A stretch of 64,000 nucleotides of DNA from a virus (taxonomy: Duplodnaviria; Heunggongvirae; Uroviricota; Caudoviricetes). Below the pieces are notes generated by a model. The model saw nothing but the letters and a program-made list of their open reading frames with translations. It was not told where the DNA came from and searched no databases. The first letter of the stretch is position 1. Each line of letters begins with the position of its first letter. Below are positions 1 to 64,000 of this stretch, one piece after another. Both the position numbers and the translations under genes were made by a program. The stretch lies in the IMG/VR virus record IMGVR_UViG_3300033067_000531; one strand, given 5' to 3'.

Positions 1-88
1 GGAGCGCCCCTGTTTCGTGTTACTAAACAGGAAAATCTACCTAATATTTTTACTTGTATAGGAACAAGATGCTGTTACCAGCAGCAAT

Positions 89-163
89 TGGCGACCTGTA
101 GGGGAATCGAACCCCTATATCATGCTAGACAGGCAAGTGTAATAACCACTATACGAACAGGCC
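89..163 (-). tRNA. tRNA-Asp(GTC)
   Basis: Reverse complement folds as a cloverleaf: acceptor GGCCTGT/ACAGGTC, anticodon loop CT-GTC-TA, T-loop GGTTCGATTCC, ends GCCA. Confidence 0.93.
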
Positions 164-169
164 ATAATT

Positions 170-257
170 TGGTGGAGGTAGATGGATTCGAACCACCGAG
201 ACCCCGAAGGGTGCAGGATTTACAGTCCCGTGCAATCGGCCACTATGCGATACCTCC
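170..257 (-). tRNA. tRNA-Tyr(GTA)
   Basis: GGAGGTA/TACCTCC acceptor, loop CT-GTA-AA, long variable arm, GGTTCGAATCC, ACCA end. Confidence 0.95.
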
Positions 258-270
258 ATAGTATTTTGTT

Positions 271-345
271 TGGTAGGGGCACAGAGAATCGAACTCTGAT
301 TACCTGGTTAAAAGCCAGATACTTTAGCCGTTAAGTTATACCCCC
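271..345 (-). tRNA. tRNA-Lys(TTT)
   Basis: Anticodon arm TCTGG-CTTTTAA-CCAGG, T-loop GTTCGATTC, ACCA end. Confidence 0.94.
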
Positions 346-351
346 ATAAAT

Positions 352-504
352 TACCATTTAATTAGTGTTATCGTGTCAATTTGTCAACAATGTAGCTAGC
401 ACTGACGAGCGAATAACAGTTATCTCAGAATCTTAGTGGTCGCACCCTCCGATTCGTAGTCCATACGTCTATGAACCTACCTTGATAACACTAATTAAAT
501 GGTA
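352..504 (-). ncRNA. Candidate structured ncRNA closed by a 21-bp perfect stem
   Basis: TACCATTTAATTAGTGTTATC (352-372) is the exact reverse complement of 484-504. The ~110-nt interior lies between tRNA-Glu and tRNA-Lys. Confidence 0.6.
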
Positions 505-574
505 CACGATACGAGAATCGAACTCGTCTTTCCGCCTTGAAAGGGCAGCGTCCTAACCGATAGACGAATCGTGC
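500..574 (-). tRNA. tRNA-Glu(TTC)
   Basis: GCACGAT/ATCGTGT acceptor, loop CT-TTC-AA, GTTCGATTC, ACCA end. Confidence 0.95.
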
Positions 575-609
575 ATTTAACTCTACAAATTTTTAATGAA
601 CAAGTAAGT

Positions 610-659
610 ATTGTATCACAACATCACTTACTTGGCAACCAGTGTTGCAGGATTACAAC
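610..659 (-). promoter_or_regulatory. sigma70-type promoter TTGCCA-17-TACAAT with upstream GTTG-N8-CAAC palindrome
   Basis: -10 at 610-615, -35 at 633-638, palindrome at 644-659; points into tRNA-Glu. Confidence 0.7.
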
Positions 660-699
660 GACTGTTTTTTGTTGTCTTGATTTCTCAAAACATGAATGT

Positions 700-750
700 A
701 TTGTAACAGAACTGGAAGACCTGTCAACCAGTCTGTTGTTTTTCTACAAC
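700..750 (-). promoter_or_regulatory. sigma70-type promoter TTGACA-16-TACAAT with upstream GTTG-N8-CAAC palindrome
   Basis: -10 at 700-705, -35 at 722-727, palindrome at 735-750; tandem with the 610-659 promoter. Confidence 0.7.
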
Positions 751-804
751 TGTAAACCATACTTTACAAAAAGACACTTAATGTAAACAATGGTTAACAT
801 TATT

Positions 805-880
805 TGGAGTAGGTGACAGGAATCGAACCTGCATAAAACGGGGTTGCAATCCGTTCCCTAGCCTTTCGGGTCACACCTAC
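805..880 (-). tRNA. tRNA-Cys(GCA)
   Basis: GTAGGTG/CACCTAC acceptor, U73 discriminator, loop TT-GCA-AC, GGTTCGATTCC, CCA end. Confidence 0.93.
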
Positions 881-1113
881 ACTAACTTTTTACGTGAACT
901 ACGGTGAGTTTCATCACGGCGCATAGTCCAGTTGTAAGAATTACCATCAGGTAATGTCTTGTTTTCTACAGCATCAACACCGAAAGCACCAACAATCTCT
1001 GTTGTACCATCGGTGATAGTTACGAACTTGCCGTAACCTTTCGCAAAATTTATTGCATCACTCAATGTTGCACATGCGTTCAACACTGTGTTTTCATATT
1101 TTACTTTCCACAT
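877..1113 (-). CDS. Hypothetical protein within the tRNA cluster (78 aa)
   Basis: ORF track 877-1119; the ATG at 1113 (MWKVKYE...) is the likelier start. It fills the gap between two tRNAs on the coding strand. Confidence 0.7.
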   Translation of the reverse strand: MWKVKYENTVLNACATLSDAINFAKGYGKFVTITDGTTEIVGAFGVDAVENKTLPDGNSYNWTMRRDETHRSSRKKLV

Positions 1114-1126
1114 AATCAACTTTCTT

Positions 1127-1219
1127 TGGTACCTGCACTAGGATTCGAACCTAGAATACTCGCTAATCTGGCGATAAACAGTGTATAAGACTGGCGTTTT
1201 ACCATTAAACTATACAGGC
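1127..1219 (-). tRNA. tRNA with UAU anticodon (nominal Ile) and long variable arm
   Basis: GCCTGTA/TGCAGGT acceptor, D-arm GTTT/AAAC, loop CT-TAT-AC, 23-nt variable region with TCGC/GCGA hairpin, CTAGG-TTCGAAT-CCTAG T-arm, ACCA end. Confidence 0.85.
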
Positions 1220-1225
1220 ATTGTA

Positions 1226-1287
1226 TGGCGGGGAAGAACATTGACTGCTGCTAATATCCCTTGGACAGGATACGATTTTTTTCCCCG
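1226..1287 (-). ncRNA. Minimal tRNA-like element / pseudo-tRNA with CCA end
   Basis: CGGGGAA/TTCCCCG terminal stem followed directly by CCA; internal TATCC-TGTCCAA-GGGATA hairpin; no recognisable D or T arm. Confidence 0.5.
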
Positions 1288-1291
1288 TAAC

Positions 1292-1383
1292 TGGCAGTGA
1301 GTAAGAGATTCGAACTCTTGAGCCCCCTTTCGGCGACCTCTACCTTTCCAAGATAGTGTATTTGACCACTCTACCAACTCACT
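1292..1383 (-). tRNA. tRNA-Ser(GGA)
   Basis: AGTGAGT/ACTCACT acceptor, loop TT-GGA-AA, long variable arm, G73, CCA end. Confidence 0.93.
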
Positions 1384-1390
1384 ATAAATC

Positions 1391-1480
1391 TGGCGGTGCG
1401 ACAGGGACTTGAACCCTGAAGCCGTACTACTACGACCGATGGATTAGCAATCCACTCCAATACCATTATGGGACCGCACC
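1391..1480 (-). tRNA. tRNA-Ser(GCT)
   Basis: GGTGCGG/TCGCACC acceptor, loop TT-GCT-AA, long variable arm, G73, CCA end. Confidence 0.93.
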
Positions 1481-1486
1481 AAATTT

Positions 1487-1575
1487 TGGAGGAGGGATGG
1501 CAGAATCGAACTCCAACCGCTTTCGCAGTCCATCTGTTTTCAAGACAGTGCTGGTCCCAGACCAGATAACCCTCC
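1487..1575 (-). tRNA. tRNA-Ser(TGA), atypical architecture
   Basis: Loop CT-TGA-AA, long variable arm, GTTCGATTC T-loop, CCA end; 5-bp D stem and one extra nucleotide in the T/acceptor 3' strand. Confidence 0.82.
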
Positions 1576-1585
1576 ATTGTTTGTA

Positions 1586-1676
1586 CCATATCAAAACCCA
1601 TTAGCGGAATCGAACCGTTGCGCCTCCTGCAATAGGAAGCGGATGCCCACAGAGGTTCTAATGAGCTTTGATATGG
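1586..1676 (-). ncRNA. tRNA-mimic ncRNA candidate (T-loop plus 19-bp closing stem)
   Basis: CCATATCAAAGCTCATTAG pairs with CTAATGGGTTTTGATATGG (with G-U pairs). The interior has CGG-TTCGATT-CCG and a CTTCC-TATTGCA-GGAGG hairpin. Confidence 0.65.
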
Positions 1677-1749
1677 CAGGGGTTATCAGATTCGAACTGA
1701 TGATGACGATTTCAAAGACCGTTGCCTTAGGCCACTAGGCGAAACCCCA
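1674..1749 (-). tRNA. tRNA-Gln(TTG)
   Basis: TGGGGTT/AACCCCT acceptor, loop CT-TTG-AA, GTTCGAATC, G73, CCA end. Confidence 0.93.
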
Positions 1750-1787
1750 ACAATTAAACTCTACAAATTTTTAAAGAACAAGTGTGT

Positions 1788-1838
1788 ATTGTATCAGAAC
1801 CAAAGATTCTGGCAACTACACTGTTGTTTTGAAACAAC
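1788..1838 (-). promoter_or_regulatory. sigma70-type promoter TTGCCA-16-TACAAT with upstream GTTG-N8-CAAC palindrome
   Basis: -10 at 1788-1793, -35 at 1810-1815, palindrome at 1823-1838. The downstream leader resembles the one at 577-620. Confidence 0.7.
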
Positions 1839-1840
1839 AA

Positions 1841-1874
1841 ACAAAAAACCCTCAGAACTTTCGTTGTGAGGGTC
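1841..1874 (-). terminator. Rho-independent terminator
   Basis: Minus strand ACCCTCA...TGAGGGT hairpin followed by TTTTTTGT. Confidence 0.75.
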
Positions 1875-1907
1875 TTGTATTTGGTGTCTTTTACTAGAAC
1901 TTTGGTG

Positions 1908-2036
1908 TTAGTCTCCGCTTCCACCACCTATACAATACCCATCTCCTTCAATTGACCACGCATTAACGCCACAATCAATACTGAATGTGCGATACTCTGG
2001 CTGCAACGAAAAGGGTTTATGTATTAAATTTGTCAT
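1908..2036 (-). CDS. Small 42-aa ORF, probably leaderless (MTNLIHKPFSLQPEYRTFSIDCGVNAWSIEGDGYCIGGGSGD)
   Basis: Hand-translated open frame from ATG 2036 to TAA 1908, lying between a promoter and a terminator; below the ORF-track cutoff. Confidence 0.6.
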   Translation of the reverse strand: MTNLIHKPFSLQPEYRTFSIDCGVNAWSIEGDGYCIGGGSGD

Positions 2037-2042
2037 AGTGTT

Positions 2043-2071
2043 ATTATATAGGCGTTTTGCTTCCTAGGCAA
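2043..2071 (-). promoter_or_regulatory. sigma70-type promoter TTGCCT-17-TATAAT
   Basis: -35 at 2066-2071, -10 at 2043-2048; the predicted +1 coincides with the ATG at 2036. Confidence 0.65.
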
Positions 2072-2095
2072 GCACTTTTTTAAAATATTTTTTAA

Positions 2096-2599
2096 TTATT
2101 TCCACTTAATTGGTTGTGAAACGATGGGTAGTGATGGATTCCTGAACCCCTGGAAGACTTCCCAGAGACATTCCTCAACCGCAAATTTGGTTAGTAAGCC
2201 ATCTTCACGTCCATGAGCTTCTATTTCCCATGGATGATGCCAATAGTCCAGAAGGTCTGAATTGATACGTTTGCCACGCCAGATGGATAAGTCATCATTC
2301 GTTTCGTGATAGACTAACTGTTTAACATGAACCATCTCATGTGCCAGTGTTTCCAGTATATTATGAGCACCGATACCAGGATGAATCTCGATTAGAAACT
2401 CTCGTGGTTCATTCTTTGTGTTGTAACCTTCAGCACCACAAGAACCATAGTTTGGCATCTTACCGTCAAATGATATGATAGTTGTGATGTTGTTTCTTAT
2501 TCTGGTATTGGGTATGAGTTCTTTTGCGTAGAATAAGGCTGCACGCTCCACGTAAGGTTTGAAATCACCATCCGGACAGTTGCGAATCTTAATCTTCAT
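2096..2599 (-). CDS. Zincin-like metallopeptidase (HEXXH)
   Basis: LAHEMVHVKQ motif and downstream PWEIEAH; CTAAATA late-promoter-like motif at 2617-2623. Confidence 0.75.
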   Translation of the reverse strand: MKIKIRNCPDGDFKPYVERAALFYAKELIPNTRIRNNITTIISFDGKMPNYGSCGAEGYNTKNEPREFLIEIHPGIGAHNILETLAHEMVHVKQLVYHETNDDLSIWRGKRINSDLLDYWHHPWEIEAHGREDGLLTKFAVEECLWEVFQGFRNPSLPIVSQPIKWK

Positions 2600-2619
2600 A
2601 GAACCCCCTTTTAACGTAT

Positions 2620-3051
2620 TTAGATTTTCTCCACAGTTACGCCTGCTTTCTTGAGGAACTCCAGACCGGCTTCGTCACGATAGCTATTACGATAATATAC
2701 AGAATTGATTCCAGACTGGTAGACCAGTTTGGCACAGTCAAGGCACGGTGAGTGAGTAACAAATAGAGTAGCACCCAACCCAGATTCAGTAGACCTAGCG
2801 AGTTTTGCAATAGCATTTGTTTCAGCATGTAATACCTCTGGTTTAGTTTTCAGGTAAAGTTCATCGCCATTATCATCATATTCCATGAATTCGCAGTTGT
2901 TATCCCAACCAGAAGGCATTCCGTTGTAACCGATAGAAACGATGCGGTCTTCTTTCACAATTACCGCACCAACATGTAATCGAACTGCGGAGGACAGTTC
3001 AGCAAAAGTCTCCGCAGTTTTCATAAAAGCATCACGAAATTTTTGTTTCAT
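2620..3051 (-). CDS. cd: dCMP deaminase
   Basis: HAETNA and SPCLDC zinc-deaminase motifs; GYNGMPSG. Confidence 0.93.
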   Translation of the reverse strand: MKQKFRDAFMKTAETFAELSSAVRLHVGAVIVKEDRIVSIGYNGMPSGWDNNCEFMEYDDNGDELYLKTKPEVLHAETNAIAKLARSTESGLGATLFVTHSPCLDCAKLVYQSGINSVYYRNSYRDEAGLEFLKKAGVTVEKI

Positions 3052-3188
3052 TATTCTTCCGGGTAATAGTCGTGTTTACCAACACCACATTCAGGACAAC
3101 CGACTTCTTCTGGCAAAGACTGCCAATCCGATTCTTTCATGCGGTGACCACAAACGATGCACACATAGTCTTTTTCTTGATTTTCCAT
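3051..3188 (-). CDS. Rubredoxin-like protein (45 aa)
   Basis: Hand translation MENQEKDYVCIVCGHRMKESDWQSLPEEVGCPECGVGKHDYYPEE has two CxxC motifs. AGGAGG RBS; TAATG overlap with the dCMP deaminase start. Confidence 0.85.
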   Translation of the reverse strand: MENQEKDYVCIVCGHRMKESDWQSLPEEVGCPECGVGKHDYYPEE

Positions 3189-3668
3189 TTATTGTACCTC
3201 CTGATTCATACGAACAAATCCAGTTTCTTCCAATTTTTGTTTATAAGCATTGGCGTGACGTTCTTCAACCTTCTTCAACGCAGCGAACCTTTTTTCTGCG
3301 AGAGCCAAAACTTTACGGAATTGTTCCGCATGTTCTTTTGATTCTGCTATCTGGTGTGCAGCCTCTCTTTCGGCTTCTTGATTGACTTCAACCTGAGCCT
3401 CATGTTGCATATTTGGATACATCACGGTAAACTCATGCGTTTCACCTTCAATGGCAAGTTCCAAACACTTCTGTGTATCTGGTTTACCAATCAAAAGTTC
3501 AAGATGACCCCAAGCATGTAACAACTCTTGGTCTGCGGTATGTTCAAAGTGTTTTGCCACTTCTTCATAACCCTCTTGACGAGCCAACTTGGCAAAATAA
3601 CGGTACTTGATGTGTGCTTGAGATTCGCCGGCAAATGCGGCCTCAAGATTTTTAATCGTAATAGACAT
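3189..3668 (-). CDS. rbr: Rubrerythrin (ferritin-like di-iron domain, no fused rubredoxin domain)
   Basis: NLEAAFAGESQA..KY..FAK.A..EG, ELLHA, GETHE..MYP and E..HA di-iron ligand pattern. Confidence 0.9.
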   Translation of the reverse strand: MSITIKNLEAAFAGESQAHIKYRYFAKLARQEGYEEVAKHFEHTADQELLHAWGHLELLIGKPDTQKCLELAIEGETHEFTVMYPNMQHEAQVEVNQEAEREAAHQIAESKEHAEQFRKVLALAEKRFAALKKVEERHANAYKQKLEETGFVRMNQEVQ

Positions 3669-3712
3669 AGTTTCCTTTCAAAAAATTCAGTAACACATTG
3701 GTTACTTATCAT

Positions 3713-3778
3713 AGTATATCACTATTTTGAATCAAAGTCTAATTGATTCTCTCTATTATCACGATAGTAGTTATTTAA
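3713..3778 (-). promoter_or_regulatory. Promoter TAGACT-17-TATACT with abutting OxyR-like box
   Basis: -10 at 3713-3718, -35 at 3736-3741, ATTG-N7-CTAT-N7-ATAG-N7-TTAA at 3742-3778. Confidence 0.55.
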
Positions 3779-3829
3779 TTATGAAAAACAACATAATTAT
3801 ATATAATATTATAACACAAGGAGAATCCT

Positions 3830-4216
3830 ATGGCAAATTGTACTATCTGTAATAAACTACTTTCTGGCCGTCAAACAAAATTCTGTGGACGTAAGTGTAG
3901 AAACGGTTATATAAATTCTAAACATAAATCCTACGACCTACAAAAAGACAAAGGAATGAAGAACAAACTTAAACTTTTGGACTTAAAGGGTAAGTATTGT
4001 CAAGTGTGTGGTTATAACAAAAATACGGCGGCATTATGTTTTCATCACACAAGAGACAAATTATTTGGAATTGATATTAGGAAATGTTCCAACACAAGTT
4101 GGAAAAAATTGGTGGAAGAAGCCGACAAATGTATCGTTCTTTGTCAAAATTGTCACATGGAAGAACATTATCCGGATCATATGGTACGACCTGCTGGATT
4201 CGAACCAGCCCCGTAA
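3830..4216 (+). CDS. HNH homing endonuclease (free-standing)
   Basis: CQVCGY...LCFHH...KCIVLCQNCHMEEH HNH/zinc-finger pattern with an N-terminal CxxC..FCGRKC motif. AAGGAG RBS; the only convincing plus-strand gene. Confidence 0.85.
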   Translation: MANCTICNKLLSGRQTKFCGRKCRNGYINSKHKSYDLQKDKGMKNKLKLLDLKGKYCQVCGYNKNTAALCFHHTRDKLFGIDIRKCSNTSWKKLVEEADKCIVLCQNCHMEEHYPDHMVRPAGFEPAP

Positions 4217-4256
4217 GAATTATGAGTTCTCGGCACTACCTCTATGCTAAGGTCGT
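4182..4256 (-). tRNA. tRNA-Ile2(CAT, lysidine type)
   Basis: ACGACCT/AGGTCGT acceptor, loop CT-CAT-AA; the GCTGGTTC..CCAGCAGG T-arm matches the Ile2 type rather than Met. Confidence 0.85.
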
Positions 4257-4266
4257 ATTGTATTAC

Positions 4267-4836
4267 TTATAATCGCACGAATGCTTTGTATATATTATAC
4301 TGTTTTGTGATGGCCATGTCAACCAGTGCAAGGTTGTCAAACATTCGGTCATCATAGTATGCACGGATAGTACCTTTGGTTGCCTGTACTGAGGCTTCTT
4401 TCTCACCATAACCCAAGGTAACAACAGTCATACCATTCTTCTTGGCGATATGCTGCATGACTTGGTTCTCGGATAGACATTGAGTATATAAGGTTGTTGC
4501 ACCTTTCATCATTGCCCATGTAGATGCACGAATGAATAACTCTTGTCCTAAACCTTGTCCACGATGGTCTGGTGAAACGGTAAAACCCATTTCTGCGACA
4601 CCTTTTTCATTCAATGATACGTGTACAGTACCAACAAACTTTTCGTCCTTTTCCACAACAAACCACATGTTTGTATCACCAAACTCTTGTAGTGAATTGG
4701 TCAAATAGTCAATGATGTTTTCGTTGGAAGGATTATAACCAAAACGAAGATAACGGTCGTGGTCAACAATATCAACCAAAAAGTGGTCGAACAGTTTACC
4801 CTCGTCCGATTCATACATGATTTTGCGTGGAATCAT
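4267..4836 (-). CDS. GNAT family N-acetyltransferase
   Basis: AEMGFTVSPDHRGQGLG acetyl-CoA motif A; ENQVMQHIAKKNG motif B. Confidence 0.88.
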   Translation of the reverse strand: MIPRKIMYESDEGKLFDHFLVDIVDHDRYLRFGYNPSNENIIDYLTNSLQEFGDTNMWFVVEKDEKFVGTVHVSLNEKGVAEMGFTVSPDHRGQGLGQELFIRASTWAMMKGATTLYTQCLSENQVMQHIAKKNGMTVVTLGYGEKEASVQATKGTIRAYYDDRMFDNLALVDMAITKQYNIYKAFVRL

Positions 4837-5018
4837 TTACACTTCTCCAAGGAATCTTTACGCATTAGTTTTGGTGTTTCTCGTATACCAATGTTTTTAA
4901 TGACATACAAAAATTCCACACCGTCAACTTCCTTGACTTCTCCAGGTAAGGCGTAGTAAATCTCATCCTTGCGGAAGACATTACGCATTTTAATTGGGTG
5001 TTTGTTTAGTGTTTTCAT
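4833..5018 (-). CDS. Hypothetical early protein (61 aa)
   Basis: ATG at 5018 with GGAG RBS directly after a consensus promoter (the ORF track extends to 5072). Confidence 0.7.
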   Translation of the reverse strand: MKTLNKHPIKMRNVFRKDEIYYALPGEVKEVDGVEFLYVIKNIGIRETPKLMRKDSLEKCK

Positions 5019-5027
5019 AATGTCTCC

Positions 5028-5066
5028 ATTATACAATAAAAAAAGGGGACTGTCAAGCCCCCTTTT
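5028..5066 (-). promoter_or_regulatory. Consensus early promoter TTGACA-17-TATAAT whose -35 lies in the loop of a terminator hairpin
   Basis: Minus strand GGGGC-TTGACA-GTCCCC-TTTTTT; -35 at 5051-5056, -10 at 5028-5033. Confidence 0.8.
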
Positions 5067-5148
5067 TATCATCTACCTTTAATACCAGGATTTTGCCTGT
5101 GTTCTTTGATAGATTGTATTGCCTCTAAAATACTCTTTAAAAAGGATT

Positions 5149-5571
5149 TCATTTTACGGCAATCTTCTTGATGGCGTCTTGGACTTTAACCATATTGGCC
5201 AGACCAATCTTCAACATACCGTTTGCCAATTCAGCATTCTCAATCTCGACCTTATCGGCGATTGTGAATTCACGTGTGAAGTTACGGTTTGCAATACCTT
5301 TGAACACGAAGCTCTCTGGTGCGTCCTCATCTTTTGCATTACCTTTAACGACAAGTTTATTGCCTTCTAAAGTAACTTCAATATCTTGCTTGGCAAAACC
5401 AGCAACAGCCATTTCAATAACGTATTTGTTATCAGAGACTTGTTTGATATTGTATGGAGGATAAGACATGGCCTTTTGCAACTGTTTTGAGGTCTTTTCT
5501 AGTTCCTCAAATACATCGGTGAAACCGATTGTGAAAGGGTCAAAGCGTTTGAAATTGAACAATTCGTTCAT
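5149..5571 (-). CDS. hsp20: Small heat shock protein Hsp20 (IbpA-like)
   Basis: SYPPYNI, IEMAVAGF, KGIANRNFTREF, A.L.NGML.I alpha-crystallin motifs. Confidence 0.95.
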   Translation of the reverse strand: MNELFNFKRFDPFTIGFTDVFEELEKTSKQLQKAMSYPPYNIKQVSDNKYVIEMAVAGFAKQDIEVTLEGNKLVVKGNAKDEDAPESFVFKGIANRNFTREFTIADKVEIENAELANGMLKIGLANMVKVQDAIKKIAVK

Positions 5572-5790
5572 AGTAGTTCTCCTAATTTAGCGAGTTTAAA
5601 AATGATACCCCGAAGGCATATCGTTGTTCCAGCTTACCTTATACTGGCTCGAACTTTCGTGTCGAGGGTGTAATTACACGGACGCCTTATGCCGAGCATC
5701 TAACGCTCCCAAGGTAGGGACTTATTAGTGACAGTTGTTTACATGGTTACTGCCGCCATGTTCCCATCCCGAGTGGGACAAATATATTTA
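5572..5790 (-). ncRNA. Highly structured ~210-nt 5' leader or ncRNA upstream of hsp20
   Basis: Starts at a TAAATA late-promoter core (5785-5790) and contains at least six consecutive hairpins; no convincing ORF. Confidence 0.55.
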
Positions 5791-6195
5791 GTTGGATTGA
5801 GGTTTTTTTCCGATATTATATTTCGGTACTAATTGCCACTTGTCTTTCTCTTTGTGAGAAATAATCTTAACTTGTGATAGGAAGATAGGTTCTGGTGTTT
5901 CCGTTTGTCTCTTATCAACAACCTTTAATAGTCCCCAGTCTTCCAACAAATTAACGATGGCATTCCTACGTGCCAAGTCGTTCTCGGTAATATCAGTTGG
6001 TTTACCATCCAACGCAAATAGTTCTTTAAAGTGTACCACATAATACTGTCCACGCTTGTGGAGAATGTGACACGACTGAAACAAGGTGTTGTCTTTCTTT
6101 GAGGCCACTCCAATTCTGGTCAGTGTCTCACGTACTTTCAAAAAATCATCTTGTTCCTTTAATGTAACTTCTACTAAATCCTTAACATCAATCAT
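5788..6195 (-). CDS. regA: Translational repressor RegA
   Basis: DDFLKVRETLTRIGVAS, QSCHILHKRGQYYVVHFKELFALDG signature. Confidence 0.96.
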   Translation of the reverse strand: MIDVKDLVEVTLKEQDDFLKVRETLTRIGVASKKDNTLFQSCHILHKRGQYYVVHFKELFALDGKPTDITENDLARRNAIVNLLEDWGLLKVVDKRQTETPEPIFLSQVKIISHKEKDKWQLVPKYNIGKKPQSN

Positions 6196-6578
6196 TTCAC
6201 TCCGCCTTTGTCTGTTCTTTTTCTTATTTCAGCGATTTGGTCATCTGTAAGTATACGAAGTGCTTCAATGGCTTTTTGGTCGGAATAACCAAAATATGTT
6301 TTAACACATTCAATATCTTTCTCTTTACTGGCTTTCTGCCACGGTTGAAATTTCCGTTTCATCGGCCTGATAGTATTTAGAAGATAGTTATACTGCATAT
6401 CCTTGTCTAAAGAAGGATGCAGATTCAATTCGTTCACATGGAGAATACAATCCAGGTGATAAGACAAAGAACGATTGACGACAAAGGGTGTGTAGTCTCT
6501 GTAATCTAATTCATCACGGAGAACAGACTTACCTGTTTGTAGGATGGACGGAATAATCTCCTTGAATAAATCTGGCAT
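6192..6578 (-). CDS. gp62: Clamp loader small subunit
   Basis: Y.PFVVNRSLS, DMQYNYLLNTIR..KRF.PW.K, YFGYS..KA.EAL.IL; position between gp44 and regA. Confidence 0.92.
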   Translation of the reverse strand: MPDLFKEIIPSILQTGKSVLRDELDYRDYTPFVVNRSLSYHLDCILHVNELNLHPSLDKDMQYNYLLNTIRPMKRKFQPWQKASKEKDIECVKTYFGYSDQKAIEALRILTDDQIAEIRKRTDKGGVK

Positions 6579-7510
6579 TACTTGAACTCACATTCCACCA
6601 TGATTTCTGTAAGACAAGCCATCAAATTGATTTCATGGTCGGCAACGAAGGCTGATTGATATTGATACTTTGCAAGGATAAGAACCAGTTGTGGCACCGA
6701 ACCACCTTTGAGTTGTTCGTAAAGACCATCATACAAAGTGCGGAAAATACGTGCAGGATCATTATCCAAGTTGTTGGTAACCCATTTGCGGCAAGATGCG
6801 AACTCTTTACCTGCAAGAGATTTAACCAATTCACCTAGTTGCACATCGGAAACTGATGCAAGAATACCTTTGTCAATTGTGCCAGAAGCACTATAGCGCT
6901 GAAGCTCATTAAGAATACGGCGATTATCAGGGAAATGCTTCGTAATAACGGCAGCAACCACTTGTTTATCATAAGCAACCTTTTCAATATCTAGAATGCC
7001 ACATACACGTTGGAAGAATTGGCTGGCCATCTTGGCTTTAGAACCATTGGCTTTGAAGTCAATCACAGCACAACGAGAGTGCAACGGATCAATGATACGA
7101 TTCTTGAAGTTACAAGTGAAGATGAAAGAACAGTTAGAAGCAAATTCTTCGATACCGGCACGAAGGATAGCCTGTGCGTTTGGTGTCAAGTAATCAGCTT
7201 CATCAAGGATAACAACCTTGCGACCACCATGCAAAGACATAGATGATGCATAGTTCTTAATCTTGGTACGAACCGCATCAACACCGTTTTCATCTGAACC
7301 GTTGATGATGATGTAGTCACAACCAACTTCTTGACACAAGGCACGAGCAACGGTTGTTTTACCAACACCTGCGGTACCACACAACAACAGGTTAGGGATT
7401 TCTTTTCTTGTTACGTATTCCTGAAATGTGCTTTTCAAAGCATCAGGTAAAATGCAATCTTCAATGGTTTGAGGACGATACTTCTCAATCCACAACATGT
7501 GTTCACTCAT
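6578..7510 (-). CDS. gp44: Clamp loader AAA+ subunit
   Basis: WIEKYRP, GTAGVGKTT Walker A, ILDEAD, SRC motif. Confidence 0.96.
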   Translation of the reverse strand: MSEHMLWIEKYRPQTIEDCILPDALKSTFQEYVTRKEIPNLLLCGTAGVGKTTVARALCQEVGCDYIIINGSDENGVDAVRTKIKNYASSMSLHGGRKVVILDEADYLTPNAQAILRAGIEEFASNCSFIFTCNFKNRIIDPLHSRCAVIDFKANGSKAKMASQFFQRVCGILDIEKVAYDKQVVAAVITKHFPDNRRILNELQRYSASGTIDKGILASVSDVQLGELVKSLAGKEFASCRKWVTNNLDNDPARIFRTLYDGLYEQLKGGSVPQLVLILAKYQYQSAFVADHEINLMACLTEIMVECEFK

Positions 7511-7540
7511 TCAAATTCTCCATAATAAAAATATATTGTA

Positions 7541-7876
7541 TCAGATTTTACGCCAAGTGTCATTCTCTTTGACGTAAAGTTTACCGTCAGGTCCAGGTAC
7601 AATTTGAACTGATACTTTCTTTTCTGTACCTTCCACATAATCTTGTCCATAGAACTGCAAAGAATATGGACTATGTGATTTAGGTTTGGGTGTACCATAT
7701 ACTGCTTGTAACATCAGTACAGGTTTGTTTTCAAGTTGTTTTTCTAACTCTACCGTAGGAAATTCATCGCCACGGTAAACAACCTTCGTAGTTTCTTTGT
7801 AAGCGGTAACACCAGCGCCAACTAGGCCGAGAAGGCCTAGTGACTTGGCAAAACTTCTTCTGCCTACGGGTTCCAT
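7541..7876 (-). CDS. Hypothetical protein with twin-arginine (Tat) signal peptide
   Basis: N-terminus GRRSFAK followed by hydrophobic SLGLLGLVGAGVTA. Confidence 0.7.
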   Translation of the reverse strand: MEPVGRRSFAKSLGLLGLVGAGVTAYKETTKVVYRGDEFPTVELEKQLENKPVLMLQAVYGTPKPKSHSPYSLQFYGQDYVEGTEKKVSVQIVPGPDGKLYVKENDTWRKI

Positions 7877-8151
7877 TACTTAACCTCTACCATACTTTCG
7901 TATAGTGCTTCAAACTCTTTGTATTCCGCAACTTCAGTTTGGAATGAGTTTTTGTGTTGTACTTTAGCCATACGTTTGATAATCTTCTTAGGGATTTTCA
8001 ATTCTTCGTTTGCAGCATCAACAATGTCTTTGATTGCTGCGTTGTTAGCATCGTTACGGTGCATATGCAATACTGCTTCGTCAACATAACCCTTGAGTTT
8101 CTTCAAGGCGTCATCATCAAATTCACCGAACAAGGTATTTACTTTTGTCAT
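7876..8151 (-). CDS. dsbA: dsDNA-binding protein DsbA-like
   Basis: Size and pattern (IKDI...A.EEL.I..K...RMAKV.HK..F..E..E.E.LYE) resemble T4 DsbA. Confidence 0.7.
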   Translation of the reverse strand: MTKVNTLFGEFDDDALKKLKGYVDEAVLHMHRNDANNAAIKDIVDAANEELKIPKKIIKRMAKVQHKNSFQTEVAEYKEFEALYESMVEVK

Positions 8152-8153
8152 AA

Positions 8154-8828
8154 TTACTCTCCGAATTTAGAATCTTTTGCTTCGATGGCGATGAAGTATT
8201 CCAAGTCGCCTGCTTCGTTTGTGAAGTGTGCAAGACCAGCACTAGAGATATCAATGTTGTATGTACCAGGAATCATCTTGAAGTTTTCTGTCAAGAATAC
8301 TGCCTTGAATACTTTGTCATCTTTGGCATCACCAATTTCGATGGTGTTTGTATGTGAAGAATCATCTTTGGAGTTGAATACTGTCACAGAGATTTTTTCA
8401 CCATCAGATTCAAAAGCAAGGTTAGGTGCCTGCAAGACAGAAGCGTTCTTCAATGCTTGTGCCAAATCTTCATCTTTCAACTGGAAAGAACCATCGACAG
8501 ACGGTAGTTTCAACTCTTTATCTGGAGGAGAAACAATCATGTTCTTCGCAGTCATACGATACTTGGTCTTAGAACGACCAGATTTAAATGTAACGTTATT
8601 GGAATCGAATTCCAACTCCGTATCTTTACCCAAAGAATGTACCGACAAGAACTGGTTCAAGTCATAGATACAGAAATCTTGTGGGAAATCGTCCTTCAAA
8701 GTGGCTTTTGCCAATACAGTCTTTGTAGACGAGATTGTAGATAGTTTGTTGCCGGTCTTGAACTCAATACCTGAGTTGATACCTGCAAAGTTTTTCAACA
8801 CGTTAAGTGTTTCGTTTGATAATTTCAT
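8154..8828 (-). CDS. gp45: Sliding clamp
   Basis: MKLS.ETL.VLKNFAGINSGI, DF.IYDLNQFLSV, C-terminal YFIAIE.DSKF. Confidence 0.95.
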   Translation of the reverse strand: MKLSNETLNVLKNFAGINSGIEFKTGNKLSTISSTKTVLAKATLKDDFPQDFCIYDLNQFLSVHSLGKDTELEFDSNNVTFKSGRSKTKYRMTAKNMIVSPPDKELKLPSVDGSFQLKDEDLAQALKNASVLQAPNLAFESDGEKISVTVFNSKDDSSHTNTIEIGDAKDDKVFKAVFLTENFKMIPGTYNIDISSAGLAHFTNEAGDLEYFIAIEAKDSKFGE

Positions 8829-8836
8829 AATAACTC

Positions 8837-9487
8837 CTATTTCAATTCACTCATTATATGCGAACCGTAAGTAATACGCAAGCATTTTACTAGGTTCTGT
8901 TTCAAGTCTTCCACAGTACCAGAATTTATGACCTTGTGGTCAATCTGACCGCCAATCCAGCGCCATTCAGATTCGTGTACACCAGATTGTTCTTTCATAA
9001 ACTTCTCGGCTTTAGTGTCGCCTTGGTTTGCCATGGATGCAACACCATACCAATGAGGTGCAACACCACGTTCAATTTCGATAGTTACACCATTCATGCT
9101 ATGTACAAAGTCTAATTCGTTCTGGAATCGAACATCGGTGATTACATAGTTTTGGTGTGGGTTTTCTTGCATGAATTTTTTCAAACGAATAACCCAAAAA
9201 TCCTCATGGAATACTTCACGACCAACTTCTGTACCCATCAACTGTAATGCGTATCGTGGTGTGAAAGATTTACCAAATTCTGCCGACCAAAATTTATCTG
9301 GTTGTTCACGCCATTCACGTGATACTTGTGTATCGCCTTCCAACAGATGACGAGGCCATCCAAACATTTCAGATGCCACGTCCTTAACACCCTTAGCAAA
9401 AGACACAGGAGTAAATCCCATGTCTTTCAGAATGTCACCTGCGGTGCCTTTACCTGAACCAATAAATCCAAGTAAACCAACAATCAT
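8837..9487 (-). CDS. gp1: Deoxynucleoside monophosphate kinase
   Basis: GFIGSGKGT P-loop, TPR.ALQ.MGTE, ITDVRF.NE, HESE. Confidence 0.92.
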   Translation of the reverse strand: MIVGLLGFIGSGKGTAGDILKDMGFTPVSFAKGVKDVASEMFGWPRHLLEGDTQVSREWREQPDKFWSAEFGKSFTPRYALQLMGTEVGREVFHEDFWVIRLKKFMQENPHQNYVITDVRFQNELDFVHSMNGVTIEIERGVAPHWYGVASMANQGDTKAEKFMKEQSGVHESEWRWIGGQIDHKVINSGTVEDLKQNLVKCLRITYGSHIMSELK

Positions 9488-10305
9488 TACATTTCTCCAA
9501 CGTAATTTGCTACAGCTGGCATATCACCACGGAAGTGATAGGTACCGATATGGTCAGTTTTCATCCATGGACACAGATAGATTTTACCGCCAATTTTACG
9601 GAACATTTGACAGAACATATAATCTTCTGACAAGTAACGGTCTGAACCACCACCTGTGATAGAGTCTTTGGTGTCAATCACTGTGTCGAAGTATGCGTGA
9701 ATGTAACGTGAACCGTCAAAGTGTGCTTGACCAACGTGGTCAGGACGGTAACGAATCATTGGATATGCTGCTTCCATTTGTGTAAACACATCACGTTTAA
9801 CCAACATGAAACCTGTACCGATTTCCAAAACTTCCAAAGGTTCTGTGATGTTGAATTGTGCTGTGCCTTTAACTGGGTTAAACACATAATCACCAGTTAC
9901 ATTGGCCAACTGTTCTGGTTCAATGTTAGGATTCTTTTCAATAGCCTTTTTAACAGCACGCCACTTAATGGCTTTCTTAGGATATGGACCACCGATAACG
10001 TCCTTGTCGAGTGCCAACAATGCGATAACGTCACGTGGGTCAAAGTGAATGTCTGAGTCCAAGAACAACAAATGTGTGCAGTCTGAACGGTTGACAAATT
10101 CATCAACCAAATAGTTACGAGCACGTGTGATTAAAGATTCATTGAAAAGAAATGAAAATTTAACTTGGATGCCATATTGCATACACAGTGCTTGTAGGTC
10201 AAGACATGCCTTAGCATATAGACCGTGGTTCATGCCACCGTACATCGGAGTGGCCACAAATAGTTTGTATTCTTGTAATTGTTCTTTTTTAATTGAAATT
10301 TCCAT
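9487..10305 (-). CDS. GT-A fold glycosyltransferase-like protein
   Basis: LFVATPMYGG, ESLITRARN, THLLFLDSD (DxD), IGTGFMLVKR, YLSEDYMFC. The ATG at 10305 has a GGAG RBS (ORF track starts at 10320). Confidence 0.75.
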   Translation of the reverse strand: MEISIKKEQLQEYKLFVATPMYGGMNHGLYAKACLDLQALCMQYGIQVKFSFLFNESLITRARNYLVDEFVNRSDCTHLLFLDSDIHFDPRDVIALLALDKDVIGGPYPKKAIKWRAVKKAIEKNPNIEPEQLANVTGDYVFNPVKGTAQFNITEPLEVLEIGTGFMLVKRDVFTQMEAAYPMIRYRPDHVGQAHFDGSRYIHAYFDTVIDTKDSITGGGSDRYLSEDYMFCQMFRKIGGKIYLCPWMKTDHIGTYHFRGDMPAVANYVGEM

Positions 10306-10317
10306 TTTCTCTCCAAA

Positions 10318-10352
10318 CAAAAATAGGGAGAACCATTACTGGTGTCTCCCTT
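10318..10352 (-). terminator. Rho-independent terminator
   Basis: Minus strand AGGGAGA-CACCAGTAATGGT-TCTCCCT followed by ATTTTT. Confidence 0.75.
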
Positions 10353-10364
10353 GAAAAGGTTTGA

Positions 10365-10637
10365 TTAAGCTGTAAAGCTGTAACCTGCCTTCAATGCAGC
10401 ACGAACCATAGCTTTGGTCGGTGTGCCTAGGCGGTAAACACTAACCTTAGAACCATCGTTCTTGGTTACAGTGTTTGTGTAGATGCAGTGGCCTTCTTGG
10501 CGCAATTCATCAATACGTGCGGATACGTTTTGTACTCCGAACAATTTGCGACCTTGTGCAACAGAGAAGGTATTGTAACCCTCAGTCTTGCTCAAATAGT
10601 TAACCATCTTTTGTTTTGCGGAAGTGCGTGTAGTCAT
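10365..10637 (-). CDS. Winged helix-turn-helix DNA-binding protein
   Basis: FSVAQGRKLFGVQNVSARIDELRQEGH.I.T recognition helix plus beta-wing ..YRLG. Confidence 0.75.
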   Translation of the reverse strand: MTTRTSAKQKMVNYLSKTEGYNTFSVAQGRKLFGVQNVSARIDELRQEGHCIYTNTVTKNDGSKVSVYRLGTPTKAMVRAALKAGYSFTA

Positions 10638-10687
10638 ATCAAACTCCTAATAATAAATTAAAAATATAAGTCTTGCTTGTTGCAAGT

Positions 10688-10722
10688 GTCACTATTATAG
10701 TATTATATAGTGACCGTGTCAA
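10688..10722 (-). promoter_or_regulatory. Consensus promoter TTGACA-17-TATAAT overlapped by an 8-bp inverted repeat
   Basis: -35 at 10717-10722, -10 at 10694-10699, GTCACTAT-N11-ATAGTGAC at 10688-10714. Confidence 0.75.
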
Positions 10723-10727
10723 GCGTC

Positions 10728-12005
10728 CTACCTACCAACTTGTGGTAAATATTTCGCCTTGGTTTCCTCCCATGTCAGGAAAATAAGGTCGTCATAGAAT
10801 AGAGATTCGTAGGAAACGGTATTCTTCTTTTTCAACATGGAAATCCGGCCTTTGGCATACTTGGTTTTCCAAATATTAGTCAAGGCCTCAACACTGGTAT
10901 CGAAGGACTTTACCAGTTTATCATCCGTAATTTCTTTACGGAGGAATTCGGGTGTGTTGTCATACAGAGGAGAGAAATAAATGCCACGTTGGTGGGCACA
11001 TTTAACCAATTCTTTTGGTACTTTCAACTTACTGTATGCAAAATGTAATGTACGGTTTTTGTGGTCACGTTTGTAAGGAAGGCCATTTGGTTTCTTGGCT
11101 TCCCACCATTCAAAGTAATGACGAGTATGATTCTCTTTTACCCAATCGTATATTTTGTTGAGTATATCACGGTTAGGATCAAAAGCGACTGAGCCACTAC
11201 TAAATCCCATTTTATTCCAGTGTTCGAGCCCATCATACTGAGATAGGCCATTGGACTTTGTATTACCATATAATGAAGTAGTAGTAACCCCAACAAGAAC
11301 GTCACCATATTGTCTTTTCCAATCTTCTTGTACTGTATCAGATAAACATAACAACGCCAACAACTTACCGCCCATGTAATTGAAACCGAGTGGTTGAAGT
11401 GGCACAATAGTAGAACCGATGGCAGTGTGATTAATCATGTTACCTGTGGTCTTAATATCTTTAGGCCAACCAATGAACTGGTCACGAGGAGTCAAGTCCA
11501 GGAAGTCTGAACTGATACAGATGACACCAAGATACTTACCTGTGATTTCATCGGTTACGGTGTAGAATAGGTTGCGTCCAATGTTGGAGTTATTCTTCAT
11601 TGTTGACGAGAATGTACGCAAGGTGTTCCAACCTTCAGCAAGCGGACCATTCGATAGAACCATTTTAGGTTTTAGGTTTGCATAATCATCTGGTGATTCT
11701 GGCATCCAAATGTTATTCTTAATATCTGCAATTACTTTTTCTGTTGACCTATCAATCAACTGCACTTCACTACCATATAATGTGGTAATGTGACGAGTTG
11801 GAAACTTTTCGTGTACCTCACACCATTTCTGGTACAAGGTATATTCACGAACATCCATCTGCGATTTGACCGTCAGGTCTGCAATAATTTCTTCACGTAA
11901 TTTATCTGTATCAATGTGTTCGAAGCGCTCTGGCTCATTTTCAATCTGCCAGAGTCTCCATTGTTCATCAATATCAGGTATTTGTTTTTTTGTTGCCATT
12001 CGCAA
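10728..12005 (-). CDS. DUF4338 (DruA-like) domain protein
   Basis: GRNL.Y.V.D..TGKYLG.I...SD, PLGFNYMGGKLLAL, TTSLYG..SQYDGL pattern recalled for DUF4338 proteins; not verified by search. Confidence 0.55.
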   Translation of the reverse strand: MRMATKKQIPDIDEQWRLWQIENEPERFEHIDTDKLREEIIADLTVKSQMDVREYTLYQKWCEVHEKFPTRHITTLYGSEVQLIDRSTEKVIADIKNNIWMPESPDDYANLKPKMVLSNGPLAEGWNTLRTFSSTMKNNSNIGRNLFYTVTDEITGKYLGVICISSDFLDLTPRDQFIGWPKDIKTTGNMINHTAIGSTIVPLQPLGFNYMGGKLLALLCLSDTVQEDWKRQYGDVLVGVTTTSLYGNTKSNGLSQYDGLEHWNKMGFSSGSVAFDPNRDILNKIYDWVKENHTRHYFEWWEAKKPNGLPYKRDHKNRTLHFAYSKLKVPKELVKCAHQRGIYFSPLYDNTPEFLRKEITDDKLVKSFDTSVEALTNIWKTKYAKGRISMLKKKNTVSYESLFYDDLIFLTWEETKAKYLPQVGR

Positions 12006-12588
12006 TATGCTTCATCATTTTAGGATTAAAATACTTGCGGTACATCTTCTCAACTTTTTTCATACCAGATTTTAACGCAAGTGGTTTACAACGTGTAGTA
12101 TACACGATTCCGTTTAAATGGTCAAGCTCATGTTGGAATACTCTGGAGGTAAGACCGTGGAACTCTTTGGTATGTAAGGCACCAGTAAAATCCTGGTATT
12201 CTACCACAATCTTTTCCGGTCTGGTAATGGCAAGTGTCAACAATGGGAAAGATACACAATTTTCTGGCATGTGTTTCTCACCTTCAACTGAGATAATTTT
12301 TGGATTAAAGTATGACACATATTGGTCACCACTGCCAACCACGAAAACTCTGTAATTGAAACCACATTGGATTGCGGATAGACCAAACGTTTTATGTTTG
12401 ATTGCAGTCTCAACTAAACGAGAAGCAAACTCATTTGGATCCACAGGTGGATTTGCGAAGTCAAATTCTGGTGCAACTTGACTAAATGTATCTTCCATTG
12501 GAGGAGCAAGTTCGAATGGTTGAACACTCTCCACCACTTTGGCCTTTTCGGCCGTGTCATATAAAACAATATCTTCATTATCACTCAT
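11974..12588 (-). CDS. def: Peptide deformylase
   Basis: GLSAIQCG (motif 1), ENCVSFP (motif 2), QHELDHLNG (HEXXH motif 3). Confidence 0.93.
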   Translation of the reverse strand: MSDNEDIVLYDTAEKAKVVESVQPFELAPPMEDTFSQVAPEFDFANPPVDPNEFASRLVETAIKHKTFGLSAIQCGFNYRVFVVGSGDQYVSYFNPKIISVEGEKHMPENCVSFPLLTLAITRPEKIVVEYQDFTGALHTKEFHGLTSRVFQHELDHLNGIVYTTRCKPLALKSGMKKVEKMYRKYFNPKMMKHIANGNKKTNT

Positions 12589-12596
12589 AATTTACC

Positions 12597-13373
12597 TCAC
12601 GCTAATACTACAGGAACACCAATGTTGTCTCTGACTTCCTGAAATGATTTACCTTCACGAGAACAACACAATAGAACATTCAGGTCATTCACGCCACGTA
12701 ATCTTGGTGCAAACTGCATACCAAAATGATTGTATAGTTCCATGAAAATGGACACACCACTAATATACTTATTGTAGTGTTTTCTCTGACACAAATAACC
12801 TTTGTTTTGTCCAATAGCAAACAACACCCAATCTTTATTCTCAAACAAGAACTGCATTGCACCACTGGTGACACCTGGATATTCAACGTCATTGTAATCA
12901 TCTAATACGATGATGGCACCATCCGCCATTTTAGTACTGAAATTACTCAAGTCTTTGTATACGGCACCATGTTCATGTGAACCATCAATGTGCAGGAATC
13001 TCAAAGGTTTATCAAACTGTAAACTGTCTGGAGTCAACGTTGTAGTATCACCGATTCTCCATTCACAGTTCTCGAACGTTCCATATTTGGTGATGTTGCC
13101 TTCGGCTTCGAGTCTTTCTTTTTCGGCAAAGTGGTCATACATGTAGAAGTTTTCACCATCTCTGCGGTAATTAGATACCGCAATCGCACTTAGACCGAAA
13201 GCGATACCAATTTCAGCCACATCACCGTCAACATCACGTTGCAGTTCTTTCATAATCATGTGAAAGATGGCATGGTCATATACGAAAAACCATCCACGTA
13301 CATTCTTTTCAACTGTGTTCTGGAAATACAACAGATTGTCGGCTGCTCCCCATTCTTTATTATATTCACTCAT
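12597..13373 (-). CDS. Class I SAM-dependent methyltransferase (Methyltransf_24-like)
   Basis: VAEIGIAFGLS, FLHIDGSHEHGAVYKDL, GAIIVLDDY..YPGV. Confidence 0.85.
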   Translation of the reverse strand: MSEYNKEWGAADNLLYFQNTVEKNVRGWFFVYDHAIFHMIMKELQRDVDGDVAEIGIAFGLSAIAVSNYRRDGENFYMYDHFAEKERLEAEGNITKYGTFENCEWRIGDTTTLTPDSLQFDKPLRFLHIDGSHEHGAVYKDLSNFSTKMADGAIIVLDDYNDVEYPGVTSGAMQFLFENKDWVLFAIGQNKGYLCQRKHYNKYISGVSIFMELYNHFGMQFAPRLRGVNDLNVLLCCSREGKSFQEVRDNIGVPVVLA

Positions 13374-15088
13374 TTTGCAATCCTACTAAAGTTACCCTTT
13401 TTCTCAAATTTAATAACAGAACGGAACTTATCGAATAATTGGTCACCTTTGTGTGAAATAACAAACACATTGGTATCTGTACCCATTTCATTAATCAATT
13501 TCAAAAATTCTTCTGTGCCTACTGTATCTAGTGATGAATCAAACACCTCATCCAAAATCAACAGGTTTGTATTTGTACTATTCTTCAACTTAGCAATCTG
13601 TCTCCAAGTGAATAACAGTGCCAAGTCAATACGCATCTTCTCACCCTCAGAGAAATTGGCGTAAGAGAATTCATCACGGAATCTGGATTTAATTGTCTCA
13701 TTAAAGTTTTCATCAATATTAAAGTTGACAAAAAAGTCCATTGCCGATAAATACTTGTTTATCAATTTGTTCATAATTGGTAGATACTGTTTGATAATTC
13801 TGGTCTTGATACCACCATCCTTTAACAATGTACCTGCATATTCCAAATACTGTTTGTCTACCAATAATGTTTGATATTCTATTTCGTTATCTTCTAACTC
13901 TGTTCGTAGTGATGTTAAGCGTTCATTATCTACCTCAGATGTTTCTACCTTAGTGGATAATTCTTTAATCTCTTTGTTTAACTTCTTGATATAACCATCA
14001 ATTGCACTGATAGTGGCCTGATTCTTGGTGATTTCTGAGTTGTGTTCGGTTATGTGTTCAAGAATCTTTGTCACTTCTTCCATATCAGCAGTCACATTCT
14101 TGAGTTCAATCTCAACTTCCTCAAGATTCTTTTTTTGTGAGCCGATTTTGTTGTTCTTTTCGGTGATTTGAGATTGTTTCCATTCTTCTGTAATTGCTTG
14201 TTTACATGTTGGACAATCGTGGTTGTCGTTGTAGAATTCAATGTCTGATTCATGTCGTTTGATGTTGGTTTGGATCTTGCCTTGAATCTGGAATAAACCC
14301 TTAGATTTCTTTTCCAGTTTGGCCTTCTTATCACCAATCTTATTGTTTAGTTGTGTAACGTGTTTTTGGATAAGAATGTTGTCGTGTAACAACTTGGCAC
14401 GGTCGTTGTTTGATGTTTCAATTTCTGCCTCTTTCTTGGCAATTTCTTCATCACTAAGTTTCTTGTGGTCTTCAATGGACTCCAATTGCATTTTGATTTT
14501 TTCTTCAAGCAATGCAATATCATACTTGACCTTTTGCAAGGACTCTTTGTTCATTGAGAATTTATCTTTTACCACGCCGTTCATGGTGGAAAAGATTTGG
14601 ATGTCCAACAGTTCTTCGATGATTGCTCGGCGGTCAGAGGCCGACAGTTGCATGAACGGAACAAAAGATGCTGAACCAAGGATAACAACTTGCGTGAAAG
14701 ACTTGTAATTTAGTTTGAGAATTTGATTCTCTAGTACGTCTTGGTAGTCTTTTGCTGCTGCATCCTGGTTCACCAAAACACCATTACAGGTAATCTCAAA
14801 CTTATTGGGTTTGATACCTCTAATAATCTTATATTTTTTCTGACCGATATCAAACTCCACCTCAACCAATAAATCTTTTTGGTTAATGGAGTTCAATAAT
14901 TGGGGTTTATTTATCTTACGAAACGGTTTACCAAATAATCCGAAGCACAAAGCATCAAGAATCGTTGATTTACCAGCGCCATTATGGCCAATAATCAATG
15001 TATTTGTTGATTTTGTGAAACTTACCTCAGTCCAATTGGCACCGGTGGATAAGAAGTTTTTCCATCTAATTTTTTGAAATACAATCAT
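13370..15088 (-). CDS. gp46: Recombination endonuclease subunit (Rad50/SbcC-like ATPase)
   Basis: GHNGAGKST Walker A, CPTC zinc hook, FSEGEK signature, LILDEVFD. Confidence 0.96.
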   Translation of the reverse strand: MIVFQKIRWKNFLSTGANWTEVSFTKSTNTLIIGHNGAGKSTILDALCFGLFGKPFRKINKPQLLNSINQKDLLVEVEFDIGQKKYKIIRGIKPNKFEITCNGVLVNQDAAAKDYQDVLENQILKLNYKSFTQVVILGSASFVPFMQLSASDRRAIIEELLDIQIFSTMNGVVKDKFSMNKESLQKVKYDIALLEEKIKMQLESIEDHKKLSDEEIAKKEAEIETSNNDRAKLLHDNILIQKHVTQLNNKIGDKKAKLEKKSKGLFQIQGKIQTNIKRHESDIEFYNDNHDCPTCKQAITEEWKQSQITEKNNKIGSQKKNLEEVEIELKNVTADMEEVTKILEHITEHNSEITKNQATISAIDGYIKKLNKEIKELSTKVETSEVDNERLTSLRTELEDNEIEYQTLLVDKQYLEYAGTLLKDGGIKTRIIKQYLPIMNKLINKYLSAMDFFVNFNIDENFNETIKSRFRDEFSYANFSEGEKMRIDLALLFTWRQIAKLKNSTNTNLLILDEVFDSSLDTVGTEEFLKLINEMGTDTNVFVISHKGDQLFDKFRSVIKFEKKGNFSRIAK

Positions 15089-16155
15089 ACGTCAGTATTC
15101 AAGGCCTCTACGTAGAGTTCCTTCATTAATTTTTTCAATTTAACATTATCAATATTACTTTCCTCAACGGAATCAATATACTTACCCAAGATAGTTAAAG
15201 TATCTTCCGCTTGGTCTACCATTTCATCCTCAAGGCCTTCACCTAGTTCAGAGAAATCTTCGACAATTGTAATGTCTGCTGGATTAACATTATACAGGTT
15301 ATTCATAAACTTGTCAAACAAATATGGGTTGGTCTTGTTCATTACAACCACTTTGATATAACAATTTTTGTAACCAGTCAAATCTTTGCCATCAATCTCT
15401 TTAATTGTTTCCGCTTTGTCATCATACGTGATGCGATGAAAGATTACGTTTGTATTCTCAACAAATTCGAGATTCCGTTTATCCAAGTCAAAGATGTGAA
15501 AGCCACGATTATCGCCATAATCTTGCCAGGTAAGTTGGTACGGATTGCCGAGATAAAAGATACTGTCAGCATTTGACTTATGATGGTAATGACCAGAAAA
15601 AGTAAAATCAAACTTACGAAATAAATCACGTTTCAATCCTTCATGTGCAGGCATACCACGATACATTTGGAAACCATCAATCTCAAAATGACCACAACAA
15701 ATACTGGCATCAGTTTGTTGCAAAAGTCTCATAGAAGATTCATAGTTCTCTGCACATATCCAAGGCATCATACAGATTTTGTGTGGACCAACATATATGT
15801 CCTCTGGATGGTCAATCACATTAAAGTTTACACCATACTCATTCAACAACAAATCAACAGAGTTTACATCGTTGGTATTCTTGAAATATGTGTCGTGGTT
15901 ACCAGCCAAAATATGTACGTCAACACCTAATTGTGCCAAAGGTTCGAAGAACATTTCTTTTGCACGTTTCAATGTGTAGAAGTTCATATACTTTCTACGG
16001 TCAAAGGTGTCACCTAAAATTAGAACAGCATCTACCTTTTCCTGTTTTAGCTTGGGGAAAAAGATTTCATCATAAAACTTCTGGTAGAAATCAAGGAAGA
16101 TGGGTGAATCGTTCCTTGCACCAAAATGTTGGTCAGTTATTAGCGCTACTTTCAA
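15085..16155 (-). CDS. gp47: Recombination endonuclease subunit (Mre11/SbcD-like)
   Basis: ITDQHFG, LGDTFD, AGNHD, GHFE, FSGHYH metallophosphoesterase motifs. Confidence 0.96.
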   Translation of the reverse strand: MKVALITDQHFGARNDSPIFLDFYQKFYDEIFFPKLKQEKVDAVLILGDTFDRRKYMNFYTLKRAKEMFFEPLAQLGVDVHILAGNHDTYFKNTNDVNSVDLLLNEYGVNFNVIDHPEDIYVGPHKICMMPWICAENYESSMRLLQQTDASICCGHFEIDGFQMYRGMPAHEGLKRDLFRKFDFTFSGHYHHKSNADSIFYLGNPYQLTWQDYGDNRGFHIFDLDKRNLEFVENTNVIFHRITYDDKAETIKEIDGKDLTGYKNCYIKVVVMNKTNPYLFDKFMNNLYNVNPADITIVEDFSELGEGLEDEMVDQAEDTLTILGKYIDSVEESNIDNVKLKKLMKELYVEALNTDV

Positions 16156-16537
16156 TTTGTTTCCTCAATCCTGAGCTAGAATATGTGTGTGGTCTTTTAT
16201 TAAAGTAAAATTCTTTATCTAAATGTTTACCGGTAAAGGCCTTATGCCGGTATTCTTCACCAATGATTCTAACATCATATTTGAGTGTTGTCAAGAGGTT
16301 TAGTAAATCCTCTTCGGTAGAATATGGAATGATTTCATCCACATACTTGCAACCCTTTAATTGTACGTATCGTTCATATACCGATTGTACAGGTTTATTC
16401 TTCTCTGGTCTATCCAGTGTTGGGTCTGTTTGTAATCCCACAATCAGGTAATCACATTGTTGTTTGGCTTCCTCCAACATCAACACATGTCCTGCGTGGA
16501 ACAAATCAAAACAGGAACAGGTAAATCCTATTTTCAT
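16133..16537 (-). CDS. Cytidylyltransferase (glycerol-3-phosphate cytidylyltransferase/TagD-like)
   Basis: FDLFHAGH (HxGH), DYLIVGL, ER..QL.GCKYVDEI, YSSSGLR. Confidence 0.9.
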   Translation of the reverse strand: MKIGFTCSCFDLFHAGHVLMLEEAKQQCDYLIVGLQTDPTLDRPEKNKPVQSVYERYVQLKGCKYVDEIIPYSTEEDLLNLLTTLKYDVRIIGEEYRHKAFTGKHLDKEFYFNKRPHTYSSSGLRKQIESSANN

Positions 16538-16539
16538 AA

Positions 16540-17094
16540 TCACTCCATAAACTTTTCAACACCAGAAGGTTTCTTCTTGGCTTCCTTTTCTGCCTTTTTG
16601 GCAGCACGACTATCTTCATAGTTCTCAATAAACTCTGAGATGTTATCATACATTTCAAATTGACGGGAAGAACCATCTTCAGCTTCCATCATTTCAAACT
16701 CATCCAAAACACCAATCATTTCTGTGGCTTTGTACTTCACATACAGTTGTTTCTTTTCTTTTTGAATCCTACGTAAGAAGGCATAGTAGATAATCTGCGT
16801 GAAGTATGCAAATGGATTGTTTGACTTATCGGGATTGAAGTTATCAAAGTACATCAGACAGTTTTCGATACCATCCGCAATCATTTCATCACGGTAAGTA
16901 TAGTTGATGAAGTTAGGTTTATGTGATAGACCTTCGGCAATCTTCATCCAACATTCTCCGATGTAGTCTGGAATCTTAGGTTCTGGAAGGTTTTGCTCTT
17001 TGGCGTCTTTAACCTTCTGCTTATACTCAATTAGAGCCTTGAGAAAGTCTGCGTTATTTACGTATTGTTTAGGTTTTTTAGTAGTCTGGGTCAT
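16540..17094 (-). CDS. gp55: Late transcription sigma factor
   Basis: YVNNADFL.AL, KIAEGLSHKPNFINYTYRDEMIADGIENC, NPFAYFTQIIYYAFLRRI.KEKKQ; ATG at 17094. Confidence 0.96.
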   Translation of the reverse strand: MTQTTKKPKQYVNNADFLKALIEYKQKVKDAKEQNLPEPKIPDYIGECWMKIAEGLSHKPNFINYTYRDEMIADGIENCLMYFDNFNPDKSNNPFAYFTQIIYYAFLRRIQKEKKQLYVKYKATEMIGVLDEFEMMEAEDGSSRQFEMYDNISEFIENYEDSRAAKKAEKEAKKKPSGVEKFME

Positions 17095-17174
17095 AATATA
17101 TTCAAGTTTACCATAAAAAGTTGTTGACAAAAGGCTTGACAAGTGATATAGTCCTCGGTGTAGCCCCGATGATG

Positions 17175-17525
17175 TTAATGTATAGATATTCCTTTAGAAC
17201 TTTCCAGTTCTTCTAGTGCTTCCATTATATCACCAATCTCATCATTATTGTCATTAGATATAACAGAATCTATCTTGTTTACCGCTATTTGATAATACTC
17301 TGAAAATTCTTCATTTGGTTCCATATAACATACAATCTCGTCACGCGGAACTTTCACAGAGTTACCTTTGATTGCTGCGAGTGGTAACCAGTGTTGCAAT
17401 ACCAATTTCTGATTAATCATATTGAACATCATAGGATATTTCAATTCAATCATACCAGCTGAAACCGATTCTGTTTCACAGATAACATCGGAACCATCTT
17501 TAAGTCTTAGGATTTGAATCGTCAT
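17175..17525 (-). CDS. Conserved hypothetical protein (Sm-like fold suspected) downstream of uvsW
   Basis: IQILRLKDGSDVIC..., LKYPM, LQHWLP; lies between uvsW and gp55. Confidence 0.7.
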   Translation of the reverse strand: MTIQILRLKDGSDVICETESVSAGMIELKYPMMFNMINQKLVLQHWLPLAAIKGNSVKVPRDEIVCYMEPNEEFSEYYQIAVNKIDSVISNDNNDEIGDIMEALEELESSKGISIH

Positions 17526-19005
17526 TTTTTAGTCCTATGTTGTAAATCTTAAAAGGAAACTTCTGTTCAGTATATATCTTTACTCTTTCAACGAAATGTC
17601 TAAGTGTAAAGTTCATATGTTTCTTATGTCTCAAGTCATCCGCAACATCATACAACGTTGCCATTTCTTTACCTGATGATTGACGTAGACCACGACCAAT
17701 AGATTGTAGAATACGAATTACCGATTTACTTGGTGACGCAAAGATAATATTGTGTAGATTCTTGATGTTAATACCAGTAGAGAATGTTCCGTATGATGCC
17801 ACAATAATAGCATCCTTTTCCTTTTCCACAATATGACGAATCGCCTCACGGTCTTCCGTGTCCGTTCCTCCGTGGACGAAATAAACTTTACGTTCTCCGG
17901 ATTTCTCCTTAATCATTTCATACAGTTTTTTACCGTGTTTTTCCACCATTTGGAACAATACCAAGGTGTTGGTGTTCATACTAATGGCCAGATTTCGTAT
18001 AAAACGATTGCGGTTTGAAGAACTAACGATAAAGTCCATTTCTTCTTGGTATGTCCAATCTCTTGCTTCTTCGCATTTGTCTTCGGAATGTTTCAGTATT
18101 AGACATTTAATATTGAAATCTGAAAGAATTTTCTTATCAATCAGTTCTTTTGTTGTGATAACCTGTTTAACAGGACCAAACAAACCTTCCAAAACCAACT
18201 TGTGTGTTTTGGTTCCGTCCAAAGTACCTGTCAAACCAATTCTATATTTGGTGTTGATGCAGGCTGTCATAATTGTGGTCAACGATTGTGCTTTGAAGTT
18301 GTGTGCTTCATCGCCGATGATATATTGGAATTGCTTGAAGTATTCTGGAGGCATCTGGTAAAGAGACTGCCATGTGGAGATAATTAATTTCTTACCAGAA
18401 TGTTTGTCTTTACCTTGATAAATCTTATGCACATGTTCATCTACATCGAAGTCATCGTGTTCAGCATAATCTTTAAAGTCTGATGTAAGTTGTTCAACCA
18501 AAGAGGTGGTCGGAACAATAATCAAACCTTTCAGGTCTTGGTAGTCCAACAACTGTCTAAAAATTAAATAGATGATAAGTGACTTACCTGATGCGGTGGG
18601 AGACAGTAGAAGTTTTCTACGTGATTGCATTGCTTCGATAAATGCATCTCTTTGGTGGTCGTTTACAGTGATTGGACGACCTGCTGAATGTAGATTCAGA
18701 GACTTAAAGAATTTGTCTGCTTGATATATGGAGAATTCATCTTCCAGTTCTTCAATCTCATACGTATACTCACGTTCATCACAGAACTCTTTGATGTATG
18801 GAATCAAACCAAGATAGATTTCGTTAGACTGTCTGTTGAATAGTCTAATCTTACCGTCCCAGATTCGATTCCTGAACGCAGGAACGAATTGGTGACCTGG
18901 TACGAAGAATGTGAAGTACTCAGATAGTTCCATCGCCAGGTGTCGTTCACACTCAACCTTGGCGTATACTTCATTCTTCTTACTAATAATCAAATCACTG
19001 GCCAT
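17500..19005 (-). CDS. uvsW: DNA helicase UvsW
   Basis: WDGKIRLF, SPTASGKS Walker A, GDEAH, GLTGT, QSIGRGLR. Confidence 0.96.
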   Translation of the reverse strand: MASDLIISKKNEVYAKVECERHLAMELSEYFTFFVPGHQFVPAFRNRIWDGKIRLFNRQSNEIYLGLIPYIKEFCDEREYTYEIEELEDEFSIYQADKFFKSLNLHSAGRPITVNDHQRDAFIEAMQSRRKLLLSPTASGKSLIIYLIFRQLLDYQDLKGLIIVPTTSLVEQLTSDFKDYAEHDDFDVDEHVHKIYQGKDKHSGKKLIISTWQSLYQMPPEYFKQFQYIIGDEAHNFKAQSLTTIMTACINTKYRIGLTGTLDGTKTHKLVLEGLFGPVKQVITTKELIDKKILSDFNIKCLILKHSEDKCEEARDWTYQEEMDFIVSSSNRNRFIRNLAISMNTNTLVLFQMVEKHGKKLYEMIKEKSGERKVYFVHGGTDTEDREAIRHIVEKEKDAIIVASYGTFSTGINIKNLHNIIFASPSKSVIRILQSIGRGLRQSSGKEMATLYDVADDLRHKKHMNFTLRHFVERVKIYTEQKFPFKIYNIGLKNDDSNPKT

Positions 19006-19429
19006 TTACGAATTTTTCCCATGAAATAAAATCACGCAGCTGCCATGTTCTTTGTTTCAATTCTTGCATAATAGATTCAATAACCGAGACACATTCATCA
19101 TGGTAGACCTTCTTTTCTAAAAGTTTGATAAGGTCTTTATCTGCTTCCATATATGTAGACAAGTCGGTTTTGAGTACAAATTGAAATGGTTCCCAACCAT
19201 ATTGTTCCAATTCGTCTTTGTCTAAACGTCCACCAAAATATTCTGTTTTAATTTTCTTCATACGAAGATAATCAAAGTGTGCCTTTTTAGACGCAATTTT
19301 ATGCTTGGTAAGTATACCAAGATATTTACTGTGGAGTGTGGGGATTTTTAATAATTCTTTAGAAGGTTCAGTCTGGTCAATGACCGCATCACGTTCCCAA
19401 AGTTTTAAGATTTGCTCTAGTGTTTCCAT
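18995..19429 (-). CDS. uvsY: Recombination mediator UvsY
   Basis: W..D.VID..E..KE.LKIP.LHSKYL, K.EY..G, ADKD, R.WQLR..I.W.KF..G. Confidence 0.9.
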   Translation of the reverse strand: METLEQILKLWERDAVIDQTEPSKELLKIPTLHSKYLGILTKHKIASKKAHFDYLRMKKIKTEYFGGRLDKDELEQYGWEPFQFVLKTDLSTYMEADKDLIKLLEKKVYHDECVSVIESIMQELKQRTWQLRDFISWEKFVNGQ

Positions 19430-19473
19430 TTTATATTCAAAAAACAAATAATGTAGATTATATCAGAGTATTA

Positions 19474-19986
19474 TTAAACAGGCAAGTACTTATATGATTG
19501 ATACCTGAATGTGGCATCGCAGGTTATAATAGTATCTGCGTCTTGAGTGGTATCGAATCTAATACTTCCCATTGATGTTGGGAAACAGTTTGTAAATTCA
19601 ATACGCAACACTGGGTTATTCAGGTTGTTTAATATAGTTAAAGTGGCATCCGATAACTTCTTGTTTGTCTGCAACTCTGGACTATGGTCACGTTTCTCGA
19701 AACCATCAGGATCAGCAATAGACAAGAACCAGTCGTACATGGCCTTCCAAGACGACATATCTTCATTCACTAAGAATGAAATGTCTAAAGGAGAGTAATC
19801 CAATTTGGTACCTGGTGAGTACATATCCAGGAATGGTGTTGCTCTACTAACTTCACCCAAAGAAATGGATGGTATCTCCACTGTCTGGCAGAAATACGTG
19901 GTGTGTTTGACTCTATTGAATGTCAATAGAAACTTGGTGGGTTGTAGTAGATTGGTATTCTGTGGATTTCGATTTAAGACACTCAT
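19474..19986 (-). CDS. gp3: Tail completion / sheath stabilizer
   Basis: N.LQPTKF.L, YFCQTVEIPSISLG, PG.KL.Y.PL.I.F.V.ED, FPTS.G.I.F; T4-like position after gp23. Confidence 0.88.
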   Translation of the reverse strand: MSVLNRNPQNTNLLQPTKFLLTFNRVKHTTYFCQTVEIPSISLGEVSRATPFLDMYSPGTKLDYSPLDISFLVNEDMSSWKAMYDWFLSIADPDGFEKRDHSPELQTNKKLSDATLTILNNLNNPVLRIEFTNCFPTSMGSIRFDTTQDADTIITCDATFRYQSYKYLPV

Positions 19987-20013
19987 GTTATCTCCTTGTG
20001 ATTATTTAGGACC

Positions 20014-20040
20014 AAAAAAAAGGGACACCGAAGTGTCCCT
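20014..20040 (-). terminator. Rho-independent terminator after gp23
   Basis: Minus strand GGGACAC-TTCG-GTGTCCC-TTTTTTT. Confidence 0.88.
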
Positions 20041-20062
20041 TTAAAGTCCCTCTTAGTGGGGA

Positions 20063-21421
20063 TTACATCAAGTTCTTAACTTGGAAAATACGGTAGTACT
20101 TGTTAGAACGAGCCTTCAAGATACCGTTACCAACATCAGTACCTTCCGCAAATGGGTTCGCAACCATGCCGTAGCGAGTCTTGAAACCAATCTTTGGTTG
20201 GAATGTGTGTTGGTCAACTGCACGAACCATTTGCAATGGAACGTATGGGCAGTAGAACAAACCAGCATCGTAAGGAGAAGAACCCTTATAACCGATTGTC
20301 ACCAATTCTTGGTTGCTTGTGTAGCCACCGAAGTATGGGTCAATGTACACTTTGATACGACCGTGCAACATACCAGCGAAGGTGTTACCTGTGTCGTCAA
20401 CTTGCAAGTCAGCAGACAAAGCAGGTGTGTATTGCAACACGCCAGCCATAGCCATAGCAGAAGCAACGTCAGATGATACAATCATCACGTTACCCTTACC
20501 ACGACGAGTTTGCTTAGCGATAACGTTAGCATCACGTTCGATTTGGAAAATCAAACCCTTGAAACGTTCAACAGACCAACGACCGTTAGAGTCTGTGTCC
20601 AAGTCGAAAGTACCAGCAGTTGTAACACCGTATTGAGCACCTGCAACAGCAGTAGCGTAGATAGTACGGATAACTTCACGGTTGATTTCAGCCAAGATTT
20701 CTGTGGACAGAATGTTGGACAATTCTGTTTCAGCGTCCAAACCATGAACTGCCTTCAAGTCTTGTGCCAATTCTAGAGAGTATTCTGCCTTCAATGCACG
20801 GCTCTTAGCAGTTACAGTCACCTTTTCGATGCTGAATGCCATTTGGTTGAACGCAGATTCCAATGTAGAACCCAAAGATTCAGCAGTAGCAGTAGACATA
20901 CCGATACCGGATGTAAATGCGTTAGCTGTCAATGAACCAACTGGGTTAGTCAATGTATCACCAGTTGTTGTGTTTGCGAAACCGTAGTCTGTACGTGTTT
21001 GAGAACCTGTACCAGAGAATTGAGTATTCGCTTCATTGAAGAATGCTTCGTTACCGTCACCAGTACCAGCAGTACCTTGAGCGTTATACTTAGCACGCAT
21101 TGCGAAAATCAAGCCTGTTGGGCCAGTCATTGGTTGAACACCAGCAACGTCATAAGCAATCAAGTTTGGCAACGCACGGCGTACCAAAGAAATCAAGATT
21201 GGGTCGAAGTTGTTGATACCACCACCAGTAACGTTTGTTGGTGTGCCAGAAACAGCAGGTGAAGTTTCGTTCAACTGTGCAGCTGCAGCAGCCATTTCAC
21301 GTTGTTGGTTTTCCAAGATAACGGCAGTAACTGCCTTCTTGTACGGATCTTTAATAGAGCCGATTTCAGAGTGTTCCAAAACTGGAGCCCATTTTTGTTG
21401 TAGTTCTTCTGATAGAAACAT
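20063..21421 (-). CDS. gp23: Major capsid protein
   Basis: KW.PVL, DPILISLVRRA.PNLIAYD.AGVQPMTGPTGLIFAMR, SRALKAEYS.ELAQDLKAVHGLDAE, TFQPKIGFKTRYG. Confidence 0.98.
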   Translation of the reverse strand: MFLSEELQQKWAPVLEHSEIGSIKDPYKKAVTAVILENQQREMAAAAAQLNETSPAVSGTPTNVTGGGINNFDPILISLVRRALPNLIAYDVAGVQPMTGPTGLIFAMRAKYNAQGTAGTGDGNEAFFNEANTQFSGTGSQTRTDYGFANTTTGDTLTNPVGSLTANAFTSGIGMSTATAESLGSTLESAFNQMAFSIEKVTVTAKSRALKAEYSLELAQDLKAVHGLDAETELSNILSTEILAEINREVIRTIYATAVAGAQYGVTTAGTFDLDTDSNGRWSVERFKGLIFQIERDANVIAKQTRRGKGNVMIVSSDVASAMAMAGVLQYTPALSADLQVDDTGNTFAGMLHGRIKVYIDPYFGGYTSNQELVTIGYKGSSPYDAGLFYCPYVPLQMVRAVDQHTFQPKIGFKTRYGMVANPFAEGTDVGNGILKARSNKYYRIFQVKNLM

Positions 21422-21461
21422 TTAAGTTTTCTCCTTGTTAATTTTTAAAACGGTATTTTAT

Positions 21462-22745
21462 TTATTTTACCGCAGTTTTTGATAGTGCTTGTACGATTGC
21501 AGCAACGCCTGGATCAGATGAAACGCTAGTTGGTTTCTTCTCATCTTCAACAATTACTTCTTCGTTTAATGCAGATGTATCGGCAGGTTTAACAGTAGAC
21601 TCTGTGAAGTACGATGTACGTAGAGTTACCATTTTGTCTGCGAATTCCTCGTCTGTGGTAAAGTCAACACTCTCTGCGAGTTGTTTCATTTTTTCCACTT
21701 GAGTCTGCGTTAGGCCTTCACATACTGCATGTATAGCCTCTTGTTTTTTGGATTCGTTCAATTCTTTGTGCAATGCAACGTTAGATTGGATCTGTTCGTT
21801 AACTTGAGCTTCCAATTCTTCAACTTTGTTGGTCAATTCTTCAACAACGTTTACTTTATCTTCTGGAATATCAATGTAGTGTTCAACGAACAAGTTGCGT
21901 AGGCCACCCATAAAGTCTTCTACGATTTCAGAACGTAGACCTTTTTCGATAGCGATTTGGTTGTCTTTGACCCATTCTTCGGCCATGTAAGAGATGTAGT
22001 CGTCCAACTTAGTTGCCAACTCTGTCTTAACTTCTTCAACAGCCAATTCAAATTCTTCGTACAACACTGCTTCGATTTCTTCCATCAAAGAAGATGTACG
22101 TGCAACAACTGCTGCTTCAAAAATTGTGGATGCCTTTTGTTTGAAGTCTTCGGATAGGTTTTCGCCAGAAAGCAAAGCGTCAACGTCAGAAGCAACTTCT
22201 TCTTTCATCTTTTCTTTCTTCATCATGGCTTTGATAAGTTTCTTATCTTGTGCTTCATCTTCATGCTTTTCTTCTTTTTCTTCAGCAACAACTTCTTCTT
22301 CAGCTGTTTCTGCTTCTTCAGCATAAGATTGGAATGTAGCGCCTGGGTTAGATTGGAACATTTGTTGTGCCAACTTAGCCTTCACACGGTCACGGATGTT
22401 TTCGTATGATGTTGGGTCTGCTTGATTGATAGTTTCAGCTGCACCTGATGCTTCTCCTGGTTGACCAGACAATTTCTGTGCTGGTTGTGAACCTACTGGA
22501 GGTGTTGCACCTGGAGGAGTTGCAGAAGGAGTACCTTTGGTGTAATCACCAGCCTTGTCGTCCTTTTTGTCCACAACACCAGCAACTTCACCTGCATCTT
22601 TTGTGCCATAAGCAACAGATGTAGGAAGTTTTTGTGTGCCGTCTTGACCGCTTTTCTTTGATGCGATGTTAGCGTCAAAAGTTTCTTTTGCACCTTCATT
22701 CATCAAAACTGCTTTAGCGGCATCAGCTAGATTATTAATTGACAT
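21462..22745 (-). CDS. gp22: Prohead core scaffolding protein
   Basis: Acidic coiled-coil; LSEDFK.KA.TIFEAAV, LDDY.SY.AEEW...N.IAIE.G. Confidence 0.92.
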   Translation of the reverse strand: MSINNLADAAKAVLMNEGAKETFDANIASKKSGQDGTQKLPTSVAYGTKDAGEVAGVVDKKDDKAGDYTKGTPSATPPGATPPVGSQPAQKLSGQPGEASGAAETINQADPTSYENIRDRVKAKLAQQMFQSNPGATFQSYAEEAETAEEEVVAEEKEEKHEDEAQDKKLIKAMMKKEKMKEEVASDVDALLSGENLSEDFKQKASTIFEAAVVARTSSLMEEIEAVLYEEFELAVEEVKTELATKLDDYISYMAEEWVKDNQIAIEKGLRSEIVEDFMGGLRNLFVEHYIDIPEDKVNVVEELTNKVEELEAQVNEQIQSNVALHKELNESKKQEAIHAVCEGLTQTQVEKMKQLAESVDFTTDEEFADKMVTLRTSYFTESTVKPADTSALNEEVIVEDEKKPTSVSSDPGVAAIVQALSKTAVK

Positions 22746-22775
22746 GTTTTAAATCTCCTTGATTTTTATATTGGA

Positions 22776-22783
22776 TATTTATA
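22776..22783 (-). promoter_or_regulatory. T4-type late promoter TATAAATA
   Basis: Exact T4 late consensus upstream of gp22. Another exact copy is at 24189-24196. TAAATA-core variants precede gp3, gp19, gp18, gp13 and the fibre cassettes. Confidence 0.85.
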
Positions 22784-22784
22784 A

Positions 22785-23429
22785 TTAAAGTTTTCTTAGG
22801 AAGTTTGAGAAGATTTGCAAACTCACACGTTCGATATCTTTTGACGAAGCTTCAACGATACGTTTTCTGTCTTGGTCATAATTCAATTCTGTGTATTTGC
22901 CATCTACTAACATCCACTCTTTGCCTTCCATGATACCTTGTACGAAAGCACCAGGTGCGGAAGGATCAGCTACGATATCTGCCGCTGTGGCTAGATGAAA
23001 GTCATCTTGAACAATATTGACACCGTTTTCCATTTTTAGTGAACCCAAACCACGTGATGATACGCCAAGTTGGCCACCACCTTCGATGATTTGTCGAGCA
23101 ATATTGCCCATAGGTGTTTCAAGAATTTTTGCTTTGCCAATCCAAACATTACCCTCTTGTCTCAAACCTACAATGAGGTGTGATACACGGTCTAGGTTAA
23201 TACTTGGGGTGTCTGGGTGACCCAGTTCACCGAAGGCACGGTTTTTAGAAATGTGTTCTTGGAGATAACGGTTAACTTCTTTGCGCATAGTTTCTTCTTT
23301 GTACATGCGTCTGTTGCGGTTAACTGCTTCTGCAACAAGGAAAGGACCCTCAATATAGAGGGATTTCTTTCCGTCTTTTTCTTCTGTAAGATACTTAATA
23401 TCTTCTGTTAATTCGGTAATTAATCTCAT
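22785..23429 (-). CDS. gp21: Prohead protease
   Basis: LYIEGPFL.AE..NRN.R.Y, GELGHP, GVSSRG.GSL, ADPSAP.AFV.GI.E. Confidence 0.96.
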   Translation of the reverse strand: MRLITELTEDIKYLTEEKDGKKSLYIEGPFLVAEAVNRNRRMYKEETMRKEVNRYLQEHISKNRAFGELGHPDTPSINLDRVSHLIVGLRQEGNVWIGKAKILETPMGNIARQIIEGGGQLGVSSRGLGSLKMENGVNIVQDDFHLATAADIVADPSAPGAFVQGIMEGKEWMLVDGKYTELNYDQDRKRIVEASSKDIERVSLQIFSNFLRKL

Positions 23430-23438
23430 TTTGGTTCC

Positions 23439-23960
23439 TTAAGGACGAATTGAGTAGTTTGGTCCATAATTGAACGCTGCAGGATCATTGAATTGACCAC
23501 GTTGGTAGTATTCGTTCTCTTTGCGCAGTTCTAGGACAATACTGTATGAACTTGTTGCGGTCATACCACGAGTTGCGACACCAATATCACCCAAAGAACC
23601 TGTCGTACCTTTTGTGTTATTTGGAATATTCAACCAGTTGTTCATATCATTGTATTGACCACTTCCGTGTAACAAGAAAATTGATTGCTTTGTCTCTGCA
23701 TTCCAGAATAATTCCACTTCAGCAGAAGAAGGGCAATCATACCACACACGACTAACTGTAAGACCATAGTAACCTAGTGGACCTGTGTTTGCTGTGGAAG
23801 AAAGCAGATTGGCCTTAGAACTATCCAAAGCACCATAAAGAGTGTTTGCCGCAATACGGGAAACATTATTTTCTTGTGTGGTATCAGTGAATTGTCCTGT
23901 CAATTTAATGACTGCATGTTCCGTAGTATCTTTAATTACCTGATATGTAAATGAACTCAT
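23439..23960 (-). CDS. Conserved virion-region hypothetical protein (gp68 position)
   Basis: Intact ORF with RBS between the gp67-like gene and gp21. Confidence 0.65.
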   Translation of the reverse strand: MSSFTYQVIKDTTEHAVIKLTGQFTDTTQENNVSRIAANTLYGALDSSKANLLSSTANTGPLGYYGLTVSRVWYDCPSSAEVELFWNAETKQSIFLLHGSGQYNDMNNWLNIPNNTKGTTGSLGDIGVATRGMTATSSYSIVLELRKENEYYQRGQFNDPAAFNYGPNYSIRP

Positions 23961-23972
23961 TTGTGTTCCTTA

Positions 23973-24170
23973 TTATTGAGCTGTAATTGCTTCGTCCTCA
24001 GCAGTTGCCATAGGGTCGTGCTGTTTAAACATATTCTGTGCAACTTCAATTTTCTTGTCCTCAATATGTGCCATTACACGATTCTGTAATTCGGCATAGA
24101 AAGCATCACGCATATCTTTTGCGTTATCTTGCTCAGCATAGTCTACGATTGTTCTTGTTGCGTCTGTCAT
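23973..24170 (-). CDS. Small prohead core protein (gp67-like by position)
   Basis: 65-aa acidic ORF downstream of portal, preceded by TATAAATA and a GGAG RBS. Confidence 0.65.
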   Translation of the reverse strand: MTDATRTIVDYAEQDNAKDMRDAFYAELQNRVMAHIEDKKIEVAQNMFKQHDPMATAEDEAITAQ

Positions 24171-24191
24171 TATTATCTCCTAATAAAATAT

Positions 24192-25952
24192 TTATAGTAA
24201 ACGTTTTAGTCTACTAAATGAGAAATCACCATCTTCAAGTTTCAAATCACCTTTTGGTTGCGAAGAAGGTTTCTTTTGTTGTTTATCTTTTGGTTTCGAT
24301 GAATCACCAGAATCTTTAGATGAAGCAGTTTGTTTTGCTTCTGTTTTGTCTAGACCGGCATCATTCATTGCTTGTGCTTGGGCAACTTGGTTCTCTGCAT
24401 CAACCTGTCCCATCATTTGTTGTTGTGCAACTTGTGTGGTAATTTCGGTTGGAAGACCCAGACCTAATGCCTTTTCTTCGTCAATTTCTTTATCCATCAA
24501 CTCAATGTCATCATCGTTCATACGTAGAACTTGACGTTGTACCCAACCACGAGAGTAGTATGCACCAACGTATGGGTCGATAGAAGCCAACAAAGTTAGA
24601 CGTTCTTTCATCAACTCAGCATCCTTCAACTCTGTGAAGTTGTTGTCTTTGATGAAGTCATAGTAGATGTGTTCTTTGAACAAATCCCATTCTTCTGCGG
24701 TACAGATACCTTTCAGTACCAATTGAACACGCATTGCATGGTCAAACACTTCTGAGAATTTGGAACGGATACGTTCGATGAATTTATTGAACTTCAATTC
24801 GTCACGTGTAACTTCAGCAACACGGCCGATAGAGAATCCTTGGTTAGGTTCTAACCTGGAGACTGGAACGTTCAACGCACCATATAGTTTCTTCTGGAAG
24901 TACTTAACGTCTTCCAACTCACCCAGGTTCTGTCCACCTGGTAGTGTGGTGATTTCTGTACCTTTGCCACCTTCTCGGCGAGGTAACCAGAAGTCTTCCA
25001 TCATGGACATAAACTTACGGTCGTCACGTACTTCACCTGTGTTGGCATCGTATACCAACTTGTTCTTGTACTTGACCATAATATCACGTAGGTATTGTTC
25101 CGCTTTCAACTTTGGTAAGTTACCAACGTCAATATAGAAAATACGGCGTTCTGGGGCACGAGAGATACGGTAGATAACCGTTGCATCTTCAATCATGCGT
25201 AATTGGTTTAATGGTTTGATGGCTTTGTGTAGATAAGACAAGACCACAGCCCTACGAGAATCCATAAGACCTGAAACCACAGAAACAATAGAATCAGTGG
25301 TAATCCGAACGCCAACAGGACCGTAGTTAGAAGAACTACCAGTGACAATCTTATCATTGTAGATATAATATTCATTCACAACCTTCATAATTTCTGCGCC
25401 AGTACGTTCGTCCTTTTGTTTCTTCATTTCACGGACTTTACGTAACTTGCGTGGGTCAATATAACGCAGTTCTTGGATACCTGCGGCTGGATTTTCACGG
25501 TCAACAATAACATGGTAGAACAAACGTCCATCCACATAATATCGACGGAAAATATCCTGTCCCATTCTCTTGTAATTCAACAAACGTAGAACGGTTTGGA
25601 ATTCTGTTTTAATTGCTTTCTTGATTTTGTCTGGTTGTTCTAGGTCATCCAGAATAATATCAATTGATTTACCGTCATCATCTTGACAAATGGCTTCATT
25701 AACTATGTCATCTATAGCCGATTCGATTTCTGGTTGCATTGCCATCTCACGATAACGTGAAATAAGTTCAACCTCGTTCTTGGCTGTACCATCCAAATCT
25801 ACGTATGTGCCATAGTAGGCCGCAGATGTAATAGTTAATGCGCCGTCTTCCTGCGAAGGTGGCGAAAAAGATTGTTGTACTGCCTGTTCTTCTTCATCCT
25901 TTTGACGGGAGATAGTAAAACCAAACAGAGAATATTTATTAGGTGTTGCCAT
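24192..25952 (-). CDS. gp20: Portal vertex protein
   Basis: YREMAMQPE..SAIDDIVNE, YVDGR.FYH, HKAIKPLNQLRMIEDA.VIYRISRAPERRIFYIDVGNLPK, EDFWLPRREGGKGTEI.TLPGG. Confidence 0.98.
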   Translation of the reverse strand: MATPNKYSLFGFTISRQKDEEEQAVQQSFSPPSQEDGALTITSAAYYGTYVDLDGTAKNEVELISRYREMAMQPEIESAIDDIVNEAICQDDDGKSIDIILDDLEQPDKIKKAIKTEFQTVLRLLNYKRMGQDIFRRYYVDGRLFYHVIVDRENPAAGIQELRYIDPRKLRKVREMKKQKDERTGAEIMKVVNEYYIYNDKIVTGSSSNYGPVGVRITTDSIVSVVSGLMDSRRAVVLSYLHKAIKPLNQLRMIEDATVIYRISRAPERRIFYIDVGNLPKLKAEQYLRDIMVKYKNKLVYDANTGEVRDDRKFMSMMEDFWLPRREGGKGTEITTLPGGQNLGELEDVKYFQKKLYGALNVPVSRLEPNQGFSIGRVAEVTRDELKFNKFIERIRSKFSEVFDHAMRVQLVLKGICTAEEWDLFKEHIYYDFIKDNNFTELKDAELMKERLTLLASIDPYVGAYYSRGWVQRQVLRMNDDDIELMDKEIDEEKALGLGLPTEITTQVAQQQMMGQVDAENQVAQAQAMNDAGLDKTEAKQTASSKDSGDSSKPKDKQQKKPSSQPKGDLKLEDGDFSFSRLKRLL

Positions 25953-25989
25953 ATTTTTTAAAATCCAATAACGAAATCAAAAGTACATA

Positions 25990-26007
25990 GGGAGGCCGAA
26001 GCCTCCC
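25990..26007 (-). terminator. Terminator hairpin after gp19
   Basis: Minus strand GGGAGGC-TTCG-GCCTCCC. Confidence 0.75.
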
Positions 26008-26017
26008 ATATTTAATA

Positions 26018-26560
26018 TCAAGTAGTTGTGGTTGTTTCCCAGTATTGGTATCCAAATGTTACAGAGAATTCTTCAATTGTATCATTTGAGTCCCAAGCCA
26101 AGTCAATTGTAGACACATCTTGTGGCCACATACCAACAAACTTGTAACGCTTCAATTCATTACCAGCTTTACCGTATTGGATGACTTCTGCATCAACGGA
26201 ATAGTTGGATGGATTAACTGCGCCTGAGTTGCGGACGTTACTTGCGTGACTGTTAATTGTATTCATCCATTCTTCGATTGCATTTCTAATCAAGAAATCT
26301 TCATCGTTGATGATTGTAATTGTCCAATCTGCAAATGTACGGTTACCCGGAAATTTCAGTTCACGACCAAAGTATGGTACTGTTACTGAACCGATTGTAG
26401 AACCTGGAAGTTGTGCTGCTTTGGCCATGAAAGTTGTTTTCTGACCAGCAACAACAGCACCGTTTACCAAGTTAGGAAATGTTAGAGAGACAGCAAACAG
26501 GTTAGGACGTGCACCGTCACCAACCATATTTGCTCTAAATTCTGCTACATTAAATGCCAT
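26018..26560 (-). CDS. gp19: Tail tube protein
   Basis: GARPNLF.V, FMAKAAQLPGST.G, GR..KFPG.RTFADWTITI.NDEDF..R, IEEF.VTF.YQYW. Confidence 0.96.
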   Translation of the reverse strand: MAFNVAEFRANMVGDGARPNLFAVSLTFPNLVNGAVVAGQKTTFMAKAAQLPGSTIGSVTVPYFGRELKFPGNRTFADWTITIINDEDFLIRNAIEEWMNTINSHASNVRNSGAVNPSNYSVDAEVIQYGKAGNELKRYKFVGMWPQDVSTIDLAWDSNDTIEEFSVTFGYQYWETTTTT

Positions 26561-26587
26561 TGTTATCTCCTGTTATGTGTTTATTTA

Positions 26588-28270
26588 TTAGGCTGCACCA
26601 ACGATAGTAGTGAAGTCTACACCAGTACCAACAGCAACAAAGTTCAACTGAATGAAGTTGATAGAACGTGTTGGTTTGATATAAATGTCACCAACAAAAC
26701 GGTTTGTATCAATTACACCAGGAGTATTGTTTGTTGTGTCGCAAACAACTTTAAAGTCTGTGATACCACGACGACCTTGTACATCACGTAGGAAAGGAGT
26801 AATTGTTGCAATGAACTGAGCACGTGTGATTTCATCGTTTTGTTCAAACAATGAGAACTTAGCAGCAGTAGAGATTGCCTTTTCCAATGCAATAAACAAA
26901 CGGCGAACGTTGATACGGTCAAACGCAGATGGTCTGGAAGTCAATGTCTTGTCACCAAACAACACAATACCTTGTCCTGGGAACGACAACACAGGGTTAA
27001 CACCAATCATATACAGTGTGTTACGTTGTGTTTGGTTTGGATTCCAAGACATTTTGATTGCGTTCTTAATCTGTCCGCGTGTGTAACCAGCTGGAGAGTA
27101 CCAAGGATCAGATACGTTGTCTGTGTTAACACATAGACCAGCGATATCACCGTTCAATGGAACCCAACGGTATTTGTTGTTGTATTTGTCGTATTGGTAT
27201 TTCCAACCAGAGTCCGCAAATGCATATGTGGAAGTTGTACCAACATCAAACAACCAGCTAACGATGTTGTCATATTCACTACCATTTTGGTTCACAACAT
27301 CAGAATATTGTGGAGAAATGAAAGCCACACAGTCACCACGTGGTTGTGCGATAGATGTGATAATATGATTCTGAACGTTTGCTGTTGCATCACCAGTCAA
27401 AATCAAAGAGATATCAACCTGTTCTTTGTTTTGGAAGTAATCAAAACCATTTTGAATATCTGCTTCTGTTGGTGTAGTATCAACACCACTTGCCAAAACC
27501 ACTGTCTGAATGTCAGTCAATGTTGCGAAAGCAGTTGTCAATGGACCACCCCAAGTGGATGATTGTGATACGTAATCAACTGGGTCGATAGCGTAGATAT
27601 ATTTTGAGTTATTGAAAATTACATTCTTGTAATAGTTGGAAACTCCGTTGATTGTGGCATTAGATGCCTTAGAAACAAAAGCGAAAGTTTCTAGAACTGT
27701 ACCACGTGTACCTGTGAACGCACCGTTACGGTCGATAACTGCAATATGCATTTCATCGTTACCACCACCAGCAGCTGTACACTGTTCAGAAGTACCTGGA
27801 ACGTCATTGAAATATGCTCTGTATGTCCATGTTAAGAAGTCGTCTGTGTTATCACAAACGGAAACCGACAAAGAATTACCTAGTGTACCTGGATAACGTG
27901 CAATGAAAGCACCGTATGTACCGTTGTTGTTCTGGTTTAGATAAGATGCTTGGAACACATCACTGTTTTTCACCAACAATGCTGTACCACCTGTCGCATT
28001 TTTTGCACTTGAACCCACAACTCGAACAACATTCAAGTTGTTTCCGTATGCTAAAAAGTTTGCTGCTGTCAGAAATGAAATTGCTGATGCTTCTGTTGGT
28101 TTGCCAAAACGATTTACTAAGTCTACTTCGCTTGAAATTTGTGTAATTTTTTCTACTGGACCCCAATTAAAGTAACCAGCGAACGCACCGGCAGTGGTGG
28201 ATACAGAAGGAACAACAGTTGTTTGATCCACTTCTGATACACTAACGCCTGGAGATAGTTGAAACGCCAT
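26588..28270 (-). CDS. gp18: Tail sheath protein
   Basis: LSPGV.V.EVD.T, F.WGP, W.SPAG..RG.IKN, G..LFGDKT, FDRINVRRLF, IKP.RSINFI.LNFVA. Confidence 0.97.
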   Translation of the reverse strand: MAFQLSPGVSVSEVDQTTVVPSVSTTAGAFAGYFNWGPVEKITQISSEVDLVNRFGKPTEASAISFLTAANFLAYGNNLNVVRVVGSSAKNATGGTALLVKNSDVFQASYLNQNNNGTYGAFIARYPGTLGNSLSVSVCDNTDDFLTWTYRAYFNDVPGTSEQCTAAGGGNDEMHIAVIDRNGAFTGTRGTVLETFAFVSKASNATINGVSNYYKNVIFNNSKYIYAIDPVDYVSQSSTWGGPLTTAFATLTDIQTVVLASGVDTTPTEADIQNGFDYFQNKEQVDISLILTGDATANVQNHIITSIAQPRGDCVAFISPQYSDVVNQNGSEYDNIVSWLFDVGTTSTYAFADSGWKYQYDKYNNKYRWVPLNGDIAGLCVNTDNVSDPWYSPAGYTRGQIKNAIKMSWNPNQTQRNTLYMIGVNPVLSFPGQGIVLFGDKTLTSRPSAFDRINVRRLFIALEKAISTAAKFSLFEQNDEITRAQFIATITPFLRDVQGRRGITDFKVVCDTTNNTPGVIDTNRFVGDIYIKPTRSINFIQLNFVAVGTGVDFTTIVGAA

Positions 28271-28342
28271 TTGTTTTCTCCTTGATATTATTATGTTTCT
28301 TGGTAGTAAAATACCATATGAGATATTTATGTAAGGCTGGTT

Positions 28343-30031
28343 TTACAACCTACCAAGTCTGTCTTGTATGAAAGATGCATAGGTTTCACCACCATTTGCA
28401 ACTTCCCACATGTCGCCACCAACCATCTCAAACCCGTGGTCTAAACCATCATCAATAATTGGTTCTGGTAACATATTCTCATCCATTTGGTTCATGTTTT
28501 CCAACTGGATTTGTTTACGTATGTCGTGGTTAACGATTTCTTTGAAGTATTGTTGGGTAGTTGCCCAAGCAAAAACAACCAAAGACATTACCAAGTCATC
28601 ATTTGCACCTTCGGCAGCTTTGAATGAGTTGTTTTTCTGTTCAAAGGTAGTTAATTCTGAGTAAGTATCAAAGTCTACAATCTCCAACTTATCACCTTCA
28701 ATCAAGGTCTTCAGGTTGGAACAACCAATTGCCTTAACTTGAGGTGACATTTTCAGACCCATCTGTATACCACGTGCAAAACCTGCACTCAGTTGTTGTG
28801 GTTTCTTATTGCCTGTGAAGATTTTCCATAGGTTCTCATATTCAAAATCGGTATGTAAAGAGTCGGCAACCTGTGGATTGTTGTTAATTTCAACCAAAAC
28901 ATATGCATCATTATACATTCTTGCCGCATTATAAATGACGGTTGGAAATAGAATAGGTGAGATGGACGAACTTGCGTATGATGCCACCTGTCGATATGGT
29001 GTGGTGGAGATATCAATAATTTGAAACGCCGAACTGTCCAGGTTCTTACCTTCTGATACGTCAACTGTGATACAATACAAGTGGTCTGTTTTATCACCAA
29101 CTTCTTGTTTCTTAGGCATCTCATATATCTTCAACATATCATGTTGTGCCATCGGATCACGGTATGCAATTTGTTGCAGTTTATAACCAGATACCAGAGT
29201 GTTGGAAGAACCTAAGAACTCAGTTTCAAATTCTTGTCTGAACTGACGTTCACTTGTGTTACGTATGGTTTCTTCTTTCCAAGCTTGGTCACGACCTGGT
29301 ACCATAGACCAGTGAATTTCAAAGTTCTTGTAACCGTTCTTATTGTTGATAGAATCCATCCACAACTTGTAAAACAGGTTCATACCGTTTGGTGTTGAAA
29401 CGATAATAATCTTGGATGTTTTACCAGATGAGATAACGGGATATACAGAGTTAAAGAATTCTTCAGCGATGTTGTTTGGAACGAACGCAAATTCATCTAA
29501 GAATACGCAGTTGAAAGAACCACCACGAACCGCAGAACTGGAAGTAGATGCTGCAATAATCTTAGAACCGTTCTCCAGTTCAACGTTACCCTTGTTCCAA
29601 GTTACAACACCTTGTTGCAGCCACATAGGTAAGTTTTCATATGCCAACTGGTACTTAGCCAAAATATCACGTGCCAAAGAACCCTTGTTAGCCAGAACGG
29701 CCACGTTTTGTGTGTCTTGAAAGATGGTTAACCAAAGAAGATATGCAACTGATGTGGTAGTTTTACCAACCTGACGAGGACATTTTGTGATTGAGAAACG
29801 GTTTTCGTGGTAGTTCTTAATCATCTTCTTTTGGAAGTCCCACATCTTAAACTTCATCAAACCAACGTCAACGTTAACGATGGTGATATAGTTTTCAGCA
29901 AAGTAAATGGGATCCTTAGAACACTTGATGTATTCATCAATCTGTTCTTGTGTATATTCTACCTTGACACCAACCTTTTTAAGTAAGGGGTTGTCCCGGT
30001 AACTGTCTTTATCATCTAATTTGGTACTCAT
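28343..30031 (-). CDS. gp17: Terminase large subunit
   Basis: KCSKDPIYFAENY, PRQVGKTT Walker A, FLDEFAF, STPNG, DDLVM. Confidence 0.97.
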   Translation of the reverse strand: MSTKLDDKDSYRDNPLLKKVGVKVEYTQEQIDEYIKCSKDPIYFAENYITIVNVDVGLMKFKMWDFQKKMIKNYHENRFSITKCPRQVGKTTTSVAYLLWLTIFQDTQNVAVLANKGSLARDILAKYQLAYENLPMWLQQGVVTWNKGNVELENGSKIIAASTSSSAVRGGSFNCVFLDEFAFVPNNIAEEFFNSVYPVISSGKTSKIIIVSTPNGMNLFYKLWMDSINNKNGYKNFEIHWSMVPGRDQAWKEETIRNTSERQFRQEFETEFLGSSNTLVSGYKLQQIAYRDPMAQHDMLKIYEMPKKQEVGDKTDHLYCITVDVSEGKNLDSSAFQIIDISTTPYRQVASYASSSISPILFPTVIYNAARMYNDAYVLVEINNNPQVADSLHTDFEYENLWKIFTGNKKPQQLSAGFARGIQMGLKMSPQVKAIGCSNLKTLIEGDKLEIVDFDTYSELTTFEQKNNSFKAAEGANDDLVMSLVVFAWATTQQYFKEIVNHDIRKQIQLENMNQMDENMLPEPIIDDGLDHGFEMVGGDMWEVANGGETYASFIQDRLGRL

Positions 30032-30453
30032 TGTTTACCTTTGAGTAACTTACTCAATTCATCCGTTGAACCAATGAAAACAGCCTTGTCAATCTTGGTG
30101 TCACCGGACTCTTTCTTGGCACCGGTGATATCACGAACCTTTTTCTGGTTGTCCATTAACTTGTCATTGAGGTCACCAACGTTTTTCAGTAACGTGGCAA
30201 ACACTTCAAACGCACGTGGGTGTTGACCTGCTTTGGCAATTTGTAGAATTTCTTCCAAACCGTCTTTACCCACATCAATCAAGTCTTGTAGGTTACTCTT
30301 GGTTTGGTCATAGGCATCACCTAAGTCTTGCTTAAGGTCAACGCCGTCCAAAGGTGTAGGACTTTCGTTGGAAGTTTTTACCAACGGTTGAGGTTTATTC
30401 TCAACCGGTGTCACATCAAAAATCTTTTCCATATTCTTATCAAAATCACTCAT
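30028..30453 (-). CDS. gp16: Terminase small subunit
   Basis: HPRAFEV.A.L.K, C-terminal VFIGST.EL.K.LK; ATGA overlap with gp17. Confidence 0.92.
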   Translation of the reverse strand: MSDFDKNMEKIFDVTPVENKPQPLVKTSNESPTPLDGVDLKQDLGDAYDQTKSNLQDLIDVGKDGLEEILQIAKAGQHPRAFEVFATLLKNVGDLNDKLMDNQKKVRDITGAKKESGDTKIDKAVFIGSTDELSKLLKGKQ

Positions 30454-30459
30454 ATTTTA

Positions 30460-31464
30460 TTACCAGGTATCGGTACTCCATAAAACACGTTTCCAAATAT
30501 CATCGTTGCCATCAGTGTAGTCCGTTGTGCAATAGAATAGATATGCAGCATCCGCAGCAATATCATTAGTTAGGTCACCTAATTGACCCTTACTTGTTAC
30601 GGGTGCAGACACAAATTGCAGTCTTGAGTTGGCTTCATTAAATGCGGACTGTGCCAAGTTGTTTGATGTATTGGCTTGATTGAATGCTGCGTTCGCAAGT
30701 ATATTTGTGGTGTTCGCTTGTCCATATGCGCTGTTGGCATATGATCCTGCATTATTAGCCTTGTCGTATGCTGACAATGGCCATGCACCAACTTGAACCG
30801 AACCGTCTGGGAACACTAGATTACCATTTGCACCGAAAGTCCAACCATGTACAGTTTCATTGAAACCGTCAATTTCTCTGGTGTTTATGATTAGGTGTTT
30901 ATCTTGTTGTGTGGTGATAAGCAAAGCGTCATCAAAATCATAGATTGATGCATTATTGAATTGTAGTTGGTTATCTTTCAAATCAAGATTGCCACCCAAT
31001 ACACCACCGGTTTGTACGTTCAATGAATTGTTTGATAAGGTGTATGCAACATTTGCTTTATCAAAAGATAGGTTTGCGGTAACATACGCATTTGATGCAA
31101 CTGTTGAACCCGTATTTGCTTGAGTGAAAGCACCATTTGCATAATCGCCAGAATTGTTGGCCTTGGCAAAACCTGCAGCAGCCAAAGAACTGACACCTGT
31201 GATATCTGTATTCTGTGACGAATTGATTGCCGCAATAAACTGAACGTTTGATAACAATTCTTGAGTAATTAAAGATACACTTGCGTTTGCATATGCGTAT
31301 GCAGAGTTTGCCAAATCATAACCAGAATTGGCCTTATTGAAAGATGCTTGCGCAGAATCATAAACTTCTGTAAAGTTTGCATTGATTTTAATCGCAGCAC
31401 CTCTAAGTGTATCACCTGTTCCATCGTTTGCTGTGTTGCCAGTATTGATAACTTGTTTTGACAT
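30460..31464 (-). CDS. Fibre-like structural protein with gp9/gp10-type N-terminal motif
   Basis: INTG..ANDGTGDTLR....KIN.NF.E.Y N-terminus; Ala/Asn heptad stalk; C-terminal D..YL.YC.......W.RV..S..W motif. Confidence 0.7.
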   Translation of the reverse strand: MSKQVINTGNTANDGTGDTLRGAAIKINANFTEVYDSAQASFNKANSGYDLANSAYAYANASVSLITQELLSNVQFIAAINSSQNTDITGVSSLAAAGFAKANNSGDYANGAFTQANTGSTVASNAYVTANLSFDKANVAYTLSNNSLNVQTGGVLGGNLDLKDNQLQFNNASIYDFDDALLITTQQDKHLIINTREIDGFNETVHGWTFGANGNLVFPDGSVQVGAWPLSAYDKANNAGSYANSAYGQANTTNILANAAFNQANTSNNLAQSAFNEANSRLQFVSAPVTSKGQLGDLTNDIAADAAYLFYCTTDYTDGNDDIWKRVLWSTDTW

Positions 31465-31465
31465 A

Positions 31466-32497
31466 TTACTTACTTTCTGTTATTGTTGTACCTGGAGTGT
31501 TAACTTTATCCATTGTTGTGCTTGTATTGCCACTATCCATTGTAAACTCTGTGTCATCTATTTTAATTACTGGTTCCACAGCAGCATAAGAATCAATCTG
31601 TGCATACTTAAATGGAGTTACATTATATGATGAGAATAGGTAATTAGAACTTGTGGTATAACCGTAGATTGGTTGTGTGGAGATAAAGTTTCCTGCAATC
31701 TCTTTCAACTTCAATTTCTTATTGGTCCATTCAACTACTCTGGCAGAAGCTGTGGCATTCTGTAACGAATAACCTTGGTAAACAAATTCGCCTTGTTGAT
31801 AATCACCAACACCACTGGTTGGAACCATAGTAAATTCAACTACATCTTCTTCTGTAATCTTTTCCAATATATTGGTGATTGAGTGTGTGATGAGTTTAGT
31901 GGTTGAAACTGGACCAAATAGGTTGGCTTTTACTGTGAAATTAAGTGTCCAGATAATTGTTCTTGTGTCACTACTTCTATCTCCTTCGTAGGTAACTTCT
32001 TGTTCTACGTTATTCAATATCACAGGAACTTCTTTGATGATACCCATTTCAGGAATCATATTCAATTTGATGGTATAATCCGGTGTAAAGTAAGGAATAA
32101 TATGTTCGATTACTTGTGTACCATCTTCAATGTTGCGTACATAAAGATATAGATTAAAATCCAAATCATAGGGAACAGGGTTGTATTGTCCTACAACACC
32201 ATTGGCACCTTGATGGAAATTCTTTACGTTTGTGTTTTGTTTTCTGGAAGAATCATATCTTAGGCCTGTCATCTCAAAAGATAAACGAGGCAAAGTTAAT
32301 TGTACTTTTTTATCTAAGTTGTAGTCTGCTTCCAGTCTTTGTACATAGTGTTCTTTAGATGCATACGCAATAGGAACAAGAAAACGTTCGGCCTCAGATT
32401 GGTCTGGATTGTATCTGACCATGGTAATCTCATTGAATAGATTACCAAAACCAACCACAATTTTACGAATGATACGATTATATTGTATTGTTGCCAT
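31466..32497 (-). CDS. gp15: Tail sheath stabilizer / tail terminator
   Basis: FGNLFN.I, VPI.YA.KE, TLPRLSFEMT...YD..RK, EQI.PYF.P.Y, WTLNFT.K; carries a C-terminal extension. Confidence 0.93.
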   Translation of the reverse strand: MATIQYNRIIRKIVVGFGNLFNEITMVRYNPDQSEAERFLVPIAYASKEHYVQRLEADYNLDKKVQLTLPRLSFEMTGLRYDSSRKQNTNVKNFHQGANGVVGQYNPVPYDLDFNLYLYVRNIEDGTQVIEHIIPYFTPDYTIKLNMIPEMGIIKEVPVILNNVEQEVTYEGDRSSDTRTIIWTLNFTVKANLFGPVSTTKLITHSITNILEKITEEDVVEFTMVPTSGVGDYQQGEFVYQGYSLQNATASARVVEWTNKKLKLKEIAGNFISTQPIYGYTTSSNYLFSSYNVTPFKYAQIDSYAAVEPVIKIDDTEFTMDSGNTSTTMDKVNTPGTTITESK

Positions 32498-33378
32498 TAT
32501 AGACTTCCGAATGGGTTGGTTTCACTGAAATCAATGATTGAGTTGGCCTGTTGTTCGATATACAGGTTGTCATACTTCTCGTTATGTAGATTTACATCCA
32601 ACGGATCAAATGTTGTTAGTGTGAATTCTGCATTACTTGTTGAACCAATAATTGGATACAAGTCACTAAACTCACCTGCAATATTGGTAACAGATAATGT
32701 ATTTGATGTTGAATCCCAATTCGATACTGATGCCACAGTAACTGCATTGGCCTGTGTGTCGTCTGGTGATTGGAACACAATCTCTTTATATAGATAATCT
32801 CCTGTACCACTTGCCAATTCAAGGTCGATGGTATAGGCTGAGTTGTCAACCACAATATCAATTTCTGGTACACCAGTGTTGATAACTTCTTGTGAATATT
32901 TGAATTTCTCCATTTCCAATTCATAGAAATATGGCACTTTACGTCCTAGTGTGAAGAAATCTTTGGTTTGATTGACGAATTTAATCTCAAACAATTCACC
33001 TGTACCGTTTAAGAATGGTACATAGATTAAGTCACCTTCACGTGGACGAGTGAATGTGTTTTGTGGTACTCGTTGTGAGAAGGTACGTTTAGAAACAATA
33101 ACGTTGACGTTGTTCTTAATTTCCAAACCGAATTTGGAGAAGAATTCTTTTTCACCCATGTATTCCAATGAAGAAGAAAGGTAGAATTCCACAGGGAACG
33201 CAGACTGAAACTTCTTAACCGGATCTTCACCGTATAACAAGTCTCTGGCTTGGTCGTTATCATTAGGCAAATACATGCCATCAAAACCCATAATTTTAAT
33301 GGATTCTACGATTAAATCTTCTACAACTCTTTGTTCATGTATAGCGTTGTAACTATTGAAATACTGTGATGTTGCCAT
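32497..33378 (-). CDS. gp14: Neck protein
   Basis: EQ.VVEDL..ESIK..G, FSKFGLE, RP.EGDLIY.P, LFEIKFV, C-terminal DFSETNPFG. Confidence 0.94.
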   Translation of the reverse strand: MATSQYFNSYNAIHEQRVVEDLIVESIKIMGFDGMYLPNDNDQARDLLYGEDPVKKFQSAFPVEFYLSSSLEYMGEKEFFSKFGLEIKNNVNVIVSKRTFSQRVPQNTFTRPREGDLIYVPFLNGTGELFEIKFVNQTKDFFTLGRKVPYFYELEMEKFKYSQEVINTGVPEIDIVVDNSAYTIDLELASGTGDYLYKEIVFQSPDDTQANAVTVASVSNWDSTSNTLSVTNIAGEFSDLYPIIGSTSNAEFTLTTFDPLDVNLHNEKYDNLYIEQQANSIIDFSETNPFGSL

Positions 33379-33379
33379 A

Positions 33380-34153
33380 TTAATTCATGTACCATTCTAG
33401 GATGCCACCGTAGTTCTTCTCCATATCCTGTTCAAGTCTACGGATTTCAACTTCTGCATCGTTGTAAATCTGGTCACCATTCAATACAACACCACCAGGT
33501 AGTTGCATACCACCAAACTTTTTAAGGTTGGAACCCCATTGTTTCTTAATCAACTCGGTTGCATACTCTTTCAACCAACGGTCATTGTAGACACGACCAT
33601 AGTAATCTGGGTTGATTGTGGTATAACATTCAATGATGGCTGTAGTTCCTACTGGAACCTGTGACGAATCCCATGCCCAATCAATAAACAATCTCTGCAT
33701 GTGTCGTTGGAATCTAACTGGAGTTTCACCAGTAAACATCAATTCTAACGAACGTAGGTGTTGTTGTGTCAGTGTATAGTTGATGTAGGACGCTGATGTG
33801 AAGTCATATAGTTCATTCAGACGTAATTGATAACGCAAATCAAACATATTGATTGTGGTTGATGTGTCTGAGATTGGGAATACACGAGTCACACCAACAA
33901 CCTCGGTTGCATTGTTGGATGAATCACGAACGGAAGTCAAGTCCAAATAATGGTTTTGGTTGTCTTGTTCAGTGATTTTGTGAATGTAATATGTTTTTTG
34001 CAGACCGTCAAAATGATAGTCTTGCCAATACAACAAGGCATCATCAATACGGTCCTCGATTTGGTCATCATCCACGTTAATGTCGATAACAGGAAAACCA
34101 AGTCGTCTTAGGCAGTATTCTTTAAATTGTGCTCTACTTGTGATTGTAGACAT
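33380..34153 (-). CDS. gp13: Neck protein
   Basis: FKEYCLRRLG.PVI.INV.DDQI.DRIDDAL, WL.EYAT.L.K.QWG.NL.KF.G.QLPGGV.LNG. Confidence 0.95.
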   Translation of the reverse strand: MSTITSRAQFKEYCLRRLGFPVIDINVDDDQIEDRIDDALLYWQDYHFDGLQKTYYIHKITEQDNQNHYLDLTSVRDSSNNATEVVGVTRVFPISDTSTTINMFDLRYQLRLNELYDFTSASYINYTLTQQHLRSLELMFTGETPVRFQRHMQRLFIDWAWDSSQVPVGTTAIIECYTTINPDYYGRVYNDRWLKEYATELIKKQWGSNLKKFGGMQLPGGVVLNGDQIYNDAEVEIRRLEQDMEKNYGGILEWYMN

Positions 34154-34187
34154 TACTAAATCTCCTTATAATAAGGTATTTAGTTTG

Positions 34188-35087
34188 TTAGAATGTGATA
34201 GTTCCTGATGACAAGAATTGATATATTTGATATATGTAACCCGTGGAAGTATCTGTCCATGTATAGTTGAAGGATCCTGTGGCTGTGGGTGTTATGTATC
34301 TGTTTGTGCCATCATCAATTAATACTTTAATTACACAAATACCGGAACCACCGGCGTTACCGGCACCGATTGCACCACCACCGCCTCCACCGCCGCCGGT
34401 GTTTGCTTGTCCTGCTTCTGCTTGTTGTGCTCCTGTTGATGAACCAGATGAACCGTTGCCTCCGCCACCAGCACTTGCATAACCCGCACGATAAGAGGTA
34501 TATGCACCTGCGCCACCACCACTAGCATAATATGTTGCGTTTCCTGTGATGGATGATTGCACTCCTAATCCACCATTACCAGGTAAAGTACTTGCACCGG
34601 TCTGGCCGACACCACCGGCACCACCGCCACCGCCACCATAGTTAGCCACACCGCCACCACCGTCATAACCTTGACCCGCAGTTCCTAATGCACCTGTACC
34701 AGCAGTTCCAGCACGGCCGCCACCAGAACCACCGTTTTGCGCAGCTGCACCACCTTTTTGTCCGCCACCGCCACCGCCAATGGCAGTCACAGTAGTAATA
34801 AGAGCTGATGTTATGGTCGAATTGGAACCCGAAGTTATTATTCCTCCACCGGCACCTACCGTGACTGTTATTAAATCACCAGCAGTTATACTGGTTAGTG
34901 TTCCGGTCAGTAGACCTCCTGCGCCACCACCGCCATGGCCACCGGCTGTTCCGTTTGTTCCGCCGCCGCCACCTCCAGCAACCAACAGATAATCAAATTG
35001 CGCACGATGCAAAGTTGGTGTCACGCTGCCGCTTGGTGCAATAGTCTTGCCTGTTATTTTACGTGTTGATAACAAATTTTGTGACAT
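34188..35087 (-). CDS. Glycine-rich virion protein (head of fibre cassette 4)
   Basis: YLLVAGGGGG, GGGGAGG, GGSGICVI repeats; C-terminal Y.F.SSGTITF. Confidence 0.75.
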   Translation of the reverse strand: MSQNLLSTRKITGKTIAPSGSVTPTLHRAQFDYLLVAGGGGGGTNGTAGGHGGGGAGGLLTGTLTSITAGDLITVTVGAGGGIITSGSNSTITSALITTVTAIGGGGGGQKGGAAAQNGGSGGGRAGTAGTGALGTAGQGYDGGGGVANYGGGGGGAGGVGQTGASTLPGNGGLGVQSSITGNATYYASGGGAGAYTSYRAGYASAGGGGNGSSGSSTGAQQAEAGQANTGGGGGGGGAIGAGNAGGSGICVIKVLIDDGTNRYITPTATGSFNYTWTDTSTGYIYQIYQFLSSGTITF

Positions 35088-35416
35088 TAGGTCAACTCAC
35101 TTCCAAATAAGTTGAAACTCAGAGTTGTGGTACTTGCATAGACCGTCACAACATCTGTTGCGGCCAATGTTATACCCAAAGTTAATGCAATAGAATCATT
35201 CGCTGGAATAGTGGTATCGTAAGCAAGATATTGTTTTGCGTTTGTTGCTGCTCCAGCTTGTCTAACGGAAACTCTGAATGTGGCATTCGTTGCTGCTTGG
35301 TTACACACTTGTAATGTTGAGACTACTGTATTAGTGTTTGATGGAACTGTGTATAAATCTGTTGCTGTTGTCGCCGCAGGATTACTTTGTCCTAAAATTT
35401 TGTATGTTAATGCCAT
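35087..35416 (-). CDS. Small ~110-aa fibre-cassette protein (adaptor-like paralog 4)
   Basis: LYTVP..T.TVVSTL.VCN, YD..IPAN.S..L..G.TL...D...V, ending FGSELT; same layout as the three other paralogs. Confidence 0.75.
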   Translation of the reverse strand: MALTYKILGQSNPAATTATDLYTVPSNTNTVVSTLQVCNQAATNATFRVSVRQAGAATNAKQYLAYDTTIPANDSIALTLGITLAATDVVTVYASTTTLSFNLFGSELT

Positions 35417-35427
35417 TTAATTGTTCC

Positions 35428-35784
35428 TTACTCTAGTGTTTGTTCTAACCAGTTTAATGATTCATCGTCCCATACATAAATTTTACCATCATTTGGATAT
35501 GCAATTGGTGGTTCCCATAGACAAGTTTCTTCATTTAATATCCAACCTGAATGTAGTTTTGGTGGAATAAAGGCGTCTTTCAAACTGTCGTATGTATAAC
35601 CGATACCAGCAAAATTTTTACGGAATGGTGTGCCACCCAAAAGATGAACACCACCATGTGTGTTATAACTGGTTTGAATCCACTTGGAAGAATCACCTAC
35701 TAAACCTGAATCTATGAAGTCTTGTTCTGCAACAATAACTTCCGTTACAATATTATTTTCGTCAATCTTTGCGAAGTGTGCCAC
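35428..35784 (-). CDS. Conserved phage hypothetical protein (possible fibre assembly chaperone)
   Basis: MAHFAKID.NN.V..VIV, W.QTSYN, R.N.AGIG.TYD...DAFIPP, W.L.E.TC.WEPP..YP.DG..Y.WDE....W. Confidence 0.75.
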   Translation of the reverse strand: MAHFAKIDENNIVTEVIVAEQDFIDSGLVGDSSKWIQTSYNTHGGVHLLGGTPFRKNFAGIGYTYDSLKDAFIPPKLHSGWILNEETCLWEPPIAYPNDGKIYVWDDESLNWLEQTLE

Positions 35785-35785
35785 A

Positions 35786-36052
35786 TTAAGCTCCCATTAA
35801 TAAAAAAGGACTAATAACGCTGTTTGCTGTATTGGTTGCCGCTATTGATTGATTATATGCATTTGTGGCATTCACTGATGCTGTTGTTGCTTCATTATAT
35901 GCATCGGTAGCCAAAGTATATGCCGAATTCAACTGTGACGTATTGATGGACGTAGCAACTCTTTTCCATGCAGTGTTTGCTGCATTATAAGAGTATGTAA
36001 TACCATTTAAGGTTACTGTTTGTCCGTTTGTTGGTGATGATGGAAAAGACAT
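35786..36052 (-). CDS. Short stalk protein of fibre cassette 4
   Basis: The N-terminal FPSSPTNGQ..T.NG.TY.Y....W module is shared with 44554-47427; heptads; ends SPFLLMGA. Confidence 0.75.
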   Translation of the reverse strand: MSFPSSPTNGQTVTLNGITYSYNAANTAWKRVATSINTSQLNSAYTLATDAYNEATTASVNATNAYNQSIAATNTANSVISPFLLMGA

Positions 36053-36063
36053 TTAGTTATCCA

Positions 36064-37002
36064 TTAAGTTGGCCAAGCATAGTTGCCTGAGTAAACACCT
36101 GCGGATGTTACTCCTGGTGCTGCATATGTAGTAAAGTTTAAGTCGTGTGACGCCAAAACTACTGGGTTATTGTATGTTGGTAATACACCTGATGTTGGTG
36201 CGGTTGTTGAATATGTCCAATTAAATACCGAATCGTTAATTGTAAACGTAGAAGTGGAACTATAATCTATACCCGATACTTCTTTTGTTCCAAAAGTACA
36301 ATTATTCACGGTTGCTGTCATATTTAAACTGTTGTCGTAAGACATAGTCCAGTTAAAGTTTGCATTAGTTTCTTCAAATACACAATTATAAAATTTTCCG
36401 ATACACTTGGACGATGAATTGTTGAAAAATGCCACAGAAAATGTTCCGGTTTTACCTGAATTATTTCTTTTTAATATTGCACCATAAATCTCTGAGTTTG
36501 CATTATTAAAATAAGCAATTGGTGCATCACGTTGAGCAGTTGTTGCCGTCATATTTAAAGTAACTCGACCTGGTTGACAGATATATTTTGTGTATCCTGT
36601 ACCCAAATCGGAAAGTATAAAACTAGCACCTGTTGTTGTTCCCAACACACGTGGTGTTACGGTATAATCTCCAGCAAAAACAACTATTTTGCAGTTAAAA
36701 CTGGTATATGTATTGAATCTCAAGTCGTGTGCTTTATCCATTGTAGCCACGGCTGTGTATGCACTCAAGCCAGAATTGTTATCATTGCCTAGAGATTGGT
36801 TGACAAAAATAACAATCTCGTTCGCAACCACCGTGTTCACCAAAGTATTATAGAAAGAATTTGATGACAAATAAACGTTACCATAACTACCTCTAATTGT
36901 AGGTATATACAATTCATCTGGTTTTAACACAACACCATTCGAATTTCTGTCAAGTGATAACTGCGTTACACTCAATAGGCCTTGATTTAAACGACTTCTC
37001 AT
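36064..37002 (-). CDS. Putative receptor-binding head of fibre cassette 3 (beta-helix-like)
   Basis: MRSR N-terminus like 47458-48591; IFV....G.D.NSG.S...A.AT...A pectin-lyase-type entry motif; N/T/S-rich. Confidence 0.65.
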   Translation of the reverse strand: MRSRLNQGLLSVTQLSLDRNSNGVVLKPDELYIPTIRGSYGNVYLSSNSFYNTLVNTVVANEIVIFVNQSLGNDNNSGLSAYTAVATMDKAHDLRFNTYTSFNCKIVVFAGDYTVTPRVLGTTTGASFILSDLGTGYTKYICQPGRVTLNMTATTAQRDAPIAYFNNANSEIYGAILKRNNSGKTGTFSVAFFNNSSSKCIGKFYNCVFEETNANFNWTMSYDNSLNMTATVNNCTFGTKEVSGIDYSSTSTFTINDSVFNWTYSTTAPTSGVLPTYNNPVVLASHDLNFTTYAAPGVTSAGVYSGNYAWPT

Positions 37003-37003
37003 T

Positions 37004-37360
37004 TTAAGATATCAATTCGTAACTTGTAAAAATATTACCTGAATTATTGGACGACATGCTTGCGGATAGTTTGTCACCTTCTTCGAGGTACAAACTATTA
37101 TCTTTACCCATGACAGTCAAAGTGGAATTTGGTGGAATCAATAAACCTGAAACAAAAGCAAAATCAGTTGCATTTCTATTTACAAAAACATTTGATGTAA
37201 CTGCGGCTGTACCGTAGTTTGTGATTGTTATGTTGTTTAATTTGATTACGGTATTTGAACCCGCATTATTACTTACCACATCTATTTTTGTTGTGTTTAA
37301 TTGTAATGCTTCTATTTTACCTAGAACTACTGTTGAGTTTAATAAATTTGGACTGGACAT
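37004..37360 (-). CDS. Small ~120-aa fibre-cassette protein (adaptor-like paralog 3)
   Basis: PNL.N...V.GK, V.N..GS..V.KLN.I..TN, IPPNSTL.V..K...YLEEGD.L, ending SYELIS. Confidence 0.78.
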   Translation of the reverse strand: MSSPNLLNSTVVLGKIEALQLNTTKIDVVSNNAGSNTVIKLNNITITNYGTAAVTSNVFVNRNATDFAFVSGLLIPPNSTLTVMGKDNSLYLEEGDKLSASMSSNNSGNIFTSYELIS

Positions 37361-37822
37361 TTAACCTCCGAATATGATGTTCATAGTCATCGACTGTGCT
37401 CTTGTAACACCACTTGTTGAACTTGTTGTTGATATTGAAGAAGATAGTGTGTCCACCCAAGTGTTGGATGTACCTGAATTTATATATTCATAGAGAATAT
37501 CTTCATTCACATTGTACCATTGGTCACCAACGGCAGCAGTTGCTGGTGTTGTGTTTGAAGCAGTAAAAGTAATACCAGAACCACTACCACCCGTGTTTGC
37601 TTTAGTGAATGCTGCGTTGGCTAATACGTATGCAGTATTTGATTGACCGTATGCGGCAACCACCATGGCACTAGAACCTGCCGCATTAGCGGTCGTAAAT
37701 GCGGAGTTTGCGAACGCATATAAGTCTACACCACCAGCCACAACCGTATTGGCTGTGAGTTGGTCAACTGCATAATCTTGTGTGGAATCTAATCCTGATG
37801 GTTGTATTCTTGTTAGTGACAT
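37361..37822 (-). CDS. Short stalk protein of fibre cassette 3
   Basis: Heptads ANSAF..AN; P....GDQWY....D.LY.Y.....W.D module; ends MNIIFGG. Confidence 0.75.
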   Translation of the reverse strand: MSLTRIQPSGLDSTQDYAVDQLTANTVVAGGVDLYAFANSAFTTANAAGSSAMVVAAYGQSNTAYVLANAAFTKANTGGSGSGITFTASNTTPATAAVGDQWYNVNEDILYEYINSGTSNTWVDTLSSSISTTSSTSGVTRAQSMTMNIIFGG

Positions 37823-37846
37823 TTAATTTCCTAAATTATCCACTAT

Positions 37847-40800
37847 TTATTTCAGTATTAATGGTGCCGATGGAACTGTGATGGTTCTTGCTACACCTTT
37901 TGTGATTCTTAGGTCGGAGATATAACCAGACCAATATGCACCGTTTCTACTTCCGTTAACACCAATTGATAATGGACCGTTACCCAATACAGCTGAGGAT
38001 GTGCCGGTCGTGTTGGCAATTACTCCGTTGATATAACAACTGATAGTTGAACCGGATCTAGTTAAAGCAACATGAGTCCAACAATTCTGTTGTATGATGG
38101 GTGCGAAGGTGGTTGTTCCGGTCAAGTATATGTCGTATGCTAATTGATTTCCACTACTCAAGAAGAAAATAAAACGATTGGTTGTTTCGCTACCGAAAAC
38201 ACAAATAACGATATTAGTTGACGATGGATAAATCCAACCCTCAATTGTAAAGTCTTTTTGTAAGATATACTTATCTTCTACTAGGTTAACTGCTGTTGTA
38301 TTATTACAAATATAGTCTCCAGTACCATCGAAGTAATAACTTTGTCCAGTGGTGACTTGGAATGGGTTTTGTGCCACAACTTTTGGAGTTCCGGTTGTAG
38401 TAATGGTGTTTGTGTTTGCCGAGTTATCCACAAATTTATTTGACTGACAGGTTAAAATTTTTGTGCCTGAAATTGCAGTTAGTGGTGTTGTGCTTGGTGT
38501 GAAACCTGATGGATACAATGTAGGTGTATATAAAGCGGTACCATCGACCACTCGTAGATTGGAAATGTATCCGGTTGAGTATTGTGGACCGGGTGCCCAC
38601 CAACCAATACTTACAGCTGAACTATTACCAAACGCACCTGAAACACCAGTAGCTGTATTTGTTTGTTTTATTCCATTAACATATAAGTAAATAACGGAAC
38701 CTTCCCTCACCAAAGCAACATGAACCCATTTTCCTAATATAACAGGTGTGTTACCTGAGATGGTTGGACCACCCATATAATTCCACCATCCATTCACATA
38801 ACCAGATTCGATTGTTATTCCATAACTCTGTGTTGCGTTAGTTGACCCGATAACCCACAATCGACCAGTAGAAGTAGGCAATGCCCATGCTTCTACGGTA
38901 AAATTTCCAGTGCCTCCGGTAGGTATAGTATAACTTAAACCATCAGTAGTTCCATTAAAGTAATTACTGTAATAATTTCCATTATAAGGACTAAAGTTAG
39001 TCACTCTTGTATCGGCCACTGTCTGTAAGTTTGATGTTCTAGTTACATCAATAACACCAGCAGTAGTACCATTCAACAAGAACGCAGTGTTTGCTGTTAC
39101 TTGTGCTGGAGATGTACGTGGATAAAAACTACTTTGTCCATATAGACTTTCACCTTTAGTAATCAACACATCAGTCATGTAACCGTTAAAGTCCCAAGCA
39201 CTACCAGCATCAGTGTTGCGTCCAACATAGAAAACACTTGTTGTATCCGCAGATGGACCATATTGACCTGTTGCAACCAATTTGCCATTTGCATACGACT
39301 TCTGTTGAATGACTGTGCCATCATTAATAAATGTGGCTGCAATATGGTTCCATTGACCAGGAGGGAAACTACCTGATGGATATGAAGTAACACTACTTGT
39401 GTTGAATAAGAAACCAGCAGAACCGTTGGTACCTATGTCAAAACGCCAACGTGCTGCACCCAAACTAAACAACTGAACTTGCTTTGCGGCCAATTGGTAG
39501 AACCAACATTCGATTGTCCATGCACCTACACTCAAATCAAACGACTTGGTGTTCGGTGCACTCAAGTAATCACCTGAACCACCGAAGTACATTGAACTAC
39601 CAAAAGTTTCTGGTGAATAACTTAGACCTGTTACAGGTGTGGACGAGAAAGGTGATACAGGTAAACAACTCACATCACCTGCGCTCGTTATTGTAAATTT
39701 ATTATTACTATTATCCACCAAGGCGTTTGATTGACATGTCAATAAACTGGTACCCGACACACTAGACAATGGACTGGTTGGAACTGTTATTGTGCTTGAT
39801 GTAATATCGTATAATGCGTTACCTTTAACTACTCTTAGATTAGACATGTAACCTGGAAAATTTTCATTTCCTGATGCACCACTGAAATTGAATCCAGCAG
39901 ACCAATTAATCGTTCCCATACTAGAAGTAACAGTTGTATAACCAGTGCCGTTAATATACAATCTAGAATTAGCGCCTGAACGAACCCAGGCAAAATGATG
40001 CCAGGTATTATTTGTTATCATTGATGTATTTGCAGTGAAGCTGAACGACCCTCCGTTGTAATAATATACAAATCCGCCCGAAGCAGCCCAGTATATTTTT
40101 AATACTTGTCCATTATATCCCGAGGATACTAGATGATAGTAACTGCCATCAGAAAGTCCTGTTGGGTAAACCCAAAACTCAACTGTAAAATCACCATCCA
40201 ATGACATTGGTGTACCAGGAGATGATACTGTTAAATAATCACCAGTACCATCAAACTTAGTTGAATAATACTTCGGTACTGTTACTGTACTAAATGGTGA
40301 GAATTTTTGGACGGATACATCACCCGCTCTAGTAATTGTATAATTGTTAATTGAGTTATCAATAAATCTGTTAGATTGGCAGGTTAATAAACTTGTTCCT
40401 GTTACAACGGTTAGTGGTGTTGTGCTTGGAGTAAATGCATTAGTGTAAAGAGCAGTGCCTTTAACTACACGCAGATTCGAGATGTAACCAGAGAACACAT
40501 AATTAGAGGCACCATAATGACCAATGTTCCATGCTGTTGCCGTCTCGTTGCTTGTATCACTTGTAATTGTCAAGTCTAATGTACCGTTAATATACAATCT
40601 AGTTGTAGTTCCACTTCTAGACAATGCAATATGATACCAAGAACCTTGTGAAATAGTAGCGGTACTTAGTTGAGAGTTATCTTGAATACTCGGTGTGCGT
40701 ACACGAATTCTTTGTGAATAAACTCCTAATCCATACCCACCGGTACCACCAACACCTTGCACAAAAATACTTTCATCACCTGAACTAGAAGTTCTATAAA

Positions 40801-43800
40801 TCCAGCACTCAATTGTGAAATCACCTGTACCGAATGTTGATCCTGTTGCAGTAAGTGTGAGTGAATCACCTGAACCGTCGAAGTAGTTACTCCAATTATC
40901 ACCATATGGACTAAACGTACCATTCGTGCTATTACCGAATCGGGTCAGAATATTATTGAATCTAGACTCGTCTACAAACGTACTGTTGTTGTGAACACCG
41001 TTGGTTTGTAATGTCAGTAGTTGTGTATTGGTTACATTACTCAATGGACTTGTAAATTGTGGAACAAAGTTGGATGTGTATAGTGCTGTACCTTTGATAA
41101 CCCGAGCGTCCGCAATGTAACCGGTATAAGTCCAACCGGCAGTATTGATTTGGCCAATATATAAAGGGTTTGATATTGAAAAATTCAGTGCAGACACATC
41201 TGTTGTTGTATTTACTTGGACTCCATTAATAAACATTCGCAAACTGTTTCCGGAACGGGTGGCTGCCACATGACTCCATGCATTTGGTACGACTGTACCT
41301 GCATCAAAGTCTCCACCTGACAAACCATTACTGAACCTAAACGTAGCTCCGTTTAGACCCAAGTACCATCCTCCTCCAGTACCAAAAATTCCCATAATAC
41401 CTTTGGTTCCAGAAACATTACTTGGATTAATCCATGCTTCAACTGTAAAATTACCAGTTAATGTCAAACCAGTATTTGTGGTGGAAGTTAAATAATCACC
41501 GGTACCATCAAAGTAAGCACTACCATAAGTTGTAATCTGTGTATTACTGTAACTACTTGGTGTGAATGGACTTACTGCTACTGGTTTGACAGTTGTTGTA
41601 TTTGGTGTTATTGTATAGTTGTTTGTACTATTATCTTTAAATGTACTATCTTGACAGGTTAATAAAACAGTACCCGACACTGCTGTTAACGGTAAAGTTG
41701 GAACCGATATTGTGCTGCCACTGTATAAAACAGTACCAGTAACTACTCGTAGATTTGAAATATTACCAACAAATCGTTCAGTGTTGCTGTACGCACCGAT
41801 TCTATAAGGAACAAAAGTGGTGGATGTGGTGGATGACAACGATGACCTAACACCGTCAAGATATAGATACATAGTAGTACCGGACCTAGTCAATGCCACA
41901 TGATGCCAACTGTTGAACGTGACCGCAGTTTGATGAGTAATCGTAATCGAACCAGTATCCCAAATAACCAATGATGAATTATTTAAGCCAAGTTCAAAAT
42001 TGGCACTAACACTGGTAAATATATCCGCATAAGTTTTTGTTTGAGTTGGATATATCCATGCTTCCACAGTAAAATCACCAGATAAACTCATTGCAGTAGT
42101 ATCTAACCAATCGGATGTACTATTAAAATTTGTAGAATAGTATTGTGTGCCAGCTTGATATACAGTTGAGAATGGGTGTGCTGAACTTACGGTAGTATCA
42201 CCACCTTTGGTTAAAGTTGTATTTGTTGGTGAACTATCAATTAATCTATTAGACTGACAAGTTAGTAATTGTGTTGTGGGTGTTGGTAAAAACGGTGCAG
42301 TCGGTGGCGTGAATGTAGTGCCGTTATTGTATAAACAAGTGCCTTTGATAACTCTAAAATTAGAGATATTACCGTTCCATTCAGGTGTAGAACCTTCTTG
42401 AACTCTACCAATATCAAAACAGTTGGATGTTGCTAATGATACTGCTGTTTGATTTGATACTACAATATCTTGCACACCGTTAATATACAATCTGAATACA
42501 CCAGATTGTCGGACAAACGCAATGTGATTCCAACGACCTGGAACCAAGAAATATGATCCAGCTGTACCACTTGAACCAAAATAAGTATTGGTTCCATCAT
42601 ATCCATAAATGCCTAATCTATTATCCACATTGGTGTGACGGACAATTATACGTTTGTTATAAACACCTGAGGGATATAAAGCGAACAATCCTCTACCGTA
42701 TTGTGAACCCGCATAACCATTAGTTAGTGCGAAACATTCAATGGTAAAATCTCCGGTACCCATATCAAAGTTTGATGATGCACCCGTAGTTAAGTAATCA
42801 CCAGTACCATCAAAGAAATTACTATAATAACCGACTTGGTATGGATTGAAGTTTGTTGCTCTTGTATCACCAAATACAGTTAGTTGTGCATTATTAATAC
42901 TGTTGTCGTAAACATAACTTGGTGTTTGAATGGAACTATTTGCACTTAGCAACAGTGTGTTGTATTTAAAATACTGGTCTCCAGAAACACTTACTGTCCA
43001 AGAAATAAATCTTGTTGCGGTTCTATTTGTTGTGTTTGATGTTGCTGTCAACTGTGTGTATACTGTTTGTGTTTCTGTTGGTGTACCAGAAATTGTACCA
43101 CCACTCAAAGTTACACCTGTTGGTAAGGCATTTGCTGTGTACTGAACACCATAACCAGCCGCTGAATTTGCGGATAGTGTCACAGCAGTAATTGCACTAC
43201 CTTGAGGTACTGCATATTCTGTGTTATTTGCTGGAGATGACCATGTAACAACGTCTTGATTTACGGTGAACGTTACGTTGGATGTTGTGAATCTGCCTGT
43301 GGTATTTGCAGTTGCAGTCAGTTGCGCATTTGTGTTACCAACAGTGTTTGCGTATCCAACGAGTGCACCTGTACTAGAGTTTAGTGTGATGCCTGTGGGT
43401 AATGTGTCTGCTGAGTACATGACACCATAACCAGCTGCACTGGTTGCACTCAATGGTGTACTGAATGATTGCGTTTCGTATACAGACAAAGAACCATTGA
43501 GTGTAGGTGCGACCCAAGTAACCGCATCAGGATTAATTGTCAGACTAAACGCACGGTCGGAATCTTGGTTCTGACCATCACTTGCACGAATAGTAAATGA
43601 ATATGTGGTCGGTGATGATGTTGCTGGTAATGTACCAGACAATTCACCAGATGAACTCAATGTAACACCACTAGGTAGATTACCAGAAACGATACTGTAT
43701 GTGATAGTTGCATCACCTGTTGCAGTAAATGTGGTATAACTTAGTGTCGATGCGTTCTTGGTTTCATAAGATGTACCAATTGTACCGGATGCAGGTGAAC

Positions 43801-44188
43801 TCCAAGTAGGAAGACCAGAGTAAACCAAACCAGGAACGTAAATGGCTGTGGCACCGTCTGTGTTTGATACGTAGATGGTGTAAGATGCAGCTGAAAGTGA
43901 TGGTGATGTGAAGGTGATTCTGTTGGAATCCAGAACGGTAACGATACCAATATTGGAACCATTAATATTTACCGTTGCACCAGATGCAAAACCTGAACCA
44001 TAAAGAACAATCGTTTGGCCACCAGCAGTATCAAGTGCTGTGTCGTCAATAGGATTATACGAGCCGTCAGTTATTGACCAAGAATCAATGATTGGTATTG
44101 GATAACTTGTCTGGTTAAATTTCTCATTAACTGAAATTACGCCATAACCGTCTGGTGCTCTCTTGCCTCTACGTCCGGAATTGTACAT
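37847..44188 (-). CDS. Giant 2113-aa adhesin: IPT/TIG + Ig-like repeats + eight LamG/concanavalin-A-like domains
   Basis: Eight S..FDG.GDYL / FT.E.W..P / W.H.A..R.G....Y.NG / G.ISNLRV.KG.A.Y units joined by LLTCQ...D.S linkers. N-terminal GG..I.L.GSGF and W.SP Ig repeats. Confidence 0.9.
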   Translation of the reverse strand: MYNSGRRGKRAPDGYGVISVNEKFNQTSYPIPIIDSWSITDGSYNPIDDTALDTAGGQTIVLYGSGFASGATVNINGSNIGIVTVLDSNRITFTSPSLSAASYTIYVSNTDGATAIYVPGLVYSGLPTWSSPASGTIGTSYETKNASTLSYTTFTATGDATITYSIVSGNLPSGVTLSSSGELSGTLPATSSPTTYSFTIRASDGQNQDSDRAFSLTINPDAVTWVAPTLNGSLSVYETQSFSTPLSATSAAGYGVMYSADTLPTGITLNSSTGALVGYANTVGNTNAQLTATANTTGRFTTSNVTFTVNQDVVTWSSPANNTEYAVPQGSAITAVTLSANSAAGYGVQYTANALPTGVTLSGGTISGTPTETQTVYTQLTATSNTTNRTATRFISWTVSVSGDQYFKYNTLLLSANSSIQTPSYVYDNSINNAQLTVFGDTRATNFNPYQVGYYSNFFDGTGDYLTTGASSNFDMGTGDFTIECFALTNGYAGSQYGRGLFALYPSGVYNKRIIVRHTNVDNRLGIYGYDGTNTYFGSSGTAGSYFLVPGRWNHIAFVRQSGVFRLYINGVQDIVVSNQTAVSLATSNCFDIGRVQEGSTPEWNGNISNFRVIKGTCLYNNGTTFTPPTAPFLPTPTTQLLTCQSNRLIDSSPTNTTLTKGGDTTVSSAHPFSTVYQAGTQYYSTNFNSTSDWLDTTAMSLSGDFTVEAWIYPTQTKTYADIFTSVSANFELGLNNSSLVIWDTGSITITHQTAVTFNSWHHVALTRSGTTMYLYLDGVRSSLSSTTSTTFVPYRIGAYSNTERFVGNISNLRVVTGTVLYSGSTISVPTLPLTAVSGTVLLTCQDSTFKDNSTNNYTITPNTTTVKPVAVSPFTPSSYSNTQITTYGSAYFDGTGDYLTSTTNTGLTLTGNFTVEAWINPSNVSGTKGIMGIFGTGGGWYLGLNGATFRFSNGLSGGDFDAGTVVPNAWSHVAATRSGNSLRMFINGVQVNTTTDVSALNFSISNPLYIGQINTAGWTYTGYIADARVIKGTALYTSNFVPQFTSPLSNVTNTQLLTLQTNGVHNNSTFVDESRFNNILTRFGNSTNGTFSPYGDNWSNYFDGSGDSLTLTATGSTFGTGDFTIECWIYRTSSSGDESIFVQGVGGTGGYGLGVYSQRIRVRTPSIQDNSQLSTATISQGSWYHIALSRSGTTTRLYINGTLDLTITSDTSNETATAWNIGHYGASNYVFSGYISNLRVVKGTALYTNAFTPSTTPLTVVTGTSLLTCQSNRFIDNSINNYTITRAGDVSVQKFSPFSTVTVPKYYSTKFDGTGDYLTVSSPGTPMSLDGDFTVEFWVYPTGLSDGSYYHLVSSGYNGQVLKIYWAASGGFVYYYNGGSFSFTANTSMITNNTWHHFAWVRSGANSRLYINGTGYTTVTSSMGTINWSAGFNFSGASGNENFPGYMSNLRVVKGNALYDITSSTITVPTSPLSSVSGTSLLTCQSNALVDNSNNKFTITSAGDVSCLPVSPFSSTPVTGLSYSPETFGSSMYFGGSGDYLSAPNTKSFDLSVGAWTIECWFYQLAAKQVQLFSLGAARWRFDIGTNGSAGFLFNTSSVTSYPSGSFPPGQWNHIAATFINDGTVIQQKSYANGKLVATGQYGPSADTTSVFYVGRNTDAGSAWDFNGYMTDVLITKGESLYGQSSFYPRTSPAQVTANTAFLLNGTTAGVIDVTRTSNLQTVADTRVTNFSPYNGNYYSNYFNGTTDGLSYTIPTGGTGNFTVEAWALPTSTGRLWVIGSTNATQSYGITIESGYVNGWWNYMGGPTISGNTPVILGKWVHVALVREGSVIYLYVNGIKQTNTATGVSGAFGNSSAVSIGWWAPGPQYSTGYISNLRVVDGTALYTPTLYPSGFTPSTTPLTAISGTKILTCQSNKFVDNSANTNTITTTGTPKVVAQNPFQVTTGQSYYFDGTGDYICNNTTAVNLVEDKYILQKDFTIEGWIYPSSTNIVICVFGSETTNRFIFFLSSGNQLAYDIYLTGTTTFAPIIQQNCWTHVALTRSGSTISCYINGVIANTTGTSSAVLGNGPLSIGVNGSRNGAYWSGYISDLRITKGVARTITVPSAPLILK

Positions 44189-44550
44189 TAACTGATAGCC
44201 TCATAAGAACAAACTGCTTCTAGATAACCATTGGCACTTGAAGTCAGTCTAATTGAATCGTTTTCTTCTAGGTATATAATCAAACCTTTATCAATTGGAG
44301 AGAATGAAGTATTTGCTGTAACTGGAACCTGATATGCCATTCTATATGCATTTGTTTGGTTCTTGTATACATCAACAGAAATACTTGCTGTTCCTGTTCC
44401 TGATATGTTTGATACCACGAGAGTATTTATCTTATAGACCGCACCGCTGGCATTTGCATTTGTTACAATAGCTGTTGGAGTTGTGGTCACAACCATGCCG
44501 GTTGTGTTACCATAAATTGTTGATACGTTAACGATATTCATCTGTGACAT
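44188..44550 (-). CDS. Small ~120-aa fibre-cassette protein (adaptor-like paralog 2)
   Basis: NIVNVSTIYGNT, VYKINTL.VSN, V.ANTS...IDK...YLEENDSIR, ending SYEAIS. Confidence 0.8.
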   Translation of the reverse strand: MSQMNIVNVSTIYGNTTGMVVTTTPTAIVTNANASGAVYKINTLVVSNISGTGTASISVDVYKNQTNAYRMAYQVPVTANTSFSPIDKGLIIYLEENDSIRLTSSANGYLEAVCSYEAIS

Positions 44551-44553
44551 TTA

Positions 44554-47427
44554 TTATCCTCCAAAAACTATTGTCATTGCAATAGATTTTCCTAGTGTTG
44601 TTCCTGTGTTTGCTTTTGCGTATGCGTTGTTTGCTTGTGTAAATGCTGCGTCAGCAACAATAGTATTTGTACTGAATGTTCTAACTTCAATGACGGTGTT
44701 TGTTGTTGGAATTTCATCCAGTGTCAGTGTACTACCAACCAATGTATAAGCATCATTTAATTGGTCAACACCGTTTATGTTAACAATAATGTTGTTTGCA
44801 CTTGTTGGAGTTGCAGACAAAACAAATTCATTCGTTGAACCTGTGGAAACAAATGTATCTAGGTTCACACCGATGGATGCAGAACCACCGCCACCACCAC
44901 CTGCCACGGCTAAGTCGTATGCACTATTTGCTTTACTAAATGCGGCATTGGCTTGTGTTCTTGCCCATTCATCGGTGCCAGCACCACCGCCTGTGTTTGC
45001 CTGTGCATATGCAGCAGTTGCCAAATCATAAGCGCTGTTTGCCTTTGCGAATGCTGCGGTAACAGTTGAACTCGAACCGGCTGCATTGGCAGCCTCAAAC
45101 GCAGCATTCGCATATGAACCGGTCAATGTAATATTGATTGCATTGGTGTTTGCCAAACCATATGCTGAGTTGGCATACGAAGATACTAAATTGGCTGTAT
45201 CGAATGCTGAGTTTGCACGAACAAATGCACCGTTTGCAAAGTTTCCTACGGATGCACTGTTATTAAAGGATGTATTTGCTACAAAGAAGGCACCGTTGGC
45301 ATAGTTACCAGCATTAATTGCATACAGTTGTGATGTGTTGGCCTGTTCAAATGCACCAACACCGGTTAGTGTTGCACTGTTTGCTTTACTAAATGCACCG
45401 TTAGCAAATACACCAACATTGGTTGCAAGTGTTGTAGATGAATTGGCAGCATCAAATGCCAAACCTGCTTTTGTATCTGCGGCCGCAGCATTAGTTGTTG
45501 CTGTGTTGGCCTGACTGTATGCTGAGTTGGCATAAACACCAACGTTTGTACCTAACGTAAATGCACCGTTTGCTTGTGTAAATGCACCGTTAGCAAATAC
45601 ACCAACATTGCTTGCAAGAGTTGTTGCACTATTTGCCTGTGTGTATGCACTATTGGCATAAGAACCGGTCAATCCAATGTTAGTTGCATTTGTGTTGGCA
45701 GAACCATATGCAGAGTTTGCATAAGAACCTGCGATTACCGCCTTAGTGTCTGCTGTTGCAGCATTTGTTGTGGCAGTGTTAGCTTGTCCAAATGCGGATG
45801 TACCTAGTGTGGTCGCCGTATTGGCTTGTCCAAATGCAGCTGTACCTAGTGTGGTCGCCGTATTTGCCTGACCGAATGCTGAGTTAGCATATGAACCAGT
45901 TAAGGTGATGTTGGTCGTATTTGTATTGGATGCACCATATGCAGAGTTCGCATATGAACCTGCAATAGTTGCGTTTGTCGTCGCTGTATTTGCCTGACCA
46001 TATGCAGCAGTTGCCAAAATACCGGCCGAGTTTGCTGTTCCATAACTTGCATTGGCTCTGGTAAATGCAGTGGTTGTGTAACCTAATGCATCAATACCAT
46101 CAATAGTAACGGAATACGCAGAAACGTTAGCAATCAATGTGGCTACGTTTGCTGCTGTTGCTGAACCAGCCGGCAATACGTTACCTGTTGGACTTGCAGT
46201 TAGTCCTTTAAACAACAGGTAGTTATTTGTTCCTGCTTGTCTTACCAGACCAGTGTACGTACTTGAGTTTGTTGAACCATAGAAACCAATATCAATTACA
46301 TCACCTACATTATTTGCAGCTAATTGAATCAGTGAATCTGTGGTTTGATATGTTGCAGTGTTAACGTATGTTGCACCACCAGTTAGTGTTAGACTGCCGG
46401 TGATGTTTAGGTCACCAGTAATTGTTCCGCCGGCTTTAGGTAATGCATTATTGGCAACACCGAAAGCGGATGTAGCTAGTGTTGTTGCTGAGTTTGCCTG
46501 ACCATATGCACTATTCGCATAGTTCCCTACGTTGTTTGCTTTATCAAATGCTGCGGTTGCAGTTGCACGAGCAGTAGGATCAGGAGCAGAAGAAGGATTT
46601 AATAGGTCGGTACCAACACCGGCAGATGCACCGTTAGCAATATCAATAAAGACACCTCTTGCTGTACCACCTTGTTCAAAAATACGTAGTTTGTTTTGGT
46701 ACACATCAATCGTTATACCTGAACCTTGTATTGTAGTATTGGTGGCCGATTTATTCAGTAGAATTTCTCCACCCTCATCACCACCTGCGGCCATGGCAAT
46801 CAATTTACCGGTTAGTGTCAAATCACCATTGAATGTGCCGGTTGTGTTGGCTAATGCATTGTTTGCTTTATTATACGCTGATGTTGCCAGTGTATTGGTT
46901 GTATTTGCCTGACCGTATGCACTGTTAGCATAAGAACCTGCGATTACCGCCTTAGTGTCTGCTGTTGCAGCATTTGTTGTGGCAGTATTTGCCTGACCGT
47001 ATGCGCTGATTGCATAATCATATGCAGTGTTTGCCTGACCGAACGCCGCAGTAACAGTTGCACTTGAACCAGCCGCATTGGCAGCTGCAAACGCAGCGGT
47101 TGCTTGGTCGTATGCGGTGTTTGCTTGTGTAAACGCAGCATTAGTTTTAGGATAAATGCTATTGATGTAACTTGTGTGAGTTGCAACAGTAGATTCGGTG
47201 GTGTTTGCTTTACCAAATGCACTAACGGCATAGTTATAAGCAGAATTTGCTTTATCGAATCCAGAATTGGCAGTGTTCCAGATTACATTTCCAGTTTCAA
47301 TAGAAAGTCCACCAAGAATGGTGTTACCTGGAACTCTTGTCCATGTGTTATATGTTGCGCTGTATGTATACAGTATGTTATTAACTACTGTACTTTGTCC
47401 GTCTAATGGTGATACTGGAAATGACAT
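44554..47427 (-). CDS. Long Ala/Asn-rich coiled-coil stalk protein of fibre cassette 2
   Basis: FP.SP.DGQ N-terminal module; dozens of A-N-x-A-Y/F heptads; late beta-sandwich (F.LS..P......V.INGV.Q); ends IAMTIVFGG. Confidence 0.85.
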   Translation of the reverse strand: MSFPVSPLDGQSTVVNNILYTYSATYNTWTRVPGNTILGGLSIETGNVIWNTANSGFDKANSAYNYAVSAFGKANTTESTVATHTSYINSIYPKTNAAFTQANTAYDQATAAFAAANAAGSSATVTAAFGQANTAYDYAISAYGQANTATTNAATADTKAVIAGSYANSAYGQANTTNTLATSAYNKANNALANTTGTFNGDLTLTGKLIAMAAGGDEGGEILLNKSATNTTIQGSGITIDVYQNKLRIFEQGGTARGVFIDIANGASAGVGTDLLNPSSAPDPTARATATAAFDKANNVGNYANSAYGQANSATTLATSAFGVANNALPKAGGTITGDLNITGSLTLTGGATYVNTATYQTTDSLIQLAANNVGDVIDIGFYGSTNSSTYTGLVRQAGTNNYLLFKGLTASPTGNVLPAGSATAANVATLIANVSAYSVTIDGIDALGYTTTAFTRANASYGTANSAGILATAAYGQANTATTNATIAGSYANSAYGASNTNTTNITLTGSYANSAFGQANTATTLGTAAFGQANTATTLGTSAFGQANTATTNAATADTKAVIAGSYANSAYGSANTNATNIGLTGSYANSAYTQANSATTLASNVGVFANGAFTQANGAFTLGTNVGVYANSAYSQANTATTNAAAADTKAGLAFDAANSSTTLATNVGVFANGAFSKANSATLTGVGAFEQANTSQLYAINAGNYANGAFFVANTSFNNSASVGNFANGAFVRANSAFDTANLVSSYANSAYGLANTNAINITLTGSYANAAFEAANAAGSSSTVTAAFAKANSAYDLATAAYAQANTGGGAGTDEWARTQANAAFSKANSAYDLAVAGGGGGGSASIGVNLDTFVSTGSTNEFVLSATPTSANNIIVNINGVDQLNDAYTLVGSTLTLDEIPTTNTVIEVRTFSTNTIVADAAFTQANNAYAKANTGTTLGKSIAMTIVFGG
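45719..46986. repeat. 59-bp perfect direct repeat pair (45719-45777 and 46928-46986), 1209 bp apart, in frame
   Basis: GCATAAGAACCTGCGATTACCGCCTTAGTGTCTGCTGTTGCAGCATTTGTTGTGGCAGT occurs twice. Confidence 0.9.
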
Positions 47428-47457
47428 TGATTACCTTGAATGTTATATCTCTAGTAT

Positions 47458-48591
47458 TTATTGGTATCGGTAACAGAAAATTACAGCACCGCCGCCACCA
47501 CTACCTAGGTATGTTATTGAAGTAGTTGTGGCATCCGGTATTATACTGCCGCCGCCACCGCCGCCATACCCAGCAAATCCGACTGTTCCTGGTGAGGTTG
47601 CACTTGTCGTGGTTGGTGCTCCGCCGTGACCGGCCGTTTGTGTTGCAGCTGTATCGGCTGGACCGCATAAACCTGGTCTGGCACGTGTGCCAGGGGTAAC
47701 GCCGTTAGATGCACACCAAAAATATCCTCGAGCTCCGGCGCCGCCAGCTCCATAATAACTGTTAGTTCTTGGCCACAGATAACCGTCTCCGCCGTATCCA
47801 CTTTGTGCTACTGTAAAACCATATAATCCTGGTTTACCAACACCCATGGCACCACCTCCGCCGCCGCCGGCTTGATATGTTACCGATGATGTTGTTATAT
47901 CATATGTGCCGCCGTTATTACCTAGTTGTGGTGCAACTACGTTTGTTGCTGTTGGAACGTATCCTCCGGAACTTGATCCATATGCTGATCCACCTGCTCC
48001 GGATGCACCGGCCGTGCCGTTTCTAGTTCTAGTTATCGTACCAACTCTAATAATACCAGTGGCAGAACCACCACCACCAGCAGAATAGGAATGCCCCCTG
48101 TTGGACTCGACAATTGAATTTCCGCCTGGTATAGCATCTATGCCGGTATCACTGGTTGTGTTTACTACAGCACCCTGACCAACCGTGACCGTGAATGTTG
48201 TTCCTGGTTCGACCCAAGTACTAACAACAGTCACACCTCCACCACCTCCACCACCAGAAACCAACGAACTTATTTGAGTTCCACTGTTGTTTTTTATAAT
48301 TCCACCTGATCCACCACCACCCACAAGTAATATTTCTAATTGTCCGGAACCATTCACAACAGTGAAGGTTCCGTTTGCAGTGAATGTGTGTGTTTTATAA
48401 TTTGCATTATCTGTAGCTGTGCCGATTGTTCCACCGGTTGCAGAGTAAATAAAACCGGTACCTAATGGCCAAATTGGATTGGGTCCTGTATTGTAGATGG
48501 CTGCATCGTGAATAAAGAATACACCATTGGCATAGTTTTGTGTTGGTAGTGCATATGCACCAATAACTCCACCGTTACTTCTACTTCTCAT
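47458..48591 (-). CDS. Glycine-rich virion protein (head of fibre cassette 1)
   Basis: MRSRSNGGVIG N-terminus; ATGG....Y.THTFT..GTF.V, LLVGGGG.GG, C-terminal GSGGGGAVI..Y. Confidence 0.78.
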   Translation of the reverse strand: MRSRSNGGVIGAYALPTQNYANGVFFIHDAAIYNTGPNPIWPLGTGFIYSATGGTIGTATDNANYKTHTFTANGTFTVVNGSGQLEILLVGGGGSGGIIKNNSGTQISSLVSGGGGGGGVTVVSTWVEPGTTFTVTVGQGAVVNTTSDTGIDAIPGGNSIVESNRGHSYSAGGGGSATGIIRVGTITRTRNGTAGASGAGGSAYGSSSGGYVPTATNVVAPQLGNNGGTYDITTSSVTYQAGGGGGGAMGVGKPGLYGFTVAQSGYGGDGYLWPRTNSYYGAGGAGARGYFWCASNGVTPGTRARPGLCGPADTAATQTAGHGGAPTTTSATSPGTVGFAGYGGGGGGSIIPDATTTSITYLGSGGGGAVIFCYRYQ

Positions 48592-48593
48592 AA

Positions 48594-48962
48594 TTAACCA
48601 ATTGTTTCAAAAGAAATTGTGAAATGGCAGGTGTAACCTGTTGCAACGTTGCAACGAAGCGAATCACCTTCCAACAAATAAATGGCAGTATCTTTTGCTT
48701 GAACAACCAGTGATGAGTTGCCTGGTACAGTTGTGTTCGCAGCCAAGAAATTACCTACACCGTTTCTGAATACGTCCACACCAATAGGAATATTAACTGC
48801 ATTTGGATTAGCAACCATGATAGTATTCAATTTGTATGCTTGACCACTATTAACTGCATTAGTCAATACGTTGGCCATGGCAATACTTGCGGCACCATTT
48901 GCTTGATAGAAAATGGTGTTACCGTAAATATTATTTGTTAAGATTAAATTTGGTGCGCTCAT
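48594..48962 (-). CDS. Small ~120-aa fibre-cassette protein (adaptor-like paralog 1)
   Basis: APNL......IYGNT, AYKLNTIMVAN, VPGNSSL.V..K...YLLEGDSLR, ending SFETIG. Confidence 0.8.
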   Translation of the reverse strand: MSAPNLILTNNIYGNTIFYQANGAASIAMANVLTNAVNSGQAYKLNTIMVANPNAVNIPIGVDVFRNGVGNFLAANTTVPGNSSLVVQAKDTAIYLLEGDSLRCNVATGYTCHFTISFETIG

Positions 48963-51900
48963 TTAGAAACCTCCAAAAATCATGGCGTGAGCTGCTGCAC
49001 GTCCATAACCTGTATAAGTGTAAGATATTACTGTGTTACCTACTGTGACTGTTGGTGAACCAATGTCGATCCAGTAGTAGTTTGTTCCATCTGCTGTGAT
49101 CCATTGATACATAATGTCTGCATCGGTCTTGTACCAGATAGCACTTGTTGATGGGTTATCTGGTGGTGTTTCACCTGTATGGTATGTAGGTGCAACGATG
49201 GAGTTTGCCTTGTTGTATGCACCTGTTGCCAATGCAATACTTGTGTTGGTTGTTCCGAATGCTGCATTAGCGGTATCATATGCCGCATTAGCATGACCTC
49301 TTGCCCAACCGTCAATAGATGTACCACCTGTTACCAGTGTATTTGCATATGCGTATGCGGAGTTTGCTAATACATATGCATCATTGGCCTTAGTAAATGC
49401 ACCACCTGCTGTACTGGTCACATTTGTAATCTGTGTGTTCTGATAAGAATCTACACCTTGAATAACTGTGATTGCACCAGCATTAGTATTCGCTGTACCA
49501 AATGCTGCGTTTGCTAACACTAAGGCTTGATTACCGACTACTTCATTGTTCGCAACAGCAAAGGCTGCGTTGACCAATGTTAGTGTGGAACTAATCTGTG
49601 TATTTTGGTAAGAATCTACACCTTGGATATTGCTGATGTTGGTTGCATTGGTGTTTGCCAAACTAAATGCAGCATTAGAGAAACTTTGTTCTAGTGCCAG
49701 TGTTTGTGCATTGGTGTTTGCCAAACCAAATGCCGAGTTGGCATATGAACCTGCAATACCCGCATCAGTTGTTGCTGTGTTGGCCTTGGTGTATGCAGAG
49801 TTAGCATACGATGCAACCAAAGTAACATTGGTGTTCTGCACTAAGTTGACACCAGCCAAATCTAACGTGTTATTGTATGCAGGATATGCATAGTTGTATG
49901 CGTTGTTTGCTAATGTATATGCGTTACCTGCATCAGTTGTTGCTGTGTTTGCCTGACCGTATGCCAATAGACCTGTTGCCAGTGCTGTATCAGCAACATC
50001 ACCCGCAGAATTGGCTTTACCATACGCAGCTGTTGCTAAAATGTTTGTTGTGTTTGCTTGACCATATGCACTTGTTGTTAGTATACCAACAGAGTTTGCG
50101 TAATCAAATGCAGAAGTGGCCAAGATGTTTGTTGTGTTTGACTTGGCAAAGGCACCGTTAGCAAATACACCTGCATTATTGGCTCTTGCAAACGCAGCTT
50201 GAGTGATATCGTAAGTTAGGTTTGCATGACCATAAGCATTATCTGCCAACACATACACAGCATTGGATTGACCAAATGCCGAATTAGCACGTTCAAATGC
50301 ACCATTGGCATATGTTCCAACTAAAACACCACCCAGTTGATACGCTGTATTTGCAGCATCAAAAGCAAGATTTGCCTGGGTAAATGCACCGTTAGCAAAT
50401 GAGCCACTGTTTACTGCATAGTCATAAGAACTATTGGCCTTAGCGAACGCACTGGTTGTTAGTGTTGCGTTTGTGTTGACTGTATCAAATGATGCATTTG
50501 CAAGGATGTATGCAGCATTCGCCTGTGCAAATGCACCGTTGGCAAATACACCAGCAACACCACCACCAATTTGGTAAGCGGCATTCGCCATTTCAAATGC
50601 TGAGTTGGCGTATATACCTACGTTGTTAGCAACATCGAAAGCACTAGATGCCAGAATGTTAACTGTGTTTGCCTTAGAGAAGGCACCGTTGGCAAATACA
50701 CCTGCATTGTTTGCACGACCAAAGGCACTAGATGCCAATATGGTACCAGTATTTGCCTGACCATAACCTAGGTTTGCAGTATCGTATGCGGAGATTAAAT
50801 CTGCTTGCAATACTGTTACTGCATCACCAACTGTGTTTGCTTTCTCAAATGCACCGTTGGCAAAGTTGCCAGCATTAGTTGCATATAATTGTGCAGTGTT
50901 TGCTTTGGAGAAGGCACCATTTGCGTATATGCCTGAGTTGTTAGCTCTTGCATATGCGGAAACGGAGTAACTATAACCTAGGTTAGCGGTCTCGAATGAA
51001 GAAGTTAATTCTCCTTGTACCAAGACCAGTGTTTCTGCTGTTGTATTTGCTTGTGCAAAGGCACCGTTAGCATAATCACCTGCATTTGTTGCATATGTGT
51101 ATGCTGCATTAGCACGACCATAAGCACTATTTGCATAGTTACCTACGTTGTTTGCCTTGATATATGCAGAGTTAGCATATGAACCAGTCAATGTAACGTT
51201 GGTGTTTTGATATGCATCGACACCACTTTGGTTTGTTAGGTCTGTGCTGTATGTGGAAGAATCAACAGGAGTAAAACCTAATGCACCAGTAACATCACCT
51301 GAATTTAATGTGACTGCACCAGTTCTTGTATTGAATGTGGTCACCGGTGTTTGTGAACTGATACTAGCCACACGGCCGTATGAGTCCACAACCAATGATG
51401 GATATGTGTATGTGCCACCAGTTACACCTGTCGTTGCCAGGTCAATAGTAATGTCTGTTGTTCCTGATGAGGTGATTCTACCGGATGTACCAGAAACTGT
51501 TGCAACTCTATTATTTGCCAATACATATGCGCTGTTGGCCTTATCAAATGCCAAGTTTGCATGTGTTGCAATATTCAATCCAGATATGGTGATTGCGTTG
51601 GCTTCTACTGTACCAAGTTTTAATGTGTCATAGACAGCGTTGGTGAAATCTACGGTAGTTGATGGTTCCGAAACTACATTACTAAACAATTTCCACTTAC
51701 CATCGTTCGCATCACGAACAAAACCTGTGTGTTGGTAAGTACCATCATTAAATGCACCAACAATACCAATATCAATTGTATTTGTGTTATTGTTGTTTGC
51801 CAAATAGATGATAGAATCATCCAATGTCAAGTTGTTTGCAGACACCGATGTGGCATTACCACCAATGTATAAGTTACCAGAGATGCGCAAGTCGTTACTG

Positions 51901-53759
51901 ATGAAAACATTACCTGTTACACTCAAGGCATTTGCAGATGATGTATCTGTAATACTCAATGAACCGGTAATAGAATCACCGGACTTACTTACCTTTGTAT
52001 CAATAATGTTCTTTAGGTAAGTGTTGGCTGTGTTTGTATATGTAATTACATCAATACCAGAAGATGTAGTGAAACTGTTTGCAACAACTGGACGATAGAA
52101 TTCTACGTTTGCATTGTATTTGAAACGTGCAATCTCGTCATAGTTCTGACCCTGAACAAAAGAAATGTCTGCGAAACCACCTGAACCTGCGGTACCAAGA
52201 GTTAAGTTACCACCATAACTGGACGCTGTATTACCGACCAAGAACAACCAACCATCGTTTGGTTGAGAGAATGGATATGCATTGAAGGTTGAATTGTCGT
52301 AAGTACTACCGGCCAGACCCATATCAATAAAGTTGACTGTATCTGTTCCGTTATCAGCAGTAATAACGATATCACCTGAACCATTGGCACGTAAGTTCTG
52401 TTGGTTGATTTGTGAATATAAATCGGAAGAACCTGTGAACTGAGCAATCAAGTTAGGTAATACTTGATAAGAACCTGTACCAACAGACAAACTGTTGTAT
52501 ACGTTTGCACGACCTGGTACTGTGAAGTTATTGGCAACAGTAATATCTGTCGTATTGGCTAATGCATTATTTGCCTTTGTGTATGCACTGTTGGCATAAG
52601 ATGCAACCAATGTAATATTGGTATTCTGTACCAAGTCAACACCTTGGATGTTGGTGATGTTGGTTGCATTGGTATTCGCAGCATCGAAAGCCGCTTGAAT
52701 AGATGTGTTCTGTACTAAGTTGACACCTTCAATCGCAGTAATATTGGTTGCATTGGTGTTGGCCTTAGTGAAGGCACCATTAGCGTAAGAACTAACCAAT
52801 GTAATATTGGTGTTCTGTAATAGGTTTACACCTTGCAATGCAGTAATATTGGTTGCATTGGTGTTGGCTGCATCAAATGCTGATTGAATGGAAGTATTTT
52901 GTGTTAAGTCAACATCTTGTAGTGCATCAATTACCAAAGCATTGGTGTTGGCTTGGTCATAAGCACTATTTGCATGATTTCTTGCCAATGCATCAATTGA
53001 ACCACCAGACAGAGCAATCGTATTTGCGTATGCGAATGCTGCGTTTGCGTGACCCCAAGATAATGATATGGATGTGTTCTGTGTTAGGTCTACACCACGC
53101 AGTTCATCAATTCCGATTGCGTTTGTGTTTGCCGCATCAAATGCACCGTTGGCAAATACACCAACGTTAGTGATGAAAGTATTTTGTCCAAGGTTAACAC
53201 CTTCAATATTGGTAATACTTGTTGCATTTGTGTTGGACTTGGCAAAGGCACCATTTGCAAAAGTGGCTGCATTAAGAATTGCAGCATTTTGGGATGCATC
53301 GACACCACCTTGTGATTGTGTTGCTGTGTATGCTGGTAGAATATAGTTTGTGTAATCAGAATTGGCTTTATCGAAAGCTGCATTTGCTCTGATGTATGCA
53401 CCATTTGCATATGTTTGTGTGTTGATTGTTACACTATTTTGATATGCATCCACACCTTGCAAGTAAATGATATCTGTGATGGCAGTATTGACCATCGCAT
53501 TAATAGCATTCACGTAGTTCCAAGATGCACCAGCTGTGTACTGTATAGAACCGTCACCAAATGTTACGTTAGGAAAACGACCTGCTGCGGCCGAGGTTCT
53601 TGCAATAACGTTAACGGTATTTGATGAGTCTTTGTAAAAAATTATACCATCAGGTACATTGATGGCCAATTCACCAATAATTAAATTGGTGTTTGCTGGT
53701 ACACTACCGGATGTATTTGAATAGTATAACTGAATCGGGGTTGAATTGGATGCAGCCAT
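48963..53759 (-). CDS. 1598-aa fibre stalk protein with Mtd_N-like N-terminus (cassette 1)
   Basis: IQL.YS......P....L..GELAIN..DG..F.K N-terminus; >100 Ala/Asn heptads with GVD..QNT nodes; C-terminal PP.NP....W...D..MY.W module; ends AMIFGGF. Confidence 0.85.
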   Translation of the reverse strand: MAASNSTPIQLYYSNTSGSVPANTNLIIGELAINVPDGIIFYKDSSNTVNVIARTSAAAGRFPNVTFGDGSIQYTAGASWNYVNAINAMVNTAITDIIYLQGVDAYQNSVTINTQTYANGAYIRANAAFDKANSDYTNYILPAYTATQSQGGVDASQNAAILNAATFANGAFAKSNTNATSITNIEGVNLGQNTFITNVGVFANGAFDAANTNAIGIDELRGVDLTQNTSISLSWGHANAAFAYANTIALSGGSIDALARNHANSAYDQANTNALVIDALQDVDLTQNTSIQSAFDAANTNATNITALQGVNLLQNTNITLVSSYANGAFTKANTNATNITAIEGVNLVQNTSIQAAFDAANTNATNITNIQGVDLVQNTNITLVASYANSAYTKANNALANTTDITVANNFTVPGRANVYNSLSVGTGSYQVLPNLIAQFTGSSDLYSQINQQNLRANGSGDIVITADNGTDTVNFIDMGLAGSTYDNSTFNAYPFSQPNDGWLFLVGNTASSYGGNLTLGTAGSGGFADISFVQGQNYDEIARFKYNANVEFYRPVVANSFTTSSGIDVITYTNTANTYLKNIIDTKVSKSGDSITGSLSITDTSSANALSVTGNVFISNDLRISGNLYIGGNATSVSANNLTLDDSIIYLANNNNTNTIDIGIVGAFNDGTYQHTGFVRDANDGKWKLFSNVVSEPSTTVDFTNAVYDTLKLGTVEANAITISGLNIATHANLAFDKANSAYVLANNRVATVSGTSGRITSSGTTDITIDLATTGVTGGTYTYPSLVVDSYGRVASISSQTPVTTFNTRTGAVTLNSGDVTGALGFTPVDSSTYSTDLTNQSGVDAYQNTNVTLTGSYANSAYIKANNVGNYANSAYGRANAAYTYATNAGDYANGAFAQANTTAETLVLVQGELTSSFETANLGYSYSVSAYARANNSGIYANGAFSKANTAQLYATNAGNFANGAFEKANTVGDAVTVLQADLISAYDTANLGYGQANTGTILASSAFGRANNAGVFANGAFSKANTVNILASSAFDVANNVGIYANSAFEMANAAYQIGGGVAGVFANGAFAQANAAYILANASFDTVNTNATLTTSAFAKANSSYDYAVNSGSFANGAFTQANLAFDAANTAYQLGGVLVGTYANGAFERANSAFGQSNAVYVLADNAYGHANLTYDITQAAFARANNAGVFANGAFAKSNTTNILATSAFDYANSVGILTTSAYGQANTTNILATAAYGKANSAGDVADTALATGLLAYGQANTATTDAGNAYTLANNAYNYAYPAYNNTLDLAGVNLVQNTNVTLVASYANSAYTKANTATTDAGIAGSYANSAFGLANTNAQTLALEQSFSNAAFSLANTNATNISNIQGVDSYQNTQISSTLTLVNAAFAVANNEVVGNQALVLANAAFGTANTNAGAITVIQGVDSYQNTQITNVTSTAGGAFTKANDAYVLANSAYAYANTLVTGGTSIDGWARGHANAAYDTANAAFGTTNTSIALATGAYNKANSIVAPTYHTGETPPDNPSTSAIWYKTDADIMYQWITADGTNYYWIDIGSPTVTVGNTVISYTYTGYGRAAAHAMIFGGF

Positions 53760-53794
53760 CGTTGCCTTACTCTTTTAATTATTGTATCTACTAT

Positions 53795-56281
53795 TTAGAA
53801 TGTGCCACCTGTAATTAGTGAGGCTTGGACGATTCCTCCAACATAAACATTACCTGCAGCACCAATACCACCTGATACCACGATTGTTCCTGTGGTTGTA
53901 TTGGTACTGTCTATCGCTCCATTTGCTTGTAACTGGTCAAAGTAACCAGTTGATGTACCTAGTCCACCTGAAACGGTAAATGCCGCACCACCAGAACTGG
54001 TTAACGAAATGGATCCTGAATCGGAGTTGGAACCAATAGTTGCACCTTCTAAGTCGATAGTGTTGCCGGCGATGTATAGTTTTCTCCAACGTCTAGTAGG
54101 AGAACCCAAGTCATACATCAAATTCTCATTCGGTAATAAGTGACCTGAGTACAGGTTGGCGGAGAATACACCATTTTGACCAACTGTCAGTGTATTGTTA
54201 ATGACCAATGCACCAGACATTGTATCACCAGACTTCAATACAGAGTTGTTAGCACGTGTAAATGCACCGTTGGCATACGAGGCCGCATTGTTTGCCTGAA
54301 TAAAACCAGCATTTGCACGTACAAATGCACTGTTGGCATAAGAACCGGTTAAGGTGATGTTTGTATTTTGTGAAACGTCAACACCCTGCACGACAGTGAT
54401 ATCACCACCAACAGTATTGGCCTTATCAAACGCAGCATTAGCAAACAAACCTGCACCAATTGCGGTAGATAATCCTGTGTTTGCTTGAGCAAATGCAGCA
54501 TCTGTGTTTGCGCTGTTGGTGTTTGACTTTGCAAAAGCACTATCAGCTAAAGAAGCCGCAGTGTTTGCCTTAGTGTATGCACTGTTGGCATAAGATGCAA
54601 CCAAAACTATGTTGTTGGAAGAAGTATTTGCTACTGCAAAAACAACGTTTGCTTGAGTGGATGCTAAGTTTGCCTGTGTAAAGGCACCGTTGGCATAGAT
54701 TCCGACAGTATTGGCTCTCAGATAAGCACCATTAGCAAACACACCTGAAGCGATGGAAGTTTGTTCTGCGGTGTTTGCTTGATTAAATGCAACGTTGGAA
54801 CGTATGAACGCAGCGTTTGCTTGGTCAAAGGCCGAGGTGGCTAGTGTGTACGACAGGTTTGCGGTTGAGAATGCCGCATTAGCCTGATTAAATGCATCAA
54901 CACTTGAACCACCACCGCCACCAGTATTTGCCAATTCATATGCTGCATTAGCCTTTGCATATGCGGAGTTTGCCAAATCGGTAGCTGTATTAACTGCACC
55001 ACGCACCCAAGTATCGGTCGCATTATTTGCCGCAGACCATGCAAGGTTCGCGGTGTTGAATGCTGCTGTTGCTGTATTCTGTGATGAACCAGTTGCAACA
55101 GTCAATGTTGAGATACTTGGTAAAACAGATAGTGTTAGTGTGTTATAGTTTGTATTTGCCTTGGCGAAAGCACCATTAGCATAAGAACCGACCTCTGTTA
55201 CACTGGAAGATAATGTGTTTGCAGAATCAAAAGCTGCCTGTGCCAAAGAGTTGGCAGTATTTGCACGAACGAATGCTGCATTGGCTTGACTGAAACCAAG
55301 AGTTGCGGTGTTACTTGCTGTGTTTGCGGTATTGTAAGCACTGACCAAATAAGGTGCAACGTTAATACCATTGACAATTGCATAGTTTGCAATTATGTTA
55401 CCTTTGAAGAACGCAGCATTAACGTTAGAGTATGCAAACGATGGGTCCGTAACATCAATTAAGTTGGATGAAGTGATGAATGGTGTGTAACCCTGGAAAA
55501 AGTTCCATTCTTTTGTGGTTGGGTTACGGAACAAACCTGTTTTGGCCAATGTTCCTGCATTGTAATAACCATACAAACCAATATCAATTGCATCCGAACT
55601 GATGTTGTTATTTGCTAATGCAATTAATGGGTCTGTCACATACACATCAGTTGTAGAAACAGAGAATACATTACCTACAACAGAAAGGTTACCAGAAACA
55701 GTTAAGTTATTGGTGATGGATAATGAACCATTGATAGTTCCTCCTGTATTTACCAATGCATTGTTTGCCTTGGAGTATGCGGAGGTTGCCAGACTGGTTG
55801 CCAGTGCAATATTGGTGTTTTGTACTAAGTCTACACCGTAAATATTTGTTACGTTGTTTGCTTGTGTAAACGCAGCGTTAGCCTGTGCATAAGCTAGTTG
55901 TGCCACCGCAGCATTGTTTGCAGCAGCAAATGCCGCATTAGCTAATGTTGTTGCAGTGTTTGCCTGATTGTATGCTTGGTTTGCACGTAGATGAGCACTG
56001 TTGGCAGTACCAAATGCTGACGTAACTGTTGCACTTGAACCTGCTGCATTAGCCGCAGTGAATGCTGCTGTTGCAGTATCGTATGCCACATTGGCACGAC
56101 CAAATGCACTGTATGCAGTATTAACAACTGTGTTACCACCAATAACGATTGCGTTACCGGAAGTGTTACCGATGTAAAGTGTTTGATTTACGAACGAGTA
56201 TGCTGGTTGACCATCAAGTAAGTATGATGGTTCTGTATTAGCATACGAACGAAGTATTTGAATTGGTGAGGTATTTGCCAT
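53795..56281 (-). CDS. 828-aa fibre stalk protein with Mtd_N-like N-terminus
   Basis: IQI.RS.....P..L.DG..AYS.....LYIG N-terminus; V.DP.I.L...N..D..DIG.YG module; heptads; YDLGS...RWR.LY; ends ITGGTF. Confidence 0.85.
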   Translation of the reverse strand: MANTSPIQILRSYANTEPSYLLDGQPAYSFVNQTLYIGNTSGNAIVIGGNTVVNTAYSAFGRANVAYDTATAAFTAANAAGSSATVTSAFGTANSAHLRANQAYNQANTATTLANAAFAAANNAAVAQLAYAQANAAFTQANNVTNIYGVDLVQNTNIALATSLATSAYSKANNALVNTGGTINGSLSITNNLTVSGNLSVVGNVFSVSTTDVYVTDPLIALANNNISSDAIDIGLYGYYNAGTLAKTGLFRNPTTKEWNFFQGYTPFITSSNLIDVTDPSFAYSNVNAAFFKGNIIANYAIVNGINVAPYLVSAYNTANTASNTATLGFSQANAAFVRANTANSLAQAAFDSANTLSSSVTEVGSYANGAFAKANTNYNTLTLSVLPSISTLTVATGSSQNTATAAFNTANLAWSAANNATDTWVRGAVNTATDLANSAYAKANAAYELANTGGGGGSSVDAFNQANAAFSTANLSYTLATSAFDQANAAFIRSNVAFNQANTAEQTSIASGVFANGAYLRANTVGIYANGAFTQANLASTQANVVFAVANTSSNNIVLVASYANSAYTKANTAASLADSAFAKSNTNSANTDAAFAQANTGLSTAIGAGLFANAAFDKANTVGGDITVVQGVDVSQNTNITLTGSYANSAFVRANAGFIQANNAASYANGAFTRANNSVLKSGDTMSGALVINNTLTVGQNGVFSANLYSGHLLPNENLMYDLGSPTRRWRKLYIAGNTIDLEGATIGSNSDSGSISLTSSGGAAFTVSGGLGTSTGYFDQLQANGAIDSTNTTTGTIVVSGGIGAAGNVYVGGIVQASLITGGTF

Positions 56282-56502
56282 TAGTATGTTCCGTTGTCAA
56301 TCGCAATCACAACACCTGATGCAGGTCCAATAACAAAACTATTGGTGGATGCTTGGTAAATAATGGCATAACCATCGGCCGCACCAGTTAATGATAAGTC
56401 CGATGCACTTTTTAATGTTCTAGTACCGTATGATAGTGCGGTCACAGATGGTTTATTTTGACCAACTGTAACTCTTACGGTTGATGGTGGTGTTGTTGCC
56501 AT
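56281..56502 (-). CDS. Small virion protein (73 aa)
   Basis: TAATG-coupled to the next gene; L..A.D....GA.DG..I.Y.A.T..F module; ends IDNGTY. Confidence 0.7.
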   Translation of the reverse strand: MATTPPSTVRVTVGQNKPSVTALSYGTRTLKSASDLSLTGAADGYAIIYQASTNSFVIGPASGVVIAIDNGTY

Positions 56503-56504
56503 GA

Positions 56505-56855
56505 TTACCTCGTAACACTTGGAGATACATCTATTACACCTTCTAAAATTCTGACAACCGTATTCGCGGTATTTGGAGCTCCAGGAAAAGAAACTATTGT
56601 GTCATACACATAACGACCAGGTGCAATATTTGCTGTTTGATTTGAGTCTAAAGATAAAGCAATGGTCGCAGAGGATTCATCAATCGTTGTAGTGAATTCC
56701 GCTGTTGTACTGGTTGAATAGTAAGATTTTCTAATTTGACTTTTCGCTGTTGCGTTACTCAAATCATAGTTGTTACCATACACATCATCCAAAGCAATGG
56801 AAATGTCGAACGATGCACCTTTTTCCAAATATAAATTTTGATATCCTGCTGCCAT
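56505..56855 (-). CDS. BppU_N-like / baseplate-type adaptor protein
   Basis: NL..E.GA.F, DL...TA..QIRKSY.S, I.L.L...QT..I..GRY.YD, V.RILEG...VSP.VTR; GATAAATA late motif upstream. Confidence 0.7.
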   Translation of the reverse strand: MAAGYQNLYLEKGASFDISIALDDVYGNNYDLSNATAKSQIRKSYYSTSTTAEFTTTIDESSATIALSLDSNQTANIAPGRYVYDTIVSFPGAPNTANTVVRILEGVIDVSPSVTR

Positions 56856-56889
56856 ATTTTACCTTTTTTAGGTATTTATCACACACTGT

Positions 56890-57693
56890 TTAAGATTTTG
56901 TCACGTGCGCTTGAACATATAATGTTCCACCAACGTTGTTATTTCCTGTATAACAATAGATGGATCTCGCATCAGCCGACATAGGTAAAAAGGTTGCACC
57001 AGACATGTACATACCGGAACCACCATCGCCTTTGGCTGGACCATCGTTTGTGCCGTGGACGGATAGTGTACCTAATGTAGAACCTGCACCGTTTCTGACT
57101 TGTGCATAGAAAGTGCCACCATTATTGTTACCACCCCAAACTTGTGCCCACACATATACACCAATGCAGTTTGCTGGCAAGGTATAAACGCCACCGTTAC
57201 CGACACTAAAGTTGCCGGTATAAGTTACGTTCCAGCCAACAGTTGCCGCTGTGATTCTAGACTGCACAAATTCGGTGGTTGCAATTTTGGTGGAATTGTC
57301 TGTACCGGATTGAGTGGTAGAAAATGCCGCTGTGTTTGCTGAGTTAACGTTTTTATTGGCATCAGCTGTATTATCAACGTTGCCTAAACCAACTTTTGAT
57401 TTACTTAAAGTTAACCAACTTGGATCACTATAAGAACCGTTAGTATATACACCATTTGCAACACTACCTGCACTTCCTGTGACATTAATGTTGTATGTTG
57501 CAGAACTGGCCAATTGACTTGGAGTTATAACACCTGAAATGTTGGTGTTTGCCACTGTAGGTGTTGCATTACCAGCATAAGTTAATCTACCCTGCGCATC
57601 AACTGTAAACACAGCTTGTTGTGAGGGACCACCATAAGTTCCTGCGGTAACTGAGGTGTCAGCCAATGTGGAAGGTTTTACCTTTTGTGTCAT
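56890..57693 (-). CDS. Tail fibre-associated protein (267 aa)
   Basis: V.AGTYG......VDAQGR.T.A and SKVGLGNVDNTAD..K fibre motifs; shares a block with 57690-60512. Confidence 0.75.
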   Translation of the reverse strand: MTQKVKPSTLADTSVTAGTYGGPSQQAVFTVDAQGRLTYAGNATPTVANTNISGVITPSQLASSATYNINVTGSAGSVANGVYTNGSYSDPSWLTLSKSKVGLGNVDNTADANKNVNSANTAAFSTTQSGTDNSTKIATTEFVQSRITAATVGWNVTYTGNFSVGNGGVYTLPANCIGVYVWAQVWGGNNNGGTFYAQVRNGAGSTLGTLSVHGTNDGPAKGDGGSGMYMSGATFLPMSADARSIYCYTGNNNVGGTLYVQAHVTKS

Positions 57694-60512
57694 TTAGTTT
57701 TTCCTTTTAATTCTTCAACTTCAGCCTTCAGTTCCTTGATAGCTTCAATCAGAACTGGAACCAATTTTGCATAGTTCAATGTCTTAAAGTTATCACCTGA
57801 TTGCGAAACGATTGTTCCGTCAGCCAATGTTTCCATATCAAACGGTGCAAGATTGATGACTTCAGGGAATAATGCTTCAACTTCTTGAGCACTGACACCC
57901 AACTGAACTCTATCGTCAGTGAAACCTTTTTCTTTGGCCAATTCGTTATTTACATAACGGAAACCATTCAGTTTACATACAGATTCTAGAGCACCTGTTA
58001 TGTTACCTTTTCGTTCCTTCAATCTTTCGTCAGAGTAGTAAGCAATAACGTCACCACCAGCAGCAATTGTTGATGGTGAGTAGAATCCCTTGGAGTTATA
58101 TGTTCTAACCCAAGTTGTGTCTTGCATAAAGATACCACCTGCGTAGGTTGCATTATACCAACCAGCATCACCTTCACTTCTCCACCAACCATCTGTTCCG
58201 TTGGTGTATGCTGATGCACCAGACAAGTACTTGGCATATCCTGGAGTATATCCTGCATAGTTTGCATAGTTAACACTCTTATTTGCATCAGCAGTATTGT
58301 CGGCGTTACCCAAACCAACTTTGGCTTTGGTTATTGTCAACCAACTTGGATCACTATATGAACTATTGGTATATACACCATTGGTTACTGTACCAGCATT
58401 ACCTGTGATGTTGTGATTATATGTGTAACCAGTGTTTGCCCATTCTGTGACCCAGTTTGTTGTTGCAATCCAAGTGTTACTTGTAGTCATTGAAGCTTTT
58501 GTAGACGTTGGTACACCTGTGAATGTAGGTGAGGCCAATGGTGCCTTTCTTGTTTCAATGTCTTGTATTGCCAACTGAACAGTGTTTGCTGTCGAAGTAA
58601 TACCACCAAATGGTGCAGTGAATGTGGTTACGTTTGCGGAATTAATCCATGTGTAGAAACCATCAACTTCAGCCATCACAGTATCGCCGTTGTTTAACGG
58701 AGTATTCATTCTAACGGATGTAGTGGAAAGTTCTGTGTAATCTGCTGTGTACTGACGAACACCGTTGATGTACATGCGAAGTTGTCCTGAGCCAGTTACA
58801 TATTCTGGTGTAACAAAATCGGTTTGGTTTTCAGCCGCAGTATAAGACAATCTGTTGGTTGAAATTCTTGTACCGGGTTGAGCACCGCCACCGCCACCGG
58901 CGCCACCAGCTACCCAGTTAAACGAAGCACCAAGACCACCTGTTGTACCTAAAATATATCCACTTGGAACACCAACAGTCGATGGCAATAGGTTTTGTAA
59001 TGCAACTGCGGATGATTGAGCACCAGTGCCACCTTGTGTTACGGGCAAAGCATTTGTCAATGTCAATGAATTGAAGGTTGGACTTGCTGTTGCTCTAACA
59101 TCTTGCGGTGTGTTAACAGTAAATGTATTTGCTGAACCTGTAAAGGTTACACCGTTTGTGCTAGTGAATCTTACTGAACCGTTTGCGGGAACCATTTGTC
59201 CACTTGTACCAACAAAGGTATTTGCAGAGGTGTTTGCTCGTTCATAAGATGAGTTAGCTCTATTGAATGATGGTGTAATTTGTGGTGCAACGTTGTTTGC
59301 AGTATCAAACGCAGCATTTGCACGACCATAAGCAGCATTAGCATACACGCCAGTGTCTGCAATATTCAGTTGCAAGAAGTTGTTGGCAGAAAGAATCAAA
59401 CCATTCAACGTATTTGCCATATTAGCCGAAGCTGGTTGAACAATACTTGTTGAAGTTAACGTGTTGTTAATCTGTTGTGTTGTTAATACACGATAGAATT
59501 GGTTGTTCGATACATCATTAATATCCCAATAAGATGATGCTTCATTCCAACGAATGGTTGCTGAGTTGGAACTAGGACCACGGTCAATTGTGTAGTAACC
59601 GTTGTAACCACCGTTAACACCAGAATTTAAGGTGAATGTGTTTGAAGTATACAGTGTTTCACCCAACACGGTGAAGTCACCTGAGATAGAGAATTCACCG
59701 GTAACATTCAAGTTTTTAAGGAATGCTGTGGCATTATTTGCATCCAGTGTGGTACCAATGTTTGCAGTTGGTGTACTGATGGTACTGGATGTAAGTGTCG
59801 ATGTACTAATTGCCGAAGCATTAATGGAGGTATTTGACTGTAGGTTATTGATGTAACCTGTTGATACCGTTAGGTTATTTGCTGTTGCAACATGAAGTTG
59901 TGTTGTTGCCAAACTAGCATCCAAAAGACCTGTCACATAAGCAATCGGTGTAATTGTGCTTGTGTTTGCAATGAATCTGTTGGCAATTACTGTACTGTTA
60001 ACGTAGGTGTTCTGTGTAACCAACAAGTTATTTGCAACGTTGGTTGTACCTTGAATGTAGGTTTCACCACCAATAGTAACGTTCTTGGCAATAACCAGGT
60101 TGTTTGCACTGTATACGTTGCCTGTAACAAATGTGTTTCCACCAACAGTGATGTTGTTTGTGGAGATGATACTGTTACCTGATGCGTTCGCAAACAACAA
60201 ACCATATACATTGGCCTGACCATAGTTGGTTAAACCGATTGTGTTGTTTGTAAAGTAGACTTGACCATCAACTCTTAGATTGTTGTCAACGTGTGCGTAA
60301 GAACCGATACCTTGGACTTTTAGACCACCTTGTACAACCGCATTGTTTGCTACTTGTAAGCCTAAATCAGGTTCATTTAAGAATAAAGTACCTGTTTCTT
60401 TGGTATAATTGTTAGCTGCAAGTGTATTGTTTTCTCTTGCCAGTGCGTTTTGATTGGTAACTAATTCACCAAAGGTGTTACCATAACTTAGAATGGAAAC
60501 TGTATTAGCCAT
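57690..60512 (-). CDS. Tail fibre with C-terminal intramolecular chaperone (peptidase S74)
   Basis: C-terminal YYSDERLK...GVSAQEV..LFPE...LNYAKLVPVLIEAIKEL..EV..LK; N-terminal NTFGE...QN.L baseplate-anchor-like motif. Confidence 0.88.
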   Translation of the reverse strand: MANTVSILSYGNTFGELVTNQNALARENNTLAANNYTKETGTLFLNEPDLGLQVANNAVVQGGLKVQGIGSYAHVDNNLRVDGQVYFTNNTIGLTNYGQANVYGLLFANASGNSIISTNNITVGGNTFVTGNVYSANNLVIAKNVTIGGETYIQGTTNVANNLLVTQNTYVNSTVIANRFIANTSTITPIAYVTGLLDASLATTQLHVATANNLTVSTGYINNLQSNTSINASAISTSTLTSSTISTPTANIGTTLDANNATAFLKNLNVTGEFSISGDFTVLGETLYTSNTFTLNSGVNGGYNGYYTIDRGPSSNSATIRWNEASSYWDINDVSNNQFYRVLTTQQINNTLTSTSIVQPASANMANTLNGLILSANNFLQLNIADTGVYANAAYGRANAAFDTANNVAPQITPSFNRANSSYERANTSANTFVGTSGQMVPANGSVRFTSTNGVTFTGSANTFTVNTPQDVRATASPTFNSLTLTNALPVTQGGTGAQSSAVALQNLLPSTVGVPSGYILGTTGGLGASFNWVAGGAGGGGGAQPGTRISTNRLSYTAAENQTDFVTPEYVTGSGQLRMYINGVRQYTADYTELSTTSVRMNTPLNNGDTVMAEVDGFYTWINSANVTTFTAPFGGITSTANTVQLAIQDIETRKAPLASPTFTGVPTSTKASMTTSNTWIATTNWVTEWANTGYTYNHNITGNAGTVTNGVYTNSSYSDPSWLTITKAKVGLGNADNTADANKSVNYANYAGYTPGYAKYLSGASAYTNGTDGWWRSEGDAGWYNATYAGGIFMQDTTWVRTYNSKGFYSPSTIAAGGDVIAYYSDERLKERKGNITGALESVCKLNGFRYVNNELAKEKGFTDDRVQLGVSAQEVEALFPEVINLAPFDMETLADGTIVSQSGDNFKTLNYAKLVPVLIEAIKELKAEVEELKGKTK

Positions 60513-60732
60513 TTGAACCTTTTTCCAGTAATTGTTTTAATAACAGTTTTATGTCCGATACATCGGACTTGATGCTGTTCATTTCTTGCTTGATGGTATT
60601 TATTTCTTCCCTTTGGGTGGCCATCATTTTTCTTTTCATTTTATACTCCTCCAGGCCTGATGTGTCTTTGTTCAACAAGGCCATGGAGTTTGTGTCACGC
60701 ACAAAATTACTATCGGATACTTTGACTAACAT
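60505..60732 (-). CDS. Small conserved coiled-coil protein
   Basis: FVRD.NS.A.LN.D....EEYK.KR, EIN.IK.E...IK.D...IK.LL..L. Confidence 0.75.
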   Translation of the reverse strand: MLVKVSDSNFVRDTNSMALLNKDTSGLEEYKMKRKMMATQREEINTIKQEMNSIKSDVSDIKLLLKQLLEKGSNG

Positions 60733-60734
60733 AA

Positions 60735-63700
60735 TCAGAACGCAGTATTAACGTTAGGTGGAAGAGCGATTGCACGTAAATCATATACAACTGGCACAGA
60801 AGTAGAATCTGGAGTTGTCAATACAACTTTGATTGCAAACTGGTTGAATGTGTTATACACAACACCACTTACACCAGAGGCATAAGATACGTAACCTTGT
60901 TCAACACCATCAACACCTGGAGCAAAGGTGAATTCAATAAAGTCATTTCTGTTTGTTGAATACTTTGTACCAGAGTTATTGGTTGCAGTCATTAATTGCC
61001 ATTGACCGTCTTCAAAAGTCTGTGTGTCGTTACGACTTAGAATTTTGTAGTACACATTGATATCTGTGTTTGTTGGACGGTATGCAGTCAAGTAAACATT
61101 CAAGTCACCTGAATCCAAACCTTGTGTCAACACAACTTTCTTGGTTACATAACGAGCCAAGGCATTACCACCACTCTTAGATGTTTCACCTGCAATTAAT
61201 ACAGTAGCACCAGTTCCTGGTGTTGTGTTTGCATCGGTGATAGTAACAGTTGGAGTTGTGATGTATCCAGAACCTGGTTCTGTGATGTAGATTGCATCAA
61301 CAACACCATTAACAACGTTTGCTGTTGCAAATGCTTGTACACCGTTTCTTCCTGTTGGTGCAGAAATGGAGACAGACACGTTAGAACTTTGATTGTTACT
61401 GTAACCAGTACCACCACTTACAACAGTGATTAGGTTATTAGACAATTCACAGTTGTTTACATTCCATTTAACAGCGAATGTGGATAAACCAGCATCAGAG
61501 ATAATAGGAGAAACTGCGTTGTCGTTTGAGGACAATGTTGCAGTCAACAACAAAGATGTATCACTGTTGGCCAACAATACACGTTTGCCTTTGCCGTCAT
61601 CCAAGTAAATATCATCTTGTGTTGGTGTACCAAACTTACCTGGATTAATATTCACTGTACGAGCAGAACTGCCACCTTCTAGTGTGGCGGTGTAACGGTA
61701 ACTGATGTTTGTGGTTGTTGGAATGAAATCTGTTGTTGTGATGTTAAACGCATCAACCAAAACGTCACTGTTTGTTACCAAGTCTGCTGATGTGGAAATA
61801 TTGTTGGCCTCTTGTTTGTACAACAAACTTTGGTTGAACAATGTTCTTTGTGGCAACTTTCTAGGAACAGTATAACTGATTGCAGGATTTGCAGCAGTGT
61901 TGAACACGCAACGATCCAAAACAAACATTAACGATTGGTTTTGGTCAACAGACCATGTTTGTGAGTTCTGAGAGATGAACAAACCACCAACATATGGTGC
62001 AGAACCAATCTTAGTTGATTGTTCTGGTGTTGGATCGGTCGGTAAATTCTTGGTTGAAGACTTCAACGCAGTGTCACCATTCGATGCTGTCCACAATGTA
62101 TACTCTTTAGAGTTAGATTTCAAGATGAACGCATACAATACGCCTGGTTGGATGTAAATTGGTGCATTGAACTTGAAACTTGTTTTTGCGTTTGCGTCCA
62201 AGTATTGTGGTGTCTCAGAAGTCTTCACTTTATCTGGAGACATTGTAACAATCGAGTGACCAATTGTTTCACCTGTAGGATAACCATTCAGTGTGTTAAC
62301 AATGGACAATGTGATTGGTGAATTGTCAGATGTTGGTTTGGTTCTAAAGAAGAACGATGCGGAATCTAAGAAGAAACCATTTGGATAGTTTTCTTTAGAC
62401 ACAATGAATGTTTGTGCAACTGGGTCCCATGCATTGTTAGCATACTCTACTGTGTTAAATGTCTTAGTAACACGCATGGTGTTCTTTGCACCAGCAGGAG
62501 ATGCACCAAAATCCAAACCTTGTTGTGTTACTTGTAGACCTTCTGCATAGAAACTACTTTCACAGTAAGTTGTCTCGGAACCAGAATTTCCACCTGAGTT
62601 GTCGATTCTGAATACACGTTGACCAGTATGGAATGAGTTTGCAGGAAGGTTGAATACACCATAAACGGAACCAGTTTCGTTTGACTTTATTGTTCCGATA
62701 GAGTAACCATCATTCACCGCAGCAGTCACTGATGTGGCCAAGATTGCTGTTTGGTTTGCACCATAGTATGCAGTAATTTCGGCCGACTGACCAACACCTG
62801 TACCACTGATGATATTGATTGTGTTACCAGTAAAGTAACCATCAATACTTGGTGCCAATGAAGACAAACGCAAGTTGGTGGATGTGTTGGCAAATCTTAA
62901 TTGGCCGCCTTGGTGTGCTGTTGATACCAATGTACCATATGCGGTATTACTCGTGTATGTACCTGCACTGTTGAACTTAGCGTTCTGGATTGTGTTGTTT
63001 GTGGTGTAAGTTGTGCTTGACGCATCAGCTGCAACATACAATCTTACGGTTGTTGCTGTCTTTTGGAACACACCAATTACTCTACCTGTAGGATAGAATA
63101 CGTTACCACTGTAATAACCGATAACATCACCTTCTTGGAATGATCCAGTTACACCAGACAATTCTAGAATGTTACCTTTACGGAAGTAGTTGTCTACGTT
63201 TTCACCGTCAAAGTATGTGTTAACAACAGTGTTGAACAACAAACCTTCTCCACGAACCACAATTTGTTGTGGACGGATGTAAGGTAGAATAGAAATGTCG
63301 GTCACATAACCATTATTCAATGCGTATGTGTTACCAATATTGTTGTATGTACCGTATACAGTGGAAGAACCTCCAGTGTATGTTGTTGCAACAGACTTCT
63401 CACCGATACCACGACCATAACCCCAATCAGCTGAAGTGTGATTAACTTTGGTTGTAGTGGTTGTTCCTGTTACTGTCTTCCAGTCACCTGTTGACAATAC
63501 GTTAACTGTGTTTCCTGATTGGAACACTTGTAGGTTAGGATCCACAATCAATAACGATGGTGCATACTCGGTATCAACCCAGTTGTCTACGTTAGGACTG
63601 ATGGACAAGTTACCTTCTTTAGAAGATAATGCAAATGGGTTTACGTTCACTGTACGTGATGCAAACTTTTGTGATGCAACGTTTGCTGTTGTGTATGGCA

Positions 63701-64000
63701 ACGCATAATAGTTGTTATGGCCATCTGTGTTCACAGAATAACCCAATGCTGTTGTGTTTGCCAAGTTACCCAAACTGTTGACCATTGCCAATGATTTCAA
63801 TGGGAAGTTCTTAACAGTTTGTGTTGCAGTCATAACTTTGTCTCTGCGGTTGATAGTTGCCGCATAGTCGATGTTATATGTGTCTGCTGTTGAGTAAGAA
63901 CTGAAGTCGTCAACCAAGATACCGTTTTTGAATCTATTCAAACCGTATGTGTCGGAGATTTGCAATGAAGATGCTTTTTGTTCCAACAAACTCAATGAAG
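60735..64000 (-). CDS. Large baseplate/virion structural protein (DUF4815/VrlC-like), 5'-truncated by window edge
   Basis: NRFKNGILVDDF, VN.NPF, WDP.AQTF, TLNGYP, ARYVTKKV.L, D.RAIAL motifs; frame is open to the end of the window. Confidence 0.8.
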   Translation of the reverse strand, partial: SLSLLEQKASSLQISDTYGLNRFKNGILVDDFSSYSTADTYNIDYAATINRRDKVMTATQTVKNFPLKSLAMVNSLGNLANTTALGYSVNTDGHNNYYALPYTTANVASQKFASRTVNVNPFALSSKEGNLSISPNVDNWVDTEYAPSLLIVDPNLQVFQSGNTVNVLSTGDWKTVTGTTTTTKVNHTSADWGYGRGIGEKSVATTYTGGSSTVYGTYNNIGNTYALNNGYVTDISILPYIRPQQIVVRGEGLLFNTVVNTYFDGENVDNYFRKGNILELSGVTGSFQEGDVIGYYSGNVFYPTGRVIGVFQKTATTVRLYVAADASSTTYTTNNTIQNAKFNSAGTYTSNTAYGTLVSTAHQGGQLRFANTSTNLRLSSLAPSIDGYFTGNTINIISGTGVGQSAEITAYYGANQTAILATSVTAAVNDGYSIGTIKSNETGSVYGVFNLPANSFHTGQRVFRIDNSGGNSGSETTYCESSFYAEGLQVTQQGLDFGASPAGAKNTMRVTKTFNTVEYANNAWDPVAQTFIVSKENYPNGFFLDSASFFFRTKPTSDNSPITLSIVNTLNGYPTGETIGHSIVTMSPDKVKTSETPQYLDANAKTSFKFNAPIYIQPGVLYAFILKSNSKEYTLWTASNGDTALKSSTKNLPTDPTPEQSTKIGSAPYVGGLFISQNSQTWSVDQNQSLMFVLDRCVFNTAANPAISYTVPRKLPQRTLFNQSLLYKQEANNISTSADLVTNSDVLVDAFNITTTDFIPTTTNISYRYTATLEGGSSARTVNINPGKFGTPTQDDIYLDDGKGKRVLLANSDTSLLLTATLSSNDNAVSPIISDAGLSTFAVKWNVNNCELSNNLITVVSGGTGYSNNQSSNVSVSISAPTGRNGVQAFATANVVNGVVDAIYITEPGSGYITTPTVTITDANTTPGTGATVLIAGETSKSGGNALARYVTKKVVLTQGLDSGDLNVYLTAYRPTNTDINVYYKILSRNDTQTFEDGQWQLMTATNNSGTKYSTNRNDFIEFTFAPGVDGVEQGYVSYASGVSGVVYNTFNQFAIKVVLTTPDSTSVPVVYDLRAIALPPNVNTAF

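Follow-up and report, generated by a model that had tools for sequence, protein, structure and literature searches.

What follows tRNA-Glu in the tRNA array of this T4-type phage, and why does it begin within the CCA end of that tRNA? A sequence-only reading of the 64,000-nt stretch of DNA analysed here (the window) had proposed a non-coding RNA candidate of about 150 nt at this place, closed by a 21-bp stem that takes up the end of the upstream tRNA. Two interpretations had been offered: a tRNA trailer, whose folding sequesters the CCA or steers 3' processing, and a co-processed small RNA. We find that the candidate, called el1 here, is a structured RNA on the tRNA strand, conserved and covarying in relatives (alignment A3, 52 sequences). 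Of the two interpretations, the co-processed small RNA is the best reading.

The locus and its tRNA array

The phage of the window is of the T4 type, with RegA, the gp44 clamp loader, the gp45 clamp, dCMP deaminase and dNMP kinase found just past the tRNA array. In terms of gp44, the closest cultured relatives are T4-like cyanophages, at only ~61% amino-acid identity. The 167-aa protein neighbouring el1 also has distant cultured relatives only. No psbA was found in the related complete genomes. Most of the related contigs come from lake metagenomes, as judged from their names.

All tRNAs within 89-1749 are located on the minus strand, according to both ARAGORN and Rfam. Directly upstream of tRNA-Glu and of tRNA-Gln lies a 48-nt direct repeat, D3 (575-622 and 1753-1800, 90% identical), which comprises a promoter-like site and a leader. 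A third promoter-like site was seen at 727-700. Matches to the promoter consensus show no enrichment, with 5 found and 4.9 expected in shuffled sequence. On the strength of such a match at 610-638, tRNA-Glu, el1 and tRNA-Lys would be transcribed as one unit. The two promoter-proximal tRNAs, tRNA-Glu and tRNA-Gln, are also the ones with stem-closed modules behind them.

The rest of the array contains a tRNA missed by ARAGORN at 1491-1575 (minus strand), which Rfam scores as tRNA-Sec with 45.7 bits, slightly below the 47-bit cut-off. This is most likely a class II tRNA-Ser(UGA), because relatives carry tRNA-Ser(UGA) at the same position. At 1127-1219 (minus strand) there is a 93-nt tRNA with anticodon UAU, which owes its length to a long extra arm or to sequence inserted behind the anticodon stem. 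It measures 91-93 nt in many relatives, a length that is unusual for tRNA-Ile. Between this tRNA-Ile(UAU) and tRNA-Cys lies an ORF of ~78 aa (877-1119, minus strand), with its stop abutting the 5' end of tRNA-Cys. The ORF is conserved at the protein level in 15 related loci, with 41% to 76% identity, and has no PHROG match.

The inverted repeat at 352-372 and 484-504 is as perfect as had been claimed. Its two arms of 21 nt are 100% complementary, with 111 nt between them, and no inverted repeat in the window is longer. The arm 19-mer, with up to 3 mismatches allowed, occurs at these two sites only in the window, with 0.07 expected by chance. The UACCA noticed in one arm is also present, positions 504-500 being U72, A73, C74, C75 and A76 of tRNA-Glu, and only the orientation had to be corrected. 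The tRNAs lie on the minus strand, and the arm with UACCA, read 504->484, is the 5' arm in the RNA sense.

The interior (373-483) has a GC content of 44%, compared with 24% for the arms, and stop codons in six of six frames. ARAGORN and Rfam RF00005 call no tRNA or cloverleaf in 352-499, and the fold has no T-arm. This agrees with the earlier description of a GC-richer interior that holds neither an ORF nor a tRNA. Folded as the minus strand, el1 reaches -54.3 kcal/mol, with z = -6.3 when compared with shuffles.

A search of Rfam had been suggested as a check. For the whole window at the gathering threshold, and for 1-2100 at E<=10, it returned tRNAs and noise only, and no family matched. The ribozyme and riboswitch models gave no match to el1 even at E<=10, both in the window and in a related locus (L090) searched with el1 and a second module, element B, together. 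The covariance model of el1, R1, has a single match in the window at 348-506 (minus strand), with 151.5 bits and an E-value of 2e-39. The positions of el1, of its parts and of the adjacent features are listed in Table 1.

Table 1. Positions of el1, its helices and junctions, and the flanking tRNA and promoter-like features in the window
Feature	Position	Strand	Basis and remarks
el1, whole stem-closed structured RNA (~153 nt, read 504->352)	352-504	-	Covariance model R1, fold, alignment A3
P1 5' arm (RNA sense)	484-504	-	16 of 21 P1 pairs with both-sided changes across homologues
J1/2 junction strand (AAGGUA..; AAGGUAUC)	477-483	-	Invariant and near-invariant columns of A3
P2 hairpin, 7 bp, GACG loop	459-476	-	6 of 7 pairs compensatory; 95.8% paired cells
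P3/P3b hairpin, conserved GUGCGA apical loop at 445-440	428-455	-	P3 5 of 6 and P3b 2 of 2 pairs compensatory; 99% paired
Candidate pseudoknot partner GCGA in the P3b loop	440-443	-	Opposite UCGC at 412-409; complementary in 52 of 52 sequences
J3/4 junction strand (UGAnAUAAC; with the preceding C, CUGAnAUAAC)	419-427	-	Near-invariant
P4/P5 domain	375-417	-	P4 of 3 bp; internal loop with UCGC (412-409); P5 hairpin 406-383
P1 3' arm, UGGUA end	352-372	-	Terminal UGGUA pairs with UACCA of tRNA-Glu
tRNA-Glu(UUC)	500-574	-	ARAGORN; Rfam 55.9 bits; 3' N73-CCA forms the base of P1
tRNA-Lys(UUU)	271-345	-	ARAGORN, Rfam; begins 6 nt past the el1 3' arm
Sigma-70-like promoter, TTGCCA-17-TACAAT with extended TG	610-638	-	Consensus scan; upstream of tRNA-Glu / el1 / tRNA-Lys
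Sigma-70-like promoter and leader, second copy ahead of tRNA-Gln	1788-1815	-	Consensus scan

Some smaller candidates were considered and rejected. The window's 14-codon frame, a possible micro-ORF in el1, is not conserved across homologues. A leader-trailer pairing around tRNA-Glu does not fit in register. As for an internal promoter formed by the conserved TTGACA within P5, the hexamer covaries with its pairing partner (TTGGCA/GCCAG, TTCACA/GTGAG), the putative -10 is poor and the promoter scan is silent.

Homologues and covariation of the el1 core

More than 100 distinct homologues of el1 were found in IMG/VR and in lake metagenome contigs. The family was entered through loci with the neighbouring 167-aa ORF, which yielded eleven homologues, and then through a degenerate motif taken from the conserved 3' domain. 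This motif is present in 59 IMG/VR contigs and 114 metagenome contigs. Of the 54 distinct variants collected, 52 are full-length and make up alignment A3, and another 50 distinct full-length variants lie outside it. Two exact patterns, one taken from the arm in the window and the other a 24-mer from P3, had 0 matches in IMG/VR. Searched with megablast and blastn against 50,697 cultured phage records, the tRNA cluster and el1 matched tRNAs or nothing. The el1 motif has no match among 185,579 prokaryote species, represented by one genome each.

In five near-complete phage genomes of 136-168 kb, R1 matches exactly once per genome, and at least ten different flanking contexts were found for el1. 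We conclude that el1 is a single-copy ncRNA gene in a clade of uncultured, mostly freshwater T4-like phages. It is a new and well-supported RNA family, widespread in lake viromes, of a kind already known, the stable small RNAs of phage tRNA arrays. A 2023 catalogue reports 10,006 unnamed viral RNA candidates (PMC10690425), and el1 may be among them.

Alignment A3 contains 46 pairs in seven helices, with 95.0% paired cells, compared with 33.8-46.3% when the partners are slid by 1-3 columns. Both-sided (compensatory) changes are found in 36 of the 46 pairs, and none of these measures is reached in any of 500 shuffles. Many of the compensatory cells may go back to a small set of events. The effective sequence number of the model is low, at 1.62, and the alignment is dominated by one conserved core. 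RNAalifold, run independently, gives compensatory changes in 32 of 39 pairs. Covariation is present in every helix of el1; the sequence-only reading had called for a covariance model on relatives.

Among the paired cells, G-U occurs 176 times and A-C 19 times. Given this excess, the fold is therefore that of an RNA on the tRNA strand, and not of a DNA cruciform or a feature of the opposite strand. In one subgroup (L082/85/89/95), the whole closing helix has been swapped for an unrelated 20-bp sequence, with the core kept.

The most sequence-conserved part of the family is the P4/P5 domain. Its P5 hairpin has a palindromic loop, CUAGCUA (399-393), and compensatory changes in 6 of 7 pairs. In the junction strands and loops of el1, invariance is well above what pairing demands. 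The GCGA of the P3b loop and the UCGC of the P4/P5 domain switch together in three divergent members, to GGCCGG:UCGGCU in L033 and L034 and to UGGCGA:UCGCUA in L059. These co-switches, in essence one or two independent events, do no more than suggest a plausible pseudoknot. A second tertiary pairing, between GUAUC of J1/2 and GAUAU of J3/4, was rejected, with no consistent covariation on inspection.

The closing helix and possible functions of el1

Across ~100 variants, the closing helix measures 18-26 bp, with a mode of 21, both with and without an adjacent tRNA. The tRNA that abuts el1 upstream can be tRNA-Glu, Gly(UCC), Asp, Gln or Leu(UAG). In such cases the helix takes in the last 3-6 nt of the tRNA, beginning on N73-CCA, with two exceptions (L133 and L161). 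The 3' arm tracks the discriminator, with UGGU(A) opposite (U)ACCA, UGGA opposite UCCA and UGGU opposite GCCA. From the end of this arm to the next tRNA there are -4 to +7 nt in most adjacent cases, and up to +26 nt in a few.

About half of the el1 variants have no tRNA within 100 nt upstream, and their helix is still 19-26 bp long. Several of them are placed after element B, which itself occupies the tRNA-Glu CCA. In the complete 168-kb genome G004, el1 is found at 110.7 kb among protein genes, and all 25 tRNAs are found at 42-47 kb, 64 kb away. The pairing with CCA, which had been put forward as a feature to look for in homologues, is thus kept when a tRNA abuts, even with Gly, Asp, Gln or Leu, and has no counterpart in the half of the variants that lack an adjacent tRNA. 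Because el1 with the same helix occurs without a tRNA, and in G004 at such a distance from the array, CCA sequestration is not its core function. The CCA pairing is a docking habit of the helix.

In G004 (110735-110895; 4787-4947 in L099), the genes upstream of el1 are one for a CobS-like ATPase and an ORF of 131 aa. The Shine-Dalgarno sequence of a small ORF follows the end of the el1 3' arm at a distance of 4 nt. In this protein-gene context a cis role is possible.

The same geometry had been reported at 1586-1676, and part of this claim stands. The module found there, el2 (minus strand; z = -5.3), has a 21-pair stem, G-U included, that starts from G73-CCA of tRNA-Gln. Its interior is unrelated to that of 352-504 and consists of a degenerate tRNA-like fold with a good T-arm, called by ARAGORN only at -ps80 and with an 8-nt anticodon loop. 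In relatives, the slot after tRNA-Gln keeps a common outer stem, in which an A-C mismatch is fixed, around quite different interiors, from a plain 19-bp hairpin, the L078 copy being a plain hairpin, up to 90-nt cargos.

For the slot after tRNA-Glu, relatives have either a 127-nt type or element B. The latter is a conserved structured RNA of ~210 nt (L011 5140-5355; L090 9798-10022), with a 22-bp helix on the tRNA-Glu CCA, and many loci have it immediately upstream of el1. The fold z-scores are -7.0 for the L011 copy by itself and -7.4 for the L090 copy taken together with el1. No Rfam family matches element B at E<=10. The other type is a module of 127-129 nt (L018 3787-3913; same slot in L009, L026, L028 and L029). 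It has the outer stem sequence of el1 (ACCAUUUGUUU.. / ..AAACAAAUGGU) and a different, shorter interior, and in L018-type loci it is undetected by R1. This module may be a distant or reduced relative of el1.

CCA-anchored long stems were found in 23 of 221 spacers, 21 of these 23 with 17-21 contiguous pairs from C74. A CCA-anchored stem of ~20 bp is common to el1, el2, element B and the 127-nt type, which are otherwise unrelated, and this fits a shared length-measuring processing step. That el1 has many flanking contexts, and that one slot can hold alternative interiors, suggests that modules are exchanged like cassettes through recombination and that selection acts on the RNA fold.

Taking the observed structure, conservation, strand, copy number and context rules as a starting point, we consider it probable that el1 is a co-transcribed and excised stable small RNA, with the stem as a processing and protection handle and the core acting in trans. 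Its transcription, processing enzymes, stability and trans action would then be as follows. Transcription would start at the promoter upstream of tRNA-Glu, giving a tRNA-Glu / el1 / tRNA-Lys precursor. Release would take place during tRNA maturation, with an RNase P cut 6 nt past the 3' arm of el1. The terminal helix of ~21 bp, two helical turns long and part of el1 itself, would serve as the handle for excision and protection. It may be a substrate for a host dsRNA-specific nuclease, with RNase III as the leading candidate, or a barrier to exonucleases and RNase E, or both, and the residual helix after excision would leave protected ends. Next to a tRNA, the helix would run onto N73-CCA, so that the module sits flush in the spacer between two tRNAs. 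The five-helix core would be the functional part, a trans-acting binding partner or decoy for a protein or an RNA. A specific partner is argued for by the invariant loops, and no gene for a Ro60-like or other RNA-binding protein was found linked to el1.

Bacterial RNase III needs a helix of about two turns. The closing helix is of this length (~20 bp) and mostly uninterrupted, with 21 perfect pairs here and 18-26 across the ~100 variants. It is from helix length that excision of el1 by RNase III is predicted. The el1 phages encode no RNase III gene, and therefore any such enzyme would be that of the host. Where tRNAs flank el1, RNase P and 3' trimming could free it without RNase III, as an alternative or an additional route.

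A broader proposal, which we regard as tentative and hold with clearly less confidence, is that el1 is one of several interchangeable cargo RNA genes in T4-like phages of freshwater. The ~20-bp helix, docking on any NCCA or standing alone, would be a universal excision handle, and the core would have a new trans activity. As candidates, the core may be a decoy that draws off a tRNA-directed nuclease or a defence protein of the host, it may form an RNA-only assembly through its palindromic loop, or it may represent a new ribozyme class. If this proposal is true, phage tRNA arrays would be general expression platforms for small functional RNAs.

The co-processed small RNA has to be weighed against other readings. 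That el1 is a tRNA trailer, which sequesters the upstream ACCA in order to time or direct the 3' and RNase P processing of that tRNA, now seems unlikely, and this half of the sequence-only reading is given up. It would account for the pairing of N73-CCA whenever a tRNA abuts, two exceptions apart, and for the opposite base that changes with the tRNA (UGGU, UGGA). It would also suit the placement of both stems of the window behind the first tRNA after a promoter-like repeat, the overlap of UGG with G1-G2 of the next tRNA in some loci, and the UGGN:NCCA logic, which is the same as in the T-box/tRNA contact. However, el1 stands without an adjacent tRNA in about half of the variants, with its 19-26-bp helix retained, and in G004 it is 64 kb off. 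Mere sequestration needs no 110-nt core with invariant loops and junctions, and most tRNAs of these arrays, with spacers of 1-10 nt, have no such stem. Less probable still is a mobile or recombination element at the DNA level, either a MITE-like insertion or a stem-swapped cassette, with a functionless RNA fold. The perfect 21-bp terminal inverted repeats and the occurrence of el1 in at least ten flanking contexts are in line with such an element, and so is the finding that, among relatives, the same slot behind tRNA-Glu or tRNA-Gln holds different interiors in similar outer stems. Nevertheless, el1 occurs as a single copy in the five genomes and in the window, instead of several dispersed ones, and no direct (target-site) duplication flanks its repeats in the window. 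The G-U count of 176 against 19 for A-C is not expected of a DNA hairpin or a double-stranded repeat, and el1 combines covarying internal helices with invariant loops. An exchange of cassettes may well account for the movement of the modules, but not for the conservation of the core.

We give little credence to el1 being a self-cleaving ribozyme of a new class or another catalytic or ligand-binding RNA. Its build, compact, with several helices meeting at a junction of invariant strands and with a putative pseudoknot, is typical of small ribozymes and aptamers, and the transcript that carries el1 needs cutting, but no known ribozyme or riboswitch family matches at E<=10 and the CUGAnAU strand is without the hammerhead core G. 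The most improbable reading, by now largely refuted, is a Y-RNA-like (YrlA-type) RNA bound by Ro60/Rsr through its long terminal stem. It has in its favour the long stem formed by the ends, the multi-helix module and the location in a phage tRNA array. Against it, the Rfam search at E<=10 gives no match to YrlA or Y_RNA, neither a T-arm nor a tRNA-like module is seen in the core, and TROVE (PF05731) is absent from the five el1-carrying genomes, where positive controls responded. In the search of el1 genomes for PF11443 (DUF2828), its own control was silent.

Comparison with known systems

The UGGN of the T-box pairs with the NCCA of tRNA, and the P15 loop of RNase P contacts CCA. Like the T-box, el1 has a UGGN tract that pairs with NCCA, and its N covaries with the discriminator. 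Unlike the T-box, the pairing of el1 is in cis, within the precursor, and accounts for the final 4 of the 21 bp of the helix; it is also dispensable. The tempting idea that CCA pairing is the function of el1 is corrected here.

In the RNase III stalks of bacterial rRNA operons, and at T7 and lambda sites, a long-range helix of ~20 bp or more brackets RNA in a tRNA-containing precursor. In el1, by comparison, the bracketed RNA is of 110 nt and not rRNA, the helix has the tRNA CCA at its base, and cleavage is predicted. As in el1, the two ends of YrlA and Y RNAs pair into a terminal stem that encloses a multi-helix module, and some of them are found among phage tRNAs. Unlike them, el1 has no Rfam match and no tRNA-like module, and its phages have no Ro60/TROVE gene.

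GOLLD and ROOL are structured ncRNAs of phages and prophages, of unexplained function and often near tRNA islands (bioRxiv 10.1101/2024.12.08.627333). They measure 580-800+ nt; el1 is five times smaller and does not match their Rfam models. The presence of a phage ncRNA near tRNA islands is the only theme in common. Self-association of el1 through its palindromic apical loop would be pure speculation.

Finally, the tRNA cluster of T4 encodes the stable RNAs rnaC and rnaD (species 1 and 2), of unexplained function (PMC3014915; T4 annotation), as the sequence-only reading had stated. Like el1, these are small non-tRNA RNAs (119-139 nt) on the tRNA strand, within the array and directly behind a tRNA. 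They are stable and co-transcribed with the tRNAs, properties that we infer for el1. The position in a T4-type array, directly after a tRNA and on the tRNA strand, holds for el1 here but not family-wide, as G004 demonstrates. Searched at E<=1, the tRNA region of T4 (L001) gives no match to R1, so el1 is not homologous to rnaC or rnaD. The rnaC RNA has a canonical T-arm and a short acceptor-like closure, whereas el1 has no tRNA-like arm and a 21-bp helix on the preceding CCA. In position and in mystery, rnaC and rnaD are the closest analogue of el1. The architectural rule found here, a two-turn closing helix docked on the preceding NCCA and common to unrelated modules, makes a vague class testable, and the conserved core is a defined bait for a partner search. 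With el1, the long-known kind of RNA represented by T4 species 1 and 2 gains a new and unusually well-supported member family.

Follow-up and report, generated by a model that had tools for sequence, protein, structure and literature searches.

AUA is a classic weak point of decoding in bacteria, where lysidine made by TilS is normally required to read it. One tRNA gene in a 64-kb phage sequence (called the window, meaning the whole stretch of DNA that was analysed) has the anticodon UAU and carries in its variable region a further hairpin whose loop displays GAU. The locus therefore raises two questions: which amino acid is inserted at AUA by this tRNA, and what the additional hairpin is for.

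The window belongs to a T4-like myovirus and encodes gp46/gp47-like nuclease subunits, a helicase, the major head protein, portal, sheath and large terminase. In gp46 the closest cultured relatives share only about 50% identity with it; they are the Melnitz phages of Methylophilales, cyanophages and the Stenotrophomonas phage DLP_6. At the left end of the window ARAGORN called ten tRNA genes, all on the minus strand, and among them the 93-nt gene at 1127-1219 (-) as tRNA-Ile(tat). The parts of this gene and the site upstream of its run are as follows.

1127 to 1219, minus strand: tRNA gene of 93 nt with UAU anticodon, A73 and encoded CCA (ARAGORN; Rfam RF00005, 60 bits).
1196 to 1210, minus strand: D arm GUUU-AAUGGUA-AAAC, of class I type, with U12:A23 (Rfam; sequence).
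1178 to 1194, minus strand: arm 1, the decoding anticodon arm, CCAGU-CUUAUAC-ACUGU, with UAU at 1185-1187, U33 and A37 (sequence).
1175 to 1177, minus strand: 5' linker UUA, from arm 1 to arm 2 (sequence).
1160 to 1174, minus strand: arm 2, the extra arm, UCGC-CAGAUUA-GCGA, with GAU at 1166-1168 and C:G as third pair from the loop (sequence; family statistics).
1155 to 1159, minus strand: 3' linker GUAUU, of normal variable-loop length, its final base being position 48 (family statistics; 15:48 covariation).
1138 to 1154, minus strand: T arm CUAGG-UUCGAAU-CCUAG (Rfam; covariation).
1788 to 1815, minus strand: promoter-like site TTGCCA-16-TACAAT, preceding the run formed by tRNA-Gln, three Ser tRNAs and tRNA-Ile(UAU) (consensus scan only).

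The gene is a real tRNA. The Rfam model RF00005 matched 1127-1219 over its full length with 60.0 bits (E 1.7e-10, gathering score 29), and the alignment held a 19-nt insertion that was placed in the variable region. The acceptor, read directly, is GCCUGUA/UGCAGGU with a G1.U72 wobble, the arm 1 stem has a C27.U43 mismatch, the variable region of 23 nt is UUA-UCGC-CAGAUUA-GCGA-GUAUU, and there is a 7/5 acceptor/T branch with a T loop. An earlier, sequence-only reading of this DNA had described a cloverleaf with the loop CU-UAU-AC and A73 and a 23-nt variable region with a TCGC/GCGA hairpin. All of these are present, and the ARAGORN isotype, which it had named as a check, is tRNA-Ile(tat). A minimum free energy fold of the single window sequence did not recover the cloverleaf (z -1.16), as is usual for tRNAs; the fold was set aside and covariation was used for the structure instead.

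The order of the run is tRNA-Gln, three Ser tRNAs, tRNA-Ile(UAU), an 80-aa ORF and tRNA-Cys, and the sequence TTGCCA-16-TACAAT at 1815-1788 is its putative promoter. The 80-aa ORF has no Pfam match. When it was used to find the locus in 31 viral contigs, a tRNA(tat) of 92-98 nt was found at the same place in 23 of them; the ORF is present also in relatives without the tRNA(tat).

Several other elements were seen in this part of the window. A tRNA with a UGA anticodon (Ser) at 1491-1575 (-) was missed by ARAGORN; its best Rfam match is tRNA-Sec with 45.7 bits, just below the gathering score of 47, and its place in relatives is held by a tRNA-Ser(tga) of 90-92 nt. It may be an 8/4-type tRNA-Ser, a type reported for phages (PMC5389517). 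Adjacent to it, at 1576-1673 (-), is an element of 98 nt; its terminal stem has 16 bp and its inner hairpin 8 bp, and it contains the T-arm-like GGUUCGAUUCC. Its folding energy has a z of -3.6, with none of 200 shuffles as stable, and it has no Rfam match at E <= 1. It is apparently missing in some relatives, where the gap from tRNA-Gln to tRNA-Ser(tga) is only about 35 nt. A CAU tRNA (Met or Ile2) lies near the tRNA-Ile(UAU), at 4182-4256 (-), and overlaps the 3' end of a Cys-rich 128-aa ORF at 3830-4216 (+) that has no Pfam match; further genes near it encode a dCMP deaminase (2620-3051), a rubrerythrin (3189-3668) and a GNAT acetyltransferase (4267-4836).

The meaning of AUA in this phage was read from codon exchange. 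ATA is a minor codon in the window genes, with 135 of 1144 Ile codons (12%; 6.9 per thousand), and is absent from the major head gene at 20063-21421 (452 codons) and the tail sheath gene at 26588-28270 (560 codons). The window genes around the terminase were compared with 80 related contigs that are 82-94% identical in TerL, an alignment of ATA codons to homologues that the sequence-only reading had also called for. Window ATA aligns to ATA in 30%, ATT in 28.6%, ATC in 12.8%, Val codons in about 10% and Leu codons in about 7% of the cells. The three Ile codons together make up 71%, a profile like that of window ATT (72% ATT, ATC or ATA in all) and ATC (74%) and unlike that of TTA and CTA, which align to ATA in only 1.6-2%. 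Two ATA codons of gp46, at residues 59 and 346, fall where Ile is invariant in Melnitz, Syn33 and DLP_6, and a third is in an I/V column. The first of these is the ATA in KPFRK-I-NKPQ for which the earlier reading had given Ile in homologues, correctly as it turns out. The codon exchange in the 80 relatives and the invariant Ile positions in gp46 show that AUA is read as isoleucine. The window tRNA is very probably an AUA-reading tRNA-Ile; among the roles previously suggested for it, an Ile-charged AUA decoder is the one favoured by the exchange of ATA with ATT and ATC and by gp46.

The same data bear on the suggestion that the tRNA is of class II type and is charged with Leu, on the strength of A73 and the long arm, or with Ser, so that AUA is mistranslated or recoded. 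A73 and A15:U48 are indeed features of E. coli tRNA-Leu too. There is also a precedent in nematodes, where nev-tRNA-Ile(UAU), with a long arm, is reported to be charged with Leu (PMC3333845). The codon evidence goes the other way: 41% of the cells aligned to window ATA are ATT or ATC and 30% are ATA, against about 7% for Leu codons; the TTA and CTA rows are almost free of ATA, and Ile is invariant at the gp46 positions, so that Leu-mischarging is left without support. No sign of Leu or Ser recoding of AUA was seen in the 80 relatives or in gp46. The anatomy does not agree with the class II-like arm of the sequence-only reading either. A UAU anticodon is combined with a 4-bp D stem and 7-nt D loop, an extra arm with a 7-nt loop, long single-stranded linkers (3 and 5 nt) and a conserved GAU that the sequence-only reading had missed; G73, typical of tRNA-Ser, is absent, and the long arm is lacking altogether in some tRNA-Leu of related phages. 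Charging with Leu or Ser is thus most improbable, and the gene should be annotated as tRNA-Ile(UAU), not as Leu/Ser-like and not as a suppressor tRNA. For annotation this means that the tRNA-Ile(UAU) gives no sign of recoding in this phage.

The window tRNA is part of a large, mostly phage-borne family, defined by a UAU arm followed by a hairpin of 3-5 bp with the loop YAGAUNR, a linker of 5-6 nt, A73 and an encoded CCA, and it fits this definition on every element. The design occurs in hundreds of phages; viral contigs yielded more than 130 distinct sequences, and bacterial genomes about 56. The bacterial members come from a scan of prokaryotes with one genome per species, which gave 81 matches, of which about 56 are true members, against an estimate of about one expected by chance. 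Some are single genes, for example in Marinobacter nauticus, Microbulbifer elongatus and Azospirillum melinis, and others sit within tRNA arrays of Pyrinomonadaceae and others. Two body types occur in the family: the D arm is normal in one, to which the window tRNA belongs, and shortened in the other. A blastn search with the window tRNA region and one relative gave no full-length match in 50,697 cultured phage records, and a scan for an exact 32-mer found nothing in viral contigs. A few members have odd decoding loops, with C33 (CCUAUAC) in loci L327 and L328 and G37 (UUUAUGC) in L309.

The GAU-bearing arm is tied to the UAU anticodon. In a forward scan of viral contigs the UAU loop, T arm and CCA were fixed, and the variable region and positions 72 and 73 were left free. 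At least 84 long tRNA(tat) were found, and among the matches listed the extra loop held AGAU in 77, CGAU or UGAU in five and a different sequence in two. The scan in the opposite direction started from the loop CAGAUUA, correctly spaced from a T arm, and found an upstream UAU anticodon arm in 105 of 111 distinct matches. Together the two scans show that the UAU arm and the GAU arm go together both ways in phages.

Arm 2 is both conserved and covarying. Its statistics were obtained from 134 distinct family sequences, many of which are related and not independent events, so that the percentages overstate the number of such events. The stem has 3-5 bp and the loop 7 nt with the consensus Y-A-G-A-U-N-R: position 32 is C or U, position 33 is A in 97%, and G34, A35 and U36 are found in 99%, 99% and 100%, while position 37 is U in 63% and A in 23%, and position 38 is A in 84% and G in 15%. 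The 5' linker varies from 1 to 6 nt; the 3' linker is 5 nt long in 102 and 6 nt in 25 of the 134. The third pair of arm 2 is C:G in 93%, compared with 14% for arm 1, 6.9% for other tRNAs of the same loci and 55% for the phages' own tRNA-Ile(GAU), and the two pairs next to the loop vary, with four and five pair types. In a MAFFT alignment of 109 thinned sequences the four pairs of arm 2 are 94% paired with compensatory changes in all four, and the hairpin noticed earlier is therefore more than chance. All four helices covary in this alignment, with 91-99.8% pairing, the arm 1 stem covaries in the family, and shuffled and slid controls score far lower than the whole structure. Covariation is also seen between position 15 and position 48, with which the 3' linker ends: among the 78 members that have a normal D arm, 58 have A15:U48 and 13 have G15:C48, which shows that the tRNA core is canonical. 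A73 is present in 133 of 134 members. U33 and A37 of arm 1 are kept in these sequences, and both follow from the TTATA search patterns and the filter.

These results also bear on whether the gene is used in translation at all. It could be a decoy, as the sequence-only reading had offered as one option, or a regulator or a decaying gene; Mukai et al. found most allo-tRNA(UAU) variants inactive in E. coli (PMC5389517), and ATA is rare in this phage. Set against this are the covariation of all four helices and the syntenic place kept inside tRNA operons, neither of which lends support to a decoy, and the retention of U33, A37, the T loop, A73 and CCA in more than 100 distinct sequences, several of these features being demanded by the search patterns. 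A gene without a role in translation is accordingly very unlikely.

A further possibility is that both arms decode, arm 1 reading AUA and, after a swap of arms, arm 2 reading AUY. Either arm could take the anticodon place as far as the junctions go, arm 1 having a normal D-stem junction and arm 2 being followed by a variable loop of normal length (5 nt) before the T arm. Decoding by arm 2 is nevertheless extremely improbable: A33 in 97% of its loops removes the U-turn nucleotide, its stems have only 3-5 bp, and a normal tRNA-Ile(GAU) is carried by the phages.

Other phage tRNAs were compared for similar arms. Other long-armed tRNAs of the same loci (Thr, Trp, Gly, Lys, Asn, Cys and others) have mostly small-loop hairpins, several of GNRA type, and none of those examined has its own anticodon in the extra arm; a general mimicry of cognate anticodons by phage extra arms was thus checked and not supported. 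GAU occurs anywhere in the variable region in 2 of 54 Tyr, 11 of 102 Leu and 35 of 140 Ser tRNAs. Plain class I tRNA(UAU) are at least as easily found as the two-arm kind, with at least 62 distinct short genes in viral contigs. Among the 62 listed the first acceptor pair is G:U in 27 and A:U in nine, and A73 is favoured here too. In the two-arm family G1.U72 or A1-U72 is likewise the commonest first pair (positions 1219 and 1131 in the window), and weak pairing at 1:72 may be common to phage AUA decoders in general. When the body without arm 2 was compared by nearest neighbour with 1402 labelled phage tRNAs, no enrichment of tRNA-Ile was found.

Some unusual tRNAs were seen in the related loci. 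Many tRNA-Leu of these phages are only 77-78 nt long and class I-shaped, with a variable region of about 6 nt and A73 (L005 6749-6825, L033 3292-3369 and others). tRNAs with a CUA anticodon, of amber-suppressor type and called tRNA-Pyl by ARAGORN, occur in relatives (L006 6731-6805, L031 2134-2209), with six in all across the loci compared. Short extra hairpins in the variable region, several with GNRA-type tetraloops, are found in Thr, Trp, Gly, Lys, Asn, Cys, Pro and Glu tRNAs (L052, L059, L087, L110, L139, L147 and others).

What arm 2 does was considered from the requirements of IleRS. The bacterial Ile identity set comprises A73, C4-G69, U12-A23, C29-G41, G or lysidine at 34, A35, U36, t6A37 and A38 (PMC9976931). 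The E. coli IleRS charges tRNA-Ile(UAU) inefficiently, for which Trp905 is responsible; the enzyme of Mycoplasma mobile has Arg at this position (PMC3575796). In the window tRNA, A73 and U12:A23 are present and C4:G69 is replaced by U4:A69. Arm 1 has U34, C38 and A29:U41, and is thus without G34 or lysidine-34, A38 and C29:G41; arm 2 supplies G34, A35, U36, A38 and the C:G pair. The IleRS of the four bacterial carriers examined keeps the Trp (RCW motif), and TilS is present in all four, so that their IleRS is of the ordinary kind.

The best explanation, put forward tentatively but with nearly an even chance of being right, is an AUA-reading tRNA-Ile in which arm 2 is an identity element for IleRS. 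Arm 1, with UAU, U33 and A37, would read AUA as isoleucine in an elongator tRNA. Arm 2, a second anticodon-type hairpin, displays G34-A35-U36, has A38 in most members and carries a C:G pair in the position of C29:G41; an ordinary host IleRS, poor on plain UAU tRNAs, would accept the tRNA through it, and decoding and identity would then sit on separate arms. Since arm 2 supplies the signals that are missing from arm 1, and other long-armed phage tRNAs do not repeat their own anticodon, we infer that arm 2 stands in for the anticodon arm in recognition by IleRS. That IleRS in fact binds arm 2 is the inferred step and, at best, a little doubtful. The fuller proposal is somewhat doubtful: the two arms may split the jobs of the anticodon, arm 1 going to the codon and arm 2 to the host IleRS, perhaps after a swap on the D stem, so that AUA is decoded without TilS or a specialised IleRS. 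Independence of TilS is plausible for the window tRNA; the nearby CAU tRNA could be tRNA-Ile2, and TilS is encoded by all four bacterial carriers examined.

Several observations count against the IleRS step. Class I synthetases normally dock with the variable region facing the solvent, away from the enzyme, and arm 2 therefore needs a rearrangement or arm swap to reach the anticodon-binding domain. A real tRNA-Ile has U33 and A37 (t6A), while arm 2 has A33 in 97% and mostly U37, so that the t6A determinant is missing; the strictly conserved A33 is not explained by mimicry. Plain short tRNA(UAU) are common in phages, which shows that arm 2 is not generally required. ATA being a minor codon in this phage and the tRNA body being without an isotype signal also count against the step.

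Some of these facts favour a reading in which the tRNA still decodes AUA as isoleucine and arm 2 serves another role, for a U34-modifying enzyme, a phage protein, processing, protection of the tRNA against host defences that target it, or stability of the fold. IleRS would then use A73 and other elements, as it presumably does for plain phage tRNA(UAU). Short tRNA(UAU) that lack arm 2 are common in phages, the arm 2 loop is unlike a true Ile anticodon loop at positions 33 and 37, and it stands in a variable region, with its covarying 15:48 pair, where class I synthetases normally do not reach. This reading does not account for the retention of precisely G-A-U, A38 and the C:G third pair, nor for the link of the arm to UAU in 105 of 111 matches. 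We know of no candidate partner for arm 2; the adjacent 80-aa ORF is found in relatives without the tRNA too and has no Pfam match. Such another role is a real possibility, but decidedly doubtful.

If arm 2 is an identity element for IleRS, AUA decoding would have a third solution, in a tRNA that brings its own GAU recognition signal; to our knowledge, the few UAU tRNAs described so far depend on a changed IleRS. Such a tRNA would also be a case in nature of identity uncoupled from decoding, of direct use for genetic-code engineering. Even if the IleRS mechanism fails, there remains a widespread and strongly conserved five-arm tRNA, and its fifth arm calls for a partner. No paper in the literature searched, which lay mostly outside the subscription journals, names or describes a tRNA(UAU) whose extra arm bears GAU.

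The closest known systems share parts of this design. The TilS-independent tRNA-Ile(UAU) of Mycoplasma mobile (PMC3575796) and, as reported in papers cited in PMC9976931, that of lactic acid bacteria likewise use UAU to read AUA as isoleucine and have A73. They are plain tRNAs of class I, charged by an IleRS whose residue 905 is Arg or Lys instead of Trp, whereas the two-arm tRNA adds the GAU arm and the four bacterial carriers examined keep the IleRS Trp and have TilS. The allo-tRNA(UAU) of Mukai et al. (PMC5389517) likewise combine a long extra arm with UAU and occur in metagenomes and tRNA arrays, including those of Acidobacteria. Their branch is 8/4 or 9/3, they carry G73 or U73 and their predicted identity is Ser, in contrast to the 7/5 branch, A73 and GAU loop of the window tRNA, and the branch and A73 rule out the window tRNA as an allo-tRNA. 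The nematode nev-tRNA-Ile(UAU) also has UAU and a long variable arm; it is eukaryotic and reportedly Leu-charged (PMC3333845), whereas the codon evidence in the window is for Ile. The bacterial tRNA-Ile(GAU) is similar to arm 2 itself: arm 2 and its 5-nt linker resemble the anticodon arm and variable loop of that tRNA, with CUGAUAA against CAGAUAA or CAGAUUA and with C29:G41. Arm 2 has A33 where that tRNA has U33, U37 in most members and a shorter stem, and an additional arm with UAU lies upstream of it.

What the first reader, a model, noticed from the sequence alone, without database searches (positions are those of the whole stretch)
1586..1676. tRNA-mimic (Y-RNA-like) element with T-loop and 19-bp stem that also pairs with the upstream tRNA's CCA
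Seen in sequence: the minus strand reads CCATATCAAAGCTCATTAG-[hairpin CTTCC-TATTGCA-GGAGG]-[CGG-TTCGATT-CCG]-CTAATGGGTTTTGATATGG. The stem's first CCA is the CCA of tRNA-Gln. It has a canonical TTCGATT T-loop, but the acceptor is replaced by a long helix with no free CCA. Established: bacterial and phage YrlA Y RNAs are tRNA mimics with a T-arm and a long stem. Inference: a non-chargeable tRNA mimic, possibly a decoy for tRNA-targeting defence nucleases or modification enzymes. No Ro60 gene is in this window.
Basis: partly seen in the sequence, partly recalled or inferred. Interest (0 to 1): 0.7.

Follow-up and report, generated by a model that had tools for sequence, protein, structure and literature searches.

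The report
Stem-clamped tRNA-mimic RNA in phage tRNA array
Between two tRNA genes of this uncultured T4-like lake phage lies a gene for a small RNA that copies the "elbow" of a tRNA and is clamped shut by a 19-bp stem starting on the previous tRNA's CCA end; it belongs to a large phage RNA family (one conserved stem, hundreds of different inserts) that I could not find in print, it is not a Y RNA, and its job is unknown.

Summary
On the minus strand, 1676-1586 forms a 19-bp stem whose first three bases are the CCA of tRNA-Gln. The stem encloses a 16-nt GUGGGCA linker, a 7-bp hairpin and a 3-bp T arm with a UUCGAUU loop that sits directly on the stem's 3' strand (fold z = -5.25).

It is neither a tRNA, a tmRNA nor a YrlA/Y RNA by ARAGORN or Rfam. 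It is one member of a family I recovered in 140 uncultured-phage loci: 244 copies, 208 distinct. These share one conserved, covarying 17-19-bp stem (CCAUAUAAAAACACAUU/AGUGUGUUUCUAUAUGG) and carry 157 unrelated kinds of insert.

Of the 244 copies, 138 start exactly on a tRNA's CCA. In five whole contigs, pattern matches that pair into hairpins lie only in one short stretch per contig. Thirty-five inserts carry a T loop, always in the tRNA sense, and 27 of these abut the stem as in a tRNA.

The window's insert type recurs in six other distinct sequences, with compensatory changes in the stem and in the T stem. Ro60-type genes are absent from two near-complete genomes that carry the family.

Most likely this is a small non-chargeable RNA cut out of the tRNA transcript, whose insert mimics the tRNA elbow. 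The decoy idea is untested.

This scan had already reported the same stem family several times on other DNA.

The parts
1788..1815 (-). Promoter-like site TTGCCA-16-TACAAT (TG-extended -10) about 39 nt upstream of tRNA-Gln; likely start of the transcript that carries the element
   Evidence: consensus scan only; no terminator-like site between it and the Ser tRNAs
1674..1749 (-). tRNA-Gln(UUG); its CCA (1676-1674) is the first three bases of the element's stem
   Evidence: ARAGORN; Rfam RF00005 53.9 bits
1658..1676 (-). P1 5' strand (handle), CCAUAUCAAAGCUCAUUAG
1642..1657 (-). Linker J1 AACCUCUGUGGGCAUC with a D-loop-like GUGGGCA, conserved in all members of this insert type (GYGGGCA)
   Evidence: alignment A2; the D-loop role is inferred
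1621..1641 (-). P2 hairpin CGCUUCC-UAUUGCA-GGAGGCG in the place of an anticodon arm; its tip varies (extended by a CAC/GUG helix with a triloop in relatives), so it is not an anticodon loop
1605..1617 (-). T arm CGG-UUCGAUU-CCG directly abutting the P1 3' strand; becomes CAG/CUG (compensatory) in L237
1586..1604 (-). P1 3' strand (handle), CUAAUGGGUUUUGAUAUGG
1491..1575 (-). Downstream tRNA-Ser(UGA)-like gene, 10 nt after the element; its RNase P site would define the element's 3' side
   Evidence: Rfam tRNA-Sec model 45.7 bits (cut-off 47), anticodon UGA; missed by ARAGORN; canonical tRNA-Ser(UGA) at this position in relatives
354..502 (-). Second CCA-anchored, stem-closed RNA of the window (after tRNA-Glu): a perfect 19-bp stem with a different sequence and a 111-nt four-hairpin interior
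   Evidence: z -6.09; 11 homologues, 22 of 44 pairs with compensatory changes

Best explanation
The element is a gene for a small, non-chargeable structured RNA of a 'conserved stem + exchangeable insert' family that lives inside the tRNA arrays of uncultured T4-like (mostly lake) phages. It is probably co-transcribed with tRNA-Gln and the Ser tRNAs from the promoter-like site at 1815-1788. The 19-bp stem brings its two ends together directly on the CCA of tRNA-Gln. The host cuts that mature tRNA-Gln's 3' end and the next tRNA's 5' end (RNase P), possibly helped by an RNase III-type cut in the stem, would then release an RNA of about 85-91 nt whose paired ends resist exonucleases. The insert of this copy mimics the acceptor/T-arm 'elbow' of a tRNA: the T arm is stacked on the stem, there is a D-loop-like GUGGGCA, and a dispensable hairpin replaces the anticodon arm. 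It therefore most likely works by binding something that recognises the tRNA elbow, as bait, sponge or recruiter. Shown here: the structure, its covariation and strand, family membership, position flush with tRNA ends, and conservation at tRNA level. Inferred: transcription, the cleavage route, stability and the binding function.
For: Stem and fold. Family: 244 sense copies in 140 loci, 208 distinct sequences, 157 insert clusters. 138 of 244 copies start on the CCA of the upstream tRNA, and 84 end within 10 nt of, or inside, the next tRNA. Stem covariation: position 7 AU 97/UA 94/GC 12/CG 3; position 16 UG 142/CG 40/UA 24. Own partner arms give 17.22 of 18 pairs against 15.51 +/- 0.056 for shuffled partners. 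RNA strand: G-U 241 against A-C 99 on the tRNA strand; T-loop motif 35 sense, 0 antisense. In 5 whole contigs the pattern matches that pair up into hairpins lie within one short stretch per contig, with only isolated one-mismatch singles elsewhere; in the fetched loci the copies sit among tRNA genes. T arms abut the 3' strand of the stem in 27 of 35 T-loop inserts, and their stems covary. This insert type: 7 distinct sequences, 96.6% paired, 8 double changes including the T stem CGG/CCG to CAG/CUG. It is 83-88% identical to the window, while same-type tRNAs in those loci are 77-88%. No tRNA, tmRNA or other Rfam call. Promoter-like site with no terminator-like site before the element. A second CCA-anchored stem-closed RNA in the same array has strong covariation. 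CCA-anchored stems follow 195 of 2282 tRNAs against 10 of 2345 random anchors.
Against: Some copies have only a 3-nt loop (L018, L053, L077), so the stem can exist without any insert, which fits a pure processing signal. Inside this insert type the T arm and P2 are nearly invariant, so most covariation evidence is in P1. RNAalifold prefers pairing GUGGG with the T-loop region over the 3-bp T arm. No partner protein was identified. My copy set was partly collected with stem-sequence patterns and a >=15/17-pair filter, which inflates stem conservation somewhat.
Confidence: 0.55

Rival explanations
1. The stem is the functional part. It is a processing or insulator signal (for example a host RNase III site) that separates neighbouring tRNAs in the long precursor, and the inserts, including this tRNA-like one, are tolerated passengers without a function of their own.
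For: The stem sequence is far better conserved than the inserts. Insert-less copies exist. Stems start on CCA and often end on the first bases of the next tRNA. The lower half of the stem is pure A/U and the upper half contains G/C, which suits a mid-stem cut followed by melting (direct reading). Other stem sequences with the same CCA anchoring exist.
Against: Insert types are conserved across phages as well as tRNA genes are. They show internal compensatory changes. T loops occur only in the sense orientation and mostly stacked on the stem. Most tRNA junctions in the same arrays need no such stem (195 of 2282). No phage RNase III gene was found in 5 contigs, so a host enzyme would be needed.
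Confidence: 0.2
2. It is a selfish, mobile palindromic DNA element (MITE/REP-like) that targets tRNA CCA ends. The inverted arms are terminal repeats and the interior is arbitrary captured DNA, here a tRNA fragment.
For: Presence/absence polymorphism at the same tRNA junction, for example empty Gln-Ser junctions in L026, L050 and L073. The same insert type lies behind different tRNAs: Gln here, Glu in L085, Lys in L090. There are tandem arrays and 1-5 copies per locus. Ends are palindromic, CCATAT...ATATGG.
Against: Only 1-3 copies per whole contig, clustered in one short stretch. Copies within one genome have unrelated interiors, unlike MITE bursts. G-U over A-C asymmetry and sense-only T loops point to selection on the RNA. 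No transposase or target duplication was seen at filled versus empty sites.
Confidence: 0.1
3. It is a Y RNA in function: the partner of the Ro60-like (DUF2828-type) protein that, according to earlier notes of this scan, is encoded at the far end of the same tRNA array.
For: It has a long stem formed by the two ends plus a tRNA-like module, as in Y RNAs (PMC4201824). In the closest relative, L001, a DUF2828 homologue starts right after the tRNA array, and 1 of 5 whole contigs has DUF2828.
Against: No YrlA or Y RNA hit. No GNCGAA motif, and the module order is not permuted (direct reading). The family is present in 100%- and 94%-complete genomes without TROVE or DUF2828. No such gene lies in the 64-kb window. 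The RNAs noted beside that protein use a different handle (helix plus ACAGCA; earlier scan notes).
Confidence: 0.07
4. It is a decayed tRNA pseudogene trapped between leader and trailer.
For: The module order (linker, hairpin, 3-nt spacer, T arm, closing helix) is that of a tRNA, and the T loop is canonical.
Against: The tRNA model gives no hit at E<=10, and ARAGORN finds none. The non-tRNA features are conserved at 83-88% in other phages with compensatory changes. No bona fide tRNA was found inside such arms in 244 copies.
Confidence: 0.03

Closest known systems
Phage T4 small stable RNAs RNAC and RNAD (species 1 and 2) of the T4 tRNA gene cluster
   Same: Small non-tRNA RNAs encoded inside a T4-type tRNA cluster, directly abutting tRNA genes (T4 annotation). 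RNAC carries a canonical T arm (CCGGGUUCGAAUCCCGG) just before a 3' end that pairs with the 5' end. Their function is still unknown (PMC3014915; PMC9697503).
   Different: No sequence similarity. T4 has no conserved 17-19-bp closing stem, no overlap with the upstream CCA and no family of exchangeable inserts; it has one copy of each.
YrlA / bacterial and phage Y RNAs bound by Ro60 (Rsr) (Rfam RF02553; Chen et al. 2014, PMC4201824)
   Same: Non-chargeable tRNA mimic with a T arm, mounted on a long stem made from the RNA's two ends; also found in phages.
   Different: The covariance model gives no hit. There is no GNCGAAN0-1G motif. The T arm is adjacent to the 3' strand (natural tRNA order) rather than in the permuted T - acceptor loop - D order. 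No dependence on a Ro60-type gene.
RNase III processing stems (leader-trailer helices around 16S/23S rRNA; phage T7 early-mRNA sites) - comparison from my own knowledge
   Same: A long helix formed by sequences flanking a structured RNA, placed so that cutting it frees both the enclosed RNA and its neighbours.
   Different: Here the helix is only 17-19 bp, is anchored on a tRNA CCA, has a conserved sequence shared by many copies, and encloses small unrelated inserts. Cleavage has not been shown.
HDV-like theta ribozymes next to phage tRNAs (Kienbeck et al. 2024, PMC10879173)
   Same: A structured RNA element placed immediately 3' of viral tRNA genes and proposed to take part in tRNA 3'-end maturation.
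   Different: Theta ribozymes have a conserved catalytic core. Here the interior is hypervariable or absent, and no ribozyme family matched.
tRNA-like domain of tmRNA
   Same: A T arm stacked on an acceptor-like helix formed by the two ends, with no anticodon arm.
   Different: No free 3' CCA, no alanine identity pair, no mRNA-like part; ARAGORN finds no tmRNA. Only a 17-nt T-loop fragment matches a tmRNA model, at 8.3 bits.

Membership tests
YrlA / Y RNA (Rfam RF02553) | Match to the YrlA covariance model | tested here: not met
   cmscan of 1400-1850 at E<=10 lists no Y RNA or YrlA hit; none at gathering score in the window
YrlA / Y RNA (Rfam RF02553) | Encoded next to a Ro60 (TROVE) gene | tested here: not met
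   No DUF2828 homologue in the window by tblastn. TROVE found in 0 of 5 and DUF2828 in 1 of 5 whole contigs that carry the stem family, and both absent from the two that are >=94% complete. A DUF2828 gene does lie at the far end of the array in relative L001, several kb away.
YrlA / Y RNA (Rfam RF02553) | GNCGAAN0-1G motif in the 5' strand of the end-to-end stem (PMC4201824) | tested here: not met
   The 5' strand is CCAUAUCAAAGCUCAUUAG and contains no such motif
YrlA / Y RNA (Rfam RF02553) | Permuted tRNA-like domain: T arm, then closed acceptor stem-loop, then D arm | tested here: not met
   The order here is linker, hairpin, T arm, 3' strand of the stem; the long stem takes the acceptor position
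tRNA (RF00005) | Cloverleaf with 7-bp acceptor, D arm, anticodon loop with U33 and free NCCA | tested here: not met
   No ARAGORN or Rfam tRNA hit, even at E<=10. The loop UAUUGCA has A at position 33 and is replaced by an extended hairpin in relatives. The 3' end is buried in the helix.
tmRNA | tRNA-like domain with 3' CCA plus tag reading frame | tested here: not met
   ARAGORN finds no tmRNA; only an 8.3-bit T-loop fragment matches
CCA-anchored, stem-closed cassette RNAs of phage tRNA arrays (undescribed; defined here and in earlier reports of this scan) | Stem of 17-19 bp matching CCAUAUNNAARCNCAYU / ARUGNGUUUNNAUAUGG in register | tested here: met
   The window copy aligns ungapped with 55 other distinct copies and is paired at 19 of 19 positions
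CCA-anchored, stem-closed cassette RNAs of phage tRNA arrays (undescribed; defined here and in earlier reports of this scan) | Stem starts on the CCA of the preceding tRNA, inside a phage tRNA array, on the tRNA strand | tested here: met
   The window copy starts on the CCA of tRNA-Gln (3-nt overlap). 138 of 244 family copies do the same.
CCA-anchored, stem-closed cassette RNAs of phage tRNA arrays (undescribed; defined here and in earlier reports of this scan) | Transcribed and released as a discrete RNA | not testable with these tools
Only a promoter-like site and the absence of a terminator-like site are available.
T4 RNAC/RNAD | Sequence or model homology to T4 rnaC or rnaD | tested here: not met
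   No blastn hit of the element to any GenBank phage, T4 included. The only shared feature is architectural, a T arm next to the 3' end.

The most novel reading that the evidence does not exclude
The conserved stem is the handle of an undescribed phage RNA-display system. An unknown phage or host protein binds or cuts the handle, and the exchangeable inserts are baits. This copy would present an uncleavable, unchargeable tRNA elbow/minihelix that soaks up a bacterial tRNA-directed defence enzyme (nuclease or modifying toxin), or diverts a tRNA-processing enzyme, during infection.
Probability: 0.15. Interest if true: 0.85.

Novelty: new variant of a known kind. Interest (0 to 1): 0.6.

Why it matters
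Phage tRNA arrays are usually read as codon-usage or anti-defence tRNA supplies. This family would show that they also carry many non-tRNA small RNAs built on one standard stem and matured through the tRNA-processing route. T4's RNAC and RNAD have been known for decades, and their roles are still described as unknown (PMC3014915, PMC9697503). A large, comparable family with clear structural classes, including tRNA-elbow mimics such as this one, gives a way to ask what such RNAs do. If the inserts are baits or recruiters, this would be an RNA-based layer of phage-host conflict. If the stem is only a processing signal, it is a new solution to tRNA 3'-end maturation, alongside the theta ribozymes.

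Tried and rejected
1. YrlA/Y RNA membership was rejected.
2. tRNA pseudogene was rejected.
3. Self-cleaving ribozyme: no Rfam ribozyme hit, and copies without an insert exist.
4. Antisense regulator: the best complementarity of the insert to the 64-kb window is at chance level. For 10-mers there were 8 matches against 5.4 expected, and the 11-mers are only T loops of other tRNAs.
5. Cultured relatives: megablast and blastn of the region, the element and a three-copy array against 50,697 GenBank phage records gave only tRNA or chance hits. The cyanophage S-CRM01 has only chance pattern matches inside genes.
6. A phage-encoded RNase III or CCA-adding enzyme as the dedicated processing factor: none found in 5 contigs.
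7. The neighbouring conserved 167-aa HExxH protein (2096-2599) has no Pfam family, and I could not link it to the element.
8. The metagenome scan with a degenerate linker pattern returned mostly chance matches and one new copy, L342.
9. The whole-genome search and the sequencing-run search were unavailable for this window.

Full report
**1. What is there**

The window is part of an uncultured T4-like phage. It encodes clamp loader gp44/62, RegA, dCMP deaminase and Hsp20 (ORFs). No similar GenBank phage exists, and no whole genome is held.

Its first 4.3 kb carry a minus-strand tRNA array. The order is Gln(UUG) 1749-1674, the element, a Ser(UGA)-like gene 1575-1491, then Ser(GCU), Ser(GGA), Ile(UAU), Cys, Glu, Lys, Tyr and Asp.

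Its parts are:
- P1 5' strand, 1676-1658. Its CCA is the tRNA-Gln 3' end.
- Linker AACCUCUGUGGGCAUC, 1657-1642.
- A 7-bp hairpin with loop UAUUGCA, 1641-1621.
- CAA.
- T arm CGG-UUCGAUU-CCG, 1617-1605.
- P1 3' strand, 1604-1586.

P1 has 19 pairs, two of them G-U. The fold energy is -40.3 kcal/mol, z = -5.25 against shuffles.

A promoter-like site (TTGCCA-16-TACAAT) lies at 1815-1788, with no terminator-like site before the Ser tRNAs. Co-transcription with the tRNAs is therefore likely but not shown.

**2. What it is not**

- ARAGORN calls no tRNA or tmRNA here.
- Rfam gives nothing at gathering score.
- At E<=10 Rfam gives only a microRNA-precursor model, which simply recognises a long hairpin, and an 8-bit tmRNA T-loop fragment. 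There is no tRNA, YrlA or ribozyme hit.

**3. The family**

I fetched loci around homologues of the neighbouring 167-aa gene. In about 30 related phages a hairpin starts on the CCA of tRNA-Gln, with stem CCAUAUAAAAACACAUU/AGUGUGUUUCUAUAUGG. Its interior ranges from a 3-nt loop to about 100 unrelated nucleotides.

Pattern scans of IMG/VR added many more loci. Over all fetched loci I found:
- 244 sense-strand copies in 140 loci, 208 distinct, falling into 157 insert clusters of which 125 are singletons.
- 138 of 244 copies begin exactly on the CCA of an upstream tRNA: Lys 49, Gln 36, Glu 20, Leu 11, Ile 7 and others.
- 84 copies end within 10 nt of the next tRNA or on its first bases.
- 1-5 copies per locus.

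In five whole contigs, the pattern matches that pair up into hairpins lie within one short stretch per contig. Elsewhere there are only isolated one-mismatch singles.

No bona fide tRNA lies inside the arms.

**4. The stem is a selected RNA helix**

Compensatory changes are frequent. Position 7 is AU 97, UA 94, GC 12, CG 3. Position 16 is UG 142, CG 40, UA 24. Position 8 is an A-C mismatch in 77 copies, GC in 66 and AU in 39.

An element's own arms make 17.22 of 18 pairs. Arms shuffled between elements make 15.51 +/- 0.056.

On the tRNA strand G-U pairs outnumber A-C mismatches 241 to 99, and the reverse would hold on the other strand.

One caveat applies. Copies were collected with a >=15/17-pair filter, and partly with stem-sequence patterns. 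However, 75% of shuffled arm pairs would pass that filter too.

**5. This copy's insert is a conserved tRNA-elbow mimic**

Six other distinct sequences share the window's insert type: L085, L088, L090, L113, L342 and the more distant L237. They lie behind tRNA-Glu or tRNA-Lys, or second in a tandem.

The element is 83-88% identical to the window over about 100-119 nt. Same-type tRNAs in those loci are 77-88% identical.

On the seven-sequence alignment, the P1 + P2 + T-arm structure has 96.6% of cells paired. Eight pairs are changed on both sides: six in P1, one in P2, and one in the T stem (CGG/CCG to CAG/CUG). No shuffle of 500 reaches this, and slid controls give 41-52% paired with no double changes.

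The tip of P2 varies. It is a 7-nt loop here, an extra CAC/GUG helix with a triloop in most relatives, and a different hairpin in L237. It is therefore not an anticodon loop. The linker GYGGGCA and the T arm are constant.

Across the whole family, 35 distinct inserts carry GUUCRANYC, all in the tRNA sense. In 27 of them the T stem abuts the 3' strand of P1, as the T stem abuts the acceptor stem in a tRNA, and the T stems covary.

Some inserts are tRNAs minus the anticodon arm. A few have the T arm before a D-like arm.

The architecture 'T arm stacked on the closing helix' is thus a recurrent insert design. The D-loop role of GUGGGCA is my inference. RNAalifold instead pairs it with the T-loop region.

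**6. Y RNA?**

Chen et al. (PMC4201824) define YrlA by four features: a neighbouring Ro60 gene, a GNCGAAN0-1G motif in the stem, a T arm - acceptor loop - D arm order, and a covariance model. None is met here.

TROVE is absent from five whole contigs carrying the stem family. DUF2828 is present in only one of them. It is absent from the 100%- and 94%-complete genomes and from the window.

Earlier notes of this scan report a DUF2828 Ro60-like gene with its own differently handled RNAs just before the window's start. Consistent with that, the closest relative L001 has a DUF2828 homologue right after its tRNA array. A functional link is therefore not excluded, but it is not needed by the family.

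**7. A general design**

The window holds a second element, 502-354 on the minus strand. It lies behind tRNA-Glu, has a perfect 19-bp stem of another sequence and gives z = -6.09. It has 11 homologues, and 22 of its 44 pairs show compensatory changes.

In all loci, 195 of 2282 CCA-ending tRNAs are followed by a CCA-anchored stem with >=16 of 17 pairs. Only 10 of 2345 random anchors are. Of the 195, 136 use the main stem sequence and about 59 use others.

**8. Mechanism**

The anchoring on CCA and on the next tRNA's first bases points to release by the tRNA-maturation machinery. The strongly conserved, A/U-rich-below, G/C-containing-above stem suggests either a protective clamp or a cut site for a double-strand RNase.

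I found no phage RNase III or CCA-adding enzyme, so host enzymes would act.

The insert would then be a free, end-protected RNA showing a tRNA elbow without anticodon or CCA. What it binds is unknown, and the decoy idea remains a hypothesis. I saw no antisense target in the window.

**9. Comparison and novelty**

The nearest described things are these:
- T4 RNAC and RNAD. They lie in the tRNA cluster, RNAC has a T arm next to its 3' end, and their roles are unknown.
- YrlA.
- RNase III processing stems.
- Theta ribozymes beside phage tRNAs.

I found no paper on this stem family. That search covers open-access text only.

The scan itself had already reported the same stem family repeatedly on other DNA. 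The new points here are that this copy's insert is a conserved tRNA-elbow mimic, that such inserts are a recurrent class within the family, and that the YrlA reading fails its defining tests.

Noticed in passing
window 354-502 (-): A second CCA-anchored, stem-closed RNA lies behind tRNA-Glu. It has a perfect 19-bp stem (CCAUUUAAUUAGUGUUAUC/GAUAACACUAAUUAAAUGG) and a 111-nt interior with four hairpins, ending 8 nt before tRNA-Lys. Eleven homologues exist, and 22 of 44 pairs show compensatory changes.
   Followed up: partly
window 1491-1575 (-): A tRNA-Ser(UGA)-like gene is missed by ARAGORN but scores 45.7 bits on the tRNA-Sec model (cut-off 47). It has a Sec-like fold: roughly 8-bp acceptor plus 4-bp T stem, 6-bp D stem and 6-bp anticodon stem, with U-U and G-G mismatches. 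This recalls the 8/4 'allo-tRNAs' of PMC5389517. Copies 95% and 84% identical occur in L017 and L003, whereas other relatives have a canonical tRNA-Ser(UGA) at this position.
   Followed up: partly
window 881-1126 (-), between tRNA-Ile and tRNA-Cys: A small ORF (74-80 aa, MWKVKYENTV...) with a plausible ribosome-binding site sits inside the tRNA array. It has no Pfam family.
   Followed up: partly
window 2096-2599 (-): A 167-aa protein with an HExxH motif and no Pfam family is encoded just upstream of the tRNA array. Relatives of it were confirmed at 566 IMG/VR loci, and in the examined loci a tRNA-Gln-led array lies just downstream.
   Followed up: partly
L150:13913-14302 (+): One phage contig carrying the stem family also encodes a betaproteobacterial-type, permuted tmRNA (137 bits). 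This hints at betaproteobacterial hosts for part of this phage group.
   Followed up: no
L105:3054-3172 (-) (phage T4 rnaD): T4 RNAD ends with ...CACAGCAGAAACGGCGCACC, which contains the ACAGCA string that earlier notes of this scan call the handle of RNAs beside phage Ro60-like genes.
   Followed up: no
window 3830-4216 (+): A Cys-rich, HNH-like small ORF (CxxC ... CQNCH) overlaps the end of tRNA-Met (4182-4256) on the opposite strand. It has no Pfam hit and may be a homing endonuclease remnant.
   Followed up: no

Follow-up and report, generated by a model that had tools for sequence, protein, structure and literature searches.

The window, a 64,000-nucleotide stretch of a virus of the Caudoviricetes (IMG/VR record IMGVR_UViG_3300033067_000531), carries the genes listed in Table 1. 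In this T4-like phage the fibre pieces are encoded as separate genes, and short conserved end-peptides (tags) predict the next socket protein. The six C-termini reported by an earlier, sequence-only reading of the region (IDNGTY, ITGGTF, AMIFGGF, MTIVFGG, MNIIFGG, and FLLMGA) are present as described, all on the minus strand, and the same tag and socket arrangement was seen in hundreds of uncultured aquatic phages (IMG/VR).

Table 1. Fibre-related genes of the window, listed by descending coordinate.
Feature	Coordinates	Strand	Basis
LtfC-like beta-sandwich, probable collar ring rooting the fibre on the virion	56505..56855	-	PF23926 E 1e-8; phrog_3304; conserved order in 36/49 loci
73-aa anchor: strand-like N-terminal segment, DGG-class tag IDNGTY (56284-56301)	56281..56502	-	
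828-aa stalk: Mtd_N-like start (56132-56281), DGG-class tag ITGGTF (53798-53815)	53795..56281	-	leave-out profile E 4e-10; phrog_13481 tail fibre
1598-aa stalk: Mtd_N-like start (53610-53759), internal Y branch domain (49056-49181), FG-class tag (48966-49004)	48963..53759	-	leave-out profile
PN-class jelly-roll adaptor 1, variant arm	48594..48962	-	
Head 1, glycine-rich adhesin-like, NGGVIG-type start	47458..48591	-	PF21722; head-start motif test
957-aa stalk: F-type start (47329-47427), internal X branch domain (44668-44859), canonical FG-class tag (44557-44592)	44554..47427	-	
PN-class adaptor 2, canonical arm, predicted single jelly roll	44188..44550	-	AF2 pLDDT 91.7; fold searches
Head 2, 2113 aa, Ig (He_PIG) repeats and eight LamG domains	37847..44188	-	
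153-aa stalk: T-type N-terminal peptide, internal Y domain (37445-37567), variant FG-class tag (37364-37402)	37361..37822	-	
PN-class adaptor 3, variant arm	37004..37360	-	
Head 3, 312 aa, without Pfam or PHROG family	36064..37002	-	position in cassette
88-aa stalk: F-type start (35954-36052), FLLMGA tag (35789-35812)	35786..36052	-	
phrog_7759 protein, partner of glycine-rich heads, between FLLMGA tag and YK adaptor	35428..35784	-	
YK-class jelly-roll adaptor	35087..35416	-	hhalign 96.5% to PN class; phrog_1276 at N-terminus
Head 4, glycine-rich adhesin-like	34188..35087	-	PF21722

The genes that follow the IDNGTY and ITGGTF tags had been described as starting with an Mtd_N-like domain, and our analysis agrees: a profile that was seeded on BPP-1 Mtd and then rebuilt with the window sequences and close relatives left out matched both N-termini (E 1e-12 and 4e-10), while neither had a direct match to PF18454 (Mtd_N). 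The Pfam model was matched by 46 of the 118 members of the Mtd_N-like family, whose profile matches 1YU0 at E 8e-11, and the predicted monomer fold of one relative has the matching strand-helix-strand pattern (pLDDT 67). An AF2 model of a short protein consisting of Mtd_N plus tag left the tag disordered, and is uninformative on fold-back. The order LtfC-like gene, DGG-tagged gene, and Mtd_N-like gene was found in 36/49 loci. Mtd of BPP-1 is located at the fibre ends (PMC2408619) and is presumed to be attached by its beta-prism (PMC10743442); the fibre protein Bbp9, encoded directly before mtd, ends in DLGGIA, and we found no literature naming a donor peptide for Mtd attachment. Upstream of Mtd_N genes in bacterial-genome prophages or GTA-like elements, mostly no tagged gene was called (8 loci, weak gene calls).

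Each of the three IFGG-type stalks was said to be followed by a small protein with the motif PN(I/L)..N...YG.T. Proteins of 118-122 aa do come directly after these stalks; the motif is not in all of them, as adaptor 3 has LGKI in place of YG.T and adaptor 2 has MNI in place of PNI. The FLLMGA stalk is paired with the YK protein as proposed, with the phrog_7759 gene lying between them. The PN and YK classes are homologous (hhalign 96.5%) and are predicted to be single jelly-roll proteins. No Pfam match was detected among 66 family members, PDB sequence searches with the PN and YK profiles gave nothing significant, and an ESM Atlas search with the adaptor returned only unnamed viral clusters. 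Fold searches retrieved Ena1B, the KHP40 cement protein, and the STIV and HFTV1 turret proteins at Z 8.6-9.4, all generic jelly rolls with none standing out; the turret base in the HFTV1 paper is hexameric and capsid-bound, a role that differs from that of the proposed adaptor. Structural relatives in S-TIM5, MaMV-DC, and S-SCSM1 bear the annotation label "virion structural protein", a label only.

Adaptors are also found fused N-terminally to an S74-bearing fibre, to a large head, and to glycine-rich heads, and fusion of an adaptor C-terminal to a stalk was not found among 8000 candidates scored. GGxIG-type head starts occur after PN adaptors (79/151) and never after YK adaptors (0/140). Complex prediction for three PN adaptors with three 36-residue stalk ends gave scores of 0.28, 0.49, and 0.26 against a mark of 0.32, which is uninformative for or against binding.

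In IMG/VR searches that started from the tag only, an Mtd_N-like gene followed IDGGT[FY]-stop in 73/124 cases, a YK adaptor followed FLLMGA-stop in 100/109, and a PN adaptor followed MAIVFG(G)-stop in 97/113, with one off-diagonal Mtd case each for FLLMGA and MAIVFG and no adaptor after DGG. This tabulation of next-gene families, suggested by the sequence-only reading, is thus near-diagonal and lies above the background tag frequency of 2-4.5% (called genes, same loci). The search by acceptor alone, counted by regex and by hand, recovered a matching upstream tag in about 50/67 YK, 61/73 PN, and 57/68 Mtd cases, so that tag class predicts acceptor class in both directions. The pairing is kept despite an intervening gene, and adjacency is a tendency: 41% of IDGGT[FY] ORFs lack an Mtd_N-like gene directly next, another gene being next in 47/124, of which about 17 are short podovirus-type anchors. 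The code is not one-to-one, because FG tags are also found ahead of FKN-class adaptors and an Mtd subtype can pair with several DGG variants. The earlier idea that gene order spells out the fibre is not supported in that form.

Conservation is limited to the last 6-12 residues of stalks that are otherwise unrelated. Pairwise identity among PN stalks is about 0.1 upstream and reaches 0.6-0.9 only in the last 12 residues, and among YK stalks it is about 0.1 upstream and 0.4-0.6 only in the last 5 residues, in both cases with mixed synonymous codons. The tags had been regarded as beta-peptides, which is plausible for the DGG class; judging from their sequences, the adaptor tags look helical instead, as they are Ala/Met-rich, start with S-P or T-G, and close with Gly.

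The internal domains of the stalks pair with particular N-terminal starts. The nearest upstream branch domain of F-type starts was Y in 56 cases, both in 5, and X only in 0, and that of T-type starts was X in 27, both in 4, and Y only in 1. A T4 gp10-like branching domain was sought in the window stalks by Pfam and PHROG matches, and none was detected.

Co-evolution of tag and adaptor, which the sequence-only reading had proposed to analyze, is suggested by part of these data. Residue 9 of the adaptor N-terminal arm is concordant with the finer tag variant in 101/102 pairs, with 10 and 9 changes, respectively, on a tree built without the arm, and the three PN pairs of the window represent three different variants. 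On the other hand, residue-level mutual information between tag and adaptor columns was not above shuffled maxima, and the adaptor tree shows just 4 changes of tag class, which means that the chi-square p of 1e-113 exaggerates how independent the cases are. An independent-pairs test of arm against tag gave 3 same and 0 opposite (p 0.25), an underpowered result for a trait chosen after looking.

We propose, at a probability of roughly 70%, that these genes encode the plug-and-socket assembly of a branched virion fibre, whose pieces probably snap together to present several exchangeable host-binding tips. The N-terminus of each stalk would be the socket or plug joining it to the earlier piece, and its C-terminus a free tag. 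A DGG-class tag would be gripped by the Mtd_N-like domain of the following stalk, extending the fibre; hydrophobic Gly-ended tags (FG, FLLMG, ALG, and MGAL classes) would be gripped by a small jelly-roll adaptor of matching class, probably via its N-terminal arm, and the adaptor would hold a separately encoded adhesin head through a peptide at the N-terminus of that head. Stalks with F-type and T-type starts would branch off at the internal Y and X domains, respectively. In the window, the trunk would run from the LtfC-like ring through the 73-aa anchor and the 828-aa stalk to the 1598-aa stalk with head 1, followed by successive branches formed by the 957-aa stalk with head 2, the 153-aa stalk with head 3, and the 88-aa stalk with head 4; assembly order may be set by operon order and paralogue-specific variants. 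The polymeric fibre envisaged earlier needs revision, as the linear DGG/Mtd_N chain takes in just the first three proteins, whereas a stalk with a hydrophobic tag would end in adaptor and head, and further stalks would branch. Adding the Y/F and X/T pairings, we infer a single branched tree whose four tips are capped rather than a linear polymer, and likewise the stoichiometry of the fibre and its position on the virion. The model builds on the observed pairings, the conserved tags, the homology of the adaptors, their predicted fold, and the fusions; the arguments for direct tag-acceptor docking, which we consider probable, come from genomic context and conserved sequence.

The small proteins might instead be transient assembly chaperones that read the stalk C-terminus during folding and then leave, the heads being attached otherwise. 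Tfa and T4 gp38 are examples of such fibre assembly chaperones, and class-matched tags, adjacency, and small size would be accounted for equally well. We consider this unlikely, since adaptor-head and adaptor-fibre fusions exist, head N-termini co-vary with adaptor class, and stalks of 45-100 aa, with nothing to fold, yet retain tag and adaptor; the DGG/Mtd_N pairing, whose acceptor belongs to the next fibre, would also be left uncovered. Tag and acceptor could also be the co-inherited ends of a shuffled DNA cassette, the tag being the stalk's own trimer cap or a relic that makes no contact with the acceptor. The few tag changes on the adaptor tree fit this idea, as does recombination, which clearly happens just upstream of the tag; it is nevertheless improbable in our view, as tags are conserved although adaptors average only 55-61% identity, spacer length varies between -14 and about 100 nt, and other genes come to lie in between, and as arm and tag variants change together several times.

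A further reading attributes the terminal Gly to the Shine-Dalgarno sequence (GGAG/GGAGG) of the following gene, which falls inside the upstream reading frame. At gaps of <=5 nt, GGA codons and SD-like 4-mers do dominate (FLLMGA 72/87; MAIVFG 25/29), but at larger gaps the tag stays without an SD-like word (MAIVFG 83/84; PN acceptor-selected 24/26), conserved non-Gly residues reach 12 positions back, and class specificity is left unaccounted for. As a cause of the tags this artefact is very improbable and largely refuted by the larger-gap tags, the bias being real for codon choice only.

Several features of the proposed docking system recall known fibres. In T-even phages of the S16 type, a separate glycine-rich adhesin, gp38, sits at the fibre tip and binds gp37 directly. 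Heads 1 and 4 share the glycine-rich adhesin domain (PF21722), but here an adaptor gene always lies between stalk and head, and non-glycine heads use the same adaptors. The branched RBPs of Klebsiella podophages (KP32, K11, and KP34; PMC13352976, PMC6872550) likewise combine separate fibre pieces, a short conserved peptide with a partner domain, and branching, and the X-domain/T-peptide pairing of the window would work in the same way. That system is defined by two RBPs, with a T4 gp10-like branching domain in the first, an N-terminal docking peptide on the second, and no separate adaptor, and by failed virion incorporation when either part is lost. Here, by contrast, the tags are C-terminal and free, the jelly-roll adaptors are a family of their own, several classes exist in parallel, and the tree would have four tips; the T peptide alone is N-terminal, and the heads are glycine-rich or LamG proteins, not depolymerases.

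BPP-1 offers a homologous N-terminal domain and a DGG-like Bbp9 tag preceding mtd (PDB 1YU0; PMC2408619, PMC10743442), but its Mtd is a terminal receptor-binding trimer, whereas the Mtd_N-like domain here heads stalks ending in further tags. In T5/DT57C, LtfA donates beta-strands to the dodecameric LtfC ring of a collar that carries LtfA and LtfB, and the fibre is branched (PMC10713586). The window resembles it in that a fibre gene whose product has a strand-like N-terminus comes after an LtfC-like gene, but it belongs to a myovirus and has an anchor of only 73 aa that would hand the fibre on via a C-terminal tag. The chain-like fibres of A1002, GP4, and VP1 are also multi-subunit, with beta-sheet augmentation on peptide docking sites, but they are dimers strung on one rope protein, with no C-terminal tags or class-matched adaptors (PMC13730344). 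Our search for literature on these tag motifs or such a system, with most subscription papers outside its coverage, found none relevant.

The fibre genes of T4-like and other aquatic phages form long, hypervariable runs that lack annotation. If the docking code is readable, stalks, adaptors, and tips could be assigned, the number of host-binding heads per virion predicted, and head swapping accounted for by recombination at the tag. Under the model, the attachment of Mtd to the BPP-1 fibre, long presumed, would have a specific donor peptide, and a large adaptor family without a Pfam entry or solved structure would gain a function. More tentatively, and with the odds somewhat against it, aquatic phages may share a multi-class, partly orthogonal peptide code comprising DGG/Mtd_N, four hydrophobic tag/adaptor classes, X/T and Y/F branch pairs, and adaptor/head peptides, in which paralogous pairs of the same genome diverge together, so that every stalk gets its own head. 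If true, the branched wiring of a fibre could be read from the genome and reused as a protein connector set. Finally, relatives of the phrog_7759 protein have a glycine-rich gene <=2 genes away in 113/124 cases.

Our analysis indicates that the pairing between short C-terminal stalk tags and the acceptors encoded downstream is real, widespread and a variant of modular phage fibre assembly, and we consider it likely (probability about 0.7) that the tags dock directly into these acceptors. IMG/VR was searched with degenerate DNA patterns for each tag and its stop codon, blind to the next gene and with duplicates removed. Among the matches listed, an Mtd_N-like gene came next after IDGGT[FY] in 73/124 (as second gene in 11 more; an adaptor in none), a YK-class jelly-roll adaptor after FLLMGA in 100/109, and, after MAIVFG(G), a PN-class adaptor in 97/113 and an FKN-class adaptor in 6/113. 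Tabulating the next gene, as the sequence-only reading had proposed, thus returned class-specific enrichment. In the reverse direction, loci were retrieved by acceptor, and the gene directly upstream carried the matching tag for about 50/67 YK, 61/73 PN and 57/68 Mtd acceptors (39, 54 and 47 by regular expression, with remaining variants added by hand count), the PN figure being possibly inflated by a profile built from tag-selected sequences. Background tag frequencies were 2-4.5%, and no FG tag preceded YK in the 67 YK-selected loci. The same pairs occur in the cultured phages Bellamy, S-SKS1, HTVC033P and DSL-LC04.

In the acceptor-selected sets, pairwise identity is ~0.1 over the stalk and increases just in the last 12 (PN) or 5-6 (YK) residues, where conserved residues are encoded by mixed synonymous codons. 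Several loci, including the window, keep the pairing even though another gene lies between tag and acceptor. We rejected the tag as a mere Shine-Dalgarno by-product, since the Shine-Dalgarno bias at gaps of <=5 nt is gone at larger gaps while the tag is still kept.

A similar working principle is seen in the Klebsiella branching-domain/peptide system, whose interaction was demonstrated by experiment (PMC13352976), but two of its defining features are not shared here. The tag/Mtd_N pairing extends the presumed Mtd-fibre joint of BPP-1 (PMC10743442, PMC2408619): its fibre Bbp9 (L451:4599-6125), encoded before mtd, ends in DLGGIA, which fits the D[YLF]G variant preceding canonical Mtd_N genes. 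In our literature search, neither the tags nor the adaptor family turned up in any paper.

The window belongs to a T4-like phage, with the fibre cluster on the minus strand immediately upstream of the neck genes. The six stalk C-termini match their earlier description. The Mtd_N-like starts proposed after IDNGTY and ITGGTF were recovered by a profile that was seeded with BPP-1 Mtd and from which both window domains were excluded before scoring (E 1e-12, 4e-10), but Pfam Mtd_N gave no direct match; against PDB, a profile of their family matched Mtd (8e-11) and a phage hyaluronidase (4e-4). The FLLMGA stalk and YK protein are both present, although separated by a phrog_7759 gene, and the proposed PN(I/L)..N...YG.T consensus is exact in just one of three PN proteins. 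Among phrog_7759 relatives, a glycine-rich head (adhesin-like tip) gene lies <=2 genes away in 113/124, and directly upstream in 99/124; the protein is possibly a head-specific chaperone or cap. A second small tree lies outside the main fibre set.

Features of the window
Feature	Position	Remarks
Terminase, sheath, portal, scaffold, major head, sheath stabiliser	20-32 kb	
Neck proteins Ad2 and Hc2	32497-34153	
phrog_7759 family	35428-35784	
Head	36064-37002	312 aa, Asn/Ser/Thr-rich; no match in Pfam or PHROG
T-type-start protein (second tree)	56890-57693	no tag; after S74-chaperone fibre
S74-chaperone fibre (second tree)	57690-60512	weak X domain, aa 556-612, E 1e-3

In counts uncorrected for lineage co-occurrence, the nearest upstream branch domain was Y for 56 F-type stalk starts (both 5, X alone 0) and X for 27 T-type starts (both 4, Y alone 1), patterns suggesting that each internal domain has its own partner among the N-termini of stalks encoded further on, X the T type and Y the F type. 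Y and F are homologous (92%), as possibly are Y and Mtd_N (76%). The order LtfC-like gene, DGG-tagged gene, Mtd_N-like gene occurs in 36/49 loci, and in DT57C the LtfC sheets are augmented by the fibre N-terminus (PMC10713586). Each window stalk then has exactly one upstream partner. The path would run from the LtfC-like ring through stalks (named by aa length) 73, 828, 1598 (Y), 957 (F, X), 153 (T, Y) and 88 (F), and four adaptor-head caps would close the tree.

Tag class predicts acceptor class, but the idea that gene order spells out the fibre has limits. An IDGGT[FY] end without an acceptor as the following gene is seen in about 17 short anchors of podovirus type and in several stalks that come last in their cluster, and Mtd subtypes prefer certain tag variants yet have variants in common; assembly order is therefore probably set by operon order and variant preferences, not by a strict cipher. 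The podovirus-type proteins (L090, L122, L131, L142, L155 and others) have 70-90 aa, an MSNYTK start and unrelated genes next; at least one such locus (L165) has an Mtd_N-like gene elsewhere. Strict adjacency is also broken where an MMMGA-ended stalk precedes an Mtd_N-headed stalk (L225, L254, L263, L274, L293, L307), the tag suiting an adaptor further on. A short coiled-coil-like gene often separates a DGG-tagged stalk from the next Mtd_N gene (L088, L103, L106, L117, L144, L166, L171, L202). Some short Mtd_N proteins bear two tandem DGG-like motifs near the C-terminus (L262:639-896, L461:4768-4998, L413:5266-5616, L498:3116-3469, L500:4603-4998), and may be forks at which two later stalks attach. 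For the hydrophobic tags, earlier taken for beta-peptides, a short helix is more likely than a strand, given that they contain Ala and Met, start with S-P or T-G and close with Gly.

Co-variation of tag and acceptor is suggested, with limits. A tree of 150 adaptor cores shows only 4 changes of tag class, so class-level agreement rests on a small number of events. In the PN class, the N-terminal arm residue at position +4 from the conserved Asn is concordant with the upstream part of the tag in 101/102 pairs (10 and 9 changes on the core tree), but well-supported branches give only 3 informative pairs, all in the same direction (p 0.25), and the arm trait was chosen post hoc; column-wise mutual information between tag and adaptor does not exceed shuffles. 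The window's three PN pairs represent three distinct arm/tag variants, and 3/5 multi-PN loci contain exactly one canonical pair.

By hhalign, PN and YK are homologues (96.5%), and the further classes FKN, LNxFK and KALFR follow ALG, FG or MGAL tags. The predicted PN fold (pLDDT 91.7) is one jelly roll, in which the ten initial residues have low confidence. Pfam, PDB profile and fold searches returned no family, solved homologue or standout fold match; viral structural relatives are plentiful, some bearing a virion protein label. In natural fusions, an S74-bearing fibre and some heads carry the adaptor at their N-terminus, and GGxIG-type head N-termini follow PN in 79/151 and YK in 0/140; these fusions and class-dependent N-termini favour a connector over a chaperone role. 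Some adaptors (L238, L241, L395, L206:6763-7302; 179-353 aa) are interrupted past the arm by a large insertion, with arm and core retained. One sequence (P0005) joins half an adaptor to adenosylhomocysteinase, probably through misassembly.
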